Shown in pieces: positions 1 to 64,000 of a stretch of 64,000 nucleotides of DNA. The notes below the pieces were generated by a model. That model saw nothing but the letters and a program-made list of their open reading frames with translations, did not search any database and had not been told where the DNA came from. The DNA comes from Octopus sinensis. Lineage: Eukaryota. Where the stretch lies: assembly GCF_006345805.1 (NCBI RefSeq), contig NW_021832232.1, forward strand, positions 62,001 to 126,000, given 5' to 3'. The translations under genes were made by a program, and so were the position numbers. How positions within the stretch are numbered: position 1 is the stretch's first letter; each line of letters opens with the position of its first letter.

Positions 1-299
1 CAAAATTAAATATTTACTATAAAATAACAAGGGATTAATCTTATTTATTTCGTTTTCCAAAAGGACATTTCAGTAATTTACACAAAATGAGCCAAAAGTA
101 ATTTACACAGAAGGAGCTAGAAGTAATTTATTTTGATAGTTTTTTTCCATATATTGGTATTTGATTTCCGTTAACGGAATAGTTGAAAAAGTTTGTCACT
201 GCATCAATTCCGATTGGACCAAGGTGCTTTAGCAAGGTTGTTGGAATCAAGTCTGGTCCACAGGATATATAGGTAATCACCGTTGCAACTTCAGCAGGG

Positions 300-1134
300 G
301 ATATATAGGTAGGTGTGCTTAATTTCTTTGGTTTATTGTTTACATGAGTTTATCTTTAGATGATTCTTGTGGCTGATTCCGACGTAGAATTTCATGAGTT
401 TACTCAATTCAGGTTGACTTTTCTGTTCTGAGTCTGTGTAATGGTTGGCAGGTCTGAACTTTTTGAGAGCATTCCACATGCGTTTGGCAGATTTTTCTTT
501 TCCAAGTGTTTTGATTTTCCCATCTTCTTCTTTGGGATGCTTTAAGTTTCTTAGCGATGGTATCGTTGAGGTTCTTTATTTCTTTTCATCCGCCGGGAAT
601 AGAAACTAGATTCTTTTTAAGAAAGTTCCTTTTTCTGATAAGAATTTTTGTCTCCTGGTCCAGATTTTTGTCGAAGTGATAGTAAATGCATTTTAGAGTA
701 AATAGTTTTCTACCCAACAAGATCAGTTCATTTAGGCACTTGACAGCTCCGTCGATTGATTTGAACAGTTTAGTATCAAAGTTTTGCAGCATTGCGTTGA
801 AGTTAGCATATCCCTCCCAGTTTGCGCTCTTGTAGTTGAAAAAGGACATAGTTTTGTTCATATGGGGAAAGACCTTCTTAATCCTGATGATGATTGGATT
901 GTGATCTGAATTAAGATCGTAGTCTACTTACCATGAAATGGCTGTGGATAAGTTAGTTGAAGATAGTGTAATGTCGGGAGATGTTAAGCGTTCGGTATCC
1001 TTATAAGGTGTCCTAGTGTGGGTCTTGGCAGAGACATGACAGAGAGTTGTTACAATAGAGACCATCCTCTTAAGTCTGCCCGTTGGGATTTAAACCAAGT
1101 CGGGTGCTTTGCGTTCAAGGGCTAGTCAAAATGC
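300..1134 (-). mobile_element. Degenerate APE-type non-LTR retrotransposon fragment (endonuclease C-terminus and linker), interrupted by a CRE-type insertion
   Basis: The minus strand encodes NAKHPTW, SPDITLSS, DLNSDHNPIII and the linker FFNYKSANWEGY (ORF 586-861), with stops and frameshifts. Confidence 0.75.
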
Positions 1135-1145
1135 GAGTAAGTGGT

Positions 1146-1581
1146 TTTTTTTTTTTTTTTTTATATGTAATTAACAAATAGTTATTAACTAACTAAAATC
1201 CCGCATCGTAAATGGAAACACGTTTCCCGTACTATGGCCAAGGAAATCCTTTCGAAAAGCCACTTGACTCGCGTGGGTCTCCCCGTTTATGGGAGATCAT
1301 GCGCCAAGCTTTTTTAGAAAGGAAAGACTTGCGCCGATGACCGGAAGTCTCGACGGCGATGGAGTGAACAGATACCGTTCAGAGAGCCCTTGTACTTTCC
1401 AATCTTCATCTTCTCGTTTTGCGAGAGACTGAGCCAGGCTCGACAGCTGAAGAAGGAAGGTTAGCTCCGAAAGTGTCTGAACACGTCGCATCCCATAACA
1501 GAGACTGCCGAATCAACGGGAAAGTCGATAGCCGTCGGTCTTTTCCGTCTCCCCTCGCAACCCGACGGTTAGGATTGATGG
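1146..1581 (-). mobile_element. 5'-truncated CRE-clade (RLE) non-LTR retrotransposon with poly(A) tail and TSD
   Basis: The minus strand encodes ERYLFTP.P..LPVIGASLSFLKKLG. A poly-T run on + begins at 1145. The direct repeat GAGTAAGTGGT lies at 1135-1145 and 1582-1592. It closely matches the 3' part of the copy at 24768-26161. Confidence 0.85.
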
Positions 1582-1714
1582 GAGTAAGTGGTCTATATCA
1601 CGCATATCATAATTCGCAAAGTGTAGGATTGTTTTTCCACTAATTTTGAATATTTTAAATATTTCAACATTTAAATATTAAAATAACCAAGTCAATCGTG
1701 AGTGTTGTGGTGGT

Positions 1715-2211
1715 ATGGTGGATAGTCCAATTTATTTGACCAAAGAGCAGACCGAGGCACTCCTAAGAAACATCGAGGAGGTTCGATTCTTACTCAAATG
1801 ATACAAGGAAATACAAATCATAACCAACAGCATCGAATCTCTCAGAATGGCCGAGGAGGGATTTCTCGACTCCAACGAATGGCTGAACGATTTTTCTTCC
1901 ATGAATAAGGGGAAGGACATGATCGTCCCCCTAACCAACTGCGTTAGAACAATCCCCCATACTATTCCAGTTGTTCACCCGAGGGACATTAGAAGATACC
2001 TCTCACGTCCTTATTGATATCGGAACAGGCTATTTTGTAGAAATGGTTGAGTGTGTGGCCTCAATATTAGACTATTTCCAAGGCACAGGAACACTTTGTT
2101 CGCAAGATTAAATATATCCAGGATAAGACCACTCATCTTCGATCTGCCCTATCAGAAAAATTTAATTTGAGGTCTTCCATAATGCAGTCTCTTTCTGCCT
2201 CTCGCTCCTAA
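1715..2211 (+). CDS. PFDN5: Prefoldin subunit 5 (alpha-type), about 3 short introns
   Basis: Spliced translation EIQIITNSIESLRMAEE..MIVPLT..VLIDIGTGYFVEM..AQEHFVRKIKYIQ, ending TAA 2209-2211. The start is uncertain. Confidence 0.85.
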
Positions 2212-2382
2212 AAACTATTCTAACTCCTAATGTTTCTTATTTCATAATTTGCTGTTAAACTGAGTAAACCCACCTTTTTTCAGCACTGGATTGCCATCGA
2301 AATGTGTACTGGTCAGACATATTATCTCAAATAATGTAATGGACTAGAATAAATAAACAACAAATCCAAAATCAGAACAGTA

Positions 2383-4606
2383 CTATGAACGTTCGATCAA
2401 TCCGTGTCGGGAAGGGTCAATAAATTGGGCAATAAACACGTCTACAAACTTATCGAGGAGTCTACGGAAATTGGCCTCTTCACTCTCACTTGCATTTCTA
2501 AAATCGTCAGAGGGGACTACTTTTGTGAAGGTGGGCCAATAATCTCAATATAAAACTTGATTTTAGGCTCCGTCCCACTCGCTCGAAGAGTGGCAGTCAG
2601 CGAGTGGTCGAAATAGAATGTTATCATTTGCGATGAACTTTTGGGAATACGCTATGATGGTGCACTACAATTTACAGCTTTACGGTCGGGATATGAATTG
2701 TCGAACCCAGTGGTGAGGTCACGCACATTCTTGACTTGGAATTCACCACAAAAAGTGGGGTACTACCAAAATAGTAATAAATGGTCGTACTGTGGCAGGC
2801 CCATCATAATTGCGGAGACGGTCAAATACTCGGAGGGTAGTTTGAGGGGAGGGGGACACAAAGTAGGAATTGCGGGTGAGGTGTCTCCCATATTTCCTGT
2901 AGAGACGTTCGAGGAGAGTACTCAGGAATGGATTCTTCTGGTGAGCTGTGAGGTATCCGGTCAATTGGGCGATGAGGACTGCTGCACTGATTCCGTCCTT
3001 ATCCGGAATGTAGGGGTTGCACATATATCCAATGGCTTCCTCATAAGCAAACAGAACTGAGTTGTTTTGTCTGTTCAGTTCATTGCAGGTGTTGCCTATC
3101 CATTTGAAACCCGTCAATGTCTCCTGAGCATTCCTAACATCCCCCTACTTGGAAAATGAAGCCTTCAGCCTCGGCCATCGTCCTTATAAATTTAGAACTC
3201 ACTGCAGAGGTCACCATGCACGTCTTCTGGACTTTGGAATAACAGGAAGGAATACTGTCGCAGTACGTCAACTTTTTCCGACAAAACAGCAAAAACCATG
3301 CCAAAATACACCCAGTTTCGTTGCCCGTGAAAATCTTCCAGTTGCCACTAGAATACTCCTGTGGTACATTACTCGGCCTGTCTCTCAGCCACGGCCAAAC
3401 GGTCGGCGTCGGGGTCATTGGCCAACACAATCCTGGCCCCAATCCTCTCGGCCAACTTCATTGAAAGTTCCTACGGATTTTCAAACAGAATGGACCAAGC
3501 ATGACTCCTCCTCGGGATTGGGGCATTTGACTGTGCCAAAGTCAGGGTCGACATCGCACTGAGTAGGGCATCACCTCGTACCTGTTCTTCGACGTAGCGA
3601 AGAGTGGAAGGAATGCCGATCAAATCGAAGGCGGCTCGGATGTAGGGAGTGCCCACCCCATGCATTGCGCTGTACACTATTGGGGGGACGGACAGCCACG
3701 TATTTCTGCATATTTGTCAATTTAACTTGTAAAAATTAAGTTTGTTCAATTCGTTGAGATATCCACTCAATGCTGTACTGAGGACTGAATTGTCGTCATT
3801 TATGGAAGAGGTGTCCCACGCTGATTCGGACGGCACAGGATTTGCGGAGATCTCCTTCAAAACTTGGTCCTCGACTTCATCTGGGGCCTACCCGTGACCA
3901 GACTTGTCTACCTGTGCCCCGTATTCCCAATATAACTTGAAGCCGTTGTCTTGTTTGGGGTTGTGTGAGGCAGTGATCATCACACCACAACAACATTTCA
4001 AGTGCCGTACCCCGAAAGCCACGAGAGGAGTGGGGACACACTCACTGTACAGGAAAACAGTCACATTTGCATTTCGTAAGACATTGACCACCAGGTGAGC
4101 ATATCTACTCAGTCCGGCAATGTCGGGACCTTCTACTGTTGTGTCGACCGTCAAACCCGACCACCACCTTTCTTCGCTCTTCTTCCTTGAAGGTCGACTT
4201 GAGTATGTTTGATAGGGCCTTGCGTGTATAGTCAAGTCAACCTGAGCAATTTGGATGATAGTGAGCTCATTGAGATACCCAAACCCGCACTGCATTCTTC
4301 CTCTGATTCCTTTATGGTGAGGCAGTGCACACAACCAGCTGTTCCGAATGAGAGACTCGAAAGCATCCGATCCTTCAATATTTCGAAATGACCATTCAAC
4401 AGGAGGTCCTTTACTTGAGCAGATGATTCTTCGTTCTAACTGTATCTCCCTTATACTAACCCTGTCCCACGATAACCATTTGCTAATCGCCTCGTCGAGG
4501 GATACGTCACCAGTTGATTCGTATGTACAGTCCTACTCGTCACTTTCTTTGTAATCACCTCAGTTTGGGCAGAACATATAAACTCGGAACACCCGATTTT
4601 ACCCAT
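2383..4606 (-). CDS. PGM2: Phosphoglucomutase-2 / phosphopentomutase family, multi-exon
   Basis: Motifs [69 protein letters not shown] and DKDGISAA. Introns include 4219-4241 (23 nt). Confidence 0.93.
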
Positions 4607-5287
4607 TACCCTACTTGGTTAACTATTTGAATAAACTATTAAGTTAATCTAATAATAATGTAATCAATTTACACTTTTCATCACAAAATAAGTTGACAGT
4701 CCCCGTGTCCTTTACGCAACTGGCTGTTGAGAGTGCACGGCTTCAACTCTGTTTAAAGAGGACAGATTACACTTAGTGCCTTGCCACAACAAAGCAGAAA
4801 GCTATAAGACCACAGTTCAATCCAGGCTGATCTATTATTATTCGTCAAGTTCACGAAACGTCAAGTTTTTATCGTCGCTGCAACCCGGATGATTTACTTG
4901 GTTTGACATCTCCACGCTCTTTTTGAGATTGCGATTTGCAAAGGTCGCTTAGTTTGTCAGCATTTTGATTGTATGAACAGAGTTGTGTGGTTTTGCATGG
5001 AAAGCAATTAGGAAATACGACTTCATTATTTCGTTTGTAAGAGCGGCAGGGTCCATTCTCAAAATATGCTCAAGTCAAGCTTCCAAGCATTCAGAGTTTA
5101 TGAAACATCTTTCAGCAACAACCTGGCAAAGTTTCCAATTTTTTTATTTACTGGGGGCCAGCTCAGAGAATGCCTCCATAAAGTCTATGCACTCGAATTG
5201 ACATTTATATAATATATTTGACTGTAAATCCTCACTGTCTCTTCTTTGGTTGTTTTCACTTCGTTCATGCCGTCATGTCTGAGGTGC

Positions 5288-5610
5288 AGAAGAAAAGTGC
5301 ACCGCCACTTGGATTGCAAAACAGGGAGCTAAACGAAAACCGTCGAGAAACCTTTATGGGTTTACAGTAACGGAGGAAAAGACGAGACGATGTGCCATCA
5401 AATTGGCAAATGAATTTCAGCTGGACCAACCCATCCCTCAAGAGATGGAAGACCCGACGGAAACGGTTGGAAGTGTTCTTGAGAGAGCCTTTTCCTCTCG
5501 AATCTCTAATTAAAAATAAAAAAAGAGAGAAACAACGGAGAAGAGGCATACGTTGTCTTATTAACTTTCTCTCTCTTTTTTCGGCTTTTCCGTTTTAATA
5601 AAAAATTCAT
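5288..5610 (+). mobile_element. About 320-bp insertion, probably a retroelement 3' fragment or SINE-like unit, with 15-bp TSD
   Basis: TCATGTCTGAGGTGC at 5273-5287 and 5611-5625. The insert ends in AATAAAAAATTCAT and has an internal inverted repeat (AAAAAAGAGAGAAA / TTTCTCTCTCTTTTTT). Confidence 0.55.
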
Positions 5611-6541
5611 TCATGTCTGAGGTGCTTAAACGTCATATTGAGAAGGAGGTCAAGTCCAAATACGAACTCTGCAAGTGCAGTTCCATTATAATTTATTCTT
5701 CCTCCACTGTGGGTGCAGATCAGGATTTAGGTGGTGCATTCCAATTTGATTGAACAAGTGATTCTTGTCACTGTTAATCGTATTGGGATATGGAATTCCT
5801 GGCCATAGCTATTTGCACTCTGGCTCCATTAGGATAATTTATCAACTTTCATTTTTTACTTTTATTCCTTGAAGGCAGGGTATAGATATGCATTGCGACT
5901 CAGATCCTCCGTCAACATGTTCTTTGCACTGGGGTGTCCTTGCTAGACAAATACTGTCTGAGATGATACGTTTCCTACTCATGAAAACCGAAATAAAAGT
6001 TTGGACTGGCCAGTAAATTCGAAACACATATTAGTACCCAACAAGGCGACTCCTTATTAATAATACAATTTGTTCTTTGCCTGGAAGCTGCCCTCTTAGA
6101 CATAGGAGAGAAAATTGGACCGAGTTTGATCACAGAACTGATCTACACAGATGGCGTAAATTTTTTTGGGAAGGTATCAAAGAGATCAAGAAAGTGATCA
6201 CTCAATCATGCCCCTGAAATATTTGGGAAATGATTTCTGAAAGTGGAGAAACAAAATACACAGACTGTAAATAAATAAGTAATTTGATAAATAAGTAATA
6301 GAGAAAAACGAAGAAATGCGTATCATTACTTGTCCAGCAAGAAAAATGCTGTTGATGCTTGCATTAAAGTCAAAATGGTCAAGATACTTCATAATAATAA
6401 AAATCGATCCTTCAACAACTTGATTCCGGGCCTTTATTTTGTACATACACTTTTCGAAGAAATTTCCTTGTAAAAAACACCGGTTTCATCAGCATTATAG
6501 ACGTTATCCAATCCATAATGTTGAATTTTTAAACTGATTAT

Positions 6542-8134
6542 TAGGGCAACCGCAAATATGACCTAAAAAATTTCAAATATGACCGATAAAATAGACTTAT
6601 ATGACCTTAAACGAAAAAAATATATGCCTTAATATGACCTAATAAATTTGTATTTTATGTACTAATATAAAGTTTTAATAAGGCTTATATTTAGAACTAG
6701 CTCAGCAGTTCGCTTCGCTCACTGCGAGCTAGCTCCTGCGGAGGGCCCTGCTCGCTACGCTCGCAGTTTCCTTAAATAACTATAAATTTATGTGATATAT
6801 AAATGCGACCTGCTTTGATATAACCTTATTCTAAGGCCTGTGGATAAACGATGTTTGCAGTCCGTCATCCTTGGCAAATATAAATAAATTTTCTTCTTCC
6901 TACCCTTGAGCACCCCACATACAGCTGGCCATGTGAAAAAGCACTCGTTCTCTAAAAATAAGCCTACTACCTTTAAAGACTGTCCTGGGCCTTGTTTATT
7001 GTCATAGCAAAACTTATCTTCAGCGGAAATTGTAGTCTCTTAAATCTATCGCAGGCCCTTTCATGGTCCATTAACGTCGACCGATTTATATATTCTTTCT
7101 CTGCCAGGGATTTTCATTAATAAATCTAAATTATATTAAAGTACCTCATCATAAGTGGAGCTAATATAGCTCGTTCACGCAGCCAGTAGAAATTCACGTA
7201 GTGTTCAGATAGTTCGGAATAGACGGCATTCATAATTCTTTTGCTGTTTCTACGAAAATACATAATTCTTCCGGTAGCCTAATTTTCTGGTCGTGCATTT
7301 CTGAAGTGATTGCCCCATTTCCAATATCTAGAAGGATTTGTGGGAATATGCTATTAACGCCTTGTAAATGTGCATGTACATTTACACCTAAGCTTACCTT
7401 TTTCACGTGTGTCCACAAATATGATGTAATCCATCTAATATGTCACTATAACATGATTTTATCAATGCAAGGTTTCTTTCCAAATTAATTGAATCTAAAG
7501 CAGTTTTTACTTTATCTAAGATTTTCCCTTTTTGTTAAATTCAGGACCAGAAACCTTTTTTGTTAAACCAATTTAAAACAAAAATAATTTGGAATTGCAA
7601 TCAATTTCGATTGACGCAAGTCGTGTGTTTTACTTTTTTTTATGCATTTCCGTCTGTCTGTGTTGTTCCACGTTAAAACTTTTTGAAAAGTTTACCGGAA
7701 CACAACAGAACTTGCAATTAAGTCCCATTAGTACTTCTCGTAAATTCGTGCGGATATTTATTTAATATTTTAGAGAGTTTGAATTCATTAGATTTTTTTG
7801 ATTTAGGCATCTATTAAATACCTTTTTTATATAAAAACCTTTATCTCACTCAACAAAAAACCGATTATATCTCACATTATAAAAAATAATTCAAATATTA
7901 TTATTCAAAATTTATATTAAAAAAAATAAATATTAATCTAATTCATAAAATATACAAAAATTTGAATATGACTTTATTTTTATAATATGACTTTATTATT
8001 GAATATGACTTATATGACCTATTAATAAGTGTTTTTAAATAGTTAAAAAATATAATTAAAATATTTAATTAATATAAACAAACACAAAATGACCTTATTT
8101 TGTGATAAGCATTATATGACTTTTGGTTGCCCTA
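6542..8134. mobile_element. Non-autonomous hAT-type element with 10-bp TIR, 8-bp TSD and subterminal repeats
   Basis: Termini TAGGGCAACC...GGTTGCCCTA. TSD CTGATTAT at 6534-6541 and 8135-8142. Several ATATGAC(C/T)T motifs near both ends. Confidence 0.85.
6697..7560 (-). mobile_element. Helitron 3' fragment (Pif1 helicase C-terminus, terminal hairpin and CTAG), nested in the hAT element
   Basis: The minus strand encodes WTHVKKVSLGVN..LLDIGNG..IRLP and FKRLQFPLKISFAMTINKAQ..FSHGQLYVGCSRVG. A GC-rich hairpin region (about 6701-6770) is followed by CTAG|T at 6700-6696. The 5' limit is approximate. Confidence 0.85.
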
Positions 8135-8678
8135 CTGATTATGTCGTTGAAATCAGTAATGGATTTTTAATTATGATTAATTGGTCCCATATCGCCGTGA
8201 TTTTTTCTTTTGGGTCTTGAACTTTTCTAGCCATCCATGGCTTGATTTTAATGCTTCATTATTTTCTCCAAATTTAAGAGCCTTTGAAATGATTATTGAA
8301 TCAGATAAAATTTATTCCTTTGACTCCATTAGGTTAATCCACGCTACCAGTTTCACATCAATTTCATTAAACTTGAGTTTAGAAATTCTTGTAGCGTTGA
8401 GTGTTTTTATATTAGTCCTGTTTAATAAATCGGATTTTTACTTAAGATCGTTTATCGCTCTTGGAGAAATCAGTCTGAAAAAAATTCTTAAAATTTGTGG
8501 AGTAGACATTAATGGGTTTTCAGAAATATAACAAAGAATAGAAATTTCTGGGTGGATAGAATGTCTAGTACAACGACGCATCTTAAGTATAAATTTTTTT
8601 CAAATTAATGACGAGAAAATTCGAGAAACAGGCGGATTCAAGAATCTTCCATAGGAAATTCAAAATGTTTGACTAAAA

Positions 8679-9500
8679 CAGCGGTTCTTAACCTTTTTGA
8701 AATTTTTGATAAATTGTACCCCTTGGGGTTAAAAATGGATCCCGCGTACCCCCTATCGATTTTTAAATTTTTTACATATCTTTTTTGAGATAAATGATTT
8801 AATTATAAATTATTTTCTAACTAAACAAACTCAATAAAATATTTTATGCCGAAAAAGTGTAAAGATTTAATTCAATTGCTTTTCTGCAAAAAGTTTTCGA
8901 ATATTCGAATCCATGTTTCTAAGAGCGATTCGCATATCATCTCCAACTTTTAATCGATTACGAGATTTATTTTTAATAAATGATAAACAAGACATCGCAG
9001 TTTCGCATAACTATGTTGTTGGATAAGGAATTAAATATTGCATACTAGCCATAGTCAATAACGAATACTTTGGAATCATTTTAATCCAAAATTCCATAAG
9101 TGTGCAAGAATTGAAACATCTGAATAATGACAAAAATTGTAAAAGTAACCCTTGCAGCCGCAGAGCTTCTTAAATCGATAAATTCTTTTAGAAAAGGAAG
9201 TACCTGAGCCTCATCAATCTTACACAAAAATGGTTCTAAAATCCAATCGGGAACAATCTGATCGCTATTAAAATATTTTCCGAATTTAATTTGCAGATTT
9301 TTTATTGCCCAGAATTGTTTTAAGATATTAATTTATAATTTTTTAACGAACAAAAGTCGATATAATACGAATCCCATATTTTTTGTCGAGCACAGTACAT
9401 GTGCAATTGACTTGTTTTTATACAACTCGTGCGGTATGAACAATAAATGCACCGAAAACTTGAACGAATTAGAAAGGCGTTAACTGTAAATATGCTATCC
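8679..9500 (-). mobile_element. hAT (Buster/Charlie-like) transposase C-terminal remnant with one TIR
   Basis: TIR CAGCGGTTCTTAACC at 8679. The minus strand reads FWIKMIPKY..LIPYPTT.LCET..IKNKSRNRL...DMRIAL. It shares subterminal GTACCCC motifs with the element at 63794. Confidence 0.75.
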
Positions 9501-9666
9501 AAAGGTGATCAGAACGAATAATGCAAATGTGAAGCAACTTCGAGCTTGGCAATTATTGTATAAATTGTATTAACTAAATGACTGAAAGAATATACTTTTT
9601 GTAACTGAGCCAAAAGCTAAATATATATATTTATCGGCCACTCAGTTCTTGTGGTGCTGTATAGAT

Positions 9667-11550
9667 ATGGGCAAAACTTCCCGAAGGAACCCTGGGAACG
9701 AAATGCTTTCCACGGGTCTGCCCTCCTCCAGACTCCATCCAAACTCATCTGGTACCCTTAAACATAATCGTGAGTCAAACCCCGCGTGAAGACTGCCCCT
9801 GCAGTATCAATCAGGGACATGAATCGGAGTTATCAACTATTTCTAAGTAAAACAGCCAGTAATTATGCACACAAATTACATTTTATTAGACGCCGTTGCC
9901 ATTTACGAATTTCTGCGAATCCGTCACTCTTCCAGGGCACTCCCCTTCTTATAATCCCCACAGCCCATCTTCCTGACTAGAAATCTGTCATATTTCCGCA
10001 CAAAGTGGGGCACTTCGAGGAAGGGGAGACCCTTCAGTGTCGATTCCCTCCTCAAAAGCACGGTTAAAAAAACAATCAAAATCAGTCTAAAAATCGACCT
10101 GTGCAGTGTTACCCTCCCGAACTGTCAGTCCCTTCCTCTCATTCGCAGTTTCGACGGGGACTGTCATCTTCTCAGTGACAGTGGTGGGGGGACAAGTCTC
10201 GGACTATTCTGTATTCCTGTCTAGTCAATGGCAGGTATTGCTCAAATGTGAGACAATTGTCCAAAAGAAGGTCAAAGTTAAGCTGTGGAGGGGGAAAGTA
10301 GAGAACCCGTTGGAGACAGGGGTGAGTATATCATTCGACTGTGATGTGGCCCGTCTCAAACCGTCGAGTATTCTGTTTCAGCTTATTACTGGTTTGTCAT
10401 TTGGATGACGAATTATAGACGTGGATATGTATTACTGCATTCTCCCCTTTTATAACAATTCATTCATCAACCAGTTCTCTTCCGGGGAATACCAGGCTAG
10501 ACTGATTAGTGTGAACGACTCTGTTTGGCTGGATTGTCTATTTTTAGAATTCTTTGCACTCCTCTCCACTTATTGCCTTCTCTGTTGACAAATGGACTGA
10601 CAACCCTCCTGCGAACTGTGATCTGAAAAGTGTTGTTTGTGCGAATTGATTCAGGGGGATTATCCGCTCGGTCAATCACCAGTCGGAATGTGGTGTTCGA
10701 GTTTGTATTCAAAGACAAACATCGACAGCGATTTTGTTCGAGGTCTGACTGGGTCTGTCCATTCTGCCACGTCAATTGTCGGAGTCTGAATTGTCTGATG
10801 ACTCATCTACGCCACTCACACGCCCGTCTCACCTTCAATTCAGTGGTTGTCATATTTGTCCAATTTGTCAAGGGGGGTGTGAACACAATCATCCAAATTG
10901 GACTCGACGACTTGTTCGACGGCTCCTACGAAGGGAACTCATTTCGACTGCATTTCAGTCAACTCGAAGGGACCTTTCCCACCAAGCCACTCTACCGAGT
11001 GCCCATGATGATGATGTTGGTCGTCAATAAGTAGATTTGTGTGCTTATTTTTGGGTCGAGGTGGCGGAAGCCTCTTCTATGGGAAGCTCAGACCCCCCAG
11101 TTTGTGTTGTCCTGAATATTCCAGTGCGGTGTATCACCCAATGACTAATCAGCCACTCACTATCAGACAGGCCGGTCAGGATAACTCGTGGTTTACTTGG
11201 GTCGATTTGATGATGAAAAATGTATTTCACTTTTCACTATTTTAGTTGATGGACGACTTTTGCGATGTCAACGAGGGGGAGAAGGAGATCATGAAACTGT
11301 GGAACTCGTTTCTGTCCTCCAACACAGTGTTGTTGATTCTACTCGTAATCCGCCTAGTTGTCTGGGGGACTGTCATGTGGTTCCCGCCTGTCTTGAGTTT
11401 GTGGAGCAAAATAAAAAGGTGTTGGTGGACAACATGCTATGTCACAACTTTCTACTTCATTTAGTAAATTTGCACCACTTTGGAATTATCGAAACGTGTG
11501 ATATTATGCATATATGGCACTCGCTTGTATTATATATTACTTCCACATAA
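9667..11550 (+). CDS. SUZ12: Polycomb protein Su(z)12 (PRC2 core subunit)
   Basis: IYEFLRIRHSSR|PIFLTRNLSYF, a C2H2 finger CPFCHVNCRSLNCLMTHLRHSH, FDGSYEGN, and the VEFS box DDFCDVNEGEKEIMKLWN..LCHNFLLHLVNLHHFGII. Confidence 0.92.
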
Positions 11551-13552
11551 TCTACGTTCAAAATATTTCTATTGAGTTCTCTTTTTACTCCCTTTGGGGT
11601 GTCTAATCAGTAAAATTTGATGATTAAGTGTGGCGTTTTTTATGTCCTTTCTTTTTAAAAATCAAATAATCTTTTTGTGGATGCAGAACGAGCTTAATTA
11701 AAGTGTCAAATTTAGCATTTCAAGTTCAACCTTCCACTAAACTCCCAAAAGTCACAAAACTTTGAGAAATATTAAGGGTCTTGATATTACATAGTGAAGG
11801 GATCTAGCTCCTGAAACATTTCAAAGTGGGCTTATTTATACCGTTTACGTGCAATTATTTTCACAACGTTTTTTTCTTGCTGTCTTTATTGTTATCGTAT
11901 ATGTCCAAATATTTATTTTAGTTTGTCGAGATATCCGATACACTGCTAATTCCAATATTATTCTTCCGGTTTGTACAGTACGAAAAGAGCTGTTGGGACC
12001 CGACATGACGCCCGGTGTTCAAAGTATGGAGGATCTGGAATAAAGAGGTTAAATTTATATTGAAAAAGACTGCAAAAAATGTGACCGGGGAAAACAGCCG
12101 GTATAGGGAGAGATCCGGTATATACAAGTTGCACTGTACTAAATCATTAGGACCCGATTACACTCTTTTTCTACAAAAAGTTAAGAGATAAAAAACAATT
12201 TCGGCTTCGTAAGTAACAAAGGGACTACAAAGGCCTTCCTTTTGTTATATTAACGTGAGAAATTTGTTATGGACCTGATCTGTACAGAGATCGGACCGGT
12301 CAACTGGATATTGAAAACTTTGACCAATTTTTTAATATTTCGTTTTCTCTCGTTTTTCAGGATTCATCAGCTGATTGAATGATGTCCGCGGACAAATTGG
12401 CAGCAGTTCAAGGAACTGAACACCTAAATCAGTGAAAGTACGGTAATAATGCTGCCAGTTGTTATTTTTGGGCACACATTCGCGAGATTAAGAGACTATG
12501 AAGGATACTGATGAGAGGATATCCTTCATCTTTTTTAAGAACATGGATTTTTGGGGGTTTTAGAGCTTCGTTCACTATGTGAGTGTTGATGGACACGCGT
12601 CTTCTTGTAGGCGATTGGCTTAAACATTCCAAACTATTTTTAGATTTAAAGCGCACTAAGTTACAAAAACGTGCATTTTTAATTTTCTCACAAGAGCAAA
12701 TCACGACGGGCTGTCTGTCCCAATCATGAGAGGTCTCCATATCACATGATCAAAAATTTCGAAAAAGCGACTACAATTCTTGGCTGTTTCAGAGACAGGT
12801 CCGGGACCATCAATAAATGGGTATCGCTCGTTTTTAATCCAATGATTATGAATATTGATTGTCTAAAGTTTAGACTCTAAACAATCACTTTAATTGGGTA
12901 AATGAATTTAATTATCTAGTGGTTAAATTTGTGTAATAGATTCTGATAATCTCTATTCAGTTGACAGACCAACAATTTTGTTTTTATCAGTTTATAAAAC
13001 GTGGAAAAATCGGAAAATTTATAATTATTCCTTTCATATATTAGAACTATTCGAAACAAAAACAGAGACCACTACAATTAATTTACATATAATCGCTTTT
13101 TGAGTAATAAAACAAATCAAGGCTTCTTTAAAAATAGTTTTTAGAGATCAGAAACATAGAAGAATGTGGAAACATGTCTGAATCGAATTGATACGTTCTT
13201 AATGTTCAAATTAGCAGTTTTCTTTTGTGAAAAACCGATTTGTAAAAGAGGAATTCAATCTATTTGGCCACATAATTACAAATTAATAGGTAAAATCAAC
13301 TAATTAAGTATTCGCAAAGGAATTGTATCTGAGAAAAATGAACGTTTTTTTGGAATTACAATGGAAATTTCAAAAATTTCATACTTTTCTGAACAATCAT
13401 GGAGGCTTGTATTGTCAGAGATTTATATTAGACAAAATTTATTAGGCATTAATTGATTTGAATAATAATTTGTATTAATAATTCATTTATCGACGTGAAT
13501 TATTTTATTTTCTCATAAAACAGATAAGAATGCGTGACTATCGATAGTCAAA

Positions 13553-14462
13553 ATGAATAACGAGGCTGATGTATGTGTCCTAGTTTATTTTATAGAACAA
13601 GTTTATAATTTCAGAGACGTCATTATTCAATCACCAAGTAGCCGGGCATGACACGGAAATTGGTAGTTCTAACAATTAGTTCAGAATTTCTTGCATATCA
13701 AAAAGATAAACTTCTTAAAAAACTGAAAACCGACCGTCGTGGGTTAGTGGAATCAGAATACTACAAAACTGTTTCAAATCCCTCTACAGACGTGGACAGA
13801 ATGCTTTGTAGATTTTCCCCCATTTACTACAAAACTTTGTTTGATTCTGATTCAAATAATTGTTATTTTTGTAAATCACTCGTAGACTATTTGTGTCTCG
13901 AGAACATTTCGGCGACATTTCAGAATCCAACATTGATTGATATCAAAATCGGGCCGGTCACGTGGGAGCCCGGCTGTGTAGATCAATATAAAATGAATAA
14001 ATTCCCAGCATCAGCACAAGTTAAATTCAGAATTTGTGGAATGAAAGTTGTATTCTTTACTCCAGTTTGAAAGATCTGTATTGGACCTGGAGAATACGAG
14101 TTATACGACAAGAAATTCGGTCTCGGCTTAACGTCGGAAACAACATTGAACGGTAAGTGGTGCCTCGAATGTTTGTAGCTTTGAATATCTTTTTTAAGAA
14201 TGGAAGGCAGTTTTTAAAGCCTGTTATTCGAAAACTAACCAAGATTGAAAATTTGTTTAAATGGCAAACAAAATGGAAAATTATTTCGAGTTCTATATTG
14301 ATTATATATGAAAATTGGTGGAATGAAACGTTTAAAATAAATGAAGAAGAGAATTGTAGAGTAAAAATGATAGATTTTGCCCATGCCCTGCCCTCTGATG
14401 CTGTGGATAACAATTACCTCGAAGGTCTCCAATCCCTCATTAACTATTTAAATAAACTCTAA
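13553..14462 (+). CDS. IPMK: Inositol polyphosphate multikinase
   Basis: HQVAGH, the PxxxDxKxG motif PTLIDIKIG, FRICGMK, YDKKFG, SSILIIYE and MIDFAH. Stop at 14460-14462. Confidence 0.88.
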
Positions 14463-15298
14463 AACATATTGCTTAATACCCTTCTTTCGTTTTGAAAGTA
14501 TTTTACTGTGTTTTCTATAGAGTACTTAAACCCTACTTTGATTATGGAAGAGTACATAAGCCCTACTTTGATTTTTGTGCTCGAAATTGATTAGAAATCA
14601 ATTTATCCCTATTTTTTAAATGTTATCCATAACTAAACTATAGGCATATATCCCAACAGTTAAGTTACCATTTAGCTGTGTAGGCCGATTTTAATATCAG
14701 TAAAATATTTTTAAGTATTTATAATGTCTAACTTGGTATTTTTGACGTACATGAATAATGAACAAAAACCTAATTAATGAGCAAAACGAAACATATTTCC
14801 GAGAAAATGACATTTATTTAAGACCAAGAAAATTCCTGAGGTCAAATTTAGAGCAGTCTGAGTGGGAAATGAAAGGACTGATTAAACAATCCTGAGTACT
14901 CTCTTCGATTTTGTCGTCAAATTCGATATCAGGAAATGGTTCATTCCGCCATTTAAGGTCAACAGAAAATTTCATTAAATATCTCTTATCCAGTTCTGTG
15001 TCCATATCAAATTATTGCCACTAAAAAAATTAAGTCACATCTAACCACAAACTATGTATTAAGTTTATCTAATTAATTATGTATCTTTGGTCAAATAAAT
15101 ATAAAAATAATTTAAAAATAATACTATTATCAGAGTAGCGTGAATAAAACGTCTAATGTAGTCAAACCCTGAAAACAAACCTGTACTTGTATCATCAACT
15201 AGTTTAATTTTTGTTTAATTTTAAATTAGTTAATTGTAATATTTCTAATTAATATTTTTTTACTATTTAAATTAGCGGCATAATAAATAGTCTTTCAT

Positions 15299-17940
15299 AT
15301 GGTTTAATTTCGTGAGCCACATTTTCTAGGACATTCGAAACTATTTTTCAAAGAGCAAAGACACAAATTCCTCAGTATTCATTTATAACCATTCTTTTAG
15401 AAACATGAAATAAAAAAAGCTCAAGTAAAATCTGAATCTCCACATTCAATTGGTCTCCTATTTTATCTAACAATCAGCAATTCAAAAACCTAGAAAACGT
15501 CCTTCGAACAGAATTTTAAGCAGTGACGACTCAGAACATTCCAGAACGATTCCTAATATTATAGATAGCCCAATCCAGAACAAAGTTACAAGAAAACGCA
15601 CAAAAAAACCCACCGAACTCAAAAAATCGGAAGAACCTCCCCAATCGACAAACATAGACACAAAAACTGCACAACCTGTTTCAAAACGGCAAAATTTCCG
15701 AATGCTGATGGAACGTGAGCCGCCTACCCAACTGGGGTCAAAAGTGCTTCCTGAGGTGTTAAATTGGTGGTGAGTGAGCAGGCGGCAGAGAATTGTCTGG
15801 AGGGACTGACCTTCGTCCTGAGTGGAGTGTTCGAGTCCTTCACAAGGGAAGACATGGAGATGAGCATTCGGCGATATGGGGGACGAATCACTGCCGCAGT
15901 CAGTCGAAAGACTGATTATTTACTCCACGGACGGGACTGTGGGCAGTCTAAGCTGACCAAAGTGTCCATCGTGTTCCAATTTCCAGGCTAAAGAGTGTGG
16001 AACGACAAAAATAGAGGAGGACGAGTACATTGCCATTCTCAAATCCAAACCTTCCAATAAAAAAGTGTGTTATTGAGGGGAGTGTGTAGACTGTTGAGGA
16101 AACGAGGCCTTTGAGGGAACAGGCACTTGTCCGACGTGATTCGACTGTTTGTCACGACTTGTTGGTCGACAAATACCGTCCTCGCACATTGAGGGATATT
16201 ATTGGTCAGCAGGGGGCCAATTCTGCTGCCAATAAACTTCATCGATGGCTTACCAACTGGAGAAATAGTTTAGAAGGGACTGCGGGGGTCGAAGGGGGTA
16301 ATTTCCGGGCTGCACTTCTGTCTGGTCCTCCAGGCGTGGGGAAGACAACGACCGCCCAGGTGGTCTGCAAGGTGATGATGTGGCCATATTGTTAGGAGGC
16401 AGGGATGAGTTACATTGAAATGAATGCCTCCGATTGTCGGTCTAAAAAAAGGGTTGAAGGCCTTTTGAGGGTGTTTCTGAGCTCGCAATCACTCGCGGAC
16501 TCGTTTTCTGGGACGGCAGTTGATAAATGTCTGATTATGGACGAGGTGGATGGAATGGCTGGAAATGAGGACCGAGGAGGCATATCGGTGTGGTGTGGTT
16601 ACTAACTTGTAGGAACTCATTGCTTGTATTAAAACAACGTCTAATCCCATAATATGTATTTGTAATAACCGGTCTGACCAGAAAATGCGATCATTGCGTA
16701 ATCACTGCTTTGATTTGATTTTCCCACATCCCCGAGTGGAGCAAATTAAGGTTGTTTTCATCCCCATTTGGATTAGGCTGGAGTGAGCAGAATATTGACC
16801 AACGAGGGAATTCGAGTGCCATCGCTGGACCCCCTCATCGAGTCATCCAATCGAGATATCCGCCAAGTAATGCTCACATTTGAGTAGATTATCAACACTA
16901 TTTCTCTCTGGAGTTGTCAAAGTGGGATGACGTGGGATCAACTGCTCGCAAAATCGAAGGCGGGTGGCAAGGATATTAAGATTGTTGTCATTTTCTAATA
17001 TTTTGAGGAAGTTTTTGAAGCTTGCAGACGCGCTTTTTCTCAGAATTTTATTATGGGCAAGTCAATGAACGACCGACTTGCAAACTTTTTTGTGGACTAC
17101 TCCCTCATGCCCCTCTTCATGTTCGAGAATTATGTTGGTTTGACAGTCCAAAAGGGGTCGCATTGTAATTTATTTTCAGTGACAATCTCAGTCGGTTTGC
17201 GGAGGCGGCTGATGCCTTTTGTGTGGCGGATACATTGGATGCACAGATCAGAGGTCCCAACCCTTCCTGGGAGTTGCTCCCTCACATGGCACTCTTCCTG
17301 TGTATTTATCTCAGGGTTTTTGGTCGACGGTGGTGCCTCCGTTGGAAGTGAGAGGTTCGTTGAGCAGTCGTCTCGACTTTCCGAGTTGGTTCGGTAGATA
17401 TTCGACGAGGAATAAAAACCGTCGTTTATTGGAGGAATTGTATGCCCATTCCAAAACAAGGTTGTGACCTGAATATAGTCAGGGTTCTAAACGAGTCCGT
17501 GGATGTCATGTTGATGTATCGGCTGACTTGCCTGAAGAGCATCATTGCCTGCAAACTGAGCAACAATTCCAAAAACGAGGGGATTAGGAAAGTGGGGGAC
17601 CTCCTCAACTACTACTACCTTCAGAAAGAGGACATGGAAACTATATTTGCGTTGTGTGATTTTGGCAAGTCCAGTCTGAGCAATATTCCGTCGAATGTGC
17701 TTTTGTTTTTAATACGGCAAGGTCAAATCTGCCTTGACTCGGCTGAGGAAGAAGGATAACGTGCGGATGCCATACTCTCTGGTGAGTTCACTCCGTGCAA
17801 AGAGACGAAAGCGTGTTGTGGGGAGTGATGATGAGTTGGAGGTATCTTCTGAAAGTAGTTTTGATGTCGTCCCGCTCATTAAGACCAAGGCACTCAATAT
17901 TCATTATGCTTAGGCTAAAAACAAACGGGTAAAAAAGTGA
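15299..17940 (+). CDS. RFC1: Replication factor C subunit 1
   Basis: M|DIRNYF N-terminus, BRCT domain (CLEGLTFVLSG..YGGRITAAVSRKTDYL), LLVDKYRP, Walker A GPPGVGKTT, IEMNASD and MDEVDGMAGNEDRGG. Confidence 0.95.
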
Positions 17941-18159
17941 CATTGCTTTTTAGTGAATTCTTTGTTTTGTTGTTTCTTAAATAAGAAAAGATTTATTAAA
18001 AGATGAGGGACAAAAACATTTCTGTGCATTGTTTTATAAATCAAATAGGTTTGAACTATTTTAGGTGTAGATTAAGGATAGAAGGGATTTTTGGAAGCCT
18101 TAATTTAAAAATATTAATTGTTAGATCGATAAATTTTTATGTAAATAAAACTTCTCAGC

Positions 18160-18411
18160 GTCAATTTTTAGTCTTAATTATCTTGAATAAAAGTAACAAA
18201 AAAAGAAAATTATCTTAAATTGAAATCGCTGACCTTTTAAGGTCAAGAAATTCAATTGAAAATTTTTAATGTTTACTTACAGAATGTCAATTTTTAGTCT
18301 TAATTATCTTAAAAAAGTAACAAAAAGAAAAGAAAGAAAATTATCTCAAATTGAAATCACTGACCTTTTAAGGTCAAAAAATTTGAGTTGAAAATTTTGA
18401 ATGTGAAAAAT
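18160..18411. repeat. Two-copy tandem repeat, unit about 126 bp
   Basis: GTCAATTTTTAGTCTTAATTATCTT at 18160 and 18286. Each unit carries TGACCTTTTAAGGTCA (18230 and 18361). Confidence 0.8.
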
Positions 18412-18811
18412 ACATTCTGGAAATAAACGTTTTAAAAAATATTTGAACTACATTTCAGTTTAATCATTTTCGAATCCGACCTATTAGAAATTCAGCCGGA
18501 ATAAATTCCAATACTAAAAAATTTTATTTTTACAATTGTTAAACGTAAGACAGAAATTGATTCAAATTTCTAAATCTGAATAAATGCGATCGTGGCCCAG
18601 GACTTTGTTCGTGGTGAAATAAGAATATCAAATGAATAATAGTTTCTTTTAGATATGGAATATTAGTTAGAGTTAAATCAAAAAATTGACAATATTTGAA
18701 AATTTTAGTGATTAAAGCACATTTTCCCGATTTTCAATGGAATTGATCGTTTTGAAATAATTTTAAAAAAGAATTCAAAAGCCACAAAATTGATTAATCA
18801 AAACTATTATT

Positions 18812-20110
18812 TTAAAGTTCTACATTAATTTGTGAGAATAGCTCGTCCTCATCCTGGTAATTGACCGGTCTGTCACAGGACTAATATATTCAAAATTCAG
18901 TTTAACAAACCTTTGGAATTTTTAAAAAAGAATTTCTCGTAAATTCTTCGGCTTCTTCTAGTGAATCCGAAATTAATATATTTGAAAAAACAGTCCCAGA
19001 TTGAACCAGAAAATAACAAAAATTCAAAAAACCTGCCAAATTTCAACAGCTACCGTTCCCAGCGAATAATTAAAAGAATTTGGTACTTGAATAAAATACG
19101 GATTTCTAATGATTGGAGGCTTCCATTTTCCTTGATAATTAACGTTTTTGATCTCACTGGGCCTATAAGCCCCCTACTAGTTTTAAAGCGAGTCTGAACA
19201 CGATAATTCGGGTTGACTACGACTTGTGGTTGCCACTTCCCAAAAAACTCTTCGTCCCAATCTTCGGGTTTGACCGCATTTGGGTCAATAATAAATTTTT
19301 CTTTAACCCAGTCACGCGGCTCGAAATCTTCAGGATCGGGAATGTTTTCCCTGTCGTCCCAACTTTCAGGTTTAATGACCTCGCTGTCCTGGAAGTATTA
19401 AATTAGGAATAACTGGAATCATTCGAGGCTCTTTGAGGTCCATATCTGACAACAAGTCTCCACTTTTCACAGTTTTATCATCAACCCGAACATCATAACT
19501 TTGGTTTCTGAAGATTATTAGAGTGAATAAATGAGTATCCTGTCCAAGATCGTCCACCTAGACCATCAAACTACAGGATGTGCCATATATGGGACTTTGT
19601 CCTTCAGTTTGTATAGTCTGTTGTTGTACTCCACCATAACTTTAATCTCTGCATCCGTGCCACACACGTCGGGGCCTAAATTGTCTACTTTATGAGTTTT
19701 TTGCCGAATATGATCGTAGATTGTATTTGGTCGTCCATCATTTCTGGGTTCTCCAATCTCGGCATGAGTTTTAGATATGATCCAGCACATCCAAGACGAG
19801 TTGTCGCTCTTGTGGTGTACTGGAATATCAGGTCTTTTCCCCTGTGTTAAATTCTCGAGCAAAGTTGGCAGAAACAGAATAAAATTTGTTGTCTTCCGAA
19901 GTGACCATTCCATTATTTTCATAATTGCACGTTTTATTGCCTGGGAAATAGACCATCTGTCCGTAGTTGGCTCTCATTTTGGACTGTGTCCAATTTCTGA
20001 GTGGGAAGTCTACAATATTATTCTTTGATCGAACATTGGTCATCAAATCTCTCTGCAAAGTAGATTTTTGGAGAAATCAAATTTGCAAATAAAAATGCAT
20101 ATAAAACCAT
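18812..20110 (-). CDS. CALR: Calreticulin-like ER lectin chaperone (divergent, one apparent frameshift)
   Basis: Signal peptide MVLYAFLFANLIS, KIYFAERFDD, GMVTSEDNKFYSVSA, IIFG|PDVCG, THLFTLII, P-domain repeats KPESWDD, KPEDWDEE and GKWKPPII, VEIWQV, and C-terminus NVEL*. Confidence 0.85.
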
Positions 20111-20898
20111 TGTCTTAAATAATAGTTTTAATTTTTATAACCGAATTGGGTCGCCAGGAAATAAAAAATTTATAATTAATAAAAAAATTTAATCAAAAAA
20201 TTTTTTAATGAATAAAATAGCAAAAATCGAGCTCCAACGTGGGTAGAAATACATCACGGAGACGTCTCGTCGTCACTGCTGGCGAGTCCCATTTGAATGA
20301 CGTCATCGTCTTTTATTCCAAAAAAGAGATTCTGGTGAATACAAAACTAGCACCATTTCGATGTGTTCGTCCTCGGAATTGTCGACCTCGAGAGATACAT
20401 TCGTCGAATTCTCCAGTTCCTTGTTGGCTTCGATTAGTTTCGGTAAAAAGTTTTTGATTTTTTTGAGCACTGTGATAATAATATAATAATATGCCTTCTG
20501 ATTCCCCGACTTTATGACCTTTATTCAGGAGGGAGTGAACTAAAATGACTATTGTTTGAAACCTCGCTTATATGCCTGCAATTTTTCAGTGTTTTTAGGA
20601 GTCTTTCCCACCATAAAATTAAGTCCACAAGAAAATTGCGACACAAAAAATATATTTTTAATTATTATTCACAATACGTTTTAATAAACAATTTATATAA
20701 AAAAAACTATTTTAATGATTCTACTAAACTAATTAATTAATGAGTTACCCATAGTCCATTCGTTACCGTGCAGATTCAATCCCATTTAATTATAAAAGTG
20801 TTTTTAAGTGCTTTTGATTATATTATTTTTTACATAATTCAAACTTTAATTGTTAATAAATAAATTTATTTAATTTAAACTGGTCTTGTTGGTTTGTA

Positions 20899-22060
20899 AT
20901 GATTTACAACCAAATGACTTTCAAAGGTACTAGTTGTGGACATTTTCAGACGGGGATACAACCGTGATCGCGAATGGTGGCTACAACGACTCAATAAGCG
21001 AGTACATATCCATTCGTGATATGACCTTCATCGGCAGTGGTAAATTCGGTCGTGTTTTCCGTGCCAAAATAAACACCTGTGACACCACCGTGGCCATAAA
21101 ACGAGTAGTTCAACGCCACGTCCATAAAGTACCATTTCCCTTCATTTCCAGAACCCCGAACTACGAATAATGCGGCAGCTTCAGCACGTGAATATAGTCA
21201 CCTTGTTGTATTACTTTTATTTGGTGGATTCGGACTTTGAGGTAGTCCCCTGCCTTATTCCAGTCCAATGACTTGATCCTCCACTTGGTCCTCGAATACC
21301 TCCCTCAGACAGTAGCCAATGTAATCCATTTCTACAGTCAGGAAGGCATAGAAATGCCCCAAATATTCATTAAAGTACTCTTTCACCCATATTCTGCAGT
21401 TGTATGTATATCAGTTGTTGTTGGCGTTGAGTTATGTCCATTCCTTGGGGATTGTCCACAGGGATATCAAGCCAAAGAACTTGTTGGTCAATCATGAGAC
21501 AGGAGTACTCAAATTGTGCGACTTTGGCAAGTTGTCGATTAGTTGAGAGTTGTAGTTCCAAAAAACTGGTAGAAGAAGGGTTGAATGTGTCCTACGTGTG
21601 TTCGAGGTTTTATCGGGCACCCGAATTGGTGTTGGGGGCCAAGAAGTACGGGCACAGTATTGATATGTGGTCGGCGGGGTGTGTCATTGGGGAGTTCTAT
21701 GCGGGCACTCCCATCTTCCGAGGAAAGAACTTTATGGACCAGTTTATTCAGATTGTGAGAGTTATGGGGAGTCCTACCAAAGAGGAGTTGGATGCTATGA
21801 ATGATCAGGCTGTTCTTAGGGAATTTCCCCGGGTGGACAAAGTACTGTGGGAGGATGTACTTTGGTGGATTTATTCTTAGTATTTGACTGATCTACCACC
21901 CTTGGGTGTACATCTGATGGATCGGATTATGAATTATACTCCCAAATTGCGCATCTCTGCTCGCGATGCCTGTTTTCATGACTTCTTTGCTGAGCTTTTT
22001 CAACCTGGAACAACTCTCCCGAGTGGCGACAGTCTCCCTACCTTGCTTCGTCCTACATAA
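20899..22060 (+). CDS. GSK3: Glycogen synthase kinase-3 family kinase (divergent)
   Basis: [49 protein letters not shown] and DMWSAGCV. Introns are 22-25 nt. The C-terminus may extend by one exon. Confidence 0.9.
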
Positions 22061-22299
22061 TTATTTATATCTGGTTTTGTATTTGCTATTAGGCTTTGTT
22101 AAACTACTCATTAGTTATGATAGGGCAGTCCATTTCCTGCGAATGTAAACAGCACTAAACGTTCATCAAAAAGTCAAATGTTCGACTATTATAGCGCCCT
22201 CAAGCAAGATTAGTGTTTTGGATCGGTTTCAAATGGCATCGGAAAATAAGAGATTGCTTAATATTTGACTCGATTTAATTTAAGTTTTACTCCAGATCT

Positions 22300-23950
22300 C
22301 CTCCCCGTTGATAAACTTGACAATTTTCTTATTTGTGGAGATTTGAACGCAAAGCACCCGCAGTTGCTTAAGTTACAAACATCTGACGCGAGAACTTAAT
22401 AATTCTCAACAATCCGTCTTTTAACACAAGAACTCCACAGAACAGAAAGGACAAACTTACTCCGCCCGATACGACCCTTTGCTTTGCTAATCTGATGTTA
22501 CCTACTAAATAGAACGTAATCTACGACTTGCGGAGCGACCATAACCCGATAGTCATACGATTCCAAGTCAAATCCCCTTTTAGAAAAACAGTCCCCATTT
22601 TGAAATACGACTACAACCATGCCTGGGTTAACTTTACATTGATAAAGTACTGACGACTTTTGATTACGACTGAATTGACAATGATGTTAAACACTTCAAC
22701 CAAATAATCCTGATTGGTCGGAAGCTATTCGTAAAAATGAGGAAAATCTTGTCAAACACTGTATGAAAATTCCTTTCTCGGATCCTACCGCTAATCAAAG
22801 AACGAAATTCGTTAAAAGGCCAAAAGCATCTCACAAGAGACAACCGGGATCGCATAAGAAAACTAAATAAAATCAGCATACAGACGTCATACAGACCAAT
22901 CTCCAATCCCAGTGACATGCGTACTAAAACAGACATGACCGACCAATCCCAACGTCATACAGACCAATCTCCATCCTCTGGATGTTGTCTAAAGCTCAAG
23001 AAAAACTGGTACTCAACCGAGTCAAACCTTTCCTCACTGACCTGAATTTCCAACATGGATTCGAAAGTGTGAAATCGACGGCCTCACATCTTACCGCGGT
23101 CACTAACTTTATCTCGAAAGGATTAACGACCAAACACTGCAGCTTAAAGACGGTCATGTGTTCGGTAGACATGCACGAGGCTTTCGACTCCATGTCTAGG
23201 AAAATACTCCTCCATCCTAAAAAAGTGGATAGCTAACTTTCTCACTGGAGAAAAGGAAGAATCTATACGAAAAGTTAAAAATCAAGCTCGAAGTATTCAA
23301 AGTTGTGTATTGTTCTATCATATGCGGATGATATTGTGGTTGCCTCTCAGAGGTCACAATATCAGCGGAAAAGCTGCAAAACTACCTCTGCGGTCTTGAA
23401 GGGTGGTTGCTAATAAACCGACTGTCAACAAATCCAAAAAAGTCGATTACTACCCTCCTTACTTCAGCAAACAGACTCGGGAAAGCGGAAATAAATATGT
23501 GTTTAAACGATGTGGAAATACCATTCCAAAAATCACAAAACATTTTGGGGATGGCATACGACGCCTACATCTCTTTCTCGCAGCAAGTGAATGATGTAAA
23601 ATGTACGAAGAAACTCAACATACTTAGAGTTTTCCTTCGAAAATGCAGACAGTGGCCAAGTCTCGCCACTCGCCAAACCGTCTATAAACAGTACATGGAA
23701 CGCTGCGCAGCGTAGGGAAATACGATCAGCTACACCAACCGGGAGAAAAGTTCAAAAATTCAATCAAGAATCTGCAAAACTCTAGAAGAACCAAACGAAA
23801 AACTAAATGTTGCCACATTTGAGATCTTGCGAAAAAACAGGGGACGACATTCGCAACGACTCACTCCCAGCGTCCATACATGAAATATGGGGAACAAGGG
23901 AAGAACTTCAGGGAAAATGAGGACACTCCTCAGAGAAACCGGGATCACCT
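22300..23950 (+). mobile_element. Degenerate APE-type non-LTR retrotransposon (endonuclease and RT fragments)
   Basis: LICGDLNAKHP, RSDHNPIVI, SYRPIS (locally duplicated at about 22885 and 22954), FQHGF, VDMHEAFDSM and YADDI, with many frameshifts. Boundaries are approximate. Confidence 0.8.
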
Positions 23951-24767
23951 AATTAGTTATTTTTGGGTTTTAGACGGTGGTCTCGGTTGAATAATAATAC
24001 TGGCCAACCCTTAGAAAATAACGGACGTTTAGGCCATATTTTTTTTGTACGATTCAGTTTAGTGTTTATTGTTGATTTATAATTCGGATAGAAAGAATAG
24101 CCGACTTAGGTGTGCGGTTGATTACCCTCATTAAATGATAATTAAAAGCTGTTGGGATAGAAATCCAAATATATATTGAAAAGTTCAGTTCTTTATATTT
24201 CCCAAATATAAGACCAACACTCATGTTTTGAAACAATTTTTTATTTTTTAAAATCAATAGAAAACTTGTGTTTATGAAAATTAGGAATCACCAAGGACTT
24301 GAGACTGTTTGCGTGGAGTTTTCCGTAGTGTCCCAACTCTTTCTTGACAATATAAATATTGGTCAGGGTTCGTCGTGAGCATTTATGGATGTTCATTTGT
24401 CCTTTAAATATCACACTTGAATGCTAAGAAAGCATATATATTCACCTGTTTAATCAGCCAACTAATTCATGGTCTTTAATTTTATGGTTATAAAATCGTC
24501 TTTGGGAGTGTTAAGCAATACATTTTTTGTAAATATTAAGTAAAATGTACTATTCCCAAAAATGTAGGTTAACAAGACTGAAAAGATTTGGACGGAGTCG
24601 CATTAAAAAGGTGATATGGACCATTTTTATGCGTATTTGTAATAGGCACAATGAGACAAGTCTTATTTATGCAGTTAATTAGTTTATTATCACAAAAAAT
24701 AACAGATGCACTTATCAACAATTGACAATTAAATAAGCATATTATATCGATTCTCAAAAAAACAAAT

Positions 24768-26161
24768 ATCCCACACGGAATTTTTGTCGAAACTATGGCC
24801 GTTCTGGAAGATATTTTAAAAGGCGTGCGGATCACCGATAAAAAAAACCTCCTCATCCTTGGCTCCCCAATTGGTCGCGAGGCTTTGTCTCAAACTCTTA
24901 TTGACAAGGCAGCTGTTCTGTCATGCATTATTCAAAGACTCTCTCTCATCGACGCTCATGTCGGGTTCTTTCTTCTCCGTAATTACTTTTCAACTCCGAA
25001 GCTCCTATATACATTAAGAAGCTCTCCGTGTTTTCACGAACAAAATCTCCTTTCCGTTGTTGAAAATATTCTGAAGTCCGGAGCAGAGTCGCTATGCAAC
25101 GTACGTTTCGACCCTCTGGGTTGGATTCAATCCACCCTGCCTGTAAGCCGCGGTGGGATTGGACTCCGTTCTCCCGTGTCTATCGCTCTTCCTGCTTTCC
25201 TTTCGTCAACGGCATCATCCCGTGTCCTCACTGACATTGTTCTCAGAAACCTACCCGAACGAAAAATGTCAGTTGATCACGTGGCCGCTTTGGACCTGTG
25301 GGATTCATTGTACAACAAAAGACCCAGTGACCCGTGTATCCAAGCTCAATGGGATGCCATTTCTTGTGAAGCTCTTGACGTACATCTACGCAAAAATTTC
25401 GATCAGCACAGACTTGCATGTCTCCGCGCAGGCTGCTGCACAGGGAGTGGGGCCTGGCTGGATGCTCTCCCTGTCCCTTCCACCGGTAACTTACTAGACA
25501 AAGATTGCCTACGAATTGGTTTATCATTGCGTCTTGGATTGGAAATCTGCGAAATACACAAATGTCGTTGTGGTGCTGTCATTGATCGTTTTGGTCTACA
25601 TCCCCTTTCCTGTCGTCGCAGTGCAGGGCGCGCACCACGCCATGCAGCACTTAACGACGTTATTCAGAGGGGCTCACGGCCGCTGGGATTCCATCAATCC
25701 TCGAACCTGTCGGGCTTGCGAGGGGAGACGGAAAAAGACCGACGGCCTATCGACTTTCCCGTTTGAGTTCGGCAAGTCTCTGTTATGGGATGCGACGTGT
25801 TCAGACACTTTCTCGGAGCTCAACCTTCCTTCTTCAGCTGTCGAGCCTGGCTCAGTCTCTCGCAAAACGAGAAGATGAAGATTGGAAAGTACAAGGAGCT
25901 CTCTGAACGGTATCTGTTCACTCCCATCGCCGTCGAGACTTCCGGCGTCATCGGCGAAAAGTCTCTTTCCTTTCTAAAAAGCTTGGCCGCATGATCTCCC
26001 ATAAACGGGGAGACCCACGCGAGTCCAAGTGGCTTTTCGAAAGGATTTCCTTGGCCATAGTACGTGGAAACTGTGTTTCCATTTACGAGGCCGGAAATTT
26101 AGTTAGTTAATAACTATTTGTTAATTACATTTAACTTTTTGACCAAAAAAAAAAAAAAAAA
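24768..26161 (+). mobile_element. 5'-truncated CRE-clade RLE retrotransposon (RT C-terminus, zinc knuckle, RLE) with poly(A)
   Basis: ORF 24795-25766 has LGSPIG, PKLLYTLRSSP and CRCG..GLHPLSC..RHAALND. Frameshifted RLE motifs LLWDATCSDTF, KYKELSERYLFTPIAVETSG and RISLAIVRGN follow. Poly(A) at 26145-26161; candidate TSD AAAAAAACAAAT. Confidence 0.9.
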
Positions 26162-26199
26162 CAAATCATTTCTAATTAGAAATCAAGTGGGCATTTCAA

Positions 26200-26330
26200 A
26201 AACAAACGACCGGAATAAGACGAGTTGGCTCTTTCAGCGAATCTCGATCGCCGTGTTCTTCGGAAACTTCCATTCAATAAGCAATACGTCCTTGAGCCGA
26301 CCCTCAGGCTCTCGACTATTCTTTGAGTTA
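26200..26330 (+). mobile_element. Short 3' remnant of another CRE-like lineage
   Basis: Encodes WLFQRISIAVFFGNFHSI, matching the CRE C-terminal motif. Confidence 0.55.
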
Positions 26331-26768
26331 CTTTTTCTTTTATCCAACCTAAAAAATATGTATTTTAGTATATAAAAAAGTGGGCATTTTGGAAAATATG
26401 TTGCAAGACCTATAATGTTGATTGAAAGTATATTTCAACCATTACTGATTTATTATACCATTTCACGATCGATTTACGACGATAACACATTTTGCTTGTC
26501 TAATCATCCAAGCTTGAGTTTCGTGCTAGGAGGTTCGTGGTGAAAGTCAATAGTTCTAATCTTGTTTTATGTAAAATAGTAAATTCTTTTCTCAAAGTAC
26601 AGAATTATTCAAAACCGATATCGTCAAGCATTGATTATTGATTATTTTGTCTTTTGTCTTAAATAGCATAGCTCCGATATATTGTTATAATTGCAATTTG
26701 GAGTTTTCTTATTTTTTATTTATTATTTGTTTATTGCTTAAAATGATTAAATATAAACATTCTCTATA

Positions 26769-28101
26769 ATGATCACATTTTCACATAATTTGCCATATCC
26801 TAATAAATTCCCGTCCAGTACTGTAATGCATTCAATAAAGCTATATTTATTATTGATTTATAATAATATCGACTTTTAAGTGACCGAAGCTGCACCAGAT
26901 AGAAGGAAAGGAGGTTTTTTAAGACTTTCAAAAATCCTATAGTATCGGCTGAACCATACGATCCATCGATTGAAGATGCTGACAATGATGAACCACTGGT
27001 TGAAATCCACTTTTCAGTCCTCTAGCGATACTATCAAAAAACCAACGACCAAAAAAAACGACTCACAGAAAATGTTAGAAATATTCTCATATTTCGGAAC
27101 CTGAGCGAGGTTTTTGAAAAATTAATTTCTAGGCCGACTTGAACGCTACCCTCGACGCAATGTTTGAGAAAAAAGTGATTTCTTTATGGAGTATACTTGC
27201 AGGTTAGCAAAGGGGAGATCATCGTCAAAGAGAACGACGACCAAGACTATTTTTATGTAATAGAAGAGTAATTCAATATTCAACAAATTCAGTGGAGTTT
27301 TCGACGTTTTTAAAACCATGTCCAACGGCTCGCAGTCCAAAGTGCTGACATACAACAACAGTGGTTTCTTCGGGGAGTTGGCTTTGATGTACAACCAGCC
27401 GAGGGCAGCCACCGTTAAAGCAGTCAATAATGGAATTCTGTGGTGCATGGTATTTTGTTTAACAGTCTAATTGACAAGGACAGGAAAACCTTCAAAAAAA
27501 TTATAGTTCGGGGAGCATTCAACAAGCGGAAGGTCTATGAGAATCTCGTCAATAAAGTCAAGATTCTCTCCGCCTTGCCTGTTTTTTGTGATCTGTATAT
27601 TGTAGGAGTATGACACCATCAAGATAACCGACGCTCTTGTCACCTACCAATTTGAAAAAGGCCATCAAATAATCAAACAAGTTTTACTTTTTATGCATTC
27701 CAGGGGGACGAAGCAAATGGAATTTATTTCATCGAGTCGGGCGATGTTGTCTGCAAAGCGTCTGTTCCTGGAAATATGAATGAAGAGAAGGTCGTGAATC
27801 GCCTCACCCAGGGCGACTACTTTGGAGGTATTCCAGACCCCTCTCTCAAACATTTTGGATAATAATTCTTAGAACTGGCAATTCTATTCAACAAACCACG
27901 GGTTGTGTCAGTATACGCAGAGACTCCCGTTGTTTGTGCATGTACGCTTGTTTGTGTTCAAATGTAGTCTTGGATGTGGAGGCCTTTGAGCGCTTAATTG
28001 GGCCTTATTCTTCTTTTTTAGCTGACAAATTTGATGAGTATCATGCTCAGCTGAAGGAAATTGTTGGAATGGATTTTGACTTTTCCGACCTTCGCTCTTA
28101 A
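26769..28101 (+). CDS. PRKAR: cAMP-dependent protein kinase regulatory subunit (RII-like body)
   Basis: RRKG|VSAEPYDP, KTNDQKKRL, QGENDDQDYFYVIE-like CNB-A, FFGELALMYNQPRAATVKA, and CNB-B QGDYFG..NKPR. The start is uncertain. Confidence 0.88.
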
Positions 28102-29119
28102 TATTTAATGGCCTAACTTAATTAATACTCTTACAAATACTTGTTTACATTTCTCCGGTCACTCTATTTCCAGACTCTGACTCCACACTTTAACACAACC
28201 CTGCCTGAACTGTTTACGTGAATCATTCTTTACCTCTGGGAATACAATTTCGATCTTGCTCAACAAGTGTAGGGATTGTTAGATGGGGTCCCGACTATAT
28301 TCCAATAAGTTCCTCTGGGCAAAAAGGAGGCTTGCGAAGACTTCTAAAGAGTGTTATTGAGAGGTAGAGACTACTCATCAACGACTTTAAGGACGAAAAT
28401 CAACCACTCTCTCCCCAGCAATACCCCCGAACAAAGGCATTCTCGAGGAAAACTAATCAGTGACAATCAATAAAGCCCCGTTCGGATGCTGCAAGGCTTG
28501 AAAGCAACAATCTTTAACCAATGTATAAAAATACAAATTCAATTTTGATTTGGTCAATCATGACTTTTTTGAGGGAATTTTTGAAAACCCTGACCTATCT
28601 TACGGGATCGTCTGGAGAGTGCATTTCTTGCCACGAGTGCTTTTGATTAATCGTTTAAAGGGGATATTGAATATAAATCATCCAAACTATAAATGATGGC
28701 TCCCTATGGCTCTTTTATGTACACAACAAAACATTATGTTCTAAAAATAGTTCTGAGGATAAGGTAATTCGACTGGAAATAGAAATTACTTAGGACGACA
28801 TTATGAACTATAAATTTTTCATTCCCCAACAATACAGCTGACAAAGAAATGTGAAATTAATAAATCTTTAAAATCCAGAAAAAAATTGGCAAAAATTCTT
28901 TCAAAATCTTTTCCCCCCTAAAATGATGAGGTTTCCAAAAATCTTCCACCCAAAAAACTAACATATCAAGAATATCCTCAATAATGAAGTCCTTAAAACC
29001 TTCCCGCCAAAAAATTAAAAAAATATTTTCTTGATTTGACACGTTTATATTTGGAATGAGTGAGTTTGGTTTTAAAATCCTGCATTTTAAAATCCTGCAT
29101 TTGCTAACTCATTTATAAA

Positions 29120-29605
29120 AGGAAGTTAATTTATTAGGCCGGTCTCGAAATGGCGGGCCATTCGTGCCTCCTCGAACCGGTCGGACTCGATCGGGGAGAT
29201 GGCAAAAGGCCTGACGGGATGACAATATTCCCGTACTCGTCGGGGAAGGCCCTTGTATGGGATGTCACCGTTGTGGATACCTTTTCGAAATCGAGGATCC
29301 ATTCTTCTGCGGCAAACCCTTGTTCGGCTGCAAACCACGCCGAAAAGATAAAAATACATAAATATTCTTCGCTCGCGGACCGCTACCGCGTTACGGCAAT
29401 CGCTCTGGAGACCGCTGGAGTTGCAGGAAAGGAGACTGACTCGTTCCTCAAAGAGGTCGGGCAGTCCATCGGGAGAAGGCTCAAGGACTCGAGAGAGAGC
29501 CTCTGGTTCCGCCAGCGCATCGGCCTGGCCATTGTTCGGGGCAACGCACACTGCGTCCTCGCCGCTGGAACTTAACTATTTTCGGTCTTAATAAATTAAC
29601 TTCCT
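29120..29605 (+). mobile_element. TIR-bounded 486-bp cassette with 9-bp TSD carrying an intact CRE-type RLE endonuclease ORF
   Basis: A perfect 17-bp inverted repeat (29120-29136 / 29589-29605), direct repeat ATTTATAAA (29111-29119 and 29606-29614), and a 141-aa ORF 29150-29575 with RPDG, WDVT..DT, KY, ALETAG and RIGLAIVRGNA. Confidence 0.8.
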
Positions 29606-29871
29606 ATTTATAAAAGTATGATTTGTTGCCATTTGTAATAAAAAAATTTTCAGTAAGTTTTCAATTTAAACAAGTTATTTAAGACCTAAGCTCACAGGCA
29701 CCAAAGAGCCCAAATTTCAGATATATCTTATACTCGATGTAAAATGTTGTAATCAACAGAATCGATGGATTTGGGAAATATTTTATTTCCTCATTTATAT
29801 AACAAGGACATGGGTAGAATAAACAGCACATCCAAATGAGTCGTGCCACATGAACTGTCGCTTCACAATTT

Positions 29872-31064
29872 ATTTATTTATTTATTTACCCCCGGCCCCT
29901 TCAATTGAAGGAAGCCGGTGGCTAACAAGAACGTTAGGGCCAATGTCGGACGCTCCCAAAGATCCCCGATCGTGATCCGGTGTTCCGAGGAAGTAGAAGG
30001 CGGGCCTGGACAGGAGAAAAGGTCGTTGAGGGAATAGGAAGGGGTTATTTCACCAAGACCGATTTTTATGCGATAATCGTGTAGGCCAGTATGGTGGCCA
30101 CAGCGGAGACGAGCCAAGTTCACTCGGGCTTCTCTTGAGAGGGAGGATTCGATCTTATTAATTGGCGGCGGAAGGCGTCCCAGAAGCTTGTTTATTCCAA
30201 GACATCTGATTGCCCTCGTAGCCACCAGGTCGTGAATCCCCTTCTGGTTAATGTCCGGAGGGGATCGTATAAGCTTGCGGACTTTGTCCGCGAGGGTCGG
30301 AACTATTCTCCTGTTGTTAGTGGAGTGCCAGAGGAAGTAGCCAGGGTGATTTAGGGTTCGGCATTTGTCAAGAAATTGCAGCCCGAGCATTTCAAAATGG
30401 TCACTGATTGGAAGGATTTTCGATTCCCATGTAGGTGGTCGGTAGGTGTCGTTTTTAGACAGCCGGTAATAATTCGTAATGCTGAGTTTTGAGTTCTCTG
30501 AAGTTTTTCAAGGTTTGTATTAGATAAGCAGGAACCCCAAGCAGGGATGGCGTAGTTCATAGTTGTTCTAATAAACTGCTTGTATACAGTTGTTAGACTT
30601 TCCTTATCCTGCCCAAATGAAGTCCCCGCAATAGCTCGGAGCACATTGAGTTTTTCTGGGATTTCCACAGATATATGAAACATGTTTCGAGAAGGACAAA
30701 CAGCAATCAAATATCAGACCCAAGATTTTGGGGGATTTTTCAACTGGGAGTGGAGTGTTGTCTAGGAATAGTTTAGGCTCTAAGTTGAACTGACGGCGGT
30801 CAGTTGTGAATAGCGTAACAGATGATTTGGAAGGAGAAGGTTGAAGAAGATTGCATTTCAGCCAGGACGAAAGAGTGTTCATGTGTTCCTGCAGAAATCC
30901 AGAAGCGTGATTATGTTTTGGTGGCGGGAGGCAAAAATTAAGTCATCAGCGTAGGAGAGAAGTAGAGTATTATTGTTCGTCGGGATATTTGACAGATGTA
31001 AGTTAAATAAGGCAGGTGAAAGGACCGAGCCTTGGGGAACTCCGTTAGGCAAGACACCACCCAC
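29872..31064 (-). mobile_element. 5'-truncated APE-type (I-group-like) LINE with (TAAA)n tail and 17-bp TSD
   Basis: GVPQGSVLSPALFN, YADD, ILGLIFD, LQRTQNSALRIITG and LARLRCGH. TSD CTGTCGCTTCACAATTT at 29855-29871 and 31065-31081. TATT repeats on + from 29871. Confidence 0.9.
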
Positions 31065-31669
31065 CTGTCGCTTCACAATTTTCAGTTTGATTGTTTCAAG
31101 TTGAGTTATAAGTAGACCACAACTATTAAAATTATTACAAATTATTTATTAATATGTTGATTGTTGTCGTGTGGTGTCTACTCAACCCAACCAAACAAAA
31201 ACTTCAAAATGTGTACTGTGGAGAGGATAACTGCTACGAAGGTACTCCCACATGTTGATTTGGCAGTCCTGGGAGTGCCACAGAACTGTTCGAGAGTACC
31301 ACTAACTGTGATTCCCAGAGTGAAATCAGACGAGCATATCGACGACAGGCTGCTGCATGGCATCCCGACAGTAACCCCAACTCCTCCTCCGACCGCTTCA
31401 GACTGATAACAGCCGCCTACGAGGTAGAAGGCGAGGAGATCACAATAGGTACTCCGACACGAGGACTCACGGAAGGACTACGACTACATGCTGTCCCACC
31501 CAAGTACACCACCCTCCCTACTCAGGCGAGAAATATCGAAATTATTTTAATTACTATCGGCGGAGGACGTCACCGAAAGTGGATATTCGTGTGGTCGTGG
31601 TCAGTCTGGTGGTGGTGACCTCCCTCATCCAGGTGACTGTTCCCCTCATCTTTAGTACTACTCACTACA

Positions 31670-32090
31670 ACTCAATCGGAGAACTGCTCTTGCCACTGCT
31701 CTGGCCAATCCTGTCTTCCGAGCTCACGTGATGGTTGGAGAGGACACCACCCACCTGTTGAAGTATGATTGGTGGAGTATTTCTGTTCTTTGGGCAGTCC
31801 GTGGGATAGTTTGTTCATTTGGAGGATATTCTGTTTTCCATTTGTCCTCCTCAGGTACTGTCTTTCCACACTCCGCTGGATATTGTGTGGGCGGACTATG
31901 GGGAGAGAGGACAAGTTGTATTTGATTCGCAAGAATTTTGGATGTGATGAGACCTTCTGGGCGGTAACAGGCTTTTTTATATTCCAGATTATTCCTGATC
32001 AACTTAAAAACGAGTTTCTGGCTCAGGAAATGTGGATTCCACAGAATTTTAATGTTTACTTTTTTTAGTAGTCGTAGAAGTGGCTTCAAG
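31670..32090 (-). mobile_element. Probable degenerate non-LTR RT fragment
   Basis: The minus strand reads CYRPEGLITSKILANQIQ and NIQRSVERQ..KQNILQMNK, resembling early RT subdomains with frameshifts. Confidence 0.4.
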
Positions 32091-32757
32091 GTCGATCCAA
32101 AGGAAGGAAAAAGTCCAAATCAAAAAAACGTTATAATTAGTCAAATATTTTCTTTATTATTTAATTTTATACTCCTGAATACTTGTTGACTATTCCAATT
32201 TTCCTTAATGATTATCCCACAATATCAACAAGTCATTTCCAACTACATTTGGTCTTCTTTCTATCAGTTAGTTTGCCAGCTCAATGTACTCAAAGATTGC
32301 AAAGCTATAATATTTATAATCTGTGTCGGGATAGTGTTGTTCCGTAGCTCTGCTTCGTTGATACTAGTTTTCATACAAATTTACTCGATAAGTTATTTTC
32401 TGCTAAATAAATTTATTATTTTTTTCGCAAATTATTGACCAGTTTCTTAGAATCTCGTTGTTTTTAGGAATAAATCAAGATATTAGAAAATTTTATTATT
32501 TTTTAACTATTACTGCCTAAAGTAAAAACATAATGATTTGGGACTAATCAATAATAGATGTAACTAAGGGCGAAACAAGATCTACGAAATAGGCACATTC
32601 TTAATTTGTGATTTTTACTGAATAAATTAAAATTTGTTAAAAAATTTGCCTTTGGGGTATGTCTCGTAAATTCCCGATTATTTAATTAAAAAAATAGTTA
32701 CGGCTAACAACACTAGAATATGAAGGTAACTAAAATTATTAAAATATTAATTATTTC

Positions 32758-35701
32758 ATGTTTATTTTAAATCAAGCTCAATCAATTTGTTGCTTAGAAG
32801 TCAATTTAAACAAACTTCAAATGAATTTATTTGTGAGTTTTGATTCGTTTTATAAAATAAACTCTTATGCTTTAAATTTGCAGGAATTAAAAAATCTTGA
32901 AGGACAGCTTTGTTATTTTCAAGATCAAAAAAGAATAATTGGTAAATTTTATTTGTTTAAAGTTAAAGATTTTGTTATCGTATATAAAAATAGCGACAAA
33001 GAACATACAACTACTCGAGAGTTTTTTCTGAAAGAATTACAGCTAATGGGACTCGAAATAGAATCGGTCATAAATTGCAAATATTTTAAGGAAAATTCTA
33101 CATTCGAAAGGACATTTGTAAAAATATTTACACCATTTGAAATAATGTGCAAATACGCAGAACTAATGAAATTTCCAATATCAGTCGAGGTTTGGCATTG
33201 CAATTTCATGTTCCAGTCGCGGACGAGTTACCAAGGAAAAACTTTAATCAAAAGGTTTGTAAGTCAAAAGAATTTTAAAACGCGGTCGAAAACAATCAGT
33301 GTCCCCTTTATAAATCGTTATCGAGACAAGTGCGTGTCTGATTGACCGTCTAGATACATTGGTATTAACAATCAAGATACATTTTTCTCTCTTAAGCAGA
33401 GGCAGAGAATAACTTGGGAAATCATATCTGAGTGCAGATGCGACGTGAGTGACCCCTCGACTGTTGGGATCAACCATTTGATCAAGATGAACGTGTTTGA
33501 AGCTGCTTATCCTCTTCATGATGTGATCAAACTATTTTTTGCATCACCAGAATAGAGATCGGATTCTGCTTTTTCTGTCAAAGGAATCTTGCGCAAATCA
33601 TGGGCGTCATTCAGCAAAATTTATTCTAAGCAGCCCCTCAAATATATTCGGCACTATTTCGGGGAAAATGTAGCTATGTATTTTTCGTGGCTAGGTACAA
33701 ACTGATTGTCGTTTTTCAGGGTTTTACACGTCATTTTTGGCTACGGGGGCATTGATAGGAGTCATAGTCATCATATACGGCGCCGTCACGTCGAGTGACT
33801 TTATTCCCCTGTATTTATTTGGAAAAGACACACGACTAGAAATGACATTTGCTACGGAAATTACACTATTTGCTCAATTTGTGACACATGTTCAAATTGG
33901 AATTTAAGCGACTATTGCACTGAAAATAAAATTGGATATTTGTTTGACAACGACGGGACAATTTTGTATTCTGTGTTTATCACAATTTCGGGTAATTTGT
34001 TGCATTTTTATGTAATTTAGCAATAATTTTTTTAGAACTTTGGAAAAGACAGAGTAGACTAAATGCTCATCTTTGGGAATGTGACATTGTCGACACAGAA
34101 AATGTATTTTTATCAATAAATTTTTAGAAGAAAATCCGGCCTCAATATGCGGCTAAATCCAAATCGAAGAAAACAAATCCCGTGACTGGCCAATTAGAGC
34201 CATTCATCAAAGCATCAAAAATTATAAGAAAAAAAATTATTTCTTGGTCATTTCTCTTATTCATGGTTAATACGCGAATCAATATTGCTTGTAAATAAAT
34301 CAATGCCCTTGCCATAGGGAAAAATGCCTATAACATTTCCACGTAAATTATCACTTAACATAATTGATTAAATATGTTGATTTAGGTTGTTAATGTCTTG
34401 ATCTCTGGGATTTCTGTGATTGTGTATCGCTCTACGATTTCCGCCGTAATTGCAAAAAACAACAGTAACGTCCACAAGTGGTCGCGACTGATTGCTTCCT
34501 TAACAGGAGCGACGATAAGTTTTATAATCATAAAATTGTTGAGTCTTGTTTACATGATACTTGCAAAGAAACTGACTCAATGGGGTTTGATAATTAAAAT
34601 GAATATTTATAGAAATGCACAAGACTCAAGAAAATTTTGAAAACAATTATGCAGTAAAAGGATTCATATTTCAATTTGTCAATTTTTGTTCTCCTTTAAT
34701 CTACATTGCATTCTTCAAGGGAAGGTTTACTGGATACCCAGGACACTACAACAAAATTTTTGGGACTAGATTGGAACAAGTAAATCGATTTATAACCAAA
34801 TAATTAACCAGTGCAGTGAAAACGGCTGCATGTACGATTTAGGTATCCAACTCGGAATCATTCTTATTGGTACACACGTTGTCAATAATATTTGCGAAGT
34901 TCTAATTCCGTGAGAATTTAAACTATAAAAATATTAGATTTATTAAAAAACGGATTAAAACAAACCGAAAGTTGACTCCTGTTTCAGAAATCTGGGAAAA
35001 AAATTATTTTCTTGCCGAATATCCCGGACTGTTTGACGAATATTTGGAAATGGGTGAAAATCACTTTTAATTCGCTAGTTTTGCAATTTGGATTAGTTAC
35101 AATGTTCGCAATGGCATTACCGATTCTGCCTCTTTTTTCTCTGATCAACAACATGCTCGAAATCAGAATTGACGCTTTCAAATTTATGAATTTCTACAGA
35201 CGACCAATTGCAGAAAGACGCAAAAATATTGGAATTTGGAACGAAATTCTGAACATTTTAGTCAGGATGAGCGTCCTAGTTAACGTAGTAGTCTGATTGA
35301 TAACATTGTAGGCACTACTAATTGCATTCACATCCACTTTTTTAGAAAGAGTGCTTTATAGATATGAGTATAATCCCCAGTTGCAAGGATATGTGAATAT
35401 GAGCTTGGCCACTCACGTCGATTCAAATGGTCAAATCTGCAGGTTTTACAAACCTACTCTTCATTTTGAAGATATCATGGATTAAGAGATCAAAATGGAA
35501 TTCATACAACTTATTATTGGAAATTGGTAACGATTCGACTGATTTTTATAATTGTTTTCGAAGTTGAATTCATTTTCGTATTATTTATAGAAAACAATAT
35601 TTTCAATCCAAAAAGTGATTGATGTATTAGTCCCCGACATCCCCAAACATATCTTGATTGAGAAAAAAAGAAAGAAATATTTAGCCCAAACATGTTATAA
35701 C
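32758..35701 (+). CDS. ANO: Anoctamin (TMEM16) family channel/scramblase, many short introns
   Basis: GINHLIKMNVFEAAYPLHD, IRHYFGENVAMYFSW, FDNDGT, NPVTGQLEP, FQFVNFCSPLIYIAFFKGRF, LFDEYLEM and NNMLEIRIDAFKF. The start is approximate. Confidence 0.92.
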
Positions 35702-36022
35702 CAAATTTGGTTGGAGTAAGTTCTTGCTTTAGTTTATATTTAATAGAATTGGGGACGACATCAAAAAACGTGGAAATCAGAATAATAAATAAAAGTATAC
35801 TAACATAGATAACAACCAAATAATATTTATTTATCAATTTTAACTATTTTTGACTATGAAATTTCATTAATAACACATGAAAATCAATTACGTGTGCCTA
35901 AAATCATATTTTGTTTGCAAAAAGTTTTTGGACTGATTTAACATTTATTAACAAAAATTTATGAATAAACACAGCAATCAAAAATAAAACCGGCAGAAAA
36001 TGTTACCATATTTAAAAATGCA

Positions 36023-37847
36023 TTATTCTCTACAAACATACTCCAAAATATCTCCCAGGCGATCAGAACAGACATTTTCGGATATCATCTCAGCAGCGAC
36101 TATCTTAAGATTGTATCCCATTCTTGTCCTGCACACATAGTACATGTAATCTTGACACAAATAATGAAAAAGTTGGAAATTCCACAAAACCGACGACCGA
36201 AGAATAACCAGTTCTCGAACCACCAAAGCCCTATAAATCAGACCATCAAAACTTACAAAAACAAAGACCAACATGAAATCAAAGTTCGATAACTATTTTC
36301 ATCAGGAAACCGAACGAAAATATCAATGACGTCCAAAACCCATTTTTGCCATTCAGTCAAATTCATAAAAAGTTTAACTCCCGCGAAAAAATGATCTTGA
36401 ATTGAGACAAGAACCTCTTCCTCGCACCTTAACGACCATTTCATTTGAGTCTATGAATCAACAGAAAAATAGACTCGAATATGATCAAAATCTATCGCAG
36501 CAATCTCTTTAATCATAATTTCGTTTTCTCCACCACAGTCGCCTATTTTTTGTACGTTTTTTGACAGAATTTTCAAGGATAGTCGTACTTTATAAAAATT
36601 CACAAAGGAGGACGCAACACTGCACTATTTTGTAAACGGCACACCCGATACTACTTTAATGGTCATAAGGAGAGGACTGGAGAGACACATCAACACGGAC
36701 TTTGTTTGTTCCTTGACTTGTTGAGAAAAAGTGTGGTACCCATCAAACAATCCTTAAATATTATCTATCAATTACCGGATGCAAGGTCGTCGGGGATGAA
36801 CGAATCGAGCAAATGTTGGAAGAACAGACAATCAGTCTGGAATATAAATGAAAGAATAAATTTTCTTTTAATCAGGGAATTCAAATCAGTTTTTTGCAGT
36901 CTGTGCATTAAAAACAAATAAAAACTTTGCCTCTCCCAGCGAGAATTCCCCATTCCAAAAAAGCCTCCAAACTTCAAAAACAGCAGGAAACTGACGGTTG
37001 ATAAAATGTTCATAACTTTTCTATAACACATCAAACCAAAAAACAACAGCCAAGTGATTTTTGTATAAGGATACAAAGACAAACGCATCCTCCGAGCAAA
37101 AAGGTGGCACAGTGAAGGGAATATTTGGAAATCGAGCCAAATGTGAACACGGAGAATTTAAAGACGCCTCTTTTAACTTCACAGACTCGTTTTCCCGAAT
37201 ATCCAATCCCATAGAAGAGACCTTTTGTCGAATTCCGTAGTAGTGGTATTTGGAATTACCTCTGAAAACTAAAAAATCAAGGCCAACCGAGTCCCCAGTC
37301 TCCTTGTCGAAATTGGAGAAAAAGTGTTTCTTACGAGTTTCCCAAAAGATGCTTGGTTCATTGCGGTTTCTCCCCGCATGTTGCAGTAATTCATATACAT
37401 AATATAAATAGTGCTCCGAGCAATGGAAGCCCCCTCGGAATATTCAAACTTTTCGGTGAGCCATTTAGACTAGAAATTGTAAAATCCATAATAACCGTTT
37501 CTTTGAAATTGGGATTGATTTCTTGGGAGTTGTCGGACTGTTTTGGAGTGTTGTTGACAGGGAAGTCTGGAATGAATACATTCTTAAGAAAATAAAATTA
37601 AAATCGTACGGGAGCGGAGAATATATATTTAATGTCCGTTGGTTGGTGTTGTGGTTCGTATTCTGGAAAATTATTTCTAAATGTCTATGAGAGTTATAAA
37701 TACGTCCAGTCATTAATTTCTGTGGGATTATAATTTTGAGTAATTTGTGAGGGAATGCAGTAAGGCTCATATCGAGAACGAGAAGGCGGCTCGTGATTTA
37801 GAGAATTAGTTTACCCTGTATTTATGATTATATGGCTGATTAGTCAT
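36023..37847 (-). CDS. RFX: RFX transcription factor (RFX1/2/3, daf-19 type)
   Basis: The DNA-binding domain, not shown in the ORF track, reads KWLTEKFEYSEGASIARSTIY..MNQASFGKLVRNTF..TRRLGTR|GNSKYHYYGIR. The C-terminal dimerisation region reads WNFQLFHYLCQDYMYY. Confidence 0.9.
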
Positions 37848-37882
37848 TTTTAATCTAAAAATATTGCTTTATTTGTTCTTAG

Positions 37883-37896
37883 GTTACCAAGGTTAC
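37883..37896. promoter_or_regulatory. X-box-like motif upstream of the RFX gene
   Basis: GTTACCAAGGTTAC (reverse complement GTAACCTTGGTAAC), about 36 bp upstream of the predicted ATG at 37847. Confidence 0.45.
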
Positions 37897-38019
37897 ACAG
37901 ATAAAGTATTTGAATTACAAAAATTATATTTTCATATATACTAAATATTGAATAAATAATTTAATAATTATTACGATTATTGCAATATCTGTCCTAACCG
38001 GTATCCCGTGAGGGTGGAG

Positions 38020-38360
38020 CCCTCAGATCTCAACAGAAAGATGACAGGAGGCCGACAGCGTCTGGCCTTCCCGTACAAGTAAAGCGATCGTCTGAAAAAT
38101 CCTCTGACACTTTTGCGTCAACATGCCTTCTCGCGTTCGCGATCGAGACAACGGCGACGAAAGCTGAGATTCGCAAAACCAATAAATACGGATCTCTTTC
38201 GGACAGATTCATTTTCGAACCAGCGTCACTTGCCGAGAGAGGCCGTCGCCTCGGATAAATTAGAAAAGACCACACAAGCACAATTGGCTCTTTGAGTCTG
38301 TCTCAATAGCAGTTCTTAGGGGGAATAGTTTCTCAATTCTCTCTGCGGGTAGTATTTGAT
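38020..38360 (+). mobile_element. Degenerate CRE-like RLE 3' fragment (further lineage)
   Basis: RKDDRRP, SDTFAST, KAEIRKTNKYGSLSDRFIFEP and WLFESVSIAVLRGNSFSI. Confidence 0.7.
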
Positions 38361-38639
38361 TTCCTTTTGTTTCGTATTAAAAATTTTTTTATTACACAAA
38401 ATCTGTCCTAATATACATCAAATAATCTACTTACAAGTATTGAAGATATTTCAACTCTGATATATTCCTCGCAATGTTTATATCGACAAATTACAATGAA
38501 AGATCCAATTAAATCGAATTGGAAACAGAATCCAAAATAAAATTGAGTCTTTGACTGAAATGGATATATTAATCTACTATCAAAGACGAATAAAAGAAGA
38601 AAGTCATTGACATAAATTTAACTCAGTCAATTTATTTAG

Positions 38640-40400
38640 AGCAATCAATAAACATCCTCTATCACTGTGCAATTACTATATTGGCCTCATTGACTTGGAA
38701 CCTCCTCTTTGCTTCCGATCCGCCTCCTTCTGCCAGACTTATAGGCCAGGATACAGCGTCCGTATTCTCGACAGGTTCCTCTGATGTCTCGTGGTGGCTG
38801 CTTTCTCCACTTAGTCGTTCATTGATTGGATGATTCACCGCCGTAGCTAAGAGTTTATATTCCGGACAATGCTCTCCGGGGTTTTTTTGATCACGATTGT
38901 CTGAACATAAGCACGAGTTGAATCATGGACTTGTATTGGATACTATTCCATCCCATGTGAGAACCAGTGGTACGACGTTTACATTTGCATTGTGGATTGA
39001 CTTCAATCGTATTTATGTAATTGCCAAAAAAATCATATTTATGTAATTTCTCGACATAAGTTGCAGTCCTGAACCACACACAGCATTCCCTCTGACCTTG
39101 GAGAGTTATTCCCATGAGATAACCACCAGGACGATTCCTTCAGATCCATGTCTAAATCATCATAGCAATTAAACAAAATCGAGTGAAGTGGCTTTTTTCG
39201 TATCTGTTCAATTAAGTGCTTTCCTTGCAAATCCTTCAGTTTGAGGCTTTCCGGAGTTGCAAATTGGTCTTTTCTGCATAGGAATTCCTTGATAGTGGCC
39301 ATGAGTGTTTTCTTTGATCTGACGGCCTTCAGGATTCCTTCTCTTCTCAAACAATTTTTTGTTTATACATTTTGTTACAAGTTTATATAAATTTGCCATG
39401 CAAGTAATTGGTTTCAGGTCCTTAGGTGAGTCAAAAATTTCTTTTTTGATATAAGATAAATAATTCTGGTATAAAACCACTCATCAGGTGTGTATTTTCT
39501 AAAAATCACCAGTTGTGTCCTCGACACCAGTGACCCGAATATCTAATAAAATCGAATCCCACACGGACTCTTGTTTTACCCAAATACTCTCCCAGAATGA
39601 AAGACACTGACTCTGGTCAAACATAAACTCCGTATTCTTCTTTTTCTCAGGCAAGTTTCTGTAGAACTGCCTTCTGTTAAGCTCAAAACACATATTGTCC
39701 CTCCGGAATTTTTTCCTTGTTTCATGGGTTGCCAGTTTTTTCCGGGTGACATCATGGATGCAGGTGACAATTCTAAATAAGTCTCCTTTTATGGCCTTCC
39801 TGTATCCATATTAGCTCAAAATGTCTCTCAATTCATTGCTGAATGATTTACTCGTTTTGTTATTGTTAGTTACTTCCTAAGTTTGTCAAGCTTCGCGTTC
39901 ATAATTCTGATCCACTCACTTCTTTGACTGATGCGGTGGGTTTTTGGCCAGGATGTCAGCAATGTCATTAAGATTAGCCGGTTGATTTGCTTTCATAAAT
40001 TCTCCAATCGAAGCATTTATGCCAGTCAAAATTTCTTTATCAAGAAGCTGATAGGGAACTTTCCTGGTCGGCGTCCGTAAATCGCGTGGAATTAATTTTA
40101 CTTGTTCGATTTGAAATTAAACTCAATTAAGCAATTTCCTGAAAGAGAAATTTCCGTTTTAGAAGACATATTTTTCTGGGTTTCCCCAGATAGATATGAG
40201 TCCTCCTTCATACTACTCCTCACAAGTGACTTCACATTCAATATTGATTTAGTGGTCTGAAACTTTTCATTGAACGCCCTTGTTATATGAAGCCATCCAC
40301 CGCGAGGAATTCTTCCAAATCTTTGTCTGGCGGAGTGAACCACTTCTGTGGCCCACTTTGTCGGCTGCAAAGTGAGCAGGCCTTCGGGGCCTACTAAAAG
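38640..40400 (-). mobile_element. Internally deleted R4/Dong-like RLE non-LTR retrotransposon
   Basis: RRQFYRNL, FWESIW, LKPITCMANLYKLVTKCI, KPLHSILF, SSWWLSHGNNSPRSEGMLC and RAYVQTIVIKKT. Its 3' region resembles 50530-50830. Confidence 0.8.
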
Positions 40401-40450
40401 AATTAAAATATATCCAATCTGATAATATAAAAAATAAATTTTAAAATACT

Positions 40451-40463
40451 ATTGCTAAGAAAC
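40451..40463 (+). promoter_or_regulatory. X-box-like motif upstream of LRRCC1
   Basis: ATTGCT-A-AGAAAC, about 28 bp before ATG 40491. Confidence 0.3.
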
Positions 40464-40490
40464 GGAATCAATCGAGGTAAATAAAACAGA

Positions 40491-43400
40491 ATGAACGACA
40501 AAATTCAGCAAAAATATGTCAGCAAAGTTGGATCAGAAATAACCACCATTGAAAGCTTAGACATATCACCTTTTTTGCAGGTTTATTTATTAAAATAGTT
40601 CGAGATATTAAATTTACATTGCAACAAGATAGCCAGAATTAGTGGTTTAGACAAAACCCAGTTCTTACAAAGTCTGGATTTGTCTGGCAACCAAATTACA
40701 AAAATAACAGGCCTTAATTGTCTCAACAATCTCCGGAATCTGAACTTGGCTTGTAATCTCATTACTTGTATCGAGAACCTCAGCAATCAACGGTAACAAT
40801 GCTATTGATTTTGACAGGCTTTTAACTAATTTAAATCTTTCTTACAATGACATTCATTTGGTGGATGGGTTGTCGGTTTTTTCAAACAAAAACTACTCAC
40901 TTCAATGTCTCCTTCTCCACGGAAACCAGATTTCGGGAATTGAACGATTCAAATCGACAGTCGAGGGTTGTCGGACACTCAAGACTTTGACTCTTTCTTA
41001 TGACGGTGTCTCCAACCCAATTTGTCTTGAAAAGGGTAAGGATTAGATTTTGACTAATTTAAGGATATCGTGACAAAATCGTGGGAATGTCTCAAATAGA
41101 CAACATTGATGGACATTCGAGAACCGGGAAAAATCAAATTGAGATTCACAACGACTATATTAATGCCATATTTTCTTCGGATGAAACAACTGTATTTTAT
41201 GGCCAAAATCTTTTAGATTGACGGCACATTATCAGCAATAACACAGGATTCGGACATTTCATTATCAGAATACTCAAAACATTCCCACAAAGAGCCTTCC
41301 AGGGATCGGCAAGCCCAGATCATTAAATGCTATGACAAATCTTGTGAAGTTGACATTTTACCTAAAGATTGCTCGACTAAAAGTGAAACTGATAATAAAA
41401 ATGAACAAAAAATTGAAAATGAAAACGAAATCATTGACAGTAAATCTGACGAAAAAAATAGAAACATGATTCTTAGTTGCTATAATGTTGACCTATGGGT
41501 GACCTTTGTTTTTAGGCACTGACAAACGATTTGGAAAGGGAGCGAGAACGTCGAATTGGAGCCGAGAAATTAAATTCAAAGCTTACACACGCCATGAATT
41601 TACTTAATGAAAAAAGTAAGATTTTTAATTTTATTTAAGTTACAAAAACAACAAAACAACTCTTAAAATATAGTTCTACTAATTCCGAGTTAAAAAAATA
41701 TTTGGAGGAACAAGTCAAAAAATACAATGAACTTGATGAAAAATATATTGCAGAAAAGGTTTTTAGAATTTTTTATTAATTGCCAACAAGGAAGCAGTAA
41801 AACAAAAATCACTAAAAATAGAGGAATTGTTGAGTAGTCTATCAGAGTATAAAGAAGCCACAACCACTTTGGAACAATCACTAATTACCAGAGACGCACA
41901 AATCGCAAGAGACAGTGCAACCCGAGTACCAAAATAAATTAAACATTTTTAGATGAAAGTCGAAAATGAAAAAACAATCGAGGTGAAAGCAAGTCGACGA
42001 GAAGTTGATTTATTGACGTGTAATAACGAAAAACTTAAAAAACAAATAACAACTTTGCAACAAGTCATTGCAAACAGAGAACAAGAATTTCAGTCAAATT
42101 TTGTAATTTTTAATTTTTATAGAAAACAAAAGGAAGGATTGTATTCTATAGACAGCAAGGACTTTGAAAAAATTTTACAAGATAAAATTTGTTCTACAAA
42201 ATCCTTTTACTCGCAAAAAATGGCCGAAAAAGACCAAAAGTAAAAAATAAAAAACATTTTTTTAGAATCAAAGAACTTGAAATGTCAATTCAAAAACAGA
42301 AGGAAGAGTATATTCTCAATATCGAAGAAGAAAACCAAAAGCAGTACGAAGTAATAATTAATTATATATTCTTTTAGCTTCAAAATGCATTCAAGACTAA
42401 ATGTCTTCAAAATGCAGACATGGAAAGGGCAATGGAAAATTACAAAACTAGAGAAAGCCAATCTGTTTCGCTTATAGCAGAACTTTCCAACGTTCGATTA
42501 AATTAACTTGACTTTTCAGGTGGTCAGGGAACAACAAAAGCGACATCTCGATTCGACAAATCAAACACACCGCACAAATGAAGATCTTAAAGTTTTTTGA
42601 AAATATTTAATGATATTGAAGAAAACCAGCAAAGACTTTGAAGATCTTTTGCATAAACATAAAATTCTAGTCAGTCAAAATGAGGAAACCAAAAAAGTGT
42701 TTTGTTATTTAACAATTCTGAAGAGCAAAATTGTATTGGAGAGAAAACTAAAAGGATTGGAGGCAGTTATCGAAGGCTTAAGGGCCGAAAGGGCACTGTG
42801 GAGCAAGGAATTGGTAAACCAAGGTTTTGTCTTAAAAGTTTAACTTTTATAGGAGCAATGCTTTCAGCGAATCGAGGTCGAATCGAAATTAAAGTAGAAA
42901 ATCTTGAGAAAGAACTAAAAAACAGAAAAATGCAAGAAGAGGTAAAATTCTGTACACATTTTAAAATAGAAATTAAATGATACAATTAAAATTAAAACAA
43001 AAATGTTGGATGATCAGACTGAAATTATCCGAAAACTCAAAGATGGTTTGGCTGAAAGAGATACAGAAATTAAAAAACTGACAAATCAAGTTGTTTCAAC
43101 AAGCCAGGATTCAGAAATTTTTTTAAATGAGTTGGAGAAATTAAAAGTTATTCACACATAAATTAATTTTGAGGCCGAATTTGAAAAAGTCAGCGAAAGA
43201 AAAGATGCTCTTAAAATGGAAAATCAAGATTTAAACGAGGAATTGGCCGATTTTACCGAAGCATACAAGTTTTTGCCAGAAAAATAAAAATAGTGAAATC
43301 AATGAAAAGTGGGAGAAGCGAATAGAGCAAATTAAGGAATTAGAAACTAATCTCGAGGAAGGACGCCAAGTGTGGAATGAGAAAGAAAAAAAAATAAAAA

Positions 43401-43728
43401 ACGAACGAGACAGAGCAGTAGCAGCGGCAGAGTATTCTTCAATCAAACAAACAACAAAATAGATTTGCAATTAAAAAAATGAAGGAAATCGAAACAACAT
43501 ACAATGAAAAATACGCTATGGACAAGCAAGAAATAGAAGAATTCCTTAAAGGCGTTGAAAACGCTAAAATGCGGCAAGTTGATGAAATAAAACAAAAAGC
43601 TGGAATTATTTGTTAACTATATTTAGAATTCTCAACTTCAACGAGAAATATTTGATCATTTAAGCAAATATAATTCATCGAGAGAGCAATTAAAAGAAAA
43701 ACTCGAACAACTTGATTTATTTGTTTAA
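40491..43728 (+). CDS. LRRCC1: Leucine-rich repeat and coiled-coil protein 1 (centriolar)
   Basis: SDS22-like LRRs (LNLHCNKI, LDLSGNQI, LNLACNLI, LLLHGNQI, NPIC) followed by a coiled coil with VIEGLRAERALWSKELVNQG, NRGRIE and KTKMLDDQTEIIRKLKDGL. Confidence 0.88.
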
Positions 43729-44808
43729 AATTTCTTGCAAAATTAGAATTGCTTGTAGCTTTATTAGTTGAAATTCAGAAGAAATTTAATTAAGCAAATA
43801 CTCGTTTTTCTTTTTATTTATGAGAAATAAATTCTAGTCAACAAAAATACCTCAAACTTAAAATATAGATTTGCTGGTCGTTTTAATTTAGAGAGCTTTT
43901 GACAAAATCCAAAAACCATTTTTAGTACTCAGAACAAGGTAAAAACAAAAAAAATAATTACATGATCCCGAGTCACTTCACAAGCAAAAAATTCATTTAT
44001 TCTTTCAAGCAAAAACCTCTCCAAAATTTTTGTCATGGGCAAAAAGAGACAGTTTTAAAATACGAGGGGTTATTTTTAGGTCTTCCAGGTTGCTGCATCG
44101 ACCTTATCTGTTTTCACAATGAAGGTATCACAGTTTGGTTGATAGAGTAGTTGAAAATAGCTGTTAGAAAAATATATCTTTCGTCACCAAGATTTTTAAT
44201 AGAATAACTGAGAGTATGTCGTTTTGTGAAATGCAAAATATCCAACACCTCTTTCTCCGACAAAAAGAAAAATGCTGACTATTTTTCGAGTTTTCTGTTT
44301 GAGAGTAGTGTGTCAAATTTCTTGCGCTCCTTATGTGATATTTTCGCATAGAAATTGATCAAGTTATCACATTCTTTCAAACATACTTCTCTGCTCATGA
44401 GTTTCATTGCCTTTTGTCACGCGCCAAATAGCTTTATACACTTCTCCTGTTTTCCGATCTAATAACAGATTAATGGTTAGTTGTCTTTCCTAACATTTAG
44501 ATCGAATTACGAAATGAAACCAAGATAGTTACTATGAATAGAGTTAAAAAATGTTAAGTTTTTTGAATTTTTAGCAATTATCTTGAGTGAGTAATTAGTG
44601 TCAGACTATGTAGGTCACGCTGGTCGCCAGCGTAGTTCGCGACATATTTAAAAAATCTAATTTAATAACACATCTGGACTAATTTCCTTAATGATGCACA
44701 AGTTTTTTCAAGTTTAAAAATATGTTACATTTAAAAATCAACAAATTAAACAAGCACCCAAACAAAAATGTAAATTTATTAAATAAAATAATTTTAAAAA
44801 TGAGTAAT

Positions 44809-46130
44809 TTAGAAGATATCTGGACACATGGACCAATCCTGTTTTGCCTTGGCAGTCCAATACCCGCCGATATATCGATACATTGAAAGTCCAGTCCACT
44901 CATCTGTCATCAATTTAAACCAAAGTGGACAATGTGTGTTCAAAGCTGCTAAATGCCAGAAAAGACTTACAATGATTGTTTCTCTTATCTCGTTGCTTTT
45001 GTTCAAGACTCAGTTTAATCTGACTGGCCAAATCCCAGTTTCCTTCCTCCATACTTCGCTGATCTGGCCTCAGTCGAGAGTCCGTCGGGGCCACTCCATT
45101 TTCGTGGGCGTTCAACTGCAAAGCAAAACGACCAAAACGGTATTTATTCTCATTTTCCGGCCTAACACTAACCAACAGTCACTCACGGATATCCGACAGC
45201 ACTCCACAAATCAACAAACACTCCATTCCCCTGCTCCACCCTCAAATAACTGTCCCACTCCCCCTTTAGACGCATCTGCACCACTCCACTGGCATCTTTA
45301 ATATCTCCCGTCACCTACCAATCAAAAACACACAAAATGACCAGTCGGGTTATTCGGGTAGAAAAATAACTGGAGGCATGGAAGGTCAGTTTGCATGAAT
45401 GTCCAGTCGTGTGATTCACCACGGTCAATTCCCCGTGATTATCAACCCACATTTTCCCCACAATAATATTATTCACGTTGATTGGCAGTCTTTTCCACGA
45501 ATATGAATTGCCGCTCATCCGAAAGTGGACAACCGAATGACCTGCCATGAACAACACAAACAACCAAGGGGGATCATCCTCAAATACTTGCCTCTAAATT
45601 TATTGGAGACAGTCATTTCATGGTAGTACAGCCACTCGGCTGACTGGGTGTGTTGGGCCATGGTTGGGGGGTGGTGGGAGACTTGTTCGGCAATTGTCCT
45701 CCACCCAAGATCAGCCAGACGGTCGAATTCGTAGGTCTCGGAAAGAAGGGGGTTGAATGGTTTGTAGAAACGGTGTTTGGTGGTGGAGTAGGAGGAGACC
45801 ACAAAAGCACACAAATTGGCCATTTCCATTACGGGATCAGTCGGAAATGAGGCAGCCTTGTCCAGAAGGTGGCTATATTCTAACAGTTCTGTTATTCGCT
45901 GGAGGAGGGATATTGGCTCGTTGAAGTTTATTGGGAAGGGAATTTTGGTGAGGTCCAATTCGATGAATTTTGAGATTATTGGCCACAGTTTGACCGACAT
46001 TTCCAGTCGATCAGGAATTGTGGACCTCCATTTTCTATTTTCAGTGGCCGGTTTTTCGTTGTAGAAAGAAATACCGTCATCACTGGAAGTAAGTTGAGAT
46101 ATGATACCCAGTCTTTAATTGACAGTCCAT
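44809..46130 (-). CDS. OSBP: Oxysterol-binding protein, ORD only
   Basis: DLTKIPFPINFNEPISLLQRITE, KPFNPLLSETYE, EQVSHHPP, IIVGKMWVDNHGE, PTDSRLRPDQR and GGYW..W..CPDIF*. Confidence 0.92.
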
Positions 46131-46462
46131 GTCTTTAGCTACCTGCGACATTTACTCAACAATAAAATTTTGGTCACAGGAAATAAAACTTTGGAAATAC
46201 ATTTTTGTACTATTTTTAATTTATTTTTTATATCAAAAATATTAATTAATTATTTTTAAAATATAATAGGTTCCTCCTGTACAGCGGAGTAAAGACGCCT
46301 GTGCTTGTTTTGTTCATTCTGTATTTTGACCTGAATTAAAAAATTGTCTTTATCCTTATCTATTATTCCATCTTTTTAATTGATTTTAATATTTTCAAAA
46401 TAATTTTGAGCAATATTACAATTTAGTAATTAAATAAAATAATAAACAATCTCTGTTTCGTG

Positions 46463-47266
46463 ATGCCTGGTGGTTCCGACGTGACACAAAACAGTGAAGA
46501 AGTTGAAATAAGCGTAGAAGAACTCGTCAGACGACTTTACATCGTAAAACTATATTGACCAATAAGCAACAAGTAAAAAGGCTTTCCAGAATGAGAAGTT
46601 AGCGCCTGAATTGTTGCCACACAACGAGGAACTTGTCGCAGCCCTGATCTCCCAAATAACCCTTATTGACCAGAATATAAAATCTGTAAGAACACGTGAC
46701 CTACGAGTGAGTCTTCACCAACTGGAGGCAATCCCCACCCAATAATATCGTAGAATGAGCGCCTCAAGTATTTGGTGTCGTCATATCTGCGTTGTCGCCT
46801 CAAAAAAGTATTAATATGGCTGAGAGTGCAGATCGAGGACTGCATGGAACACTACCAACAACTCGGCAACTACCATGTGCTGTCTTCCTACGAATTGGAC
46901 TTTCTGAAAGGGTAGTGTTTGTGTGGAGGGCAGTTTCAACGACTTGATAAAGGGGTATATTCGGTATCATGGACTGGCCCACTTGCCGATAAACATGCGG
47001 CACTTTAAGGAATGTGAGAAGGGTGGTGAGTAGTCCTGACTGTGCAGAGTCCAATTTCCCTAAGCCGTATTTGCACAGATTTGTGTATATTCGGTGTTTG
47101 GAGAATATGGGGCAGGTGGTGTTGGGAGATCAGACAACTGGGAGGTGTGGTGTGTGCTCTTATTATCAGGAATAATATCGTCAATCTTAGTAAGGACGAC
47201 CAGTTCATTATTCGTTATGACCTCATCAGAGATCTTGTCCTATCCAACCGTGTTGAACTTATTTGA
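46463..47266 (+). CDS. GINS4: GINS complex subunit 4 (SLD5)
   Basis: FQNEKLAPELLP, LHQLE|NERLKYLVSSYLRCRLKK|IE, FVYIR and a C-terminal IIRYDLIRDLVLSNRVELI*. Confidence 0.88.
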
Positions 47267-48099
47267 TTGTTTTTAATTGCTACACTCAATGTCTAATTAT
47301 GTCATATTGTGTGATTAGTTGGTTTAGTCAGGCTGAGAAAATGGCTAGGGATTGTGGAGATGACTGAGTGGGACTGTTCCTGTGCTAACGTAATAATCGC
47401 TTTAACACACGTTTATTGAGTGTAGTCTGGCAAAGGAGTAAATTGTCGAGGGAAATGTTCTTTTTATTGAAAGGCGATTTTAAAATATTTGACTTTTCCT
47501 GGAAATGCTTTTTTATTGTTAAATTTAGGTTTATAATATTTTGCCTATCTTTAAAATTCATAATTTATAGGCAATTATTATTTGTAAAAGTACAACTTCT
47601 ACTCCTGGAATTGATCATTAAAATTTCATCTCAGAATTTTTTTATTGAGCCATTTTTTCAAGTTAATCAATTATTGTTATAAAATTAAATTCTAATTAAT
47701 CCACGCTAATTCGTTGATTGAGAGGACGAGCGAATAGACAGGCAGTTTCTCAGAATTGAAGTGAAAATTGGTATTCATAAATCGATTTACTAATTCGAAA
47801 TTTGCATTTAACTCAATCGCATAGCATTTTTTAAACAAAATAAGATTTTTTAAAAATCCTTTGATTGAAGGCAATCTTTGACATAGTGAGGTAGCGATAA
47901 TTGACAAAGAAAAACATTTTTTTTAATTTTTAGCGTTATTTAAGGGTCAATAAGTGTTGTCAATATTTTAAGGATTTAAAATTATTTTCAGAATCTTTTG
48001 AATTTTTCAAAAAAAATAATTAAAAGTCAAAATACTTCATATTTTATGGGTAAAAACGTAAAATACTAAAATTTATTAAGTGGTGCCATGACTTTTTGG

Positions 48100-48212
48100 G
48101 CCCACTGTACCTAGCTTAAATTCACTATATAATTCACTATATAAATTTAGTTTGAAAAAAGTAGCTAAGGGTCCGCAAATAAAATTCATCGGGCTGCGGT
48201 TGAGGACCTCTG
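48100..48212. mobile_element. Adjacent solo transposon ends (Tc1-like ...CACTGTA and hAT-like ...GAGGACCTCTG|CTCTAGTC)
   Basis: Only terminal motifs are present; no partner ends were identified. Confidence 0.4.
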
Positions 48213-49289
48213 CTCTAGTCTATTGGATCTACTTTAAAAATAACAATTAAAATGGTATTTTATGAAATTAACATTATTTTTGATTCATTCAAATTGAAAT
48301 AAGTTTTAATTTTAACTTTAGGTTTTTTGATTGAAAAGAATTGATTAGTTTGGTTAAATAAGGAATATTTGTTGGTTAACCTATAACATTGAATAAAATA
48401 TTAATTATTCGACTATATCAGAAAATGCTTTCAATACTAGGTTTGACATTAACTTGTAATATTCTATATTATAAGGATTTCTATTTTTCATGAATTTGTC
48501 ACAGAGTGCAATTACAGCCATTCAAGAAGTTAGTAATAGTTTAAATTGAATATATTTAAGGAATCAGATGATACATGCGCATCCTGCATAAATGGTCTTG
48601 CGATTGGATTGCAGTTTTACGTTTGTTCAACATGTAAAATCCTTAATAGAGTCAATACTCTCCTGATCACTTTGATCCAGTAATGCGGGCGACTCAATTT
48701 TGCATGGATAGTGGACGCTGCCCAGCAGATTATGTTTCTGCTTAATCAGCACAAATTAACCTTCTCTTTCCTCAATCTTAATTATTCTCGAATAATCAAT
48801 TATCTTTTTAACCAATAAAAAAATTATTTTTACTTATATTTTGTGTTTGTCCAACTTTCGTATTAGTAAAAGTGAAAATTTTAATTTTGCTGTTTCAAAA
48901 AAACAATTTTTTGTGAATTGTAATTTTCTTATTGAATCTTAATTTCACATTAAATACTTATGTTTTTCGTGAGAACAGTTAAAGACAGATTTGGAGATAT
49001 TTTGAGGTTACATTTTTTGTAGGCATTCAATAATTAATATTTTACATTTGATTTATTAATGTGGTTGGAAATTTTTATTCGATTTAAATAATGTCGGGTT
49101 TGTATCAAAATTTCTTGGTTATTTTCGTTTTTTAGAGTGCAAGGAAGATTACATTTTTTTGTATTTATGGCCCCTGATTAAAAAAGTTTGAGAATAACTA
49201 GTTTATACATTTGAGTTAATTATATATATTTTGGTCTAAGACTTTTTAGATAATGTAGATTACATCCGTGTGAACCATTATATTATTTT

Positions 49290-50200
49290 TTCGACTTCCT
49301 TATAATGAATTGAATTAAATTTTTTTTCTCTTTTCATTGAAGCTTTCAAAACAGACCAGCATTTTTCTATTGAGTTTAGCGCTGCACTATATGGACTTGC
49401 ACGTAGTATTTCAATCCCATTAAATTCTTCTTCAATTGCTATTAATTCCAGAAAATATTTGAAAATTGATCATTTAGTGATCCAAGCATTCTTTTAACCC
49501 AATTTTGACAATCTTCTTTTTAGCTTCCTCTCTGTTTCTCCCAATATAAAAATCCATTTTGTGAAATGGCACCAATAATATTAATGTACTTCCCTTTACT
49601 TGTAGGAAATTTTAAAATGCAGCGCGACCCTTTTAGAGTACGACCTTGAGTCCTTATCAGAAAGGTTCACATTTGTTTCATCAATGTAAATTATGTGTTT
49701 TGCTTGACAAATTTTTTCATTTAATTTTTTAGCATAAACACGACGTTTATGTTTATTGTCTTCGGAATTTGCAGCCACGGTTTCTTGAATTATTTTTTAA
49801 CCGTAAATAGTTTTTCATTTAAATGACAATGTACCGTATTAGTTGATATCTTTATATTTGTTTGGCGGAAAAATTTATTCATAATTTCGTTTAAAGTTAT
49901 TGAAAAGTTTTCTTCGAAATCATAATTTTTACATGATCGTCAGTTATTTTCGATTTCCTATATCCACCTCTTTGTTTAGATTTATCTTCGCTTCGTCTGA
50001 TCCATTGTTTGGCAACAATTTAGGCGCTAACTCATTTTGAAAAGCCTTTTTTATTTGTTGCTATTAATCAATATAGTTTTACGATGTAAAGTCGTCTGAC
50101 GAGTTTTTCTACTGTTATTTTAACTTCTTCACTGTTTTCTATATCCACCCCTTTATTTAGGTTTATCTTCGCTTCGACTGATCCATCCATAAGCTGTCGA
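49290..50200 (-). mobile_element. Tc1/IS630-like transposase remnant
   Basis: IIYIDETNVNL, ILRASPYSAALNSIEKCWSVLK, and a duplicated N-terminal segment (about 49958 and 50139). Confidence 0.7.
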
Positions 50201-50529
50201 TTTCTTAATTCCATTTGCCTCCGCAACGGCTGCCCAATCCATGTCTTTGATAGCCTGGGATATAATTTGTTGTTTTAGTTTTACGTTAACTCTTTTTTAT
50301 AATATGATTGTCATGTTGTTCCTTTTTTACACCTCTTTTAACTGAAGATTCCATTGTTCCAGAAACAAGTTAAATACTGAAATTGAACCTCAGCATTTTT
50401 CAAAACCCACATTAAGATTTCTTTTGACAGCGGAAGTGGCGCTCATTATAACTTAAATTGACATATTTTAAATATAACTTGACATATTTTAAACTCATGT
50501 ACATAAATTTTAAATCCAAATTAGTAAAT

Positions 50530-50830
50530 TCGTTGAAGTGGAAAAAATATCTTATGAGAATTTTGGTTCCAACTTCTTTCTCTTTGGTATCGATCCGCCT
50601 CCTTCCGCCAGATTCATGGGCCGGAATACAACGTCTGTATCCTTGACAGGTTCCTCTGGTGTTTCGTGGTGACTGCTGCCTTCACTTAGTCGTTCATTGA
50701 TTGCATGATTCACTGTTGTAGGTAAGAGTTCGTACTCCGGGCGCATGCTCTCCAGTGTTATTTTGATCACGATTTTTCAAACATATTCACACATTGAGTC
50801 ATGGACTTGTAGGGAGTTTTGGTATTGCTT
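50530..50830 (-). mobile_element. 3' fragment of the R4/Dong-like family seen at 38640-40400
   Basis: Clear nucleotide similarity to 38700-38940, e.g. GATCCGCCTCCTT, ACAGGTTCCTCTG and CACTTAGTCGTTCATTGATTG. Confidence 0.8.
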
Positions 50831-52327
50831 GTAAAATTTGGATCTTAACTTATTTTAAAAATAATTTGAGTTATTTTAATTTGAAAGTAAAAGGGTGTAG
50901 ATTAACGTTACTTTTGCAGTTGAAATCATTAAGAATGGACCCATACAAACTTCATAAAGAATATAAGCTCCCCTTTCTTATCATATACAATATCAGTTTG
51001 AATATTATCTTCCAAATAACTGAACTGTAATAATAAATTAGCACAAATATGATGAGTGATGAATATCTTGGAATTCTTGCCAGCGACTTCGGGTTTATAA
51101 AGCTTGAAAAAAATCTCATTCTTCCGGAGAATGAGAAAAGTTGGGGCAACACTTGATGAACTTATTTCTGCTGTTAAAAGTAGAATCATATTTATCAAAT
51201 CACATCTTTAGATTCCTATTTCCTTATTTTTGACTCGACCCAAACAAAAGTCAAAAAAATAATCTCCACAAGAGTCATCGAAGTAAACGGAATATTAACA
51301 GTATTGAAATGAGTACTGAAAAAGTGTTGTCGTGATATATGACAGTTACTTCAGGACCATTTGCTCACCCCCAATGGAATCACCAAGAGCTACTTGAGTG
51401 GATAGCAAATGTTCATCAGCATTTTTCGAAACATACATTAAGATTTCTTTTGATTTTCTTTTCAATTTTATTCCTTTCCAGCCTGTCTATTCTTTTATTT
51501 CACGAAATGATTTTCAATCATAAAACAGTACAAGAAAGTTGAAATCAAATCGCAAAAACGACTGTACCTGAAATACGAACCACGACCTTGTTAATAATTC
51601 TTAACTAGCAGTGTATTTTTGTTTTTGCCTATTGCGTGTTAATATATGCCTACTTGAATTAAATTTCTTTGGAAAATAAAACAAACCAATTATTAGCAAA
51701 TAATAACCATTGAAGGAATTGCAGTCCATTGTCAGTGACCTCGAACATCGTCTTTGGGGTAGAAAATCCTTGTTAAAAATAATTTCAAAATCAAAATATC
51801 AAAGATTCAAATGAATTTGATAAATATTAGGATTATATCCTCTTAAATGTTGTGACAATAAGGATGACAAATAAAATAACAGTGTTGAGAAATTTTAAAA
51901 TATAAAAATCAGATTATAGGAATAAACTCAAAAAATATCACATGATGAATTTTCAGGTAATTTAATCATTAAAAAAATTACATCACAGATTTTTACTTCT
52001 AAATCCATATAAATAAAAAATAAGAAGCGAATTAGACACAATCAGTTCCAATTTATATAAAAATATAATTTATAAAATTTATAAAAGATTTATAAAGGAT
52101 TATTCAAACTACTCCCAAAGATTGGTTCTTTTCGAGGATATCGTTCGCGATATTGCGTGGGAAGTGCCTGTCTTTCTTTTCGGCGACCAATAGTAAGTGT
52201 ATCCCGGTATGGTTATTCTAACCTGATTAGTCTCTTCTATTTATATTAAAATGCTATTACATAATCGTTGTTGCTTAATAGTTATTACACTTTTTATTAT
52301 TTCAAACAAAAAAATGTCTATTTAGAC

Positions 52328-52877
52328 CAGGGGTTCTCAATCTTTTTAGCTCAAGGGCCAAATCGATAATTAAGGTTAGCTTCGTCGGCCGCACAAAAAA
52401 TATTTTATATATTTTTATATTTTCCATTTTACTAAATATTGATTCGCATAAATATGTAGATTCATATATGCATTGTGTGTTATATTTTTGAATTTGTCTT
52501 GAGGAATTAATTCGTAAAAATTAATAATGACGCATTTTTGAACAATGCCGCCAGTTCTATATCATGTTGTAAATTAATGAGTTCTAGTTGAAACTTTGCA
52601 GGCGCATCCTTAATTTCCACGCTGAATGGAGTTGCGAATATTTTCATTAAAGGAAGGAATTCTTTAAAATTCTAAAAATTAAATTTATATAAATGTACCC
52701 CAAAACGTGCTTCAAATTGATTAATGAAATCACCAATTATGGATATGTTTAACCTTAAGAATGAATAATTAAATTTAAACATTATTAAAAAATTAATAAA
52801 GTTAGTTACTCTAGAGGGGCCGCAAAAAAATCCTGGGGGCCACATGCGGTCCCGGGGGGCGCATTTGAGAACCGCTG
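52328..52877 (-). mobile_element. hAT (Charlie/SPIN-like) deletion derivative with both TIRs
   Basis: CAGGGGTTCTCAA...TTGAGAACCGCTG. TSD ATTTAGAC / ATTTAGAA (7 of 8). The remnant encodes DAPAKFQLELINLQHD and STYLCES. Confidence 0.85.
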
Positions 52878-52992
52878 ATTTAGAAAAACCAAGCAGATTT
52901 GCCGTTTAATGGACACACCTAGTTACTACCACTGAGAGGTCTTAACTAAGCACTGAGGGGTCCAAATAATGAAATTAGTGATAAATCCAATG

Positions 52993-54100
52993 TTAATAGC
53001 TCAGAGCGCATATCATGACCACTCCCCGCATTATCCAGTAATCTGGCTTCTCCTAATTACTTAGATCTATCGAGAAAACAAAGTTGATGGATGTGGATAG
53101 AGTTCCTACACATTTCTCCACCACATGACTCACCAGCTCTCGTCAATGTCTTATAAACTGGATATACGTATAAGAAGTCGTCATAATTTTTATTTTCTGT
53201 AGGAATCAGCCAGATTAGAGACATTTCCACATACAGTTCCTTCGGTCTCGACTTCACCAAACGTCCCCCGTCTCATCAACTCCTCTCCATAAATAATCCC
53301 GTAATGTAACACCCGCTTGAAGGAGGACTGGATATATCCTCTACTTCCAACACCTACATGTGGTTCCGGTCATACTTTGAAGGAGAAACTTGTTTTATCG
53401 ATTGAAATCACGTGTTTTTTAACATAGTTTTGGAGAGTTTGCGGAAAGAAACCAGAAATTTAAAACAACTAAGCATATTGCCTTTATGAGACCTTGAGAA
53501 TTCCGCTGTTTATCCAATCGCCAATGAACCTCCTCTGGTCCACCAAGTCCGTCATCCAGGCAGAAAGTGGTTTGAGTGAGGGATATTCCTAAAAACTAAA
53601 AAACAGAGAATACATATTTTTCTCACATCAAACAGTGTTCATTGACTTTTCTTAAAGCACGGGGTACTTTGAGAATATTTTTACTATACTGAATTCTAGG
53701 GGGAGAATGGTGAGGATATCTCTGGCAAGTTTGTCCATAACCTCAATCATGAACTAATAAACAAATATTTTCAGAAGAGTTTTCTCCGCTGGATGAGCTT
53801 TGTGATTGTATTGTGATGAGGCGGTTGAGACTTCTAGCAGTTTCGTTTTGTGCGAAGATGATATCTGCATTCTCGTGCAGTCCGAATATCTCCTGACTAT
53901 CATTGATAGGCAGGTCTCTTATTTCAGTCAGATAGCCCTGCCAACTGAGATCAGTAACCTCACTCTGTGGTCTGTCAATGTGTGAAGTTGAAAAAATATT
54001 TCTGTTTTGGAAAAAGTGTATTCTTCTACATAGCACTGTCGTTGCTAAAGTCCGCCAGCAAGTAGGCGACTGTCCTTCTTTCTCAGTCGTCGGTGACAAA
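52993..54100 (-). pseudogene. Axonemal (DNAH1-like) dynein heavy chain C-terminal fragment, disrupted
   Basis: DLPINDSQEIFGLHENADIIFAQNET, YPSLKPLSAWMTDL, PKELYVEMSLIWLIP, VYKTLTRAG and YWIMRGVVMICAL. In-frame stops at 54083-54085 (TGA) and 53652-53654 (TAA), plus deletions. Confidence 0.85.
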
Positions 54101-54121
54101 ATACATTAGGATGAATTGACT

Positions 54122-55260
54122 TAATGGAATTCAGGGGAGCATTGCTAAATGACAATATCATATTATCAAAAGCTAAAATGATTGTGGAAATGGAGGCATT
54201 ATCTAGTTTTAGAGCAAGTGAGGTTGTTTTATTTTTCGTTTCATTTGAAGGCTGGTTAGAAAATTTTAAACAACAGAATGGTCTAAAATTTAGAAAATTG
54301 CAAGTGAAATTTCATCATTCAATGAACTCAATGAAAAATTTATTAATGATTTCTTTTTATGTTGAAAGATAAATTCTTAAAATACGGAATTGAAAATGTA
54401 TAAAACGCTGATGAAATGTATACAAATTCCTTCAAAAAGTGTATACAAAGCCAAAAAATGTTAACGGATCGGTTACGCGCTAATTCAGACGGATCCGGCA
54501 AAAAGTGTCACTAATGATCGGGAAATACCAAAACCCAGATGTTTCAAAGAAAATAATATTGAAAATTATCTCACATACACAAATTCAAATAGAGCCTGGA
54601 TGGATACAAAAGTTTTTAGTCAGTGGCTAATGAAATGAAAACTCAAATTAGATAAGAAAAATAAAACATTTTGTTAGTTATTGATCGTTGCCCGTCACAT
54701 AAAATAACATTAAGAGAGTTGAAGTTTTATTTTTACCCGCGGGATCAACTTTACTTTTGCAGCCACTAAACCAAGAAATCATTAAATGTTTTAAAAGCAC
54801 TTTTAACAACATAAAGTTCAATTACATCATTGACAAAATTGAAGCTGGCGTCGACTCTTTTAGTGCATATAAGTCTGTTATATTAATTGATTCAATATTT
54901 TTCATGGAAAAATGTAGAACCAAAATGTTGAATGTTTTAAGCATGCAAAATGGATTCCAAACTAAATAGATTGCCCAACTATAATTTCAAACAAAATAGA
55001 ACACTTGGATACTCTTATACAAAAATTACAAATAAACGACCCATTGCTGAAAAAGACGAATTAATAAAAATGTCTCAACATGATGCATCTGAAAATTTCG
55101 AAACAGTTCCTCGCGATAAGGTTATTAAGAAAATTTAATTGAGACCAACAAAAATGAAAATGTGGATATTGTAAACTCTTTCGGTCAGGAAACAAAAATA
55201 GCGGATTCGAGAGAGGTTATTGTATATTTATTGCGAGTCTCTTATTTGAAGACTGAGCCA
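54122..55260 (+). mobile_element. Tigger/pogo (CENP-B, DDE_1) transposase remnant
   Basis: GWLENFKQQNGLKFRKL, NSNRAWMDTKVF, VIDRCPSH, FLPAGST and LQPLNQEIIKCFK, with multiple stops. Confidence 0.8.
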
Positions 55261-55308
55261 GTAAGATAAAAAACAGATATTGGAATGCGCGTATGATAAA
55301 CAAAAGTG

Positions 55309-57982
55309 TCATTTTGTGAAATAAAAATTGTTAAAATCGAGTCGAAAACCAAGGAATTTGAGGTCATCGGTATCATTCGTCAAAAGCGAACACAAAAAAA
55401 ACTTAACTTTCTCCTACCAATGACCAGAAGGCAACGCAACCTTGAATGTAAGGGAATACACGTCAAATCTGGACTTATAATCCGCCACGTGAATGCTAAA
55501 CCTTCTCGCGTCAAAACCACATTCGCCCGTCTGCCCGAATAATAAAATCCCCAACCTTTTCACATCGGGAATACTCACCAAATGCCTCGGCAATAAGCAA
55601 GTTTAAATGGTGCTCAAACTGGACTACAATGTCGAATATACTTCTCAGTTCTCCCAACAACTCCTACAATCGGGACAACCAGGCACACCAGGGAAGAATC
55701 GTCAATGAAGGATCCAACCAGGATGGTCTTCAGAAACACATTATGAGCAGCTGCCAAGTCATTCAAGTCAACAACAGTCTCCAAACTCTGAAGAAAGGCA
55801 TCCCAAGCACATTCCAAGACCTGCGAATTAGTGATTCCAACCCACCTCAAAGTTAAGATAATACTGAATCTGTGCCACAAATTGAATCATACTGGAGAGA
55901 AGAGTGAAACACACGTGCAGAACAGGTCTCAACTCTAACCCATCCCTCATCACTAAATCAACCCACAAGTTTCCTCAAACGACGGGAATTGTGGATTAGA
56001 CTGAGCCAGGCTGCAGACAGAGTATACTCCAGTCGTTTGGACCTCCACAGAAAGTTAAAAGCACGCAAATACATCAGCATTGCGTCATGTCCTATCACCT
56101 ACACCTCAGCACACATCAATCAACAGTGTTCAGAGCCAGAGGGAGCTCATAGTTTAGGGTAAAGACATCCCAGCCGACCTCATCATTGGCCAGCTGAAGA
56201 AGTCGAACAGAAAGTCTCTCAATTACACAATCGGACTCATATTGGGCACTTGTACTCCTGATTGCTGAGTCGAGAATTGAATTGAGTGTGTGTCTTTGCT
56301 GGAGACTGGCAGACTTGCTCAGTTCAGGTCTAAACCTTACCAATCACAAAACAACTCCAGCAAATCCATCAAATGCCGAACAAAGTCCCCTTGTGAGAGC
56401 AGCAGGTATCGGCGGATCGCACTTATGTGTTCCACAAAGCGATGAATCCTCGAAAAGGCCTTCAAAACGTGGCTATTCGCCATTTTGTGTATTTTGAACA
56501 GTCGTAGTTCAAATTCCTCGTTGTCTGAGCACATAAAATAGCCTGATTGCAATAATATTGTGATTGTACCGTCTGAGAATAATTTGGAGGTGAGTTGAAT
56601 GAATTGTGAGGACTTGACCAACGTGGGGTCCTCGATGTAGCCCAGAAATGCGACACAACGACCAATCGACAAAATCTAGGCTAGTTCAGTCCACTTTACC
56701 ATTTCTGCTTGTTTAATGCTCAGAAAAGTCGGAATCATTGACTTGCGAATTATATATTTGCATGTCCAAATCTCGTGGTCCCCGACTCCGGGATTCAACG
56801 ACACAAAAAACTATAAAAGCAAAAGGAGAGCACAAACCTCTAAATAAGGGTCGTGAATGACACCAGATTGCACGAAAGTAAGAATGAAGCGCATCAGTGG
56901 TTCCAAAGTCAGTCTAAGCAATCTCTCCACCAACTCCCGAATGAAGGGATCACCACTACACGACCAATATTGGTAGATGTGGGATATCAGTTCTCCCCCC
57001 TTCTTGTCTAGTGGAGTCAGACACACTCCCCACCCAGACAACTCTCACTGATCATTCCCAGTGCTTTCAATGTCTTTTTCATATCGTAGAAGGACACCTC
57101 AATTCGAGTCAAACTCAGACTTTGTGTGACATTCTTTTGTGATATTTGTTGGTTTATATGTGAGGCCATGGTCGACACAAGTCCATAATAATCCACAAGC
57201 TCTTGTTTGAGGGAGTATTGGAATGCCTACTCAACTAAGCCAGTCAAATAACCTTCATAACTAAGTATGGAGTGCCTGATTCCTCTCGATTGCCCGACAT
57301 TGCCTCCACTTTGCCAAACAGCCAGCCAATTTCCCTCAGTCGGGAGGCCCGGTCTGCCAATGGCTGGGACAACTACACCTAATTTAACCCAAATTCCTTC
57401 TCTGCAGGGCTGTACCCCAAATCAATGTCCTGGATTAGGTTTAAGGCGTCGCTGATTACGAAATCTTGTTCCTGTCTGTACTTTTCGACCACTAAATGAT
57501 CATTTCCACACAACTGCTAGTTTTTGGAACAATTTGTCGTCCGACCGGGAGAATTCTGTTTCCCGAGACAGAATTTTGAGAGTTTTGGAGGAAAGTGTGT
57601 GTTTGTGGGAAGGGAGACCACATTTTTTGACAAAGTGGTAAATAAAGGCGACAAATCTTCCCGAATCATTCCTCGATTGGCGAATTCGTCTCAATAGTTC
57701 AAAGAGTCGAGTGATTTGGCGTCCTGGCCCATTTTGTTTCCTTAAAAGGTCAACAATTCTCATTTCGTCGACTCTTTCAAAATCAGAATTGCGATTTCTA
57801 TATATATAAAGGAATTTAATGAATTGTGACTGATATAATGTATGCTTACTGCATGAGATGGCCAAGGCTGAATTTTATAAGGCTCTGTTCTGATCCTAAA
57901 AGCGTTGTTAACTAAAATAAAGACCATCATGTTGTTTGACAATTTTTTTGCATAGGGATTTACAAAGTTGTTCAAATTCCAT
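55309..57982 (-). CDS. TUBGCP3: Gamma-tubulin complex component 3
   Basis: YWSCSGDPFIRELV, RRYLLLSQGDFVRHLMDLL, VGWDVFTLNY, QVLECAWDAF and FLGFRLDFNNFY*. Confidence 0.92.
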
Positions 57983-58174
57983 GTATTTTGACTTTTCGTT
58001 GAGTCAATTTCCTATTTGTTAATATATACTATGATATACACACAACAACAAAAACAGATCAATGCCGCCTCAGTTTAAAATAATTTATTAATTATACAAT
58101 AAAGATGATAATAAAATTTATTTTTTGATTTATTCATATTATTTTTCATTTTTACTAAAATTCTATAATTGTCT

Positions 58175-58188
58175 GTTTCTATAGACAC
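58175..58188. promoter_or_regulatory. X-box-like near-palindrome between divergent GCP3 and CEP44
   Basis: GTTTCTATAGACAC, 20 bp before the CEP44 ATG at 58208. Confidence 0.4.
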
Positions 58189-58207
58189 TAAGTCTACTGA
58201 ACTTGTA

Positions 58208-59048
58208 ATGTCGACAGGAGATTTGAAAAATGTCATTTTACAGCTCGAAAAAATGCTCAAACGAGTCCAATACCCATATGATCCCGACTACGAATCGTTA
58301 TTAGCATTGAATATATGTATAGCATTCTCATTGGAAACCCCAGCGCTTTTCTGAAAATATATAATTATGCTTTTTTGGAATACAGCAAGGATGTGTGGAA
58401 CGAGTTGCTGATGCGAGATTATGAATTGTCGGGAAAGTCGGATTTTCGTTTTATGGAAACAGTATACAAGGTTTTGACAAAAATACACAATATCACATAT
58501 TATTTCTAGAATGTCTATTTTTAAAAATTGTAGATTTTGATGCAAATGTTTGGCTACAAACCGTTAATAACACGGCAACAGTTTTTTTCAAAAATGTTTT
58601 CTGAACACAAAATAATTATGTGCTCGGAAATCCTCAGACTTGTCGACCAACTCGAGCAAAAACTCACTTTTGCAAAGTCAAAGTCAATCAACGACACTTT
58701 TAAAGTTAAAATTTGTATTTATCTGGTAGAAAAAATTATCCTCAGCACAAAAAATCAAAAAACTGTCCAAAAAAAGTTTCGATGTCATTCCTACCACTGG
58801 AAATGTGGAAATGAACAAATCAAATTGTGGCCGAGTAGACAAAAACCATATTCATGTTTAAGGTCGATGGAAATGAACTTGAATCTCGAATTTTGTGGCT
58901 GGAAAATCGTATCTCATCCATAAACACAAATCCATCAAAGTTGACTCTGGATCGTATCGAGGCCAGACTTTCAGTTCTCGAAAGTCGTGTCAAAATCCTG
59001 GAAGAAAGCAAAAATCTTGTAAAATCAACAATTCGTGACACTTGTTAG
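58208..59048 (+). CDS. CEP44: Centrosomal protein 44
   Basis: MSTGDLKNVILQLEKML..YP, KSDFRFMETVYK, FGYKPLITRQQFF..FSEHKIIM, and a C-terminal coiled coil LDRIEARLSVLESRV. Confidence 0.88.
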
Positions 59049-59536
59049 CCTTCGTCAAGTTCTATTGAAGATTTCTCCTGTAAAAACGCACCAAAAGTCC
59101 AACATGAATACGACTATGAAAGTCAGAATTTTATGGACGAAGAAATGGAGGTTGGACGTGAGGAAAACAATTCTGAGGTTGTGAGTAATACTGTTGAAAG
59201 ATACAAAAATATTGATAAATTGTACTTTTTGAAATATTTTCACATTTAGGTTGGATGCGATTGAAGCTGACATTGGTCGTCATTAGTTATTGGTTAATTA
59301 CCTGTTAAATTGTGACTTTATATGAAAGCTGATTAGTTTTCTGATGTTCTCAATCAGTTGACTCTTAAAACAAAATACTGCTATTCATTAGCTGACCGCA
59401 TTACACTAATAAAACTATTTTTCACTACAACACATCTAACAACCTTAACTCAATTTATCGCTGAGGATTAAACAATTTTAAACCTGTCAAAGAACTTACT
59501 AAAGTCTTTGATCGCACTTTGAGACATGTTTTGAGT

Positions 59537-59960
59537 CAGGGGTCTCAAATTCACTTCTTTCGAGGGTCCGCGGGACAGACTATTAATTTTGCGATTTAAC
59601 GGGATATTTGTTTCCTACTATGATTTGTGTAATATTCTGAAACTTTATTATTTGAAAGCATTTAACAGCAGATTGATTAATTTTTATAAATAAAATATGT
59701 TCCAGAAACTCGACATTTTTTTTTCTTGATAATAGCGTCAATGTCTGAGGTGAAATCCTGAGTCACCGTCAATATTAGAATCTCACTTAGATGAGTGTCG
59801 GTGAGTCTCAATCGAAATCTTTTTTTGTTATGTTCATTAAAGAAAAAAGTTTTCACATGTCCCTCCAAAAATTGACAAAATCTTCGCAGCTAAAACTGTA
59901 CAAAGACTCATATGGGAAAAAATATACATTAATACAAATCGTCATTGGAAATGATTAATT
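59537..59960 (-). mobile_element. hAT (SPIN/GTF2IRD2-like) 3' remnant with one TIR
   Basis: CAGGGGTCTCAAA at 59537. The minus strand reads NKKRFRLRLTDTHLSEIL..TSDIDAIIKKKKCRVS. Confidence 0.75.
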
Positions 59961-60009
59961 AGTTGTTAATTTTAATAAAATCTGTTTAGGTTTAAATAAT
60001 AAAGCGTGA

Positions 60010-60400
60010 AAGTATGCGGATAGTGAGACTAACTAAAGAAATTTTCAATATTTTACGAACTATCATAGAAAAAAATTCAGAAATTGAATTTCCAGGAAGC
60101 ACAAGTCGTTTAGAGAGGTTCTGAATGAAGAAACTATTTGAAACATTTATATTTGAAAATGGAGTTTTATTCTACAATAGAACAGGTCTAAAATTGCGCT
60201 TTCTTGCGAGGATGAACTGGAACTGAAGCTAAAATTTATTGAAGTAGAATTTATCCTAATGTAATTTAGGCGGAACATAATCTTAATCACCTTGGATGTG
60301 ACCGCTTATTCTCAAAGTGGGAAGATTAATTTATGGAGTCATGAGGGAAGAGATACAGCTTGTAATTTCTCGTTGTGCACCATGCAAAGTAAATTTGAAT
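60010..60400 (+). mobile_element. Integrase H2C2 zinc-binding remnant (Ginger/GIN/KRBA2-like)
   Basis: HNLNHLGCDRL..YGVMREEIQLVISRCAPCK, split across frames. Confidence 0.5.
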
Positions 60401-61278
60401 TTTCACAGTTAAAAAATTGTTAATCTAAAAAATTGTTATGCTCAAAGGCAACGATAACTCCGATAATTGCGAGTAGTCGAGACAGATACATTGCAATTAG
60501 ACCCGCGAAAAAGCATACCTGAATATAATAAATTCCGGAGAAAATGATACAACGAATAAGGTGGAGATTGTATGAGGATGCCATTGAAATTGGGCCCAAA
60601 ACTTTTAAGGTAAATATTTTTTAAAATTAATTTCAAGACAAAATAACGATACTAATATTCGAAAGCTTCTTTATTCGATGGAGTCGAAATAAGAAAATTC
60701 AGAGTTTTAGATAAATAAAACAATATATATAAGATCCATAGTGAAGATGGGGAAATAATCGAGGAAGTTCATCTTTGACACTTATCTTCTGAGTAATAAA
60801 ATTGAATGATATGAGTGATATTCCAACAACTCTGAAACGTTGGCTAACAACTTTTTATTGGGTAGCATAGGGCAAAGAGGTCAGGAGATACAAGTCTCGC
60901 TTTCGATACCTACTGAATGGAGTCTTGCAAGGCTGACTGCTATTGCCAGCTTCCTTTAACCTGCAGTAAAATTATTTTTTACCACTCTTATTTATTTTGA
61001 TCAAAAGGAAAATAGCATCTTAAAAAATAAACTTACATTGGAAATTGTATTTAATTTCCTAAATTTTCTTGGCGATTAAAATCCAAATTTGGTAATATTC
61101 CCATTTATTTATTAAAACGGCGAGAAAATATTTTTTAAAAACTTTCCTATTAGTTATATACAAATGACTGAAATAACTGATTTGGGGTATACTTAATTCT
61201 AAATTTATTATAAATATTTGTTAAATTAGTATTTAGAGTAACAAAGACAACTATTTTAATTATTTTAAATCATTTAGA

Positions 61279-62866
61279 CAATCTCATATACGAGAAATAG
61301 TGCTTGAACGTTCGAGCACAGGAATTTTTGGTTTTTCTTTTATCGGAGGAACTGACAAACACGCTGGAATTTTTGTGTCCTATATTGTTCCCGGGGGTTC
61401 CGCTGATACAAATGGACAAATTCAGAGTGGTGATAAAATAGTAAAAGTATGGAACATATTGAAATATGTATTTTTAGGTAAATGAGTACAATCTTACCAA
61501 TTTAATGCATTCCCAAGTCGCAAAAATCCTTAAAAATGTGTCTGAGCCAACAATTTTTTATGTGAGACATGAGCCCGAAGGTTCATTCGTTAAGTTAATT
61601 TTAGAATTTGAAGTCTTTCAAACACTAAAAAAATATGAGAATCCATGTTTAACTATAAAGACAACAGACAAATCCTCCACATATATGAAGGCAGAATTTT
61701 CATTCTCCTCTGAATCAGAACCAAGAATTCCAGGCGCTGGACTTTCATTTATTTGTGGAGATATTTTATTTGTGGTTAATGTGGGTGACGCCGACTGGTG
61801 GCAGGCAATTAAAATATCCCATTCTTCAAGGGAACAGGTATCAAATGCCGGATTAATTCCAAGTAAATCGAGGTTTTAAATTTTATTACTTTTTAGAGTC
61901 GAAAAAATATATTTAAACCGATTTAGAAAAGTTGATTTTCAATTTAATACTTTAAAAGGATACAATGTTAATTATTATTGTTTATTTTTAGAGCTTAGGA
62001 CGCGCTACTAATACAAATATGTTTCATTCTTTAAAATCAAAAGGATCAAAGACAAACAAAGAGTCGTCATTTGACACTTTTCTTGATTACGTCATACCCT
62101 CATACCACGCTACCGTACTCACTACATGTAAGAAACAATTTTATATTTATAGTCAATTACTCACGACCTGTTTATATAATGGGAGTTGAATATGAAAAAA
62201 TAACAAATGATTTGGGCAAAGAAAACCCTGAAAAGTACACAACAGCAGTTTTATGTAATATTTTTTGTTTTATAATTCTTTAGCCACAAGTCGTAATCCA
62301 AGACCAAATGAAATAGAAGGAAAATCATTTTATTTTTTATCAAAAAAGAAAATTTTGGAAATGTTTAGAGAAGGAGAATTCGTAGAGATCGGAGTATACA
62401 AAGACAACCTTTATGGAACCACCTTCAATGAAATCAGTTTGAGAACTACAAAACCGGTTTCTTATTCTAAAATAATATATTTTTTTGTAGGGAACGTATT
62501 GTTTACTTGATTTGAATCCGAGCTCAGTCTATCGTTTGATCTCTCTGGGAATTCATCCGATTGTTATTTTCGTAAAGCTGACATCACTCGAAAATACCAG
62601 GTTATAACAAAGTCTATCTAAAATTTAGTGCAATATATACAAATTGCAAAAGATCTAAGCATATTGAATTGTACGAAAAAATGAAAGGAATAGAAGAGAA
62701 ATCTTGTCGACTTTTTACGAGTTTAAAATTTTTTGTAATATTATTTATAGCTGTTGTGAGTGGATCTTGTTACTCGGAGATATTTGATAGAGTCAAAGAG
62801 ACTATTGACGTGATTGGTCATTCTAAGCAAGGATGGATTCCAGACGATTTCAGCATTTTTAATTGA
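61279..62866 (+). CDS. DLG-like MAGUK (PDZ-SH3-guanylate kinase)
   Basis: PDZ (GFSFIGG..GIFVSYIVPGGSAD..GDKIV), SH3 (GLSFICGDILFV..DWWQA..GLIPSK) and GK (TSRNPRPNEIEGKSFYF..LYGTT). The 5' end is unresolved. Confidence 0.85.
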
Positions 62867-63059
62867 TTCTTATTAAAATAATGTTAATTTTTAAAACCAA
62901 AAGAGTTTTTCGATGGTCATATCTAAATTTTCTCAACGATTTTTCGTGTTTCATTAAACAGAGATCAACAAACGATAAAATAAACCGTTAAGCGACAAGT
63001 CTCCTGTAGGCAAAGACACACCGAAGTAGTGAAGAGTATATATCTCCATTTATGCACAA

Positions 63060-63630
63060 AATATGGAATTAAGAAATCTAGGAGATTGAAAACTTATTCT
63101 GTCTAGTCAGTAGTCGCAAATAAATGTGGAAATTCGTGTTGACACGACAATAAGTACGGATCTGAAGGTCGAGAATAACAACCCGGACATCTTCGTATTC
63201 GACAAATGAGGAACACAATCATGTTTATTGAGATTGGGATCACCTCTCAAAAAAACCTAAAGCAAGTTGAGGTGGAAAAGCTTTATAAGTACAACTTAGC
63301 CTCCACTGATACTAAAGTGGGACGGTGATGTGAGTAAATTCTACATACATCACTGCGTTCAATTGATCTCGAAGGACCCACACGAGCTTACATCCAGTCT
63401 GTGGTCATCTGGAAAACATTGAAGAGCATGCGTGCAGATTATAAGTTTGGGATTTACCCACCTGAGATCGTAAAATGACCCGGTTTGCAAAGGCAACGAT
63501 GGAGGAAGTTTCCTCAAGTGAGATCATAAAATCCAAATAGAGAAACCACAAAAGTGGCCTTCGATAACATTGATTCGGACTCGAAGAAGAGGATCGACTG
63601 AAAGCAGACGTACTAATTAAAAACTAATTT
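63060..63630 (+). mobile_element. RLE domain remnant of an R4/Dong-like retroelement
   Basis: NNPDIFVFDK, IEIGITSQKNLKQVEVEKLYKY, WDGDVSK and RAYIQSVVIWKTL. Confidence 0.8.
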
Positions 63631-63793
63631 TATCTGGACTTTTCAATTTTAGAATTTTCTTAAACTTCGCGTGCTAGTTTAAGAAAGATATGGCAACAAA
63701 TACACTCTGAATTAATTACTAATTGTTGGAATAATTGATGAATGTCGTTTTCAAACTCTCTTATTAGTGAATAATGAATTGAAGAGTTTAAGT

Positions 63794-64000
63794 CAGTGGT
63801 TCTCAAACTTTTTTTCCTTGCGTACCCCTTGCCATCTAAATAATTTTTCGCGTACCCCTTATCGATTTTAAAAAATTAAGGAAAAAAAATATTTAATTAA
63901 TGAGATGGATGGTGTTGTTTATCAATCACTAATCTATCGATTTCTGGATCCTTTGACGAAGACACACCCGAATATCATGAACAACATTCAGCCTCGCACG
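63794..64000 (-). mobile_element. hAT (Buster-like) element end running off the window
   Basis: TIR CAGTGGTTCTCAAAC at 63794. The minus strand encodes the C-terminus RARLNVVHDIRVC..DPEIDRLVIDKQHHPSH*. Confidence 0.8.

What the first reader, a model, noticed from the sequence alone, without database searches (positions are those of the whole stretch)
1700..57700. Recurrent C-rich to G-rich strand-skew flips inside GC-rich gene islands, independent of gene orientation
Seen: in GSK3, SLD5, OSBP (minus strand), Su(z)12, RFC1 and PFDN5/PGM2 the + strand goes from C-rich to G-rich over a few hundred bases, sometimes cycling at roughly 1 kb. Introns carry the skew too. GSK3 intron 21129-21151 has 8 C and 2 G, while 21531-21555 has 1 C and 9 G. 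SLD5 intron 46728-46753 has 9 C and 3 G, while 46912-46933 has 1 C and 11 G. OSBP is C-rich at 45180-45300 and G-rich at 45660-45800. It is therefore not a codon effect. Known: a C-to-G skew switch is the signature of bidirectional replication origins and of strand-asymmetric mutation. Inference: fixed intragenic origins, or a localised ssDNA mutational process, mark these housekeeping islands. AT-rich genes (anoctamin, LRRCC1, MAGUK) do not obviously show it.
Basis: partly seen in the sequence, partly recalled or inferred. Interest (0 to 1): 0.75.

Follow-up and report, generated by a model that had tools for sequence, protein, structure and literature searches.

The report
Gene-polar G/C skew, not replication origins
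A few compact genes in this dicyemid-like animal DNA switch from C-rich to G-rich on their coding strand about 500 bases after the start codon, at silent sites and in introns too. This matches a 5'-to-3' gene skew already described in yeasts and does not look like replication origins.

Summary
I found 7 C-to-G and 7 G-to-C flips at |z|>=3.5, against 0.7 of each expected. Only three genes carry the flip at neutral sites: GSK3, OSBP and SLD5. There it appears at synonymous positions (shuffle z=4.6, 4.6, 2.95) and in introns (Fisher p<0.001). In RFC1 and the LRRCC1-like gene the skew follows amino-acid composition. There is no ~1 kb periodicity.

"Independent of gene orientation" is automatic, because a C-rich-to-G-rich step reads the same on both strands. 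In sense terms GSK3, OSBP and SLD5 all run from a C-rich 5' part to a G-rich 3' part, flipping 430-585 nt after the ATG.

Replication origins do not fit:
- The blocks are only 350-900 bp long.
- Some opposite flips lie 400-550 bp away.
- Skew correlation is gone by about 400 bp.
- At four-fold and intron sites G and C swap while T:A stays unchanged.

The closest known pattern is the opposite 5'/3' GC skew of genes in unicellular fungi (McLean & Tirosh 2011). It is most likely linked to transcription, but its cause is unresolved. A break-resection model predicts the same geometry and cannot be excluded within 64 kb. Interest is modest.

The parts
20896..21994 (+). GSK3 gene model (7 exons, introns of 22-25 nt). 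The coding strand is C-rich over 20950-21398 and G-rich over 21399-21886.
   Evidence: Pkinase match E=8e-56 covering profile positions 4-263 of 263. HMM G-rich domain 21399-21886. Neutral-site change-point 21396, support 21388-21414, pG 0.32->0.67. Synonymous shuffle z=4.64. Intron G/C 7/23 versus 11/3.
21399..21399 (.). C->G flip inside GSK3, about +500 nt from the start of the model. The return G->C flip is at 21932.
   Evidence: z=5.2 and z=-4.45 in the 400-bp flip scan.
44827..46151 (-). OSBP-family gene model (6 exons). On the + strand 45028-45637 is C-rich and 45638-45982 is G-rich, so the sense strand runs from a C-rich 5' part to a G-rich 3' part.
   Evidence: Oxysterol_BP match E=1e-113 covering profile positions 2-367 of 368. 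HMM domains. Flip z=6.44 at 45566. Synonymous shuffle z=4.63. Four-fold G:C odds 0.25, p=0.0028, with T:A odds 1.30, p=0.65. Intron split p=0.00047.
46463..47266 (+). SLD5/GINS4-like gene (6 exons, hand-completed, including a GC-AG intron at 46728-46753). A G-rich block at 46892-47543 runs past the stop codon.
   Evidence: The translation is open from ATG to stop. p3 excursion z=2.95, p=0.005. HMM domain. Change-point 46892, support 46865-46921.
15317..16613 (+). RFC1 5' region. A C-rich block (15317-15732) is followed by a G-rich block (15734-16613). This is mostly an amino-acid composition effect.
   Evidence: HMM domains. Flip z=5.29 at 15731. The synonymous shuffle is not significant, z=-0.13. 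The N-terminus is a K/P/S/T/Q-rich low-complexity sequence. RFC1, AAA and BRCT Pfam matches.
2392..4532 (-). PGM2-like gene, the counter-example. The + strand is G-rich over 2585-2985, so the sense strand is C-rich in the 3' part.
   Evidence: PGM_PMM I-III matches. Flips at 2585 (z=4.11) and 2985 (z=-4.6). Exon 2791-3123 has p3 G/C of 18/43.
36038..37567 (-). Unnamed 9-exon gene with a 5'->3' rise in sense G at third positions. The + strand is G-rich over 37508-37911 at its 5' end.
   Evidence: p3 r=+0.20, p=0.008. Flips at 37508 and 37911.
10157..11436 (+). SUZ12 gene (partial model). A C->G flip at 10153 follows a C-rich 9600-10000 stretch.
   Evidence: VEFS-Box and Zn_SUZ12 matches. Flip z=4.02. 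Synonymous shuffle p=0.03.
55456..57357 (-). Gamma-tubulin complex component gene. The sense strand is G-rich throughout and there is no neutral-site flip.
   Evidence: GCP_N and GCP_C terminal matches. Synonymous shuffle z=0.67.

Best explanation
The flips are the mid-gene crossover of a gene-polar G/C asymmetry. On the coding strand, the first ~0.4-0.6 kb of a transcription unit is C-biased and the rest is G-biased. This is the pattern described for unicellular fungi.

A C-then-G step is reverse-complement symmetric, so every such gene looks like an origin-type C->G switch on the + strand whichever way it points. G->C switches then fall at or near gene ends.

Shown here: in three genes the asymmetry reaches synonymous sites and 22-27 nt introns. 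It is a G<->C exchange with A and T unchanged. It is diffuse, not carried by a motif.

Inferred, not shown: it is laid down by something tied to transcription that differs between the early and late phases of RNA polymerase II. I think the most likely cause is a strand-asymmetric mutation or repair regime. Selection on the G/C content of the nascent RNA or non-template strand, for example R-loop propensity, is the alternative.

In RFC1 and the LRRCC1-like gene, the skew blocks are ordinary amino-acid composition effects layered on top.
For: Polarity and position:
- In sense orientation GSK3, OSBP and SLD5 all go from C-rich to G-rich. The flips lie at +500, +515 to +585 and +430 nt from the ATG.
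- Pooled sense GC skew over 19 gene models rises: -0.04 (upstream 300), +0.01 (first 300), +0.08 (middle), +0.11 (last 300).
- 15 of 19 genes have last300 > first300, Wilcoxon p=0.014.
- The pooled third-position slope is r=0.051, p=0.006. No gene has a significant negative slope.

Neutral sites:
- Synonymous shuffles and the intron split at exon-derived change-points.
- At four-fold and intron sites only G and C change.
- The G-rich block of SLD5 continues 280 bp past the stop codon.

Published match:
- McLean & Tirosh 2011 (PMC3315797) report the same features: a C-biased 5' end, a G-biased 3' end, presence at four-fold sites, extension into UTRs, near-flat A/T, and 'many but not all genes' (33% significant in C. 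albicans).
Against: - At neutral sites the general trend depends on two genes. The Mantel-Haenszel test (first 500 nt versus the rest) gives OR 0.85, p=0.032 with GSK3 and OSBP, and OR 1.09, p=0.34 without them.
- PGM2 has the opposite polarity.
- MAGUK, the gene at 58 kb and calreticulin drift the other way, though not significantly.
- The non-coding flanks (down300 minus up300) show no significant difference, p=0.47.
- Several of my gene models lack confirmed 5' ends.
- No expression or transcription-start data were available.
- 64 kb holds only about 20 genes.
Confidence: 0.5

Rival explanations
1. Footprints of DNA breaks. Recurrent double-strand breaks, meiotic or otherwise, form in the AT-rich nucleosome-free gaps between genes. 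Resection exposes the 3' tails for a few hundred bases on each side. Damage to that single strand, bypassed as C->G, makes the left flank G-rich and the right flank C-rich. The mid-gene C->G flip is then where tracts from two neighbouring break sites meet.
For: - Block lengths of 345-880 bp are in the range of resection tracts (yeast and mouse values from my own knowledge).
- A pure G<->C exchange without a T/A shift fits abasic-site bypass better than deamination.
- The effect is patchy among equally GC3-rich genes, as hotspots would be.
- Aggregated over 42 intergenic AT valleys, neutral-site skew is higher on the left than on the right: GC skew difference 0.054, p=0.034.
- 9 of 12 GC-rich islands have a positive left-to-right G slope, Wilcoxon p=0.034.
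- It can accommodate the intragenic G->C flip in PGM2 at 2985.
Against: - Its geometry is the same as the gene-polar model wherever one gene fills one island, so most of the evidence above does not discriminate.
- The valley-centred aggregate is weak.
- There is no AT valley at the 3' end of GSK3.
- No recombination data were available.
Confidence: 0.15
2. There is no common mechanism. The flips are a mix of protein-driven composition (low-complexity and coiled-coil regions, domain-specific amino-acid usage), transposon fragments read in antisense, and a few locus-specific quirks of codon and intron composition.
For: - RFC1 15317-15732 and the LRRCC1-like block 42682-43432 are explained by amino-acid composition. 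Their synonymous tests give z=-0.13 and -0.68.
- The + strand G-rich block 29979-31037 lies over ORFs of unconfirmed, possibly retroelement, origin on the - strand.
- 11 of 16 genes show no significant synonymous clustering.
- Intron G/C content is over-dispersed in its own right: chi2 205.6 on 107 df.
Against: - Three genes at p<=0.005 out of 16 tested is far more than chance, and all three share the same polarity and flip distance.
- Introns and four-fold sites switch together at a change-point fixed from exons alone.
- The remaining 13 genes still show mild over-dispersion. Stouffer Z is about 2.1, my arithmetic from the z values.
Confidence: 0.2
3. Fixed bidirectional replication origins sit inside the genes.
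For: The sign of the switch (C-rich then G-rich on the + strand) is the one seen at origins.
Against: - Blocks are 0.35-1.06 kb long, and some opposite flips lie 400-550 bp away.
- Autocorrelation is gone by about 400 bp.
- There is no replicon-scale trend in cumulative skew.
- There is no T-over-A co-skew at four-fold or intron sites.
- C->G and G->C flips are equally frequent, 7 and 7.
- The orientation argument offered for origins is a reverse-complement identity.
Confidence: 0.03
4. Selection on mRNA folding. A G-poor 5' half and a C-poor 3' half would keep the message unstructured, or would let the two halves pair.
For: The polarity is the same in the three genes.
Against: - The minimum free energy of the spliced CDS equals that of synonymous-codon shuffles: GSK3 z=0.45, OSBP z=0.18.
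- Introns, which are removed from the message, carry the skew.
Confidence: 0.03

Closest known systems
[quoted passage not shown]
   Same: The coding strand is C-biased at the 5' end and G-biased towards the 3' end. The pattern is seen at four-fold sites and runs beyond the CDS. A and T are nearly unaffected. Amino-acid usage follows it (OSBP second positions). It is strong in a minority of genes only.
   Different: This is an animal-type genome, dicyemid-like, with 22-30 nt introns. Here the introns can be shown to carry the skew. The switch is step-like, about 0.5 kb after the ATG, and not a gradient. The window-wide average is weak and one gene (PGM2) is reversed.
C-bias of the sense strand around transcription start sites in plants and fungi (Fujimori et al. 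2005, BMC Genomics 6:26; PMC555766)
   Same: There is an excess of sense-strand C at the start of transcription units.
   Different: That peak is described around the TSS. Here the C-rich block covers about 500 nt of coding sequence, and no TSS data exist.
Replication-associated skew jumps (bacterial origins; human skew N-domains; from my own knowledge)
   Same: The + strand steps from C-rich to G-rich.
   Different: Replication skews persist over the whole replichore or tens to hundreds of kb and pair G with T excess. Here the blocks are under 1.1 kb, are bounded within a few hundred bp to about 1 kb, and have no T/A component at neutral sites.
GC skew and R-loops at mammalian CpG-island promoters and 3' ends (Ginno et al. 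2012, 2013; from my own knowledge)
   Same: Strand G/C asymmetry is tied to the ends of transcription units. G-rich 3' parts occur in gene-dense DNA.
   Different: In mammals the non-template strand is G-rich just downstream of the TSS. Here it is C-rich. No G-quadruplex motifs are present and G-runs occur at the level expected from composition.
Transcription-associated mutational asymmetry in mammals (Green et al. 2003; Polak & Arndt 2008; from my own knowledge)
   Same: Introns here are G+T-rich on the sense strand overall (T 958, A 577, G 402, C 298).
   Different: That asymmetry has one sign along the gene and involves transitions (T/A changes). The flip here reverses sign within the gene and leaves T:A unchanged.

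Membership tests
Gene-polar opposite 5'/3' GC skew (fungal type) | The coding strand is relatively C-biased at the 5' end of genes. | tested here: met
   GSK3, OSBP, SLD5 and the gene at 36-37.5 kb have sense C-rich 5' blocks at neutral sites; RFC1 also has one, but it reflects amino-acid composition. Pooled sense skew is -0.04 upstream and +0.01 in the first 300 nt, against +0.08 to +0.11 later. PGM2 is an exception.
Gene-polar opposite 5'/3' GC skew (fungal type) | The coding strand is G-biased towards the 3' end. | tested here: met
   Pooled skew in the last 300 nt is +0.107. 15 of 19 genes have last300 > first300, Wilcoxon p=0.014.
Gene-polar opposite 5'/3' GC skew (fungal type) | Present at four-fold degenerate or other unconstrained sites. 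| tested here: inconclusive
   Met in GSK3 (four-fold p=0.031, introns p=0.00086) and OSBP (p=0.0028 and 0.00047). SLD5 has p3 p=0.005. The pooled neutral-site test is not significant without GSK3 and OSBP: OR 1.09, p=0.34.
Gene-polar opposite 5'/3' GC skew (fungal type) | Extends into promoters or 5' UTRs and into 3' UTRs. | tested here: inconclusive
   The SLD5 G-rich block runs to 47543 (stop codon ends at 47266). The RFC1 C-rich block starts at 15317, before the ORF. Pooled down300 minus up300 is not significant, p=0.47.
Gene-polar opposite 5'/3' GC skew (fungal type) | [quoted passage not shown] | tested here: met
   T:A odds between halves are 1.10 and 1.30 at four-fold sites and 0.90 and 0.33 in introns, all non-significant. 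Intron T/A is 30/13 versus 18/7 in GSK3.
Gene-polar opposite 5'/3' GC skew (fungal type) | A consistent genome-wide average over all genes. | not testable with these tools
   Only 64 kb (about 20 genes) is held. The GSK3 protein search found nothing closer than 59% identity, so no further sequence of this organism could be fetched.
Replication-origin skew switch | Step from C-rich to G-rich on the reference strand. | tested here: met
   7 such steps at z>=3.5. There are also 7 steps of the opposite sign.
Replication-origin skew switch | The skew of each arm persists to the terminus, at replicon scale. | tested here: not met
   Domains are 345-1059 bp. Autocorrelation is zero beyond about 400 bp. 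Some reverse flips lie 400-550 bp away.
Replication-origin skew switch | G excess is accompanied by T excess at neutral sites (keto skew). | tested here: not met
   There is no T:A shift at four-fold or intron sites. The T:A shift at all third positions is the forced C/T and A/G choice at two-fold codons.
Replication-origin skew switch | Initiation of DNA synthesis at the switch. | not testable with these tools
   This needs OK-seq, SNS-seq or 2D gels.
R-loop-type promoter GC skew (mammalian CpG islands) | The non-template strand is G-rich immediately downstream of the start. | tested here: not met
   The sense strand is C-rich in the first ~500 nt of GSK3, OSBP and SLD5. There are no G4 motifs in the 64 kb.
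Break-resection strand-coordinated mutation | A G-rich-to-C-rich switch centred on a break hotspot, with arms of resection-tract length. | tested here: inconclusive
   The aggregate over 42 AT valleys gives a left-minus-right GC skew of 0.054, p=0.034. The geometry is the same as the gene-polar model. Hotspot positions are unknown.

The most novel reading that the evidence does not exclude
In this ultra-short-intron animal genome, ~0.5-kb blocks of pure G<->C strand asymmetry, with a step-like boundary 430-585 nt after the ATG, may record a discrete molecular transition in the sequence itself. That transition would be either the early-to-late change of state of elongating RNA polymerase II, or the limit of resection tracts from break hotspots in the gene gaps. 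If so, the boundary could be mapped from sequence alone. It would also be the first report of the fungal-type opposite 5'/3' skew in Metazoa, with introns proving that it is not translational.
Probability: 0.2. Interest if true: 0.55.

Novelty: new member of a known kind. Interest (0 to 1): 0.3.

Why it matters
If the pattern holds genome-wide, a dicyemid-type genome would be a clean system for an old open question: why do the two ends of a gene carry opposite G/C strand bias? Its 22-30 nt introns are frequent neutral probes inside every gene, so translation and protein constraints can be excluded directly. That is harder to do in intron-poor yeasts.

In practice the result is also a caution. 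Small-scale C->G switches in compact eukaryotic genomes should not be read as replication origins. 'Orientation independence' of such a switch is a mathematical identity, not evidence.

Tried and rejected
- Greedy ORF chaining with a 75-nt minimum exon mis-spliced GSK3. I replaced it with a self-trained Viterbi exon/intron model and validated it with Pfam.
- A protein search with the GSK3 exons found no relative above 59% identity and no copy of the window's own protein. No orthologous DNA or further sequence of the organism could be obtained, so substitutions could not be polarised.
- Periodicity of ~1 kb is rejected by the autocorrelation.
- Motif-driven skew (G-quadruplexes, G-runs) is rejected. 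There are 0 canonical G4 motifs, and runs occur at the level expected from composition.
- Cytosine deamination (G+T versus A+C skew) looked plausible from all third positions. It disappears at four-fold and intron sites.
- mRNA folding gives no difference from synonymous shuffles. A first, larger run timed out.
- Repeat copies as a mutation-spectrum probe were too few to use. Only one 474-bp pair at 91% and one 232-bp pair at 81% exist.
- The valley-centred (break hotspot) aggregate is weak, p=0.034, and not separable from the gene-polar model.
- A universal 5'->3' gradient at neutral sites is not supported once GSK3 and OSBP are removed.
- I considered and dropped antisense ORFs or overlapping genes as a cause. 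Antisense open frames are no longer than usual for GC-rich coding DNA.


Full report
**What the window is**

The 64 kb is 36.6% G+C. GC-rich stretches of 44-50% alternate with AT-rich gaps. Genes are interrupted by GT..YAG introns of 22-30 nt. I built exon/intron models with a self-trained Viterbi decoder and checked them against Pfam.

| Gene | Strand | Coordinates |
|---|---|---|
| PGM2-like | - | 2392-4532 |
| SUZ12 | + | 10157-11436 |
| Inositol polyphosphate kinase (IPK) | + | 13547-14459 |
| RFC1 | + | 15525-17910 |
| Calreticulin family | - | 19056-19949 |
| GSK3 | + | 20896-21994 |
| cNMP-binding (PKA-R-like) | + | 26921-28089 |
| OSBP family | - | 44827-46151 |
| Gamma-tubulin complex component (GCP) | - | 55456-57357 |

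- The GSK3 kinase profile is covered 4-263 of 263 and the OSBP profile 2-367 of 368. The splicing of those two models is therefore essentially right.
- SLD5 (+, 46463-47266) was completed by hand and reads open from ATG to stop.
- Composition and intron size match the published Dicyema japonicum genome: 36.7% GC (PMC6736024), with median introns under 30 bp known only in dicyemids and myxobolids (PMC13644364). The source is probably a dicyemid.
- A protein search found nothing closer than 59% identity to GSK3. No further sequence of this organism could be brought in.

Yes, as far as the raw counts go.
- Against a null that shuffles G/C labels over the same G+C landscape, a 3-state HMM finds 8 skewed domains where 0.02 are expected.
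- A two-sided 400-bp scan finds 7 C->G and 7 G->C flips at |z|>=3.5, where 0.7 of each are expected.
- The variance of G-C in 100-bp bins is 63.8 against 36.5.

Two parts of the description fail.
- There is no ~1 kb cycling. Autocorrelation is positive to 300-400 bp and then flat. Significant C->G flips are 5.6-10.4 kb apart.
- The flips are not all the same kind of thing.

I kept each protein fixed and shuffled synonymous codons among positions coding the same amino acid. Clustering of G- versus C-ending codons along the gene was then scored.

| Result | Genes |
|---|---|
| Significant | GSK3 (z=4.64, p=0.0005), OSBP (z=4.63, p<0.0005), SLD5 (z=2.95, p=0.005) |
| Marginal | SUZ12 (p=0.03), the gene at 58 kb (p=0.04) |
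| Absent | RFC1, GCP, PGM2, calreticulin, PKA-R, anoctamin, MAGUK and the LRRCC1-like gene |

- In GSK3 and OSBP the switch is seen at third positions (G:C odds 0.26 and 0.27, p about 1e-5) and at four-fold sites (p=0.031 and 0.0028).
- It is also seen in introns. When the change-point is fitted on exon bases only (21402 and 45638), intron-interior G/C is 7/23 versus 11/3 and 6/24 versus 6/0 on the + strand. Fisher p is 0.00086 and 0.00047.
- So in these three genes the skew is regional and not a codon or protein effect.
- By contrast, the RFC1 C-rich block (15317-15732) encodes a K/P/S/T/Q-rich low-complexity N-terminus.
- The LRRCC1-like G-rich block (42682-43432) is a purine-rich coiled coil.
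- The block at 29979-31037 lies over ORFs on the opposite strand that were not confirmed as a retroelement.
- Across all 108 introns, intron skew tracks the third-position skew of flanking exons only weakly (rho=0.20, p=0.04). It does not track at all once the three genes are removed (rho=0.07).

**The orientation argument**

A sequence that is C-rich and then G-rich has a reverse complement that is also C-rich and then G-rich. Finding the same + strand step in + and - strand genes is therefore guaranteed and says nothing about independence from transcription.
- Restated on the sense strand, GSK3 (+), OSBP (-) and SLD5 (+) all have a C-rich 5' part and a G-rich 3' part.
- The step falls at about +500, +515 to +585 and +430 nt from the ATG.
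- Over 19 gene models the pooled sense GC skew rises: -0.04 (300 nt upstream), +0.01 (first 300 nt), +0.08 (middle), +0.11 (last 300 nt).
- 15 of 19 genes have last300 > first300, Wilcoxon p=0.014.
- Third positions show a small pooled slope (r=0.051, p=0.006), and no gene is significantly negative.

The caveats are real.
- At neutral sites the pooled test loses significance without GSK3 and OSBP.
- PGM2 has the opposite polarity.
- My 5' ends are unconfirmed for several genes.

**What kind of change is it?**

- At all third positions both G/C and T/A shift. That looks like a G+T versus A+C skew.
- At four-fold sites and inside introns, T:A does not move. Odds are 1.10, 1.30, 0.90 and 0.33, all non-significant. 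Intron T/A is 30/13 versus 18/7 in GSK3.
- The third-position T/A shift is therefore the forced C-or-T and A-or-G choice at two-fold codons. The primary variable is G versus C.
- That is not the signature of cytosine deamination on exposed single strands.
- The skew is diffuse. There is no canonical G-quadruplex motif in the 64 kb, and G- and C-runs occur at the level expected from composition.
- Predicted mRNA stability equals that of synonymous shuffles, z=0.45 and 0.18.

**Replication origins**

The sign of the step fits. Nothing else does.
- Arms are 0.35-1.06 kb long.
- Some opposite steps lie 400-550 bp away: 21399/21932, 2585/2985 and 37508/37911.
- Correlation is gone by about 400 bp.
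- There is no replicon-scale trend in cumulative skew.
- There is no T excess with G at neutral sites.

I put this reading at about 3%.

**Best explanation**

The pattern matches what McLean & Tirosh (2011, PMC3315797) described in almost all unicellular fungi.
- The coding strand is C-biased at the 5' end and G-biased at the 3' end.
- The bias is visible at four-fold sites and into UTRs.
- A and T are nearly flat.
- Amino-acid usage is dragged along. Here OSBP second positions give G:C odds 0.25, p=8e-5.
- It is significant in many but not all genes (33% in C. albicans). Here 3 of 16 genes are significant by the shuffle test.
- Fujimori et al. (2005, PMC555766) described the related C-bias at transcription starts in plants and fungi.

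I therefore read the flips as the mid-gene crossover of a transcription-unit-polar G/C asymmetry (confidence 0.5). That the cause is tied to transcription phase is inference. Whether it is a mutation/repair bias or selection on the nascent RNA or non-template strand is unresolved, both here and in the literature.

**The serious rival**

Breaks in the AT-rich gaps between genes, with resection-limited, strand-coordinated C->G change, predict a G->C switch at each gap. They also predict a C->G crossover where neighbouring tracts meet.
- This is the same geometry as the gene-polar model.
- It fits the block lengths, the pure G<->C character, the patchiness among genes and the intragenic G->C flip of PGM2.
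- Support from the window is weak. The valley-centred aggregate gives p=0.034, and 9 of 12 islands have positive slopes.
- I give it 0.15.
- A 'no common mechanism' reading gets 0.2.

**Novelty and interest**

- The kind of pattern is known.
- Neither the D. japonicum genome paper nor the 2026 ultra-short-intron paper mentions skew: 0 occurrences in each.
- This would be a new member of a known kind, seen in an animal lineage.
- Its useful extra is that introns every ~150-200 bp act as built-in neutral probes.
- The evidence rests on three genes in one 64-kb window. I score interest at 0.3.

Noticed in passing
window 46728-46753: The second SLD5 intron has a non-canonical GC-AG boundary (GCAATCCCC...CGTAG, 26 nt). 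Using it keeps the conserved '...VSLHQLE|NERLKYLVSSYLRCRL' reading frame. The only GT donor upstream would give an atypical 47-nt intron and delete conserved residues.
   Followed up: partly
all 108 modelled introns, e.g. 16065-16089 (G/C 10/0) versus 21129-21151 (0/7): Intron G-versus-C content is strongly over-dispersed: chi2 205.6 on 107 df. There are 15 very G-rich and 5 very C-rich introns where 5 and 0.9 are expected. The 22-30 nt introns seem to come in GU-rich and CU-rich flavours, mostly unrelated to flanking exon skew.
   Followed up: partly
window 1142-1581 versus 25691-26163; also 38705-38935 versus 50580-50811: There is an inverted 474-bp repeat at 91% identity and a direct 232-bp repeat at 81%. 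The first pair lies in ORFs carrying a 'PVGL.RGDGKRP' motif. The motif recurs at 29138-29572, and other ORFs resembling reverse-transcriptase or endonuclease genes lie at 131-927, 22.3-24 kb and 29.9-30.7 kb. These are probably LINE-type retroelement debris. No Pfam hit was obtained for the 24750-25961 ORF.
   Followed up: partly
window ~7800-8000: An extreme AT trough: 9% G+C in a 201-bp window centred at 7976 and 12-14% in 200-bp bins. It is the lowest in the window.
   Followed up: no
window 55456-57357 and 10157-11436: The large - strand gene at 55-57 kb is a gamma-tubulin complex component (GCP_N and GCP_C). SUZ12 (VEFS-box plus SUZ12 zinc domain) is the + strand gene at 10.2-11.4 kb. Genes not named in the finding are an inositol polyphosphate kinase (13547-14459), a calreticulin-family gene (19056-19949) and a two-domain cNMP-binding PKA-R-like gene (26921-28089).
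   Followed up: yes
whole window: G+C of 36.6% and the intron length mode of 24-27 nt match the published Dicyema japonicum assembly (36.7% GC). The window is probably from a dicyemid. No protein closer than 59% identity exists in the searched protein collection.
   Followed up: partly
window 41000-43600: The LRRCC1-like gene has a very strong A-over-T excess on the sense strand (TA skew down to -0.54). Its third-position+intron T-versus-A slope is negative (r=-0.15, p<0.001), opposite in sign to most other genes. It is a purine-rich coiled-coil gene.
   Followed up: no

What the first reader, a model, noticed from the sequence alone, without database searches (positions are those of the whole stretch)
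1715..62866. Ultra-short introns (22-29 nt), often lacking polypyrimidine tracts and using GAG/AAG acceptors
Seen: conserved frames are restored by removing, for example, 4219-4241 (23 nt, AAG), 9752-9774 (23 nt, GAG), 20927-20949 (23 nt), 21242-21263 (22 nt) and 46912-46933 (22 nt, GTAGTGTTTGTGTGGAGGGCAG). Several are purine-rich, and several end in tandem GAGTAG. Known: most animal introns are much longer and use YAG with a pyrimidine tract, while very short introns are known in ciliates, nucleomorphs, microsporidia and dicyemids. Inference: splice sites may be chosen mainly by a length ruler, implying a modified U2AF/SF1 machinery.
Basis: partly seen in the sequence, partly recalled or inferred. 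Interest (0 to 1): 0.7.

Follow-up and report, generated by a model that had tools for sequence, protein, structure and literature searches.

The report
Dicyemid parasite's 25-base introns, in octopus assembly
The window really is full of genes interrupted by introns only about 25 bases long, but this is the already described gene architecture of dicyemid mesozoans, tiny kidney parasites of octopuses, whose DNA here sits inside a contig filed as Octopus sinensis.

Summary
The core observation holds. A protein-guided spliced alignment recovered 81 homology-anchored introns in 11 conserved genes. Of these, 73 are 21-29 nt (mode 25; mean 25.7 ± 2.6 for those ≤34 nt). Boundaries are GT-AG in 78 and GC-AG in 3, and GT..AG ranks first of 256 dinucleotide pairs in both genes tested.

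The fifth, 9752-9774 (the GAG case), is not.

"Often GAG/AAG" is overstated: the -3 base is T51, C23, A6, G1, so 91% are YAG. Exonic decoy GT(21-29)AG strings have A or G at -3 in 67% of cases, so YAG preference is intact. No real pyrimidine tract exists. Introns are U-rich throughout (40% T), with weak T at -5 to -7 and an A-rich patch at -8 to -10.

The window is 100% identical to GCA_006345805.1 contig VCDQ01002185.1, labelled Octopus sinensis. That species is the host from which Dicyema japonicum was collected for genome sequencing. Gene density, very divergent proteins and GC of 36.6% point to dicyemid DNA co-assembled with the host.

Ultra-short dicyemid introns were reported in 2007, 2010, 2019 and 2026, so the phenomenon is already known. 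The length-ruler and modified-U2AF ideas are untested.

The parts
2386..4532 (-).
   Evidence: Spliced alignment to 10 homologues. The Gnomon model XP_036354911.1 'LOW QUALITY PROTEIN [Octopus sinensis]' skips exons.
9752..9774 (+). Not verified.
   Evidence: None of 7 SUZ12 homologues aligns here. Its PWM score of -3.8 is typical of exonic decoys.
10849..11357 (+). Conserved half of SUZ12 (zinc finger and VEFS box) with introns 10849-10872 (24 nt, AAG, a 3n intron with no in-frame stop), 11222-11245 and 11332-11357.
   Evidence: 7 of 7 homologues support the first two.
15666..17910 (+). Replication factor C subunit 1 gene with 12 introns: 15756-15781, 15962-15986, 16065-16089, 16372-16395, 16588-16612, 16751-16776, 16867-16887 (GAGTAG), 16984-17007 (GAG), 17157-17179, 17289-17314 (GC-AG), 17461-17482, 17697-17721 (AAG).
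   Evidence: Six homologues. The GAG, the AAG and the GC-AG have no in-frame alternative acceptor.
19030..20071 (-). Calreticulin gene with introns 20010-20034, 19676-19704 (GC-AG, less certain), 19558-19595 (38 nt), 19389-19413 and 19174-19199.
   Evidence: PDB calreticulin alignment and spliced alignment.
20899..22045 (+). GSK3 kinase gene with introns 20927-20949, 21129-21151, 21242-21263, 21375-21399, 21531-21555 and 21857-21880.
   Evidence: Alignment to human GSK3B. Five of these six introns sit at the same positions in the divergent copy L001, which has one further intron.
26942..28089 (+). cAMP-dependent protein kinase regulatory subunit gene with introns 26999-27025, 27110-27132, 27175-27202, 27268-27292, 27450-27478 (AAG), 27581-27605, 27681-27703, 27828-27872 (45 nt) and 27942-27967.
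   Evidence: Alignment to PKA RII-alpha.
33115..35677 (+). Anoctamin (TMEM16) gene with 13 introns: 33330-33353, 33523-33555, 33695-33719, 33811-33839, 33992-34020, 34104-34127, 34266-34385 (120 nt), 34585-34612, 34780-34811, 34910-34937, 35054-35078, 35285-35311, 35563-35590.
   Evidence: Alignment to mouse TMEM16A.
44981..46027 (-). Oxysterol-binding protein gene with introns 45542-45564 and 45315-45341.
   Evidence: Alignment to OSBP1.
46472..47263 (+). Two further introns, near 46544-46580 and 47000-47047, have ambiguous ends.
   Evidence: Alignment to human SLD5.
55321..57088 (-). Gamma-tubulin complex component 3 gene with 9 introns: 57008-57033, 56811-56837, 56676-56699, 56543-56569, 56330-56355, 56099-56124, 55953-55980, 55821-55845, 55664-55688.
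   Evidence: Alignment to GCP3.
61291..62842 (+). DLG-type MAGUK gene (PDZ, SH3 and guanylate-kinase domains) with introns 61447-61477, 61873-61896, 62255-62283, 62457-62490, 62601-62628 and 62721-62750. These are 24-34 nt and lie in an AT-rich stretch.
   Evidence: Alignment to DLG4.

Best explanation
These are ordinary U2-type (GT-AG, occasionally GC-AG) spliceosomal introns shrunk to near the physical minimum. They lie in nuclear genes of a dicyemid mesozoan, most likely Dicyema japonicum or a congener from the same host. Its DNA was co-assembled into the Octopus sinensis genome.

Shown here:
- Removing 21-29 nt GT..AG segments restores collinear alignment to conserved proteins in 11 genes.
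- The ends carry only weak extra signal: +3 is A or T, and there is no GTAAGT.
- The 3' end is still YAG in 91% of cases.
- Introns are U-rich throughout. An A-rich patch sits 8-10 nt upstream of the 3' end, followed by a T-biased spacer of about 3 nt.

Inferred:
- The A patch is the branch site, and the acceptor is the first usable YAG a minimal distance downstream. AGs only 1-6 nt from the patch, mostly GAG, are skipped.
- The tight length range reflects minimal 5'ss-to-branch and branch-to-3'ss spacings in a conventional spliceosome, not a separate ruler.
- Retention of an intron almost always gives a frameshift or an in-frame stop, which would let surveillance remove unspliced mRNA.
For: Intron set and statistics.

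Specificity of the boundaries: GT..AG is the best of 256 end pairs in two genes.

Comparative support: a second GSK3 copy with 69% nucleotide identity (L001) shares five of the window's six intron positions and has one further intron. Its six introns are 23-26 nt. Exons are conserved and intron sequence is not.

Sequence signals:
- The -3 base is T51, C23, A6, G1, against decoys with G 39% and A 28%.
- A at -8, -9 and -10 occurs in 35, 29 and 33 of 75 introns, where 19 are expected (p = 1e-4, 0.01 and 5e-4).
- The A patch holds in all length classes.
- A leave-one-out PWM gives AUC 0.92.
- 18 of 20 introns with length divisible by three carry an in-frame stop, against 31 of 58 of the others (Fisher p = 0.003).

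Source and taxon:
- The window is 100% identical to GCA_006345805.1 contig VCDQ01002185.1.
- Two PGM2-like database proteins are named Octopus sinensis.
- D. japonicum was collected from O. sinensis, and its genome has GC 36.7% with 49% LINE-rich repeats (PMC6736024). The window has GC 36.6%.
- The window's proteins are only 31-49% identical to their best database hits, with no close cephalopod orthologue.

Published dicyemid introns:
- 26.2 ± 1.9 nt (PMC2222250).
- Median 27 nt (PMC6543705).
- In D. japonicum: a reduced 'GTa' 5' signal, a 3' signal of only 'AG', a weak A run and no pyrimidine tract (PMC13644364).
Against: - A short-query search for transcript-derived proteins found none.
- Only 21 of 78 introns have a unique in-frame GT/GC..AG solution within ±15 nt. 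The exact ends of the others rest on alignment quality.
- No sequence labelled Dicyema was matched directly, so the taxon is inferred.
- No AG-exclusion zone is seen between the A patch and the acceptor. The branch-site assignment is therefore indirect.
- The A-patch and 3n statistics rest on 75-81 introns.
Confidence: 0.85

Rival explanations
1. Splice sites are picked mainly by a length ruler. The pyrimidine tract and YAG are dispensable, GAG and AAG acceptors are common, and this implies remodelled U2AF35, U2AF65 or SF1.
For: - The length distribution is narrow (sd 2.6 nt).
- Splice-site information is weak and there is no pyrimidine tract.
- A few well-supported RAG acceptors exist: 16984-17007, 17697-17721, 4310-4335 and 4219-4241.
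- Some real introns score like decoys on the PWM, for example 4219-4241.
Against: - 91% of acceptors are YAG, against 33% in decoys of the same length.
- Only one GAG acceptor was found in 81 introns.
- Positional A and T signals exist.
- Sequence alone gives AUC 0.92.
- Introns of 30-45 and 120 nt are also used.
- In myxozoans with equally short introns, U2 snRNA and U2AF1/2 are conserved (PMC13644364).
- The splicing-factor genes are not in the window, so they could not be examined.
Confidence: 0.12
2. The contig belongs to another tiny-intron animal parasite, such as a myxobolid myxozoan, and not to a dicyemid.
For: Myxobolids have median intron lengths of 22-27 nt and reduced splice signals (PMC13644364). 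No Dicyema-labelled sequence was matched here.
Against: - The assembly is of an octopus, the obligate host of dicyemids and the source host of D. japonicum.
- Myxobolids cycle between annelids and fish.
- GC of 36.6% matches D. japonicum (36.7%), not H. salminicola (29%).
- The window is rich in LINE fragments, as reported for D. japonicum.
Confidence: 0.06
3. These are genuine octopus genes with an unusual intron class.
For: The record is labelled Octopus sinensis, and RefSeq annotated proteins on it.
Against: - About 17 genes lie in 64 kb, with introns of about 25 nt.
- Proteins are 31-49% identical to their best hits, with no near-identical cephalopod orthologue.
- Gnomon could only produce exon-skipping 'LOW QUALITY' models.
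- Divergent extra copies of single genes sit on other unplaced contigs.
Confidence: 0.03
4. The segments are not introns but frameshifting errors, pseudogene decay or DNA-level eliminated sequences.
For: One nearby PGM2 copy (L002) does look decayed.
Against: - All 81 anchored segments are bounded by GT/GC..AG, and GT..AG ranks 1 of 256 pairs.
- Five GSK3 intron positions are conserved in a 69%-identical copy while the exons stay under protein constraint.
- cDNA-versus-genome comparisons established the same structure in Dicyema (PMC2222250).
Confidence: 0.02

Closest known systems
Ultra-short spliceosomal introns of Dicyemida (Aruga 2007, PMC2222250; Ogino 2010, Gene 449:70; Lu 2019, PMC6736024; Zverkov 2019, PMC6543705; Hadjez 2026, PMC13644364)
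   Same: - GT-AG introns of about 25-27 nt with a very narrow spread.
- About 5-6 or more introns per gene, at positions that interrupt conserved proteins.
- A 5' signal reduced to GT plus a weak +3.
- No pyrimidine tract, and a weak A run upstream of AG.
- Highly divergent proteins, GC of about 36.7%, and LINE-rich repeats.
- The host is Octopus sinensis.
   Different: - In this set the -3 pyrimidine still carries information (0.72 bit; 91% Y), whereas the 2026 logo description mentions only 'AG'.
- The record is filed under the host's name.
- The depletion of stop-free 3n introns and the 3.7% GC-AG introns were not found in the dicyemid papers I read.
Myxobolid myxozoan introns (Henneguya, Thelohanellus, Myxobolus; PMC13644364)
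   Same: Median length of 22-27 nt, reduced splice-site motifs, an A run as presumed branch site, and a parasitic animal with a compact genome.
   Different: A different phylum and different hosts. H. salminicola has GC of 29%. Nothing here ties the contig to Cnidaria.
Paramecium tiny introns with translational control of splicing (Jaillon 2008, from my own knowledge; PMC8997360, seen, abstract only)
   Same: Mean length of about 25 nt, weak signals, and a deficit of 3n introns lacking in-frame stops, so that retention triggers nonsense-mediated decay.
   Different: A ciliate with a variant genetic code and TA-bounded DNA elimination. Here the organism is an animal with the standard code. The 3n signal rests on only 20-21 introns.
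NAGNAG tandem acceptors (Hiller 2004, from my own knowledge)
   Same: GAGTAG and GAGCAG ends where the downstream YAG is the better acceptor.
   Different: Here the two choices cannot be told apart without RNA.

Membership tests
Dicyemid-type ultra-short U2 spliceosomal introns | GT-AG (rarely GC-AG) boundaries. | tested here: met
   78 GT-AG and 3 GC-AG among 81 introns. GT..AG ranks first of 256 pairs in RFC1 and PGM2.
Dicyemid-type ultra-short U2 spliceosomal introns | Length of about 20-30 nt with a narrow spread (26.2 ± 1.9 nt; median 27 nt in the literature). | tested here: met
   73 of 81 are 21-29 nt, with mode 25. The mean is 25.65 ± 2.55 nt for those of 34 nt or less.
Dicyemid-type ultra-short U2 spliceosomal introns | Removal restores a conserved reading frame. 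| tested here: met
   Collinear alignments to homologues in 11 genes. Five GSK3 intron positions are shared with copy L001.
Dicyemid-type ultra-short U2 spliceosomal introns | Reduced splice-site motifs, no pyrimidine tract, and a weak A run upstream of AG. | tested here: met
   Donor +3 is A30, T27, G15, C6, and positions +4 to +9 carry at most 0.22 bit each. The pyrimidine fraction in the last 10 nt is 0.56. A is enriched at -8 to -10. The -3 position keeps its pyrimidine preference.
Dicyemid-type ultra-short U2 spliceosomal introns | Absent from the mature mRNA. | not testable with these tools
   No transcript-derived protein was found, and no read data are available. This is established for Dicyema in the literature.
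Dicyemid-type ultra-short U2 spliceosomal introns | The genome of origin is a dicyemid. | tested here: inconclusive
   The record is labelled Octopus sinensis. The dicyemid origin is inferred from the host relation, GC content, repeats, intron architecture and protein divergence. No direct match to a Dicyema sequence was available.
Myxobolid myxozoan ultra-short introns | The genome of origin is a myxobolid (a cnidarian parasite of fish and annelids). | tested here: inconclusive
   The intron features overlap. The host and the GC content argue against it.
Ciliate tiny introns or internal eliminated sequences | A variant genetic code with in-frame TAA/TAG in conserved exons; eliminated sequences bounded by TA. 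| tested here: not met
   Exons are open under the standard code in all 11 genes. The boundaries are GT..AG. The genes are animal-type (MAGUK, SUZ12, RFX, LINE elements).
U12-type (minor) introns | A conserved /RTATCCTT 5' motif and a TCCTTAAC branch site. | tested here: not met
   The donor PWM shows no such motif.

The most novel reading that the evidence does not exclude
Two things that I did not find in the papers read could be new.

1. The Octopus sinensis reference assembly (GCA_006345805.1) carries large long-read contigs of dicyemid origin: the 552-kb contig of this window, plus the 688-kb and 47-kb contigs fetched here. They hold divergent copies of the same genes (GSK3 at 69% nucleotide identity, PGM2 at 90-96%). 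They may therefore represent more than one dicyemid genome, with RefSeq proteins mis-assigned to octopus.

2. Dicyemid introns show a Paramecium-like purge of stop-free introns whose length is a multiple of three. That would mean splicing fidelity in an animal with 25-nt introns leans on translation-coupled mRNA surveillance.
Probability: 0.35. Interest if true: 0.45.

Novelty: already known. Interest (0 to 1): 0.3.

Why it matters
The phenomenon itself matters because it probes the minimal requirements of the animal spliceosome. It has been described repeatedly for dicyemids, most recently in a 51-genome comparison (PMC13644364).

What this case adds is practical:
- A host reference genome contains parasite contigs whose genes the standard annotation pipeline cannot model. 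It produced exon-skipping, chimeric 'LOW QUALITY' proteins labelled octopus. These can mislead comparative and phylogenomic work on cephalopods.
- The same contigs are a free long-read resource for dicyemid genomics.

The small-sample hints would be worth checking genome-wide, because they bear on how such information-poor introns are recognised accurately. These hints are the intact YAG selection, the A patch at -8 to -10, GC-AG at about 4%, and the deficit of stop-free 3n introns.

Tried and rejected
1. A naive count of GT..AG segments that join two open frames was no different from control dinucleotide pairs, so it was uninformative.

2. A longest-spliced-ORF dynamic programme overcalls introns and picks wrong ends. 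I used it only for draft queries.

3. Equal penalties for any intron ends let the boundaries slide by a few nt. I replaced this with the 256-pair scan.

4. A search for transcript-derived, junction-spanning proteins using a 148-aa GSK3 query returned only one Gnomon model from another contig. No RNA-level evidence was obtained.

5. The SUZ12 N-terminus could not be aligned to any homologue, so 9752-9774 stays unresolved.

6. The GINS4-like fragment at 50005-50138 looked like a processed copy that might reveal a spliced junction. It is a DNA-level duplicate that still contains the intron.

7. Rfam and tRNA scans of the window found nothing, so no snRNA could be inspected.

8. The PWM cannot rule individual candidates in or out. 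The homology-supported intron 4219-4241 scores as low as a decoy.

9. Some aligner calls were rejected or left out as ambiguous: 45514-45533, 45168-45186, 47000-47030, 11016-11034, 19820-19860, 46544-46580 and the DLG hinge region.

Full report
**What is in the window**

The window has GC of 36.6%. It is packed with animal genes on both strands, interspersed with LINE/reverse-transcriptase fragments and a pogo-like transposase. The genes are:
- PGM2-like
- SUZ12
- an IPK-family kinase
- RFC1
- calreticulin
- GSK3
- PKA regulatory subunit
- anoctamin
- RFX
- an LRR coiled-coil protein
- OSBP
- GINS4/SLD5
- a dynein heavy-chain fragment
- GCP3
- a DLG-type MAGUK

Every conserved gene is broken into short open frames that change phase every 100-300 nt.

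**Method**

A naive scan for frame-joining GT..AG segments was not informative, and a longest-spliced-ORF programme overcalled introns. I therefore wrote a protein-versus-DNA local aligner. It allows GT/GC..AG introns of 15-400 nt in all three phases. Its guide sequences came from three sources:
- homologues from the protein searches;
- target sequences printed in PDB alignments;
- my own memory, for part of the calreticulin C-terminus only.

**Check of the observation**

The aligner recovered these introns:

| Gene | Introns |
|---|---|
| RFC1 | 12 |
| GSK3 | 6 |
| PGM2 | 13 |
| Anoctamin | 13 |
| GCP3 | 9 |
| PKA-R | 9 |
| Calreticulin | 5 |
| GINS4 | 3 |
| OSBP | 2 |
| DLG | 6 |
| SUZ12 | 3 |

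That makes 81 in all. Their properties are as follows:
- 73 are 21-29 nt, with mode and median 25.
- The mean is 25.65 ± 2.55 nt for the 78 introns of 34 nt or less.
- The outliers are 38, 45 and 120 nt.
- Ends are GT-AG in 78 and GC-AG in 3.

As a chance control, I allowed only one of the 256 possible end-dinucleotide pairs at a time. GT..AG gave the top score in both genes tested:

| Gene | GT..AG | Next best pair | Median of the other pairs |
|---|---|---|---|
| RFC1 | 972 | 856 | 397 |
| PGM2 | 1188 | 1019 | 561 |

The runners-up are mostly the same introns slid by a base or so.

- **4219-4241 (AAG).** Chosen with 9 of 10 PGM2 homologues. It fits the homologue length, whereas the 44-nt alternative used by the RefSeq model deletes seven residues.
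- **20927-20949.** Required to join the ATG exon to the conserved N-terminus. Its site aligns with the GT..CAG stretch of a second gene copy.
- **21242-21263.** It has an overlapping 22-nt alternative at 21224-21245.
- **46912-46933.** Fits human SLD5.
- **9752-9774 (the GAG example).** It lies in the unalignable SUZ12 N-terminus, has no homology support and scores like an exonic decoy. I count it as unverified.

**Acceptors and the pyrimidine tract**

The -3 base is T51, C23, A6, G1. Non-YAG acceptors are therefore 8.6% (95% CI 3.5-17%).

The well-supported non-YAG acceptors are:
- AAG at 4310-4335, 4219-4241, 17697-17721, 27450-27478 and 10849-10872;
- GAG at 16984-17007, where the only in-frame alternative uses the same acceptor.

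The AAG at 3875-3898 is ambiguous. Several apparent GAG ends are in-frame NAGNAG pairs, such as GAGCAG at 15781 and GAGTAG at 16887 and 4105.

From my own knowledge, human acceptors have roughly 5% A and under 1% G at -3, so these figures are not exceptional.

The decoy comparison is more telling. Inside 10.2 kb of internal exons there are 232 decoy GT(21-29)AG strings, and their -3 base is G in 39% and A in 28%. Real sites therefore select strongly for pyrimidine at -3.

There is indeed no pyrimidine tract:
- The pyrimidine fraction in the ten bases before NAG is 0.56, against 0.47 in exons.
- 22 of 78 introns have at most 40% pyrimidine there.
- 9 of 81 have interiors of at least 60% purine.

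Instead, introns are U-rich throughout (T 40%, against 27% in exons), with T favoured at -5 to -7.

**Other signals**

- A is enriched at -8, -9 and -10: 35, 29 and 33 of 75 introns, where 19 are expected (p = 1e-4, 0.01, 5e-4). This holds in short, modal and long introns alike. The same weak A run is reported for D. japonicum.
- Internal AGs do occur in the last ten bases. About half of them are GAG. There is no clean AG-exclusion zone.
- A leave-one-out position matrix separates real introns from decoys with AUC 0.92, so sequence contributes as well as length.
- 20 of 78 introns have a length divisible by three. Of those, 18 carry an in-frame stop, against 31 of 58 of the others (Fisher p = 0.003). 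The sample is small, but this is the pattern known from Paramecium.

**Where the sequence comes from**

The PGM2 search returned two near-identical proteins:
- XP_036354911.1, 'LOW QUALITY PROTEIN: phosphoglucomutase-2-like [Octopus sinensis]';
- XP_029656900.1, also named Octopus sinensis.

The first is exon-for-exon identical to the window. It starts with an unrelated ORF at window 12465-12749, so it is a chimeric, exon-skipping model. Its locus, in GCA_006345805.1 contig VCDQ01002185.1 (552 kb), is 100% identical to window 1-15740. The window is therefore filed as octopus.

That label does not fit the biology:
- About 17 genes lie in 64 kb, with 25-nt introns.
- RFC1 is at best 49% identical to any database protein, and SUZ12 at best 31%. 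Neither has a close cephalopod orthologue.
- Other unplaced contigs of the same assembly carry divergent copies of these genes with the same architecture. GSK3 on a 688-kb contig has 69% nucleotide identity and six introns of 23-26 nt, five of them at the window's intron positions. PGM2 on a 47-kb contig has 90-96% identity. Both contigs share the window's LINE families.

Octopus sinensis is the host from which D. japonicum was collected for genome sequencing. That genome has GC of 36.7%, 49% LINE-rich repeats and very short introns. Several dicyemid species can share one host.

I conclude, at about 85-90% confidence, that this is dicyemid DNA co-assembled with the host. I could not match a sequence labelled Dicyema directly.

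**Comparison with what is known**

Very short, uniform Dicyema introns have been reported repeatedly:
- 2007: 26.2 ± 1.9 nt (PMC2222250).
- 2010: Ogino et al.
- 2019: median 27 nt (PMC6543705) and the D. japonicum genome (PMC6736024).
- 2026: compared with myxobolid myxozoans. That paper also describes the reduced 'GTa' and 'AG' signals, the missing pyrimidine tract and the A run (PMC13644364).

The finding is therefore a correct re-discovery of a known architecture.

The data favour a conventional spliceosome working at minimal spacing: GT, a branch A about 8-10 nt from the end, and then the first usable YAG. A separate length ruler is not needed. Whether U2AF or SF1 are modified cannot be addressed from this window, which holds no snRNA and no splicing-factor gene. 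RNA junction data would be decisive and were not available.

Noticed in passing
Whole window (= GCA_006345805.1 contig VCDQ01002185.1, record positions about 62001-126000): The sequence is deposited as Octopus sinensis but has the gene architecture, GC content and repeat load of a dicyemid parasite. RefSeq/Gnomon proteins from it carry the octopus name. One example is XP_036354911.1, a chimeric model running from window 12749 to 2655.
   Followed up: partly
L001 10001-11200 (VCDQ01004311.1, 688 kb) and L002 9403-12076 (VCDQ01012670.1, 47 kb): The same assembly holds further dicyemid-like contigs. One carries a GSK3 copy with 69% nucleotide identity that shares five intron positions with the window and is not syntenic with it. 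The other carries a PGM2 copy with 90-96% identity and three internal deletions, which looks like a decayed duplicate or a second genome. More than one dicyemid genome may be present.
   Followed up: partly
window 17289-17314, 46728-46753, 19676-19704: GC-AG introns make up 3 of 81 (3.7%). That is more than the roughly 1% or less usual in animals (from my own knowledge). The RFC1 case has no GT alternative in frame.
   Followed up: partly
All 3n introns of the set; exceptions are 56543-56569, 62721-62750 and 10849-10872: Introns whose length is a multiple of three almost always contain an in-frame stop: 18 of 20, against 31 of 58 for the others (p = 0.003). This is as in Paramecium, where intron retention is policed by nonsense-mediated decay.
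   Followed up: partly
window 50005-50138 (-): A 138-nt fragment duplicates GINS4 exon 1, intron 1 and exon 2 (46488-46624) at 88% identity, with the intron included. It is a DNA-level duplication lying among repeats.
   Followed up: yes
window 59567-60402; also 131-927, 22767-26766, 29138-31157, 38319-39810: Dispersed repeats and LINE/reverse-transcriptase fragments are shared, at 40-85% identity, with the two other contigs. There is also a pogo-like DDE transposase at 54404-55497 and a dynein heavy-chain C-terminal fragment at 52305-54311 that seems interrupted.
   Followed up: no
window 61447-62750 versus 55664-57033: Intron composition and length follow the local base composition. In the AT-rich DLG gene the introns are 24-34 nt and very T-rich. 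In GCP3 and RFC1 they are 24-28 nt and often G/T-rich, for example GTGGGGAGTGTGTCTGACTCCACTAG.
   Followed up: no
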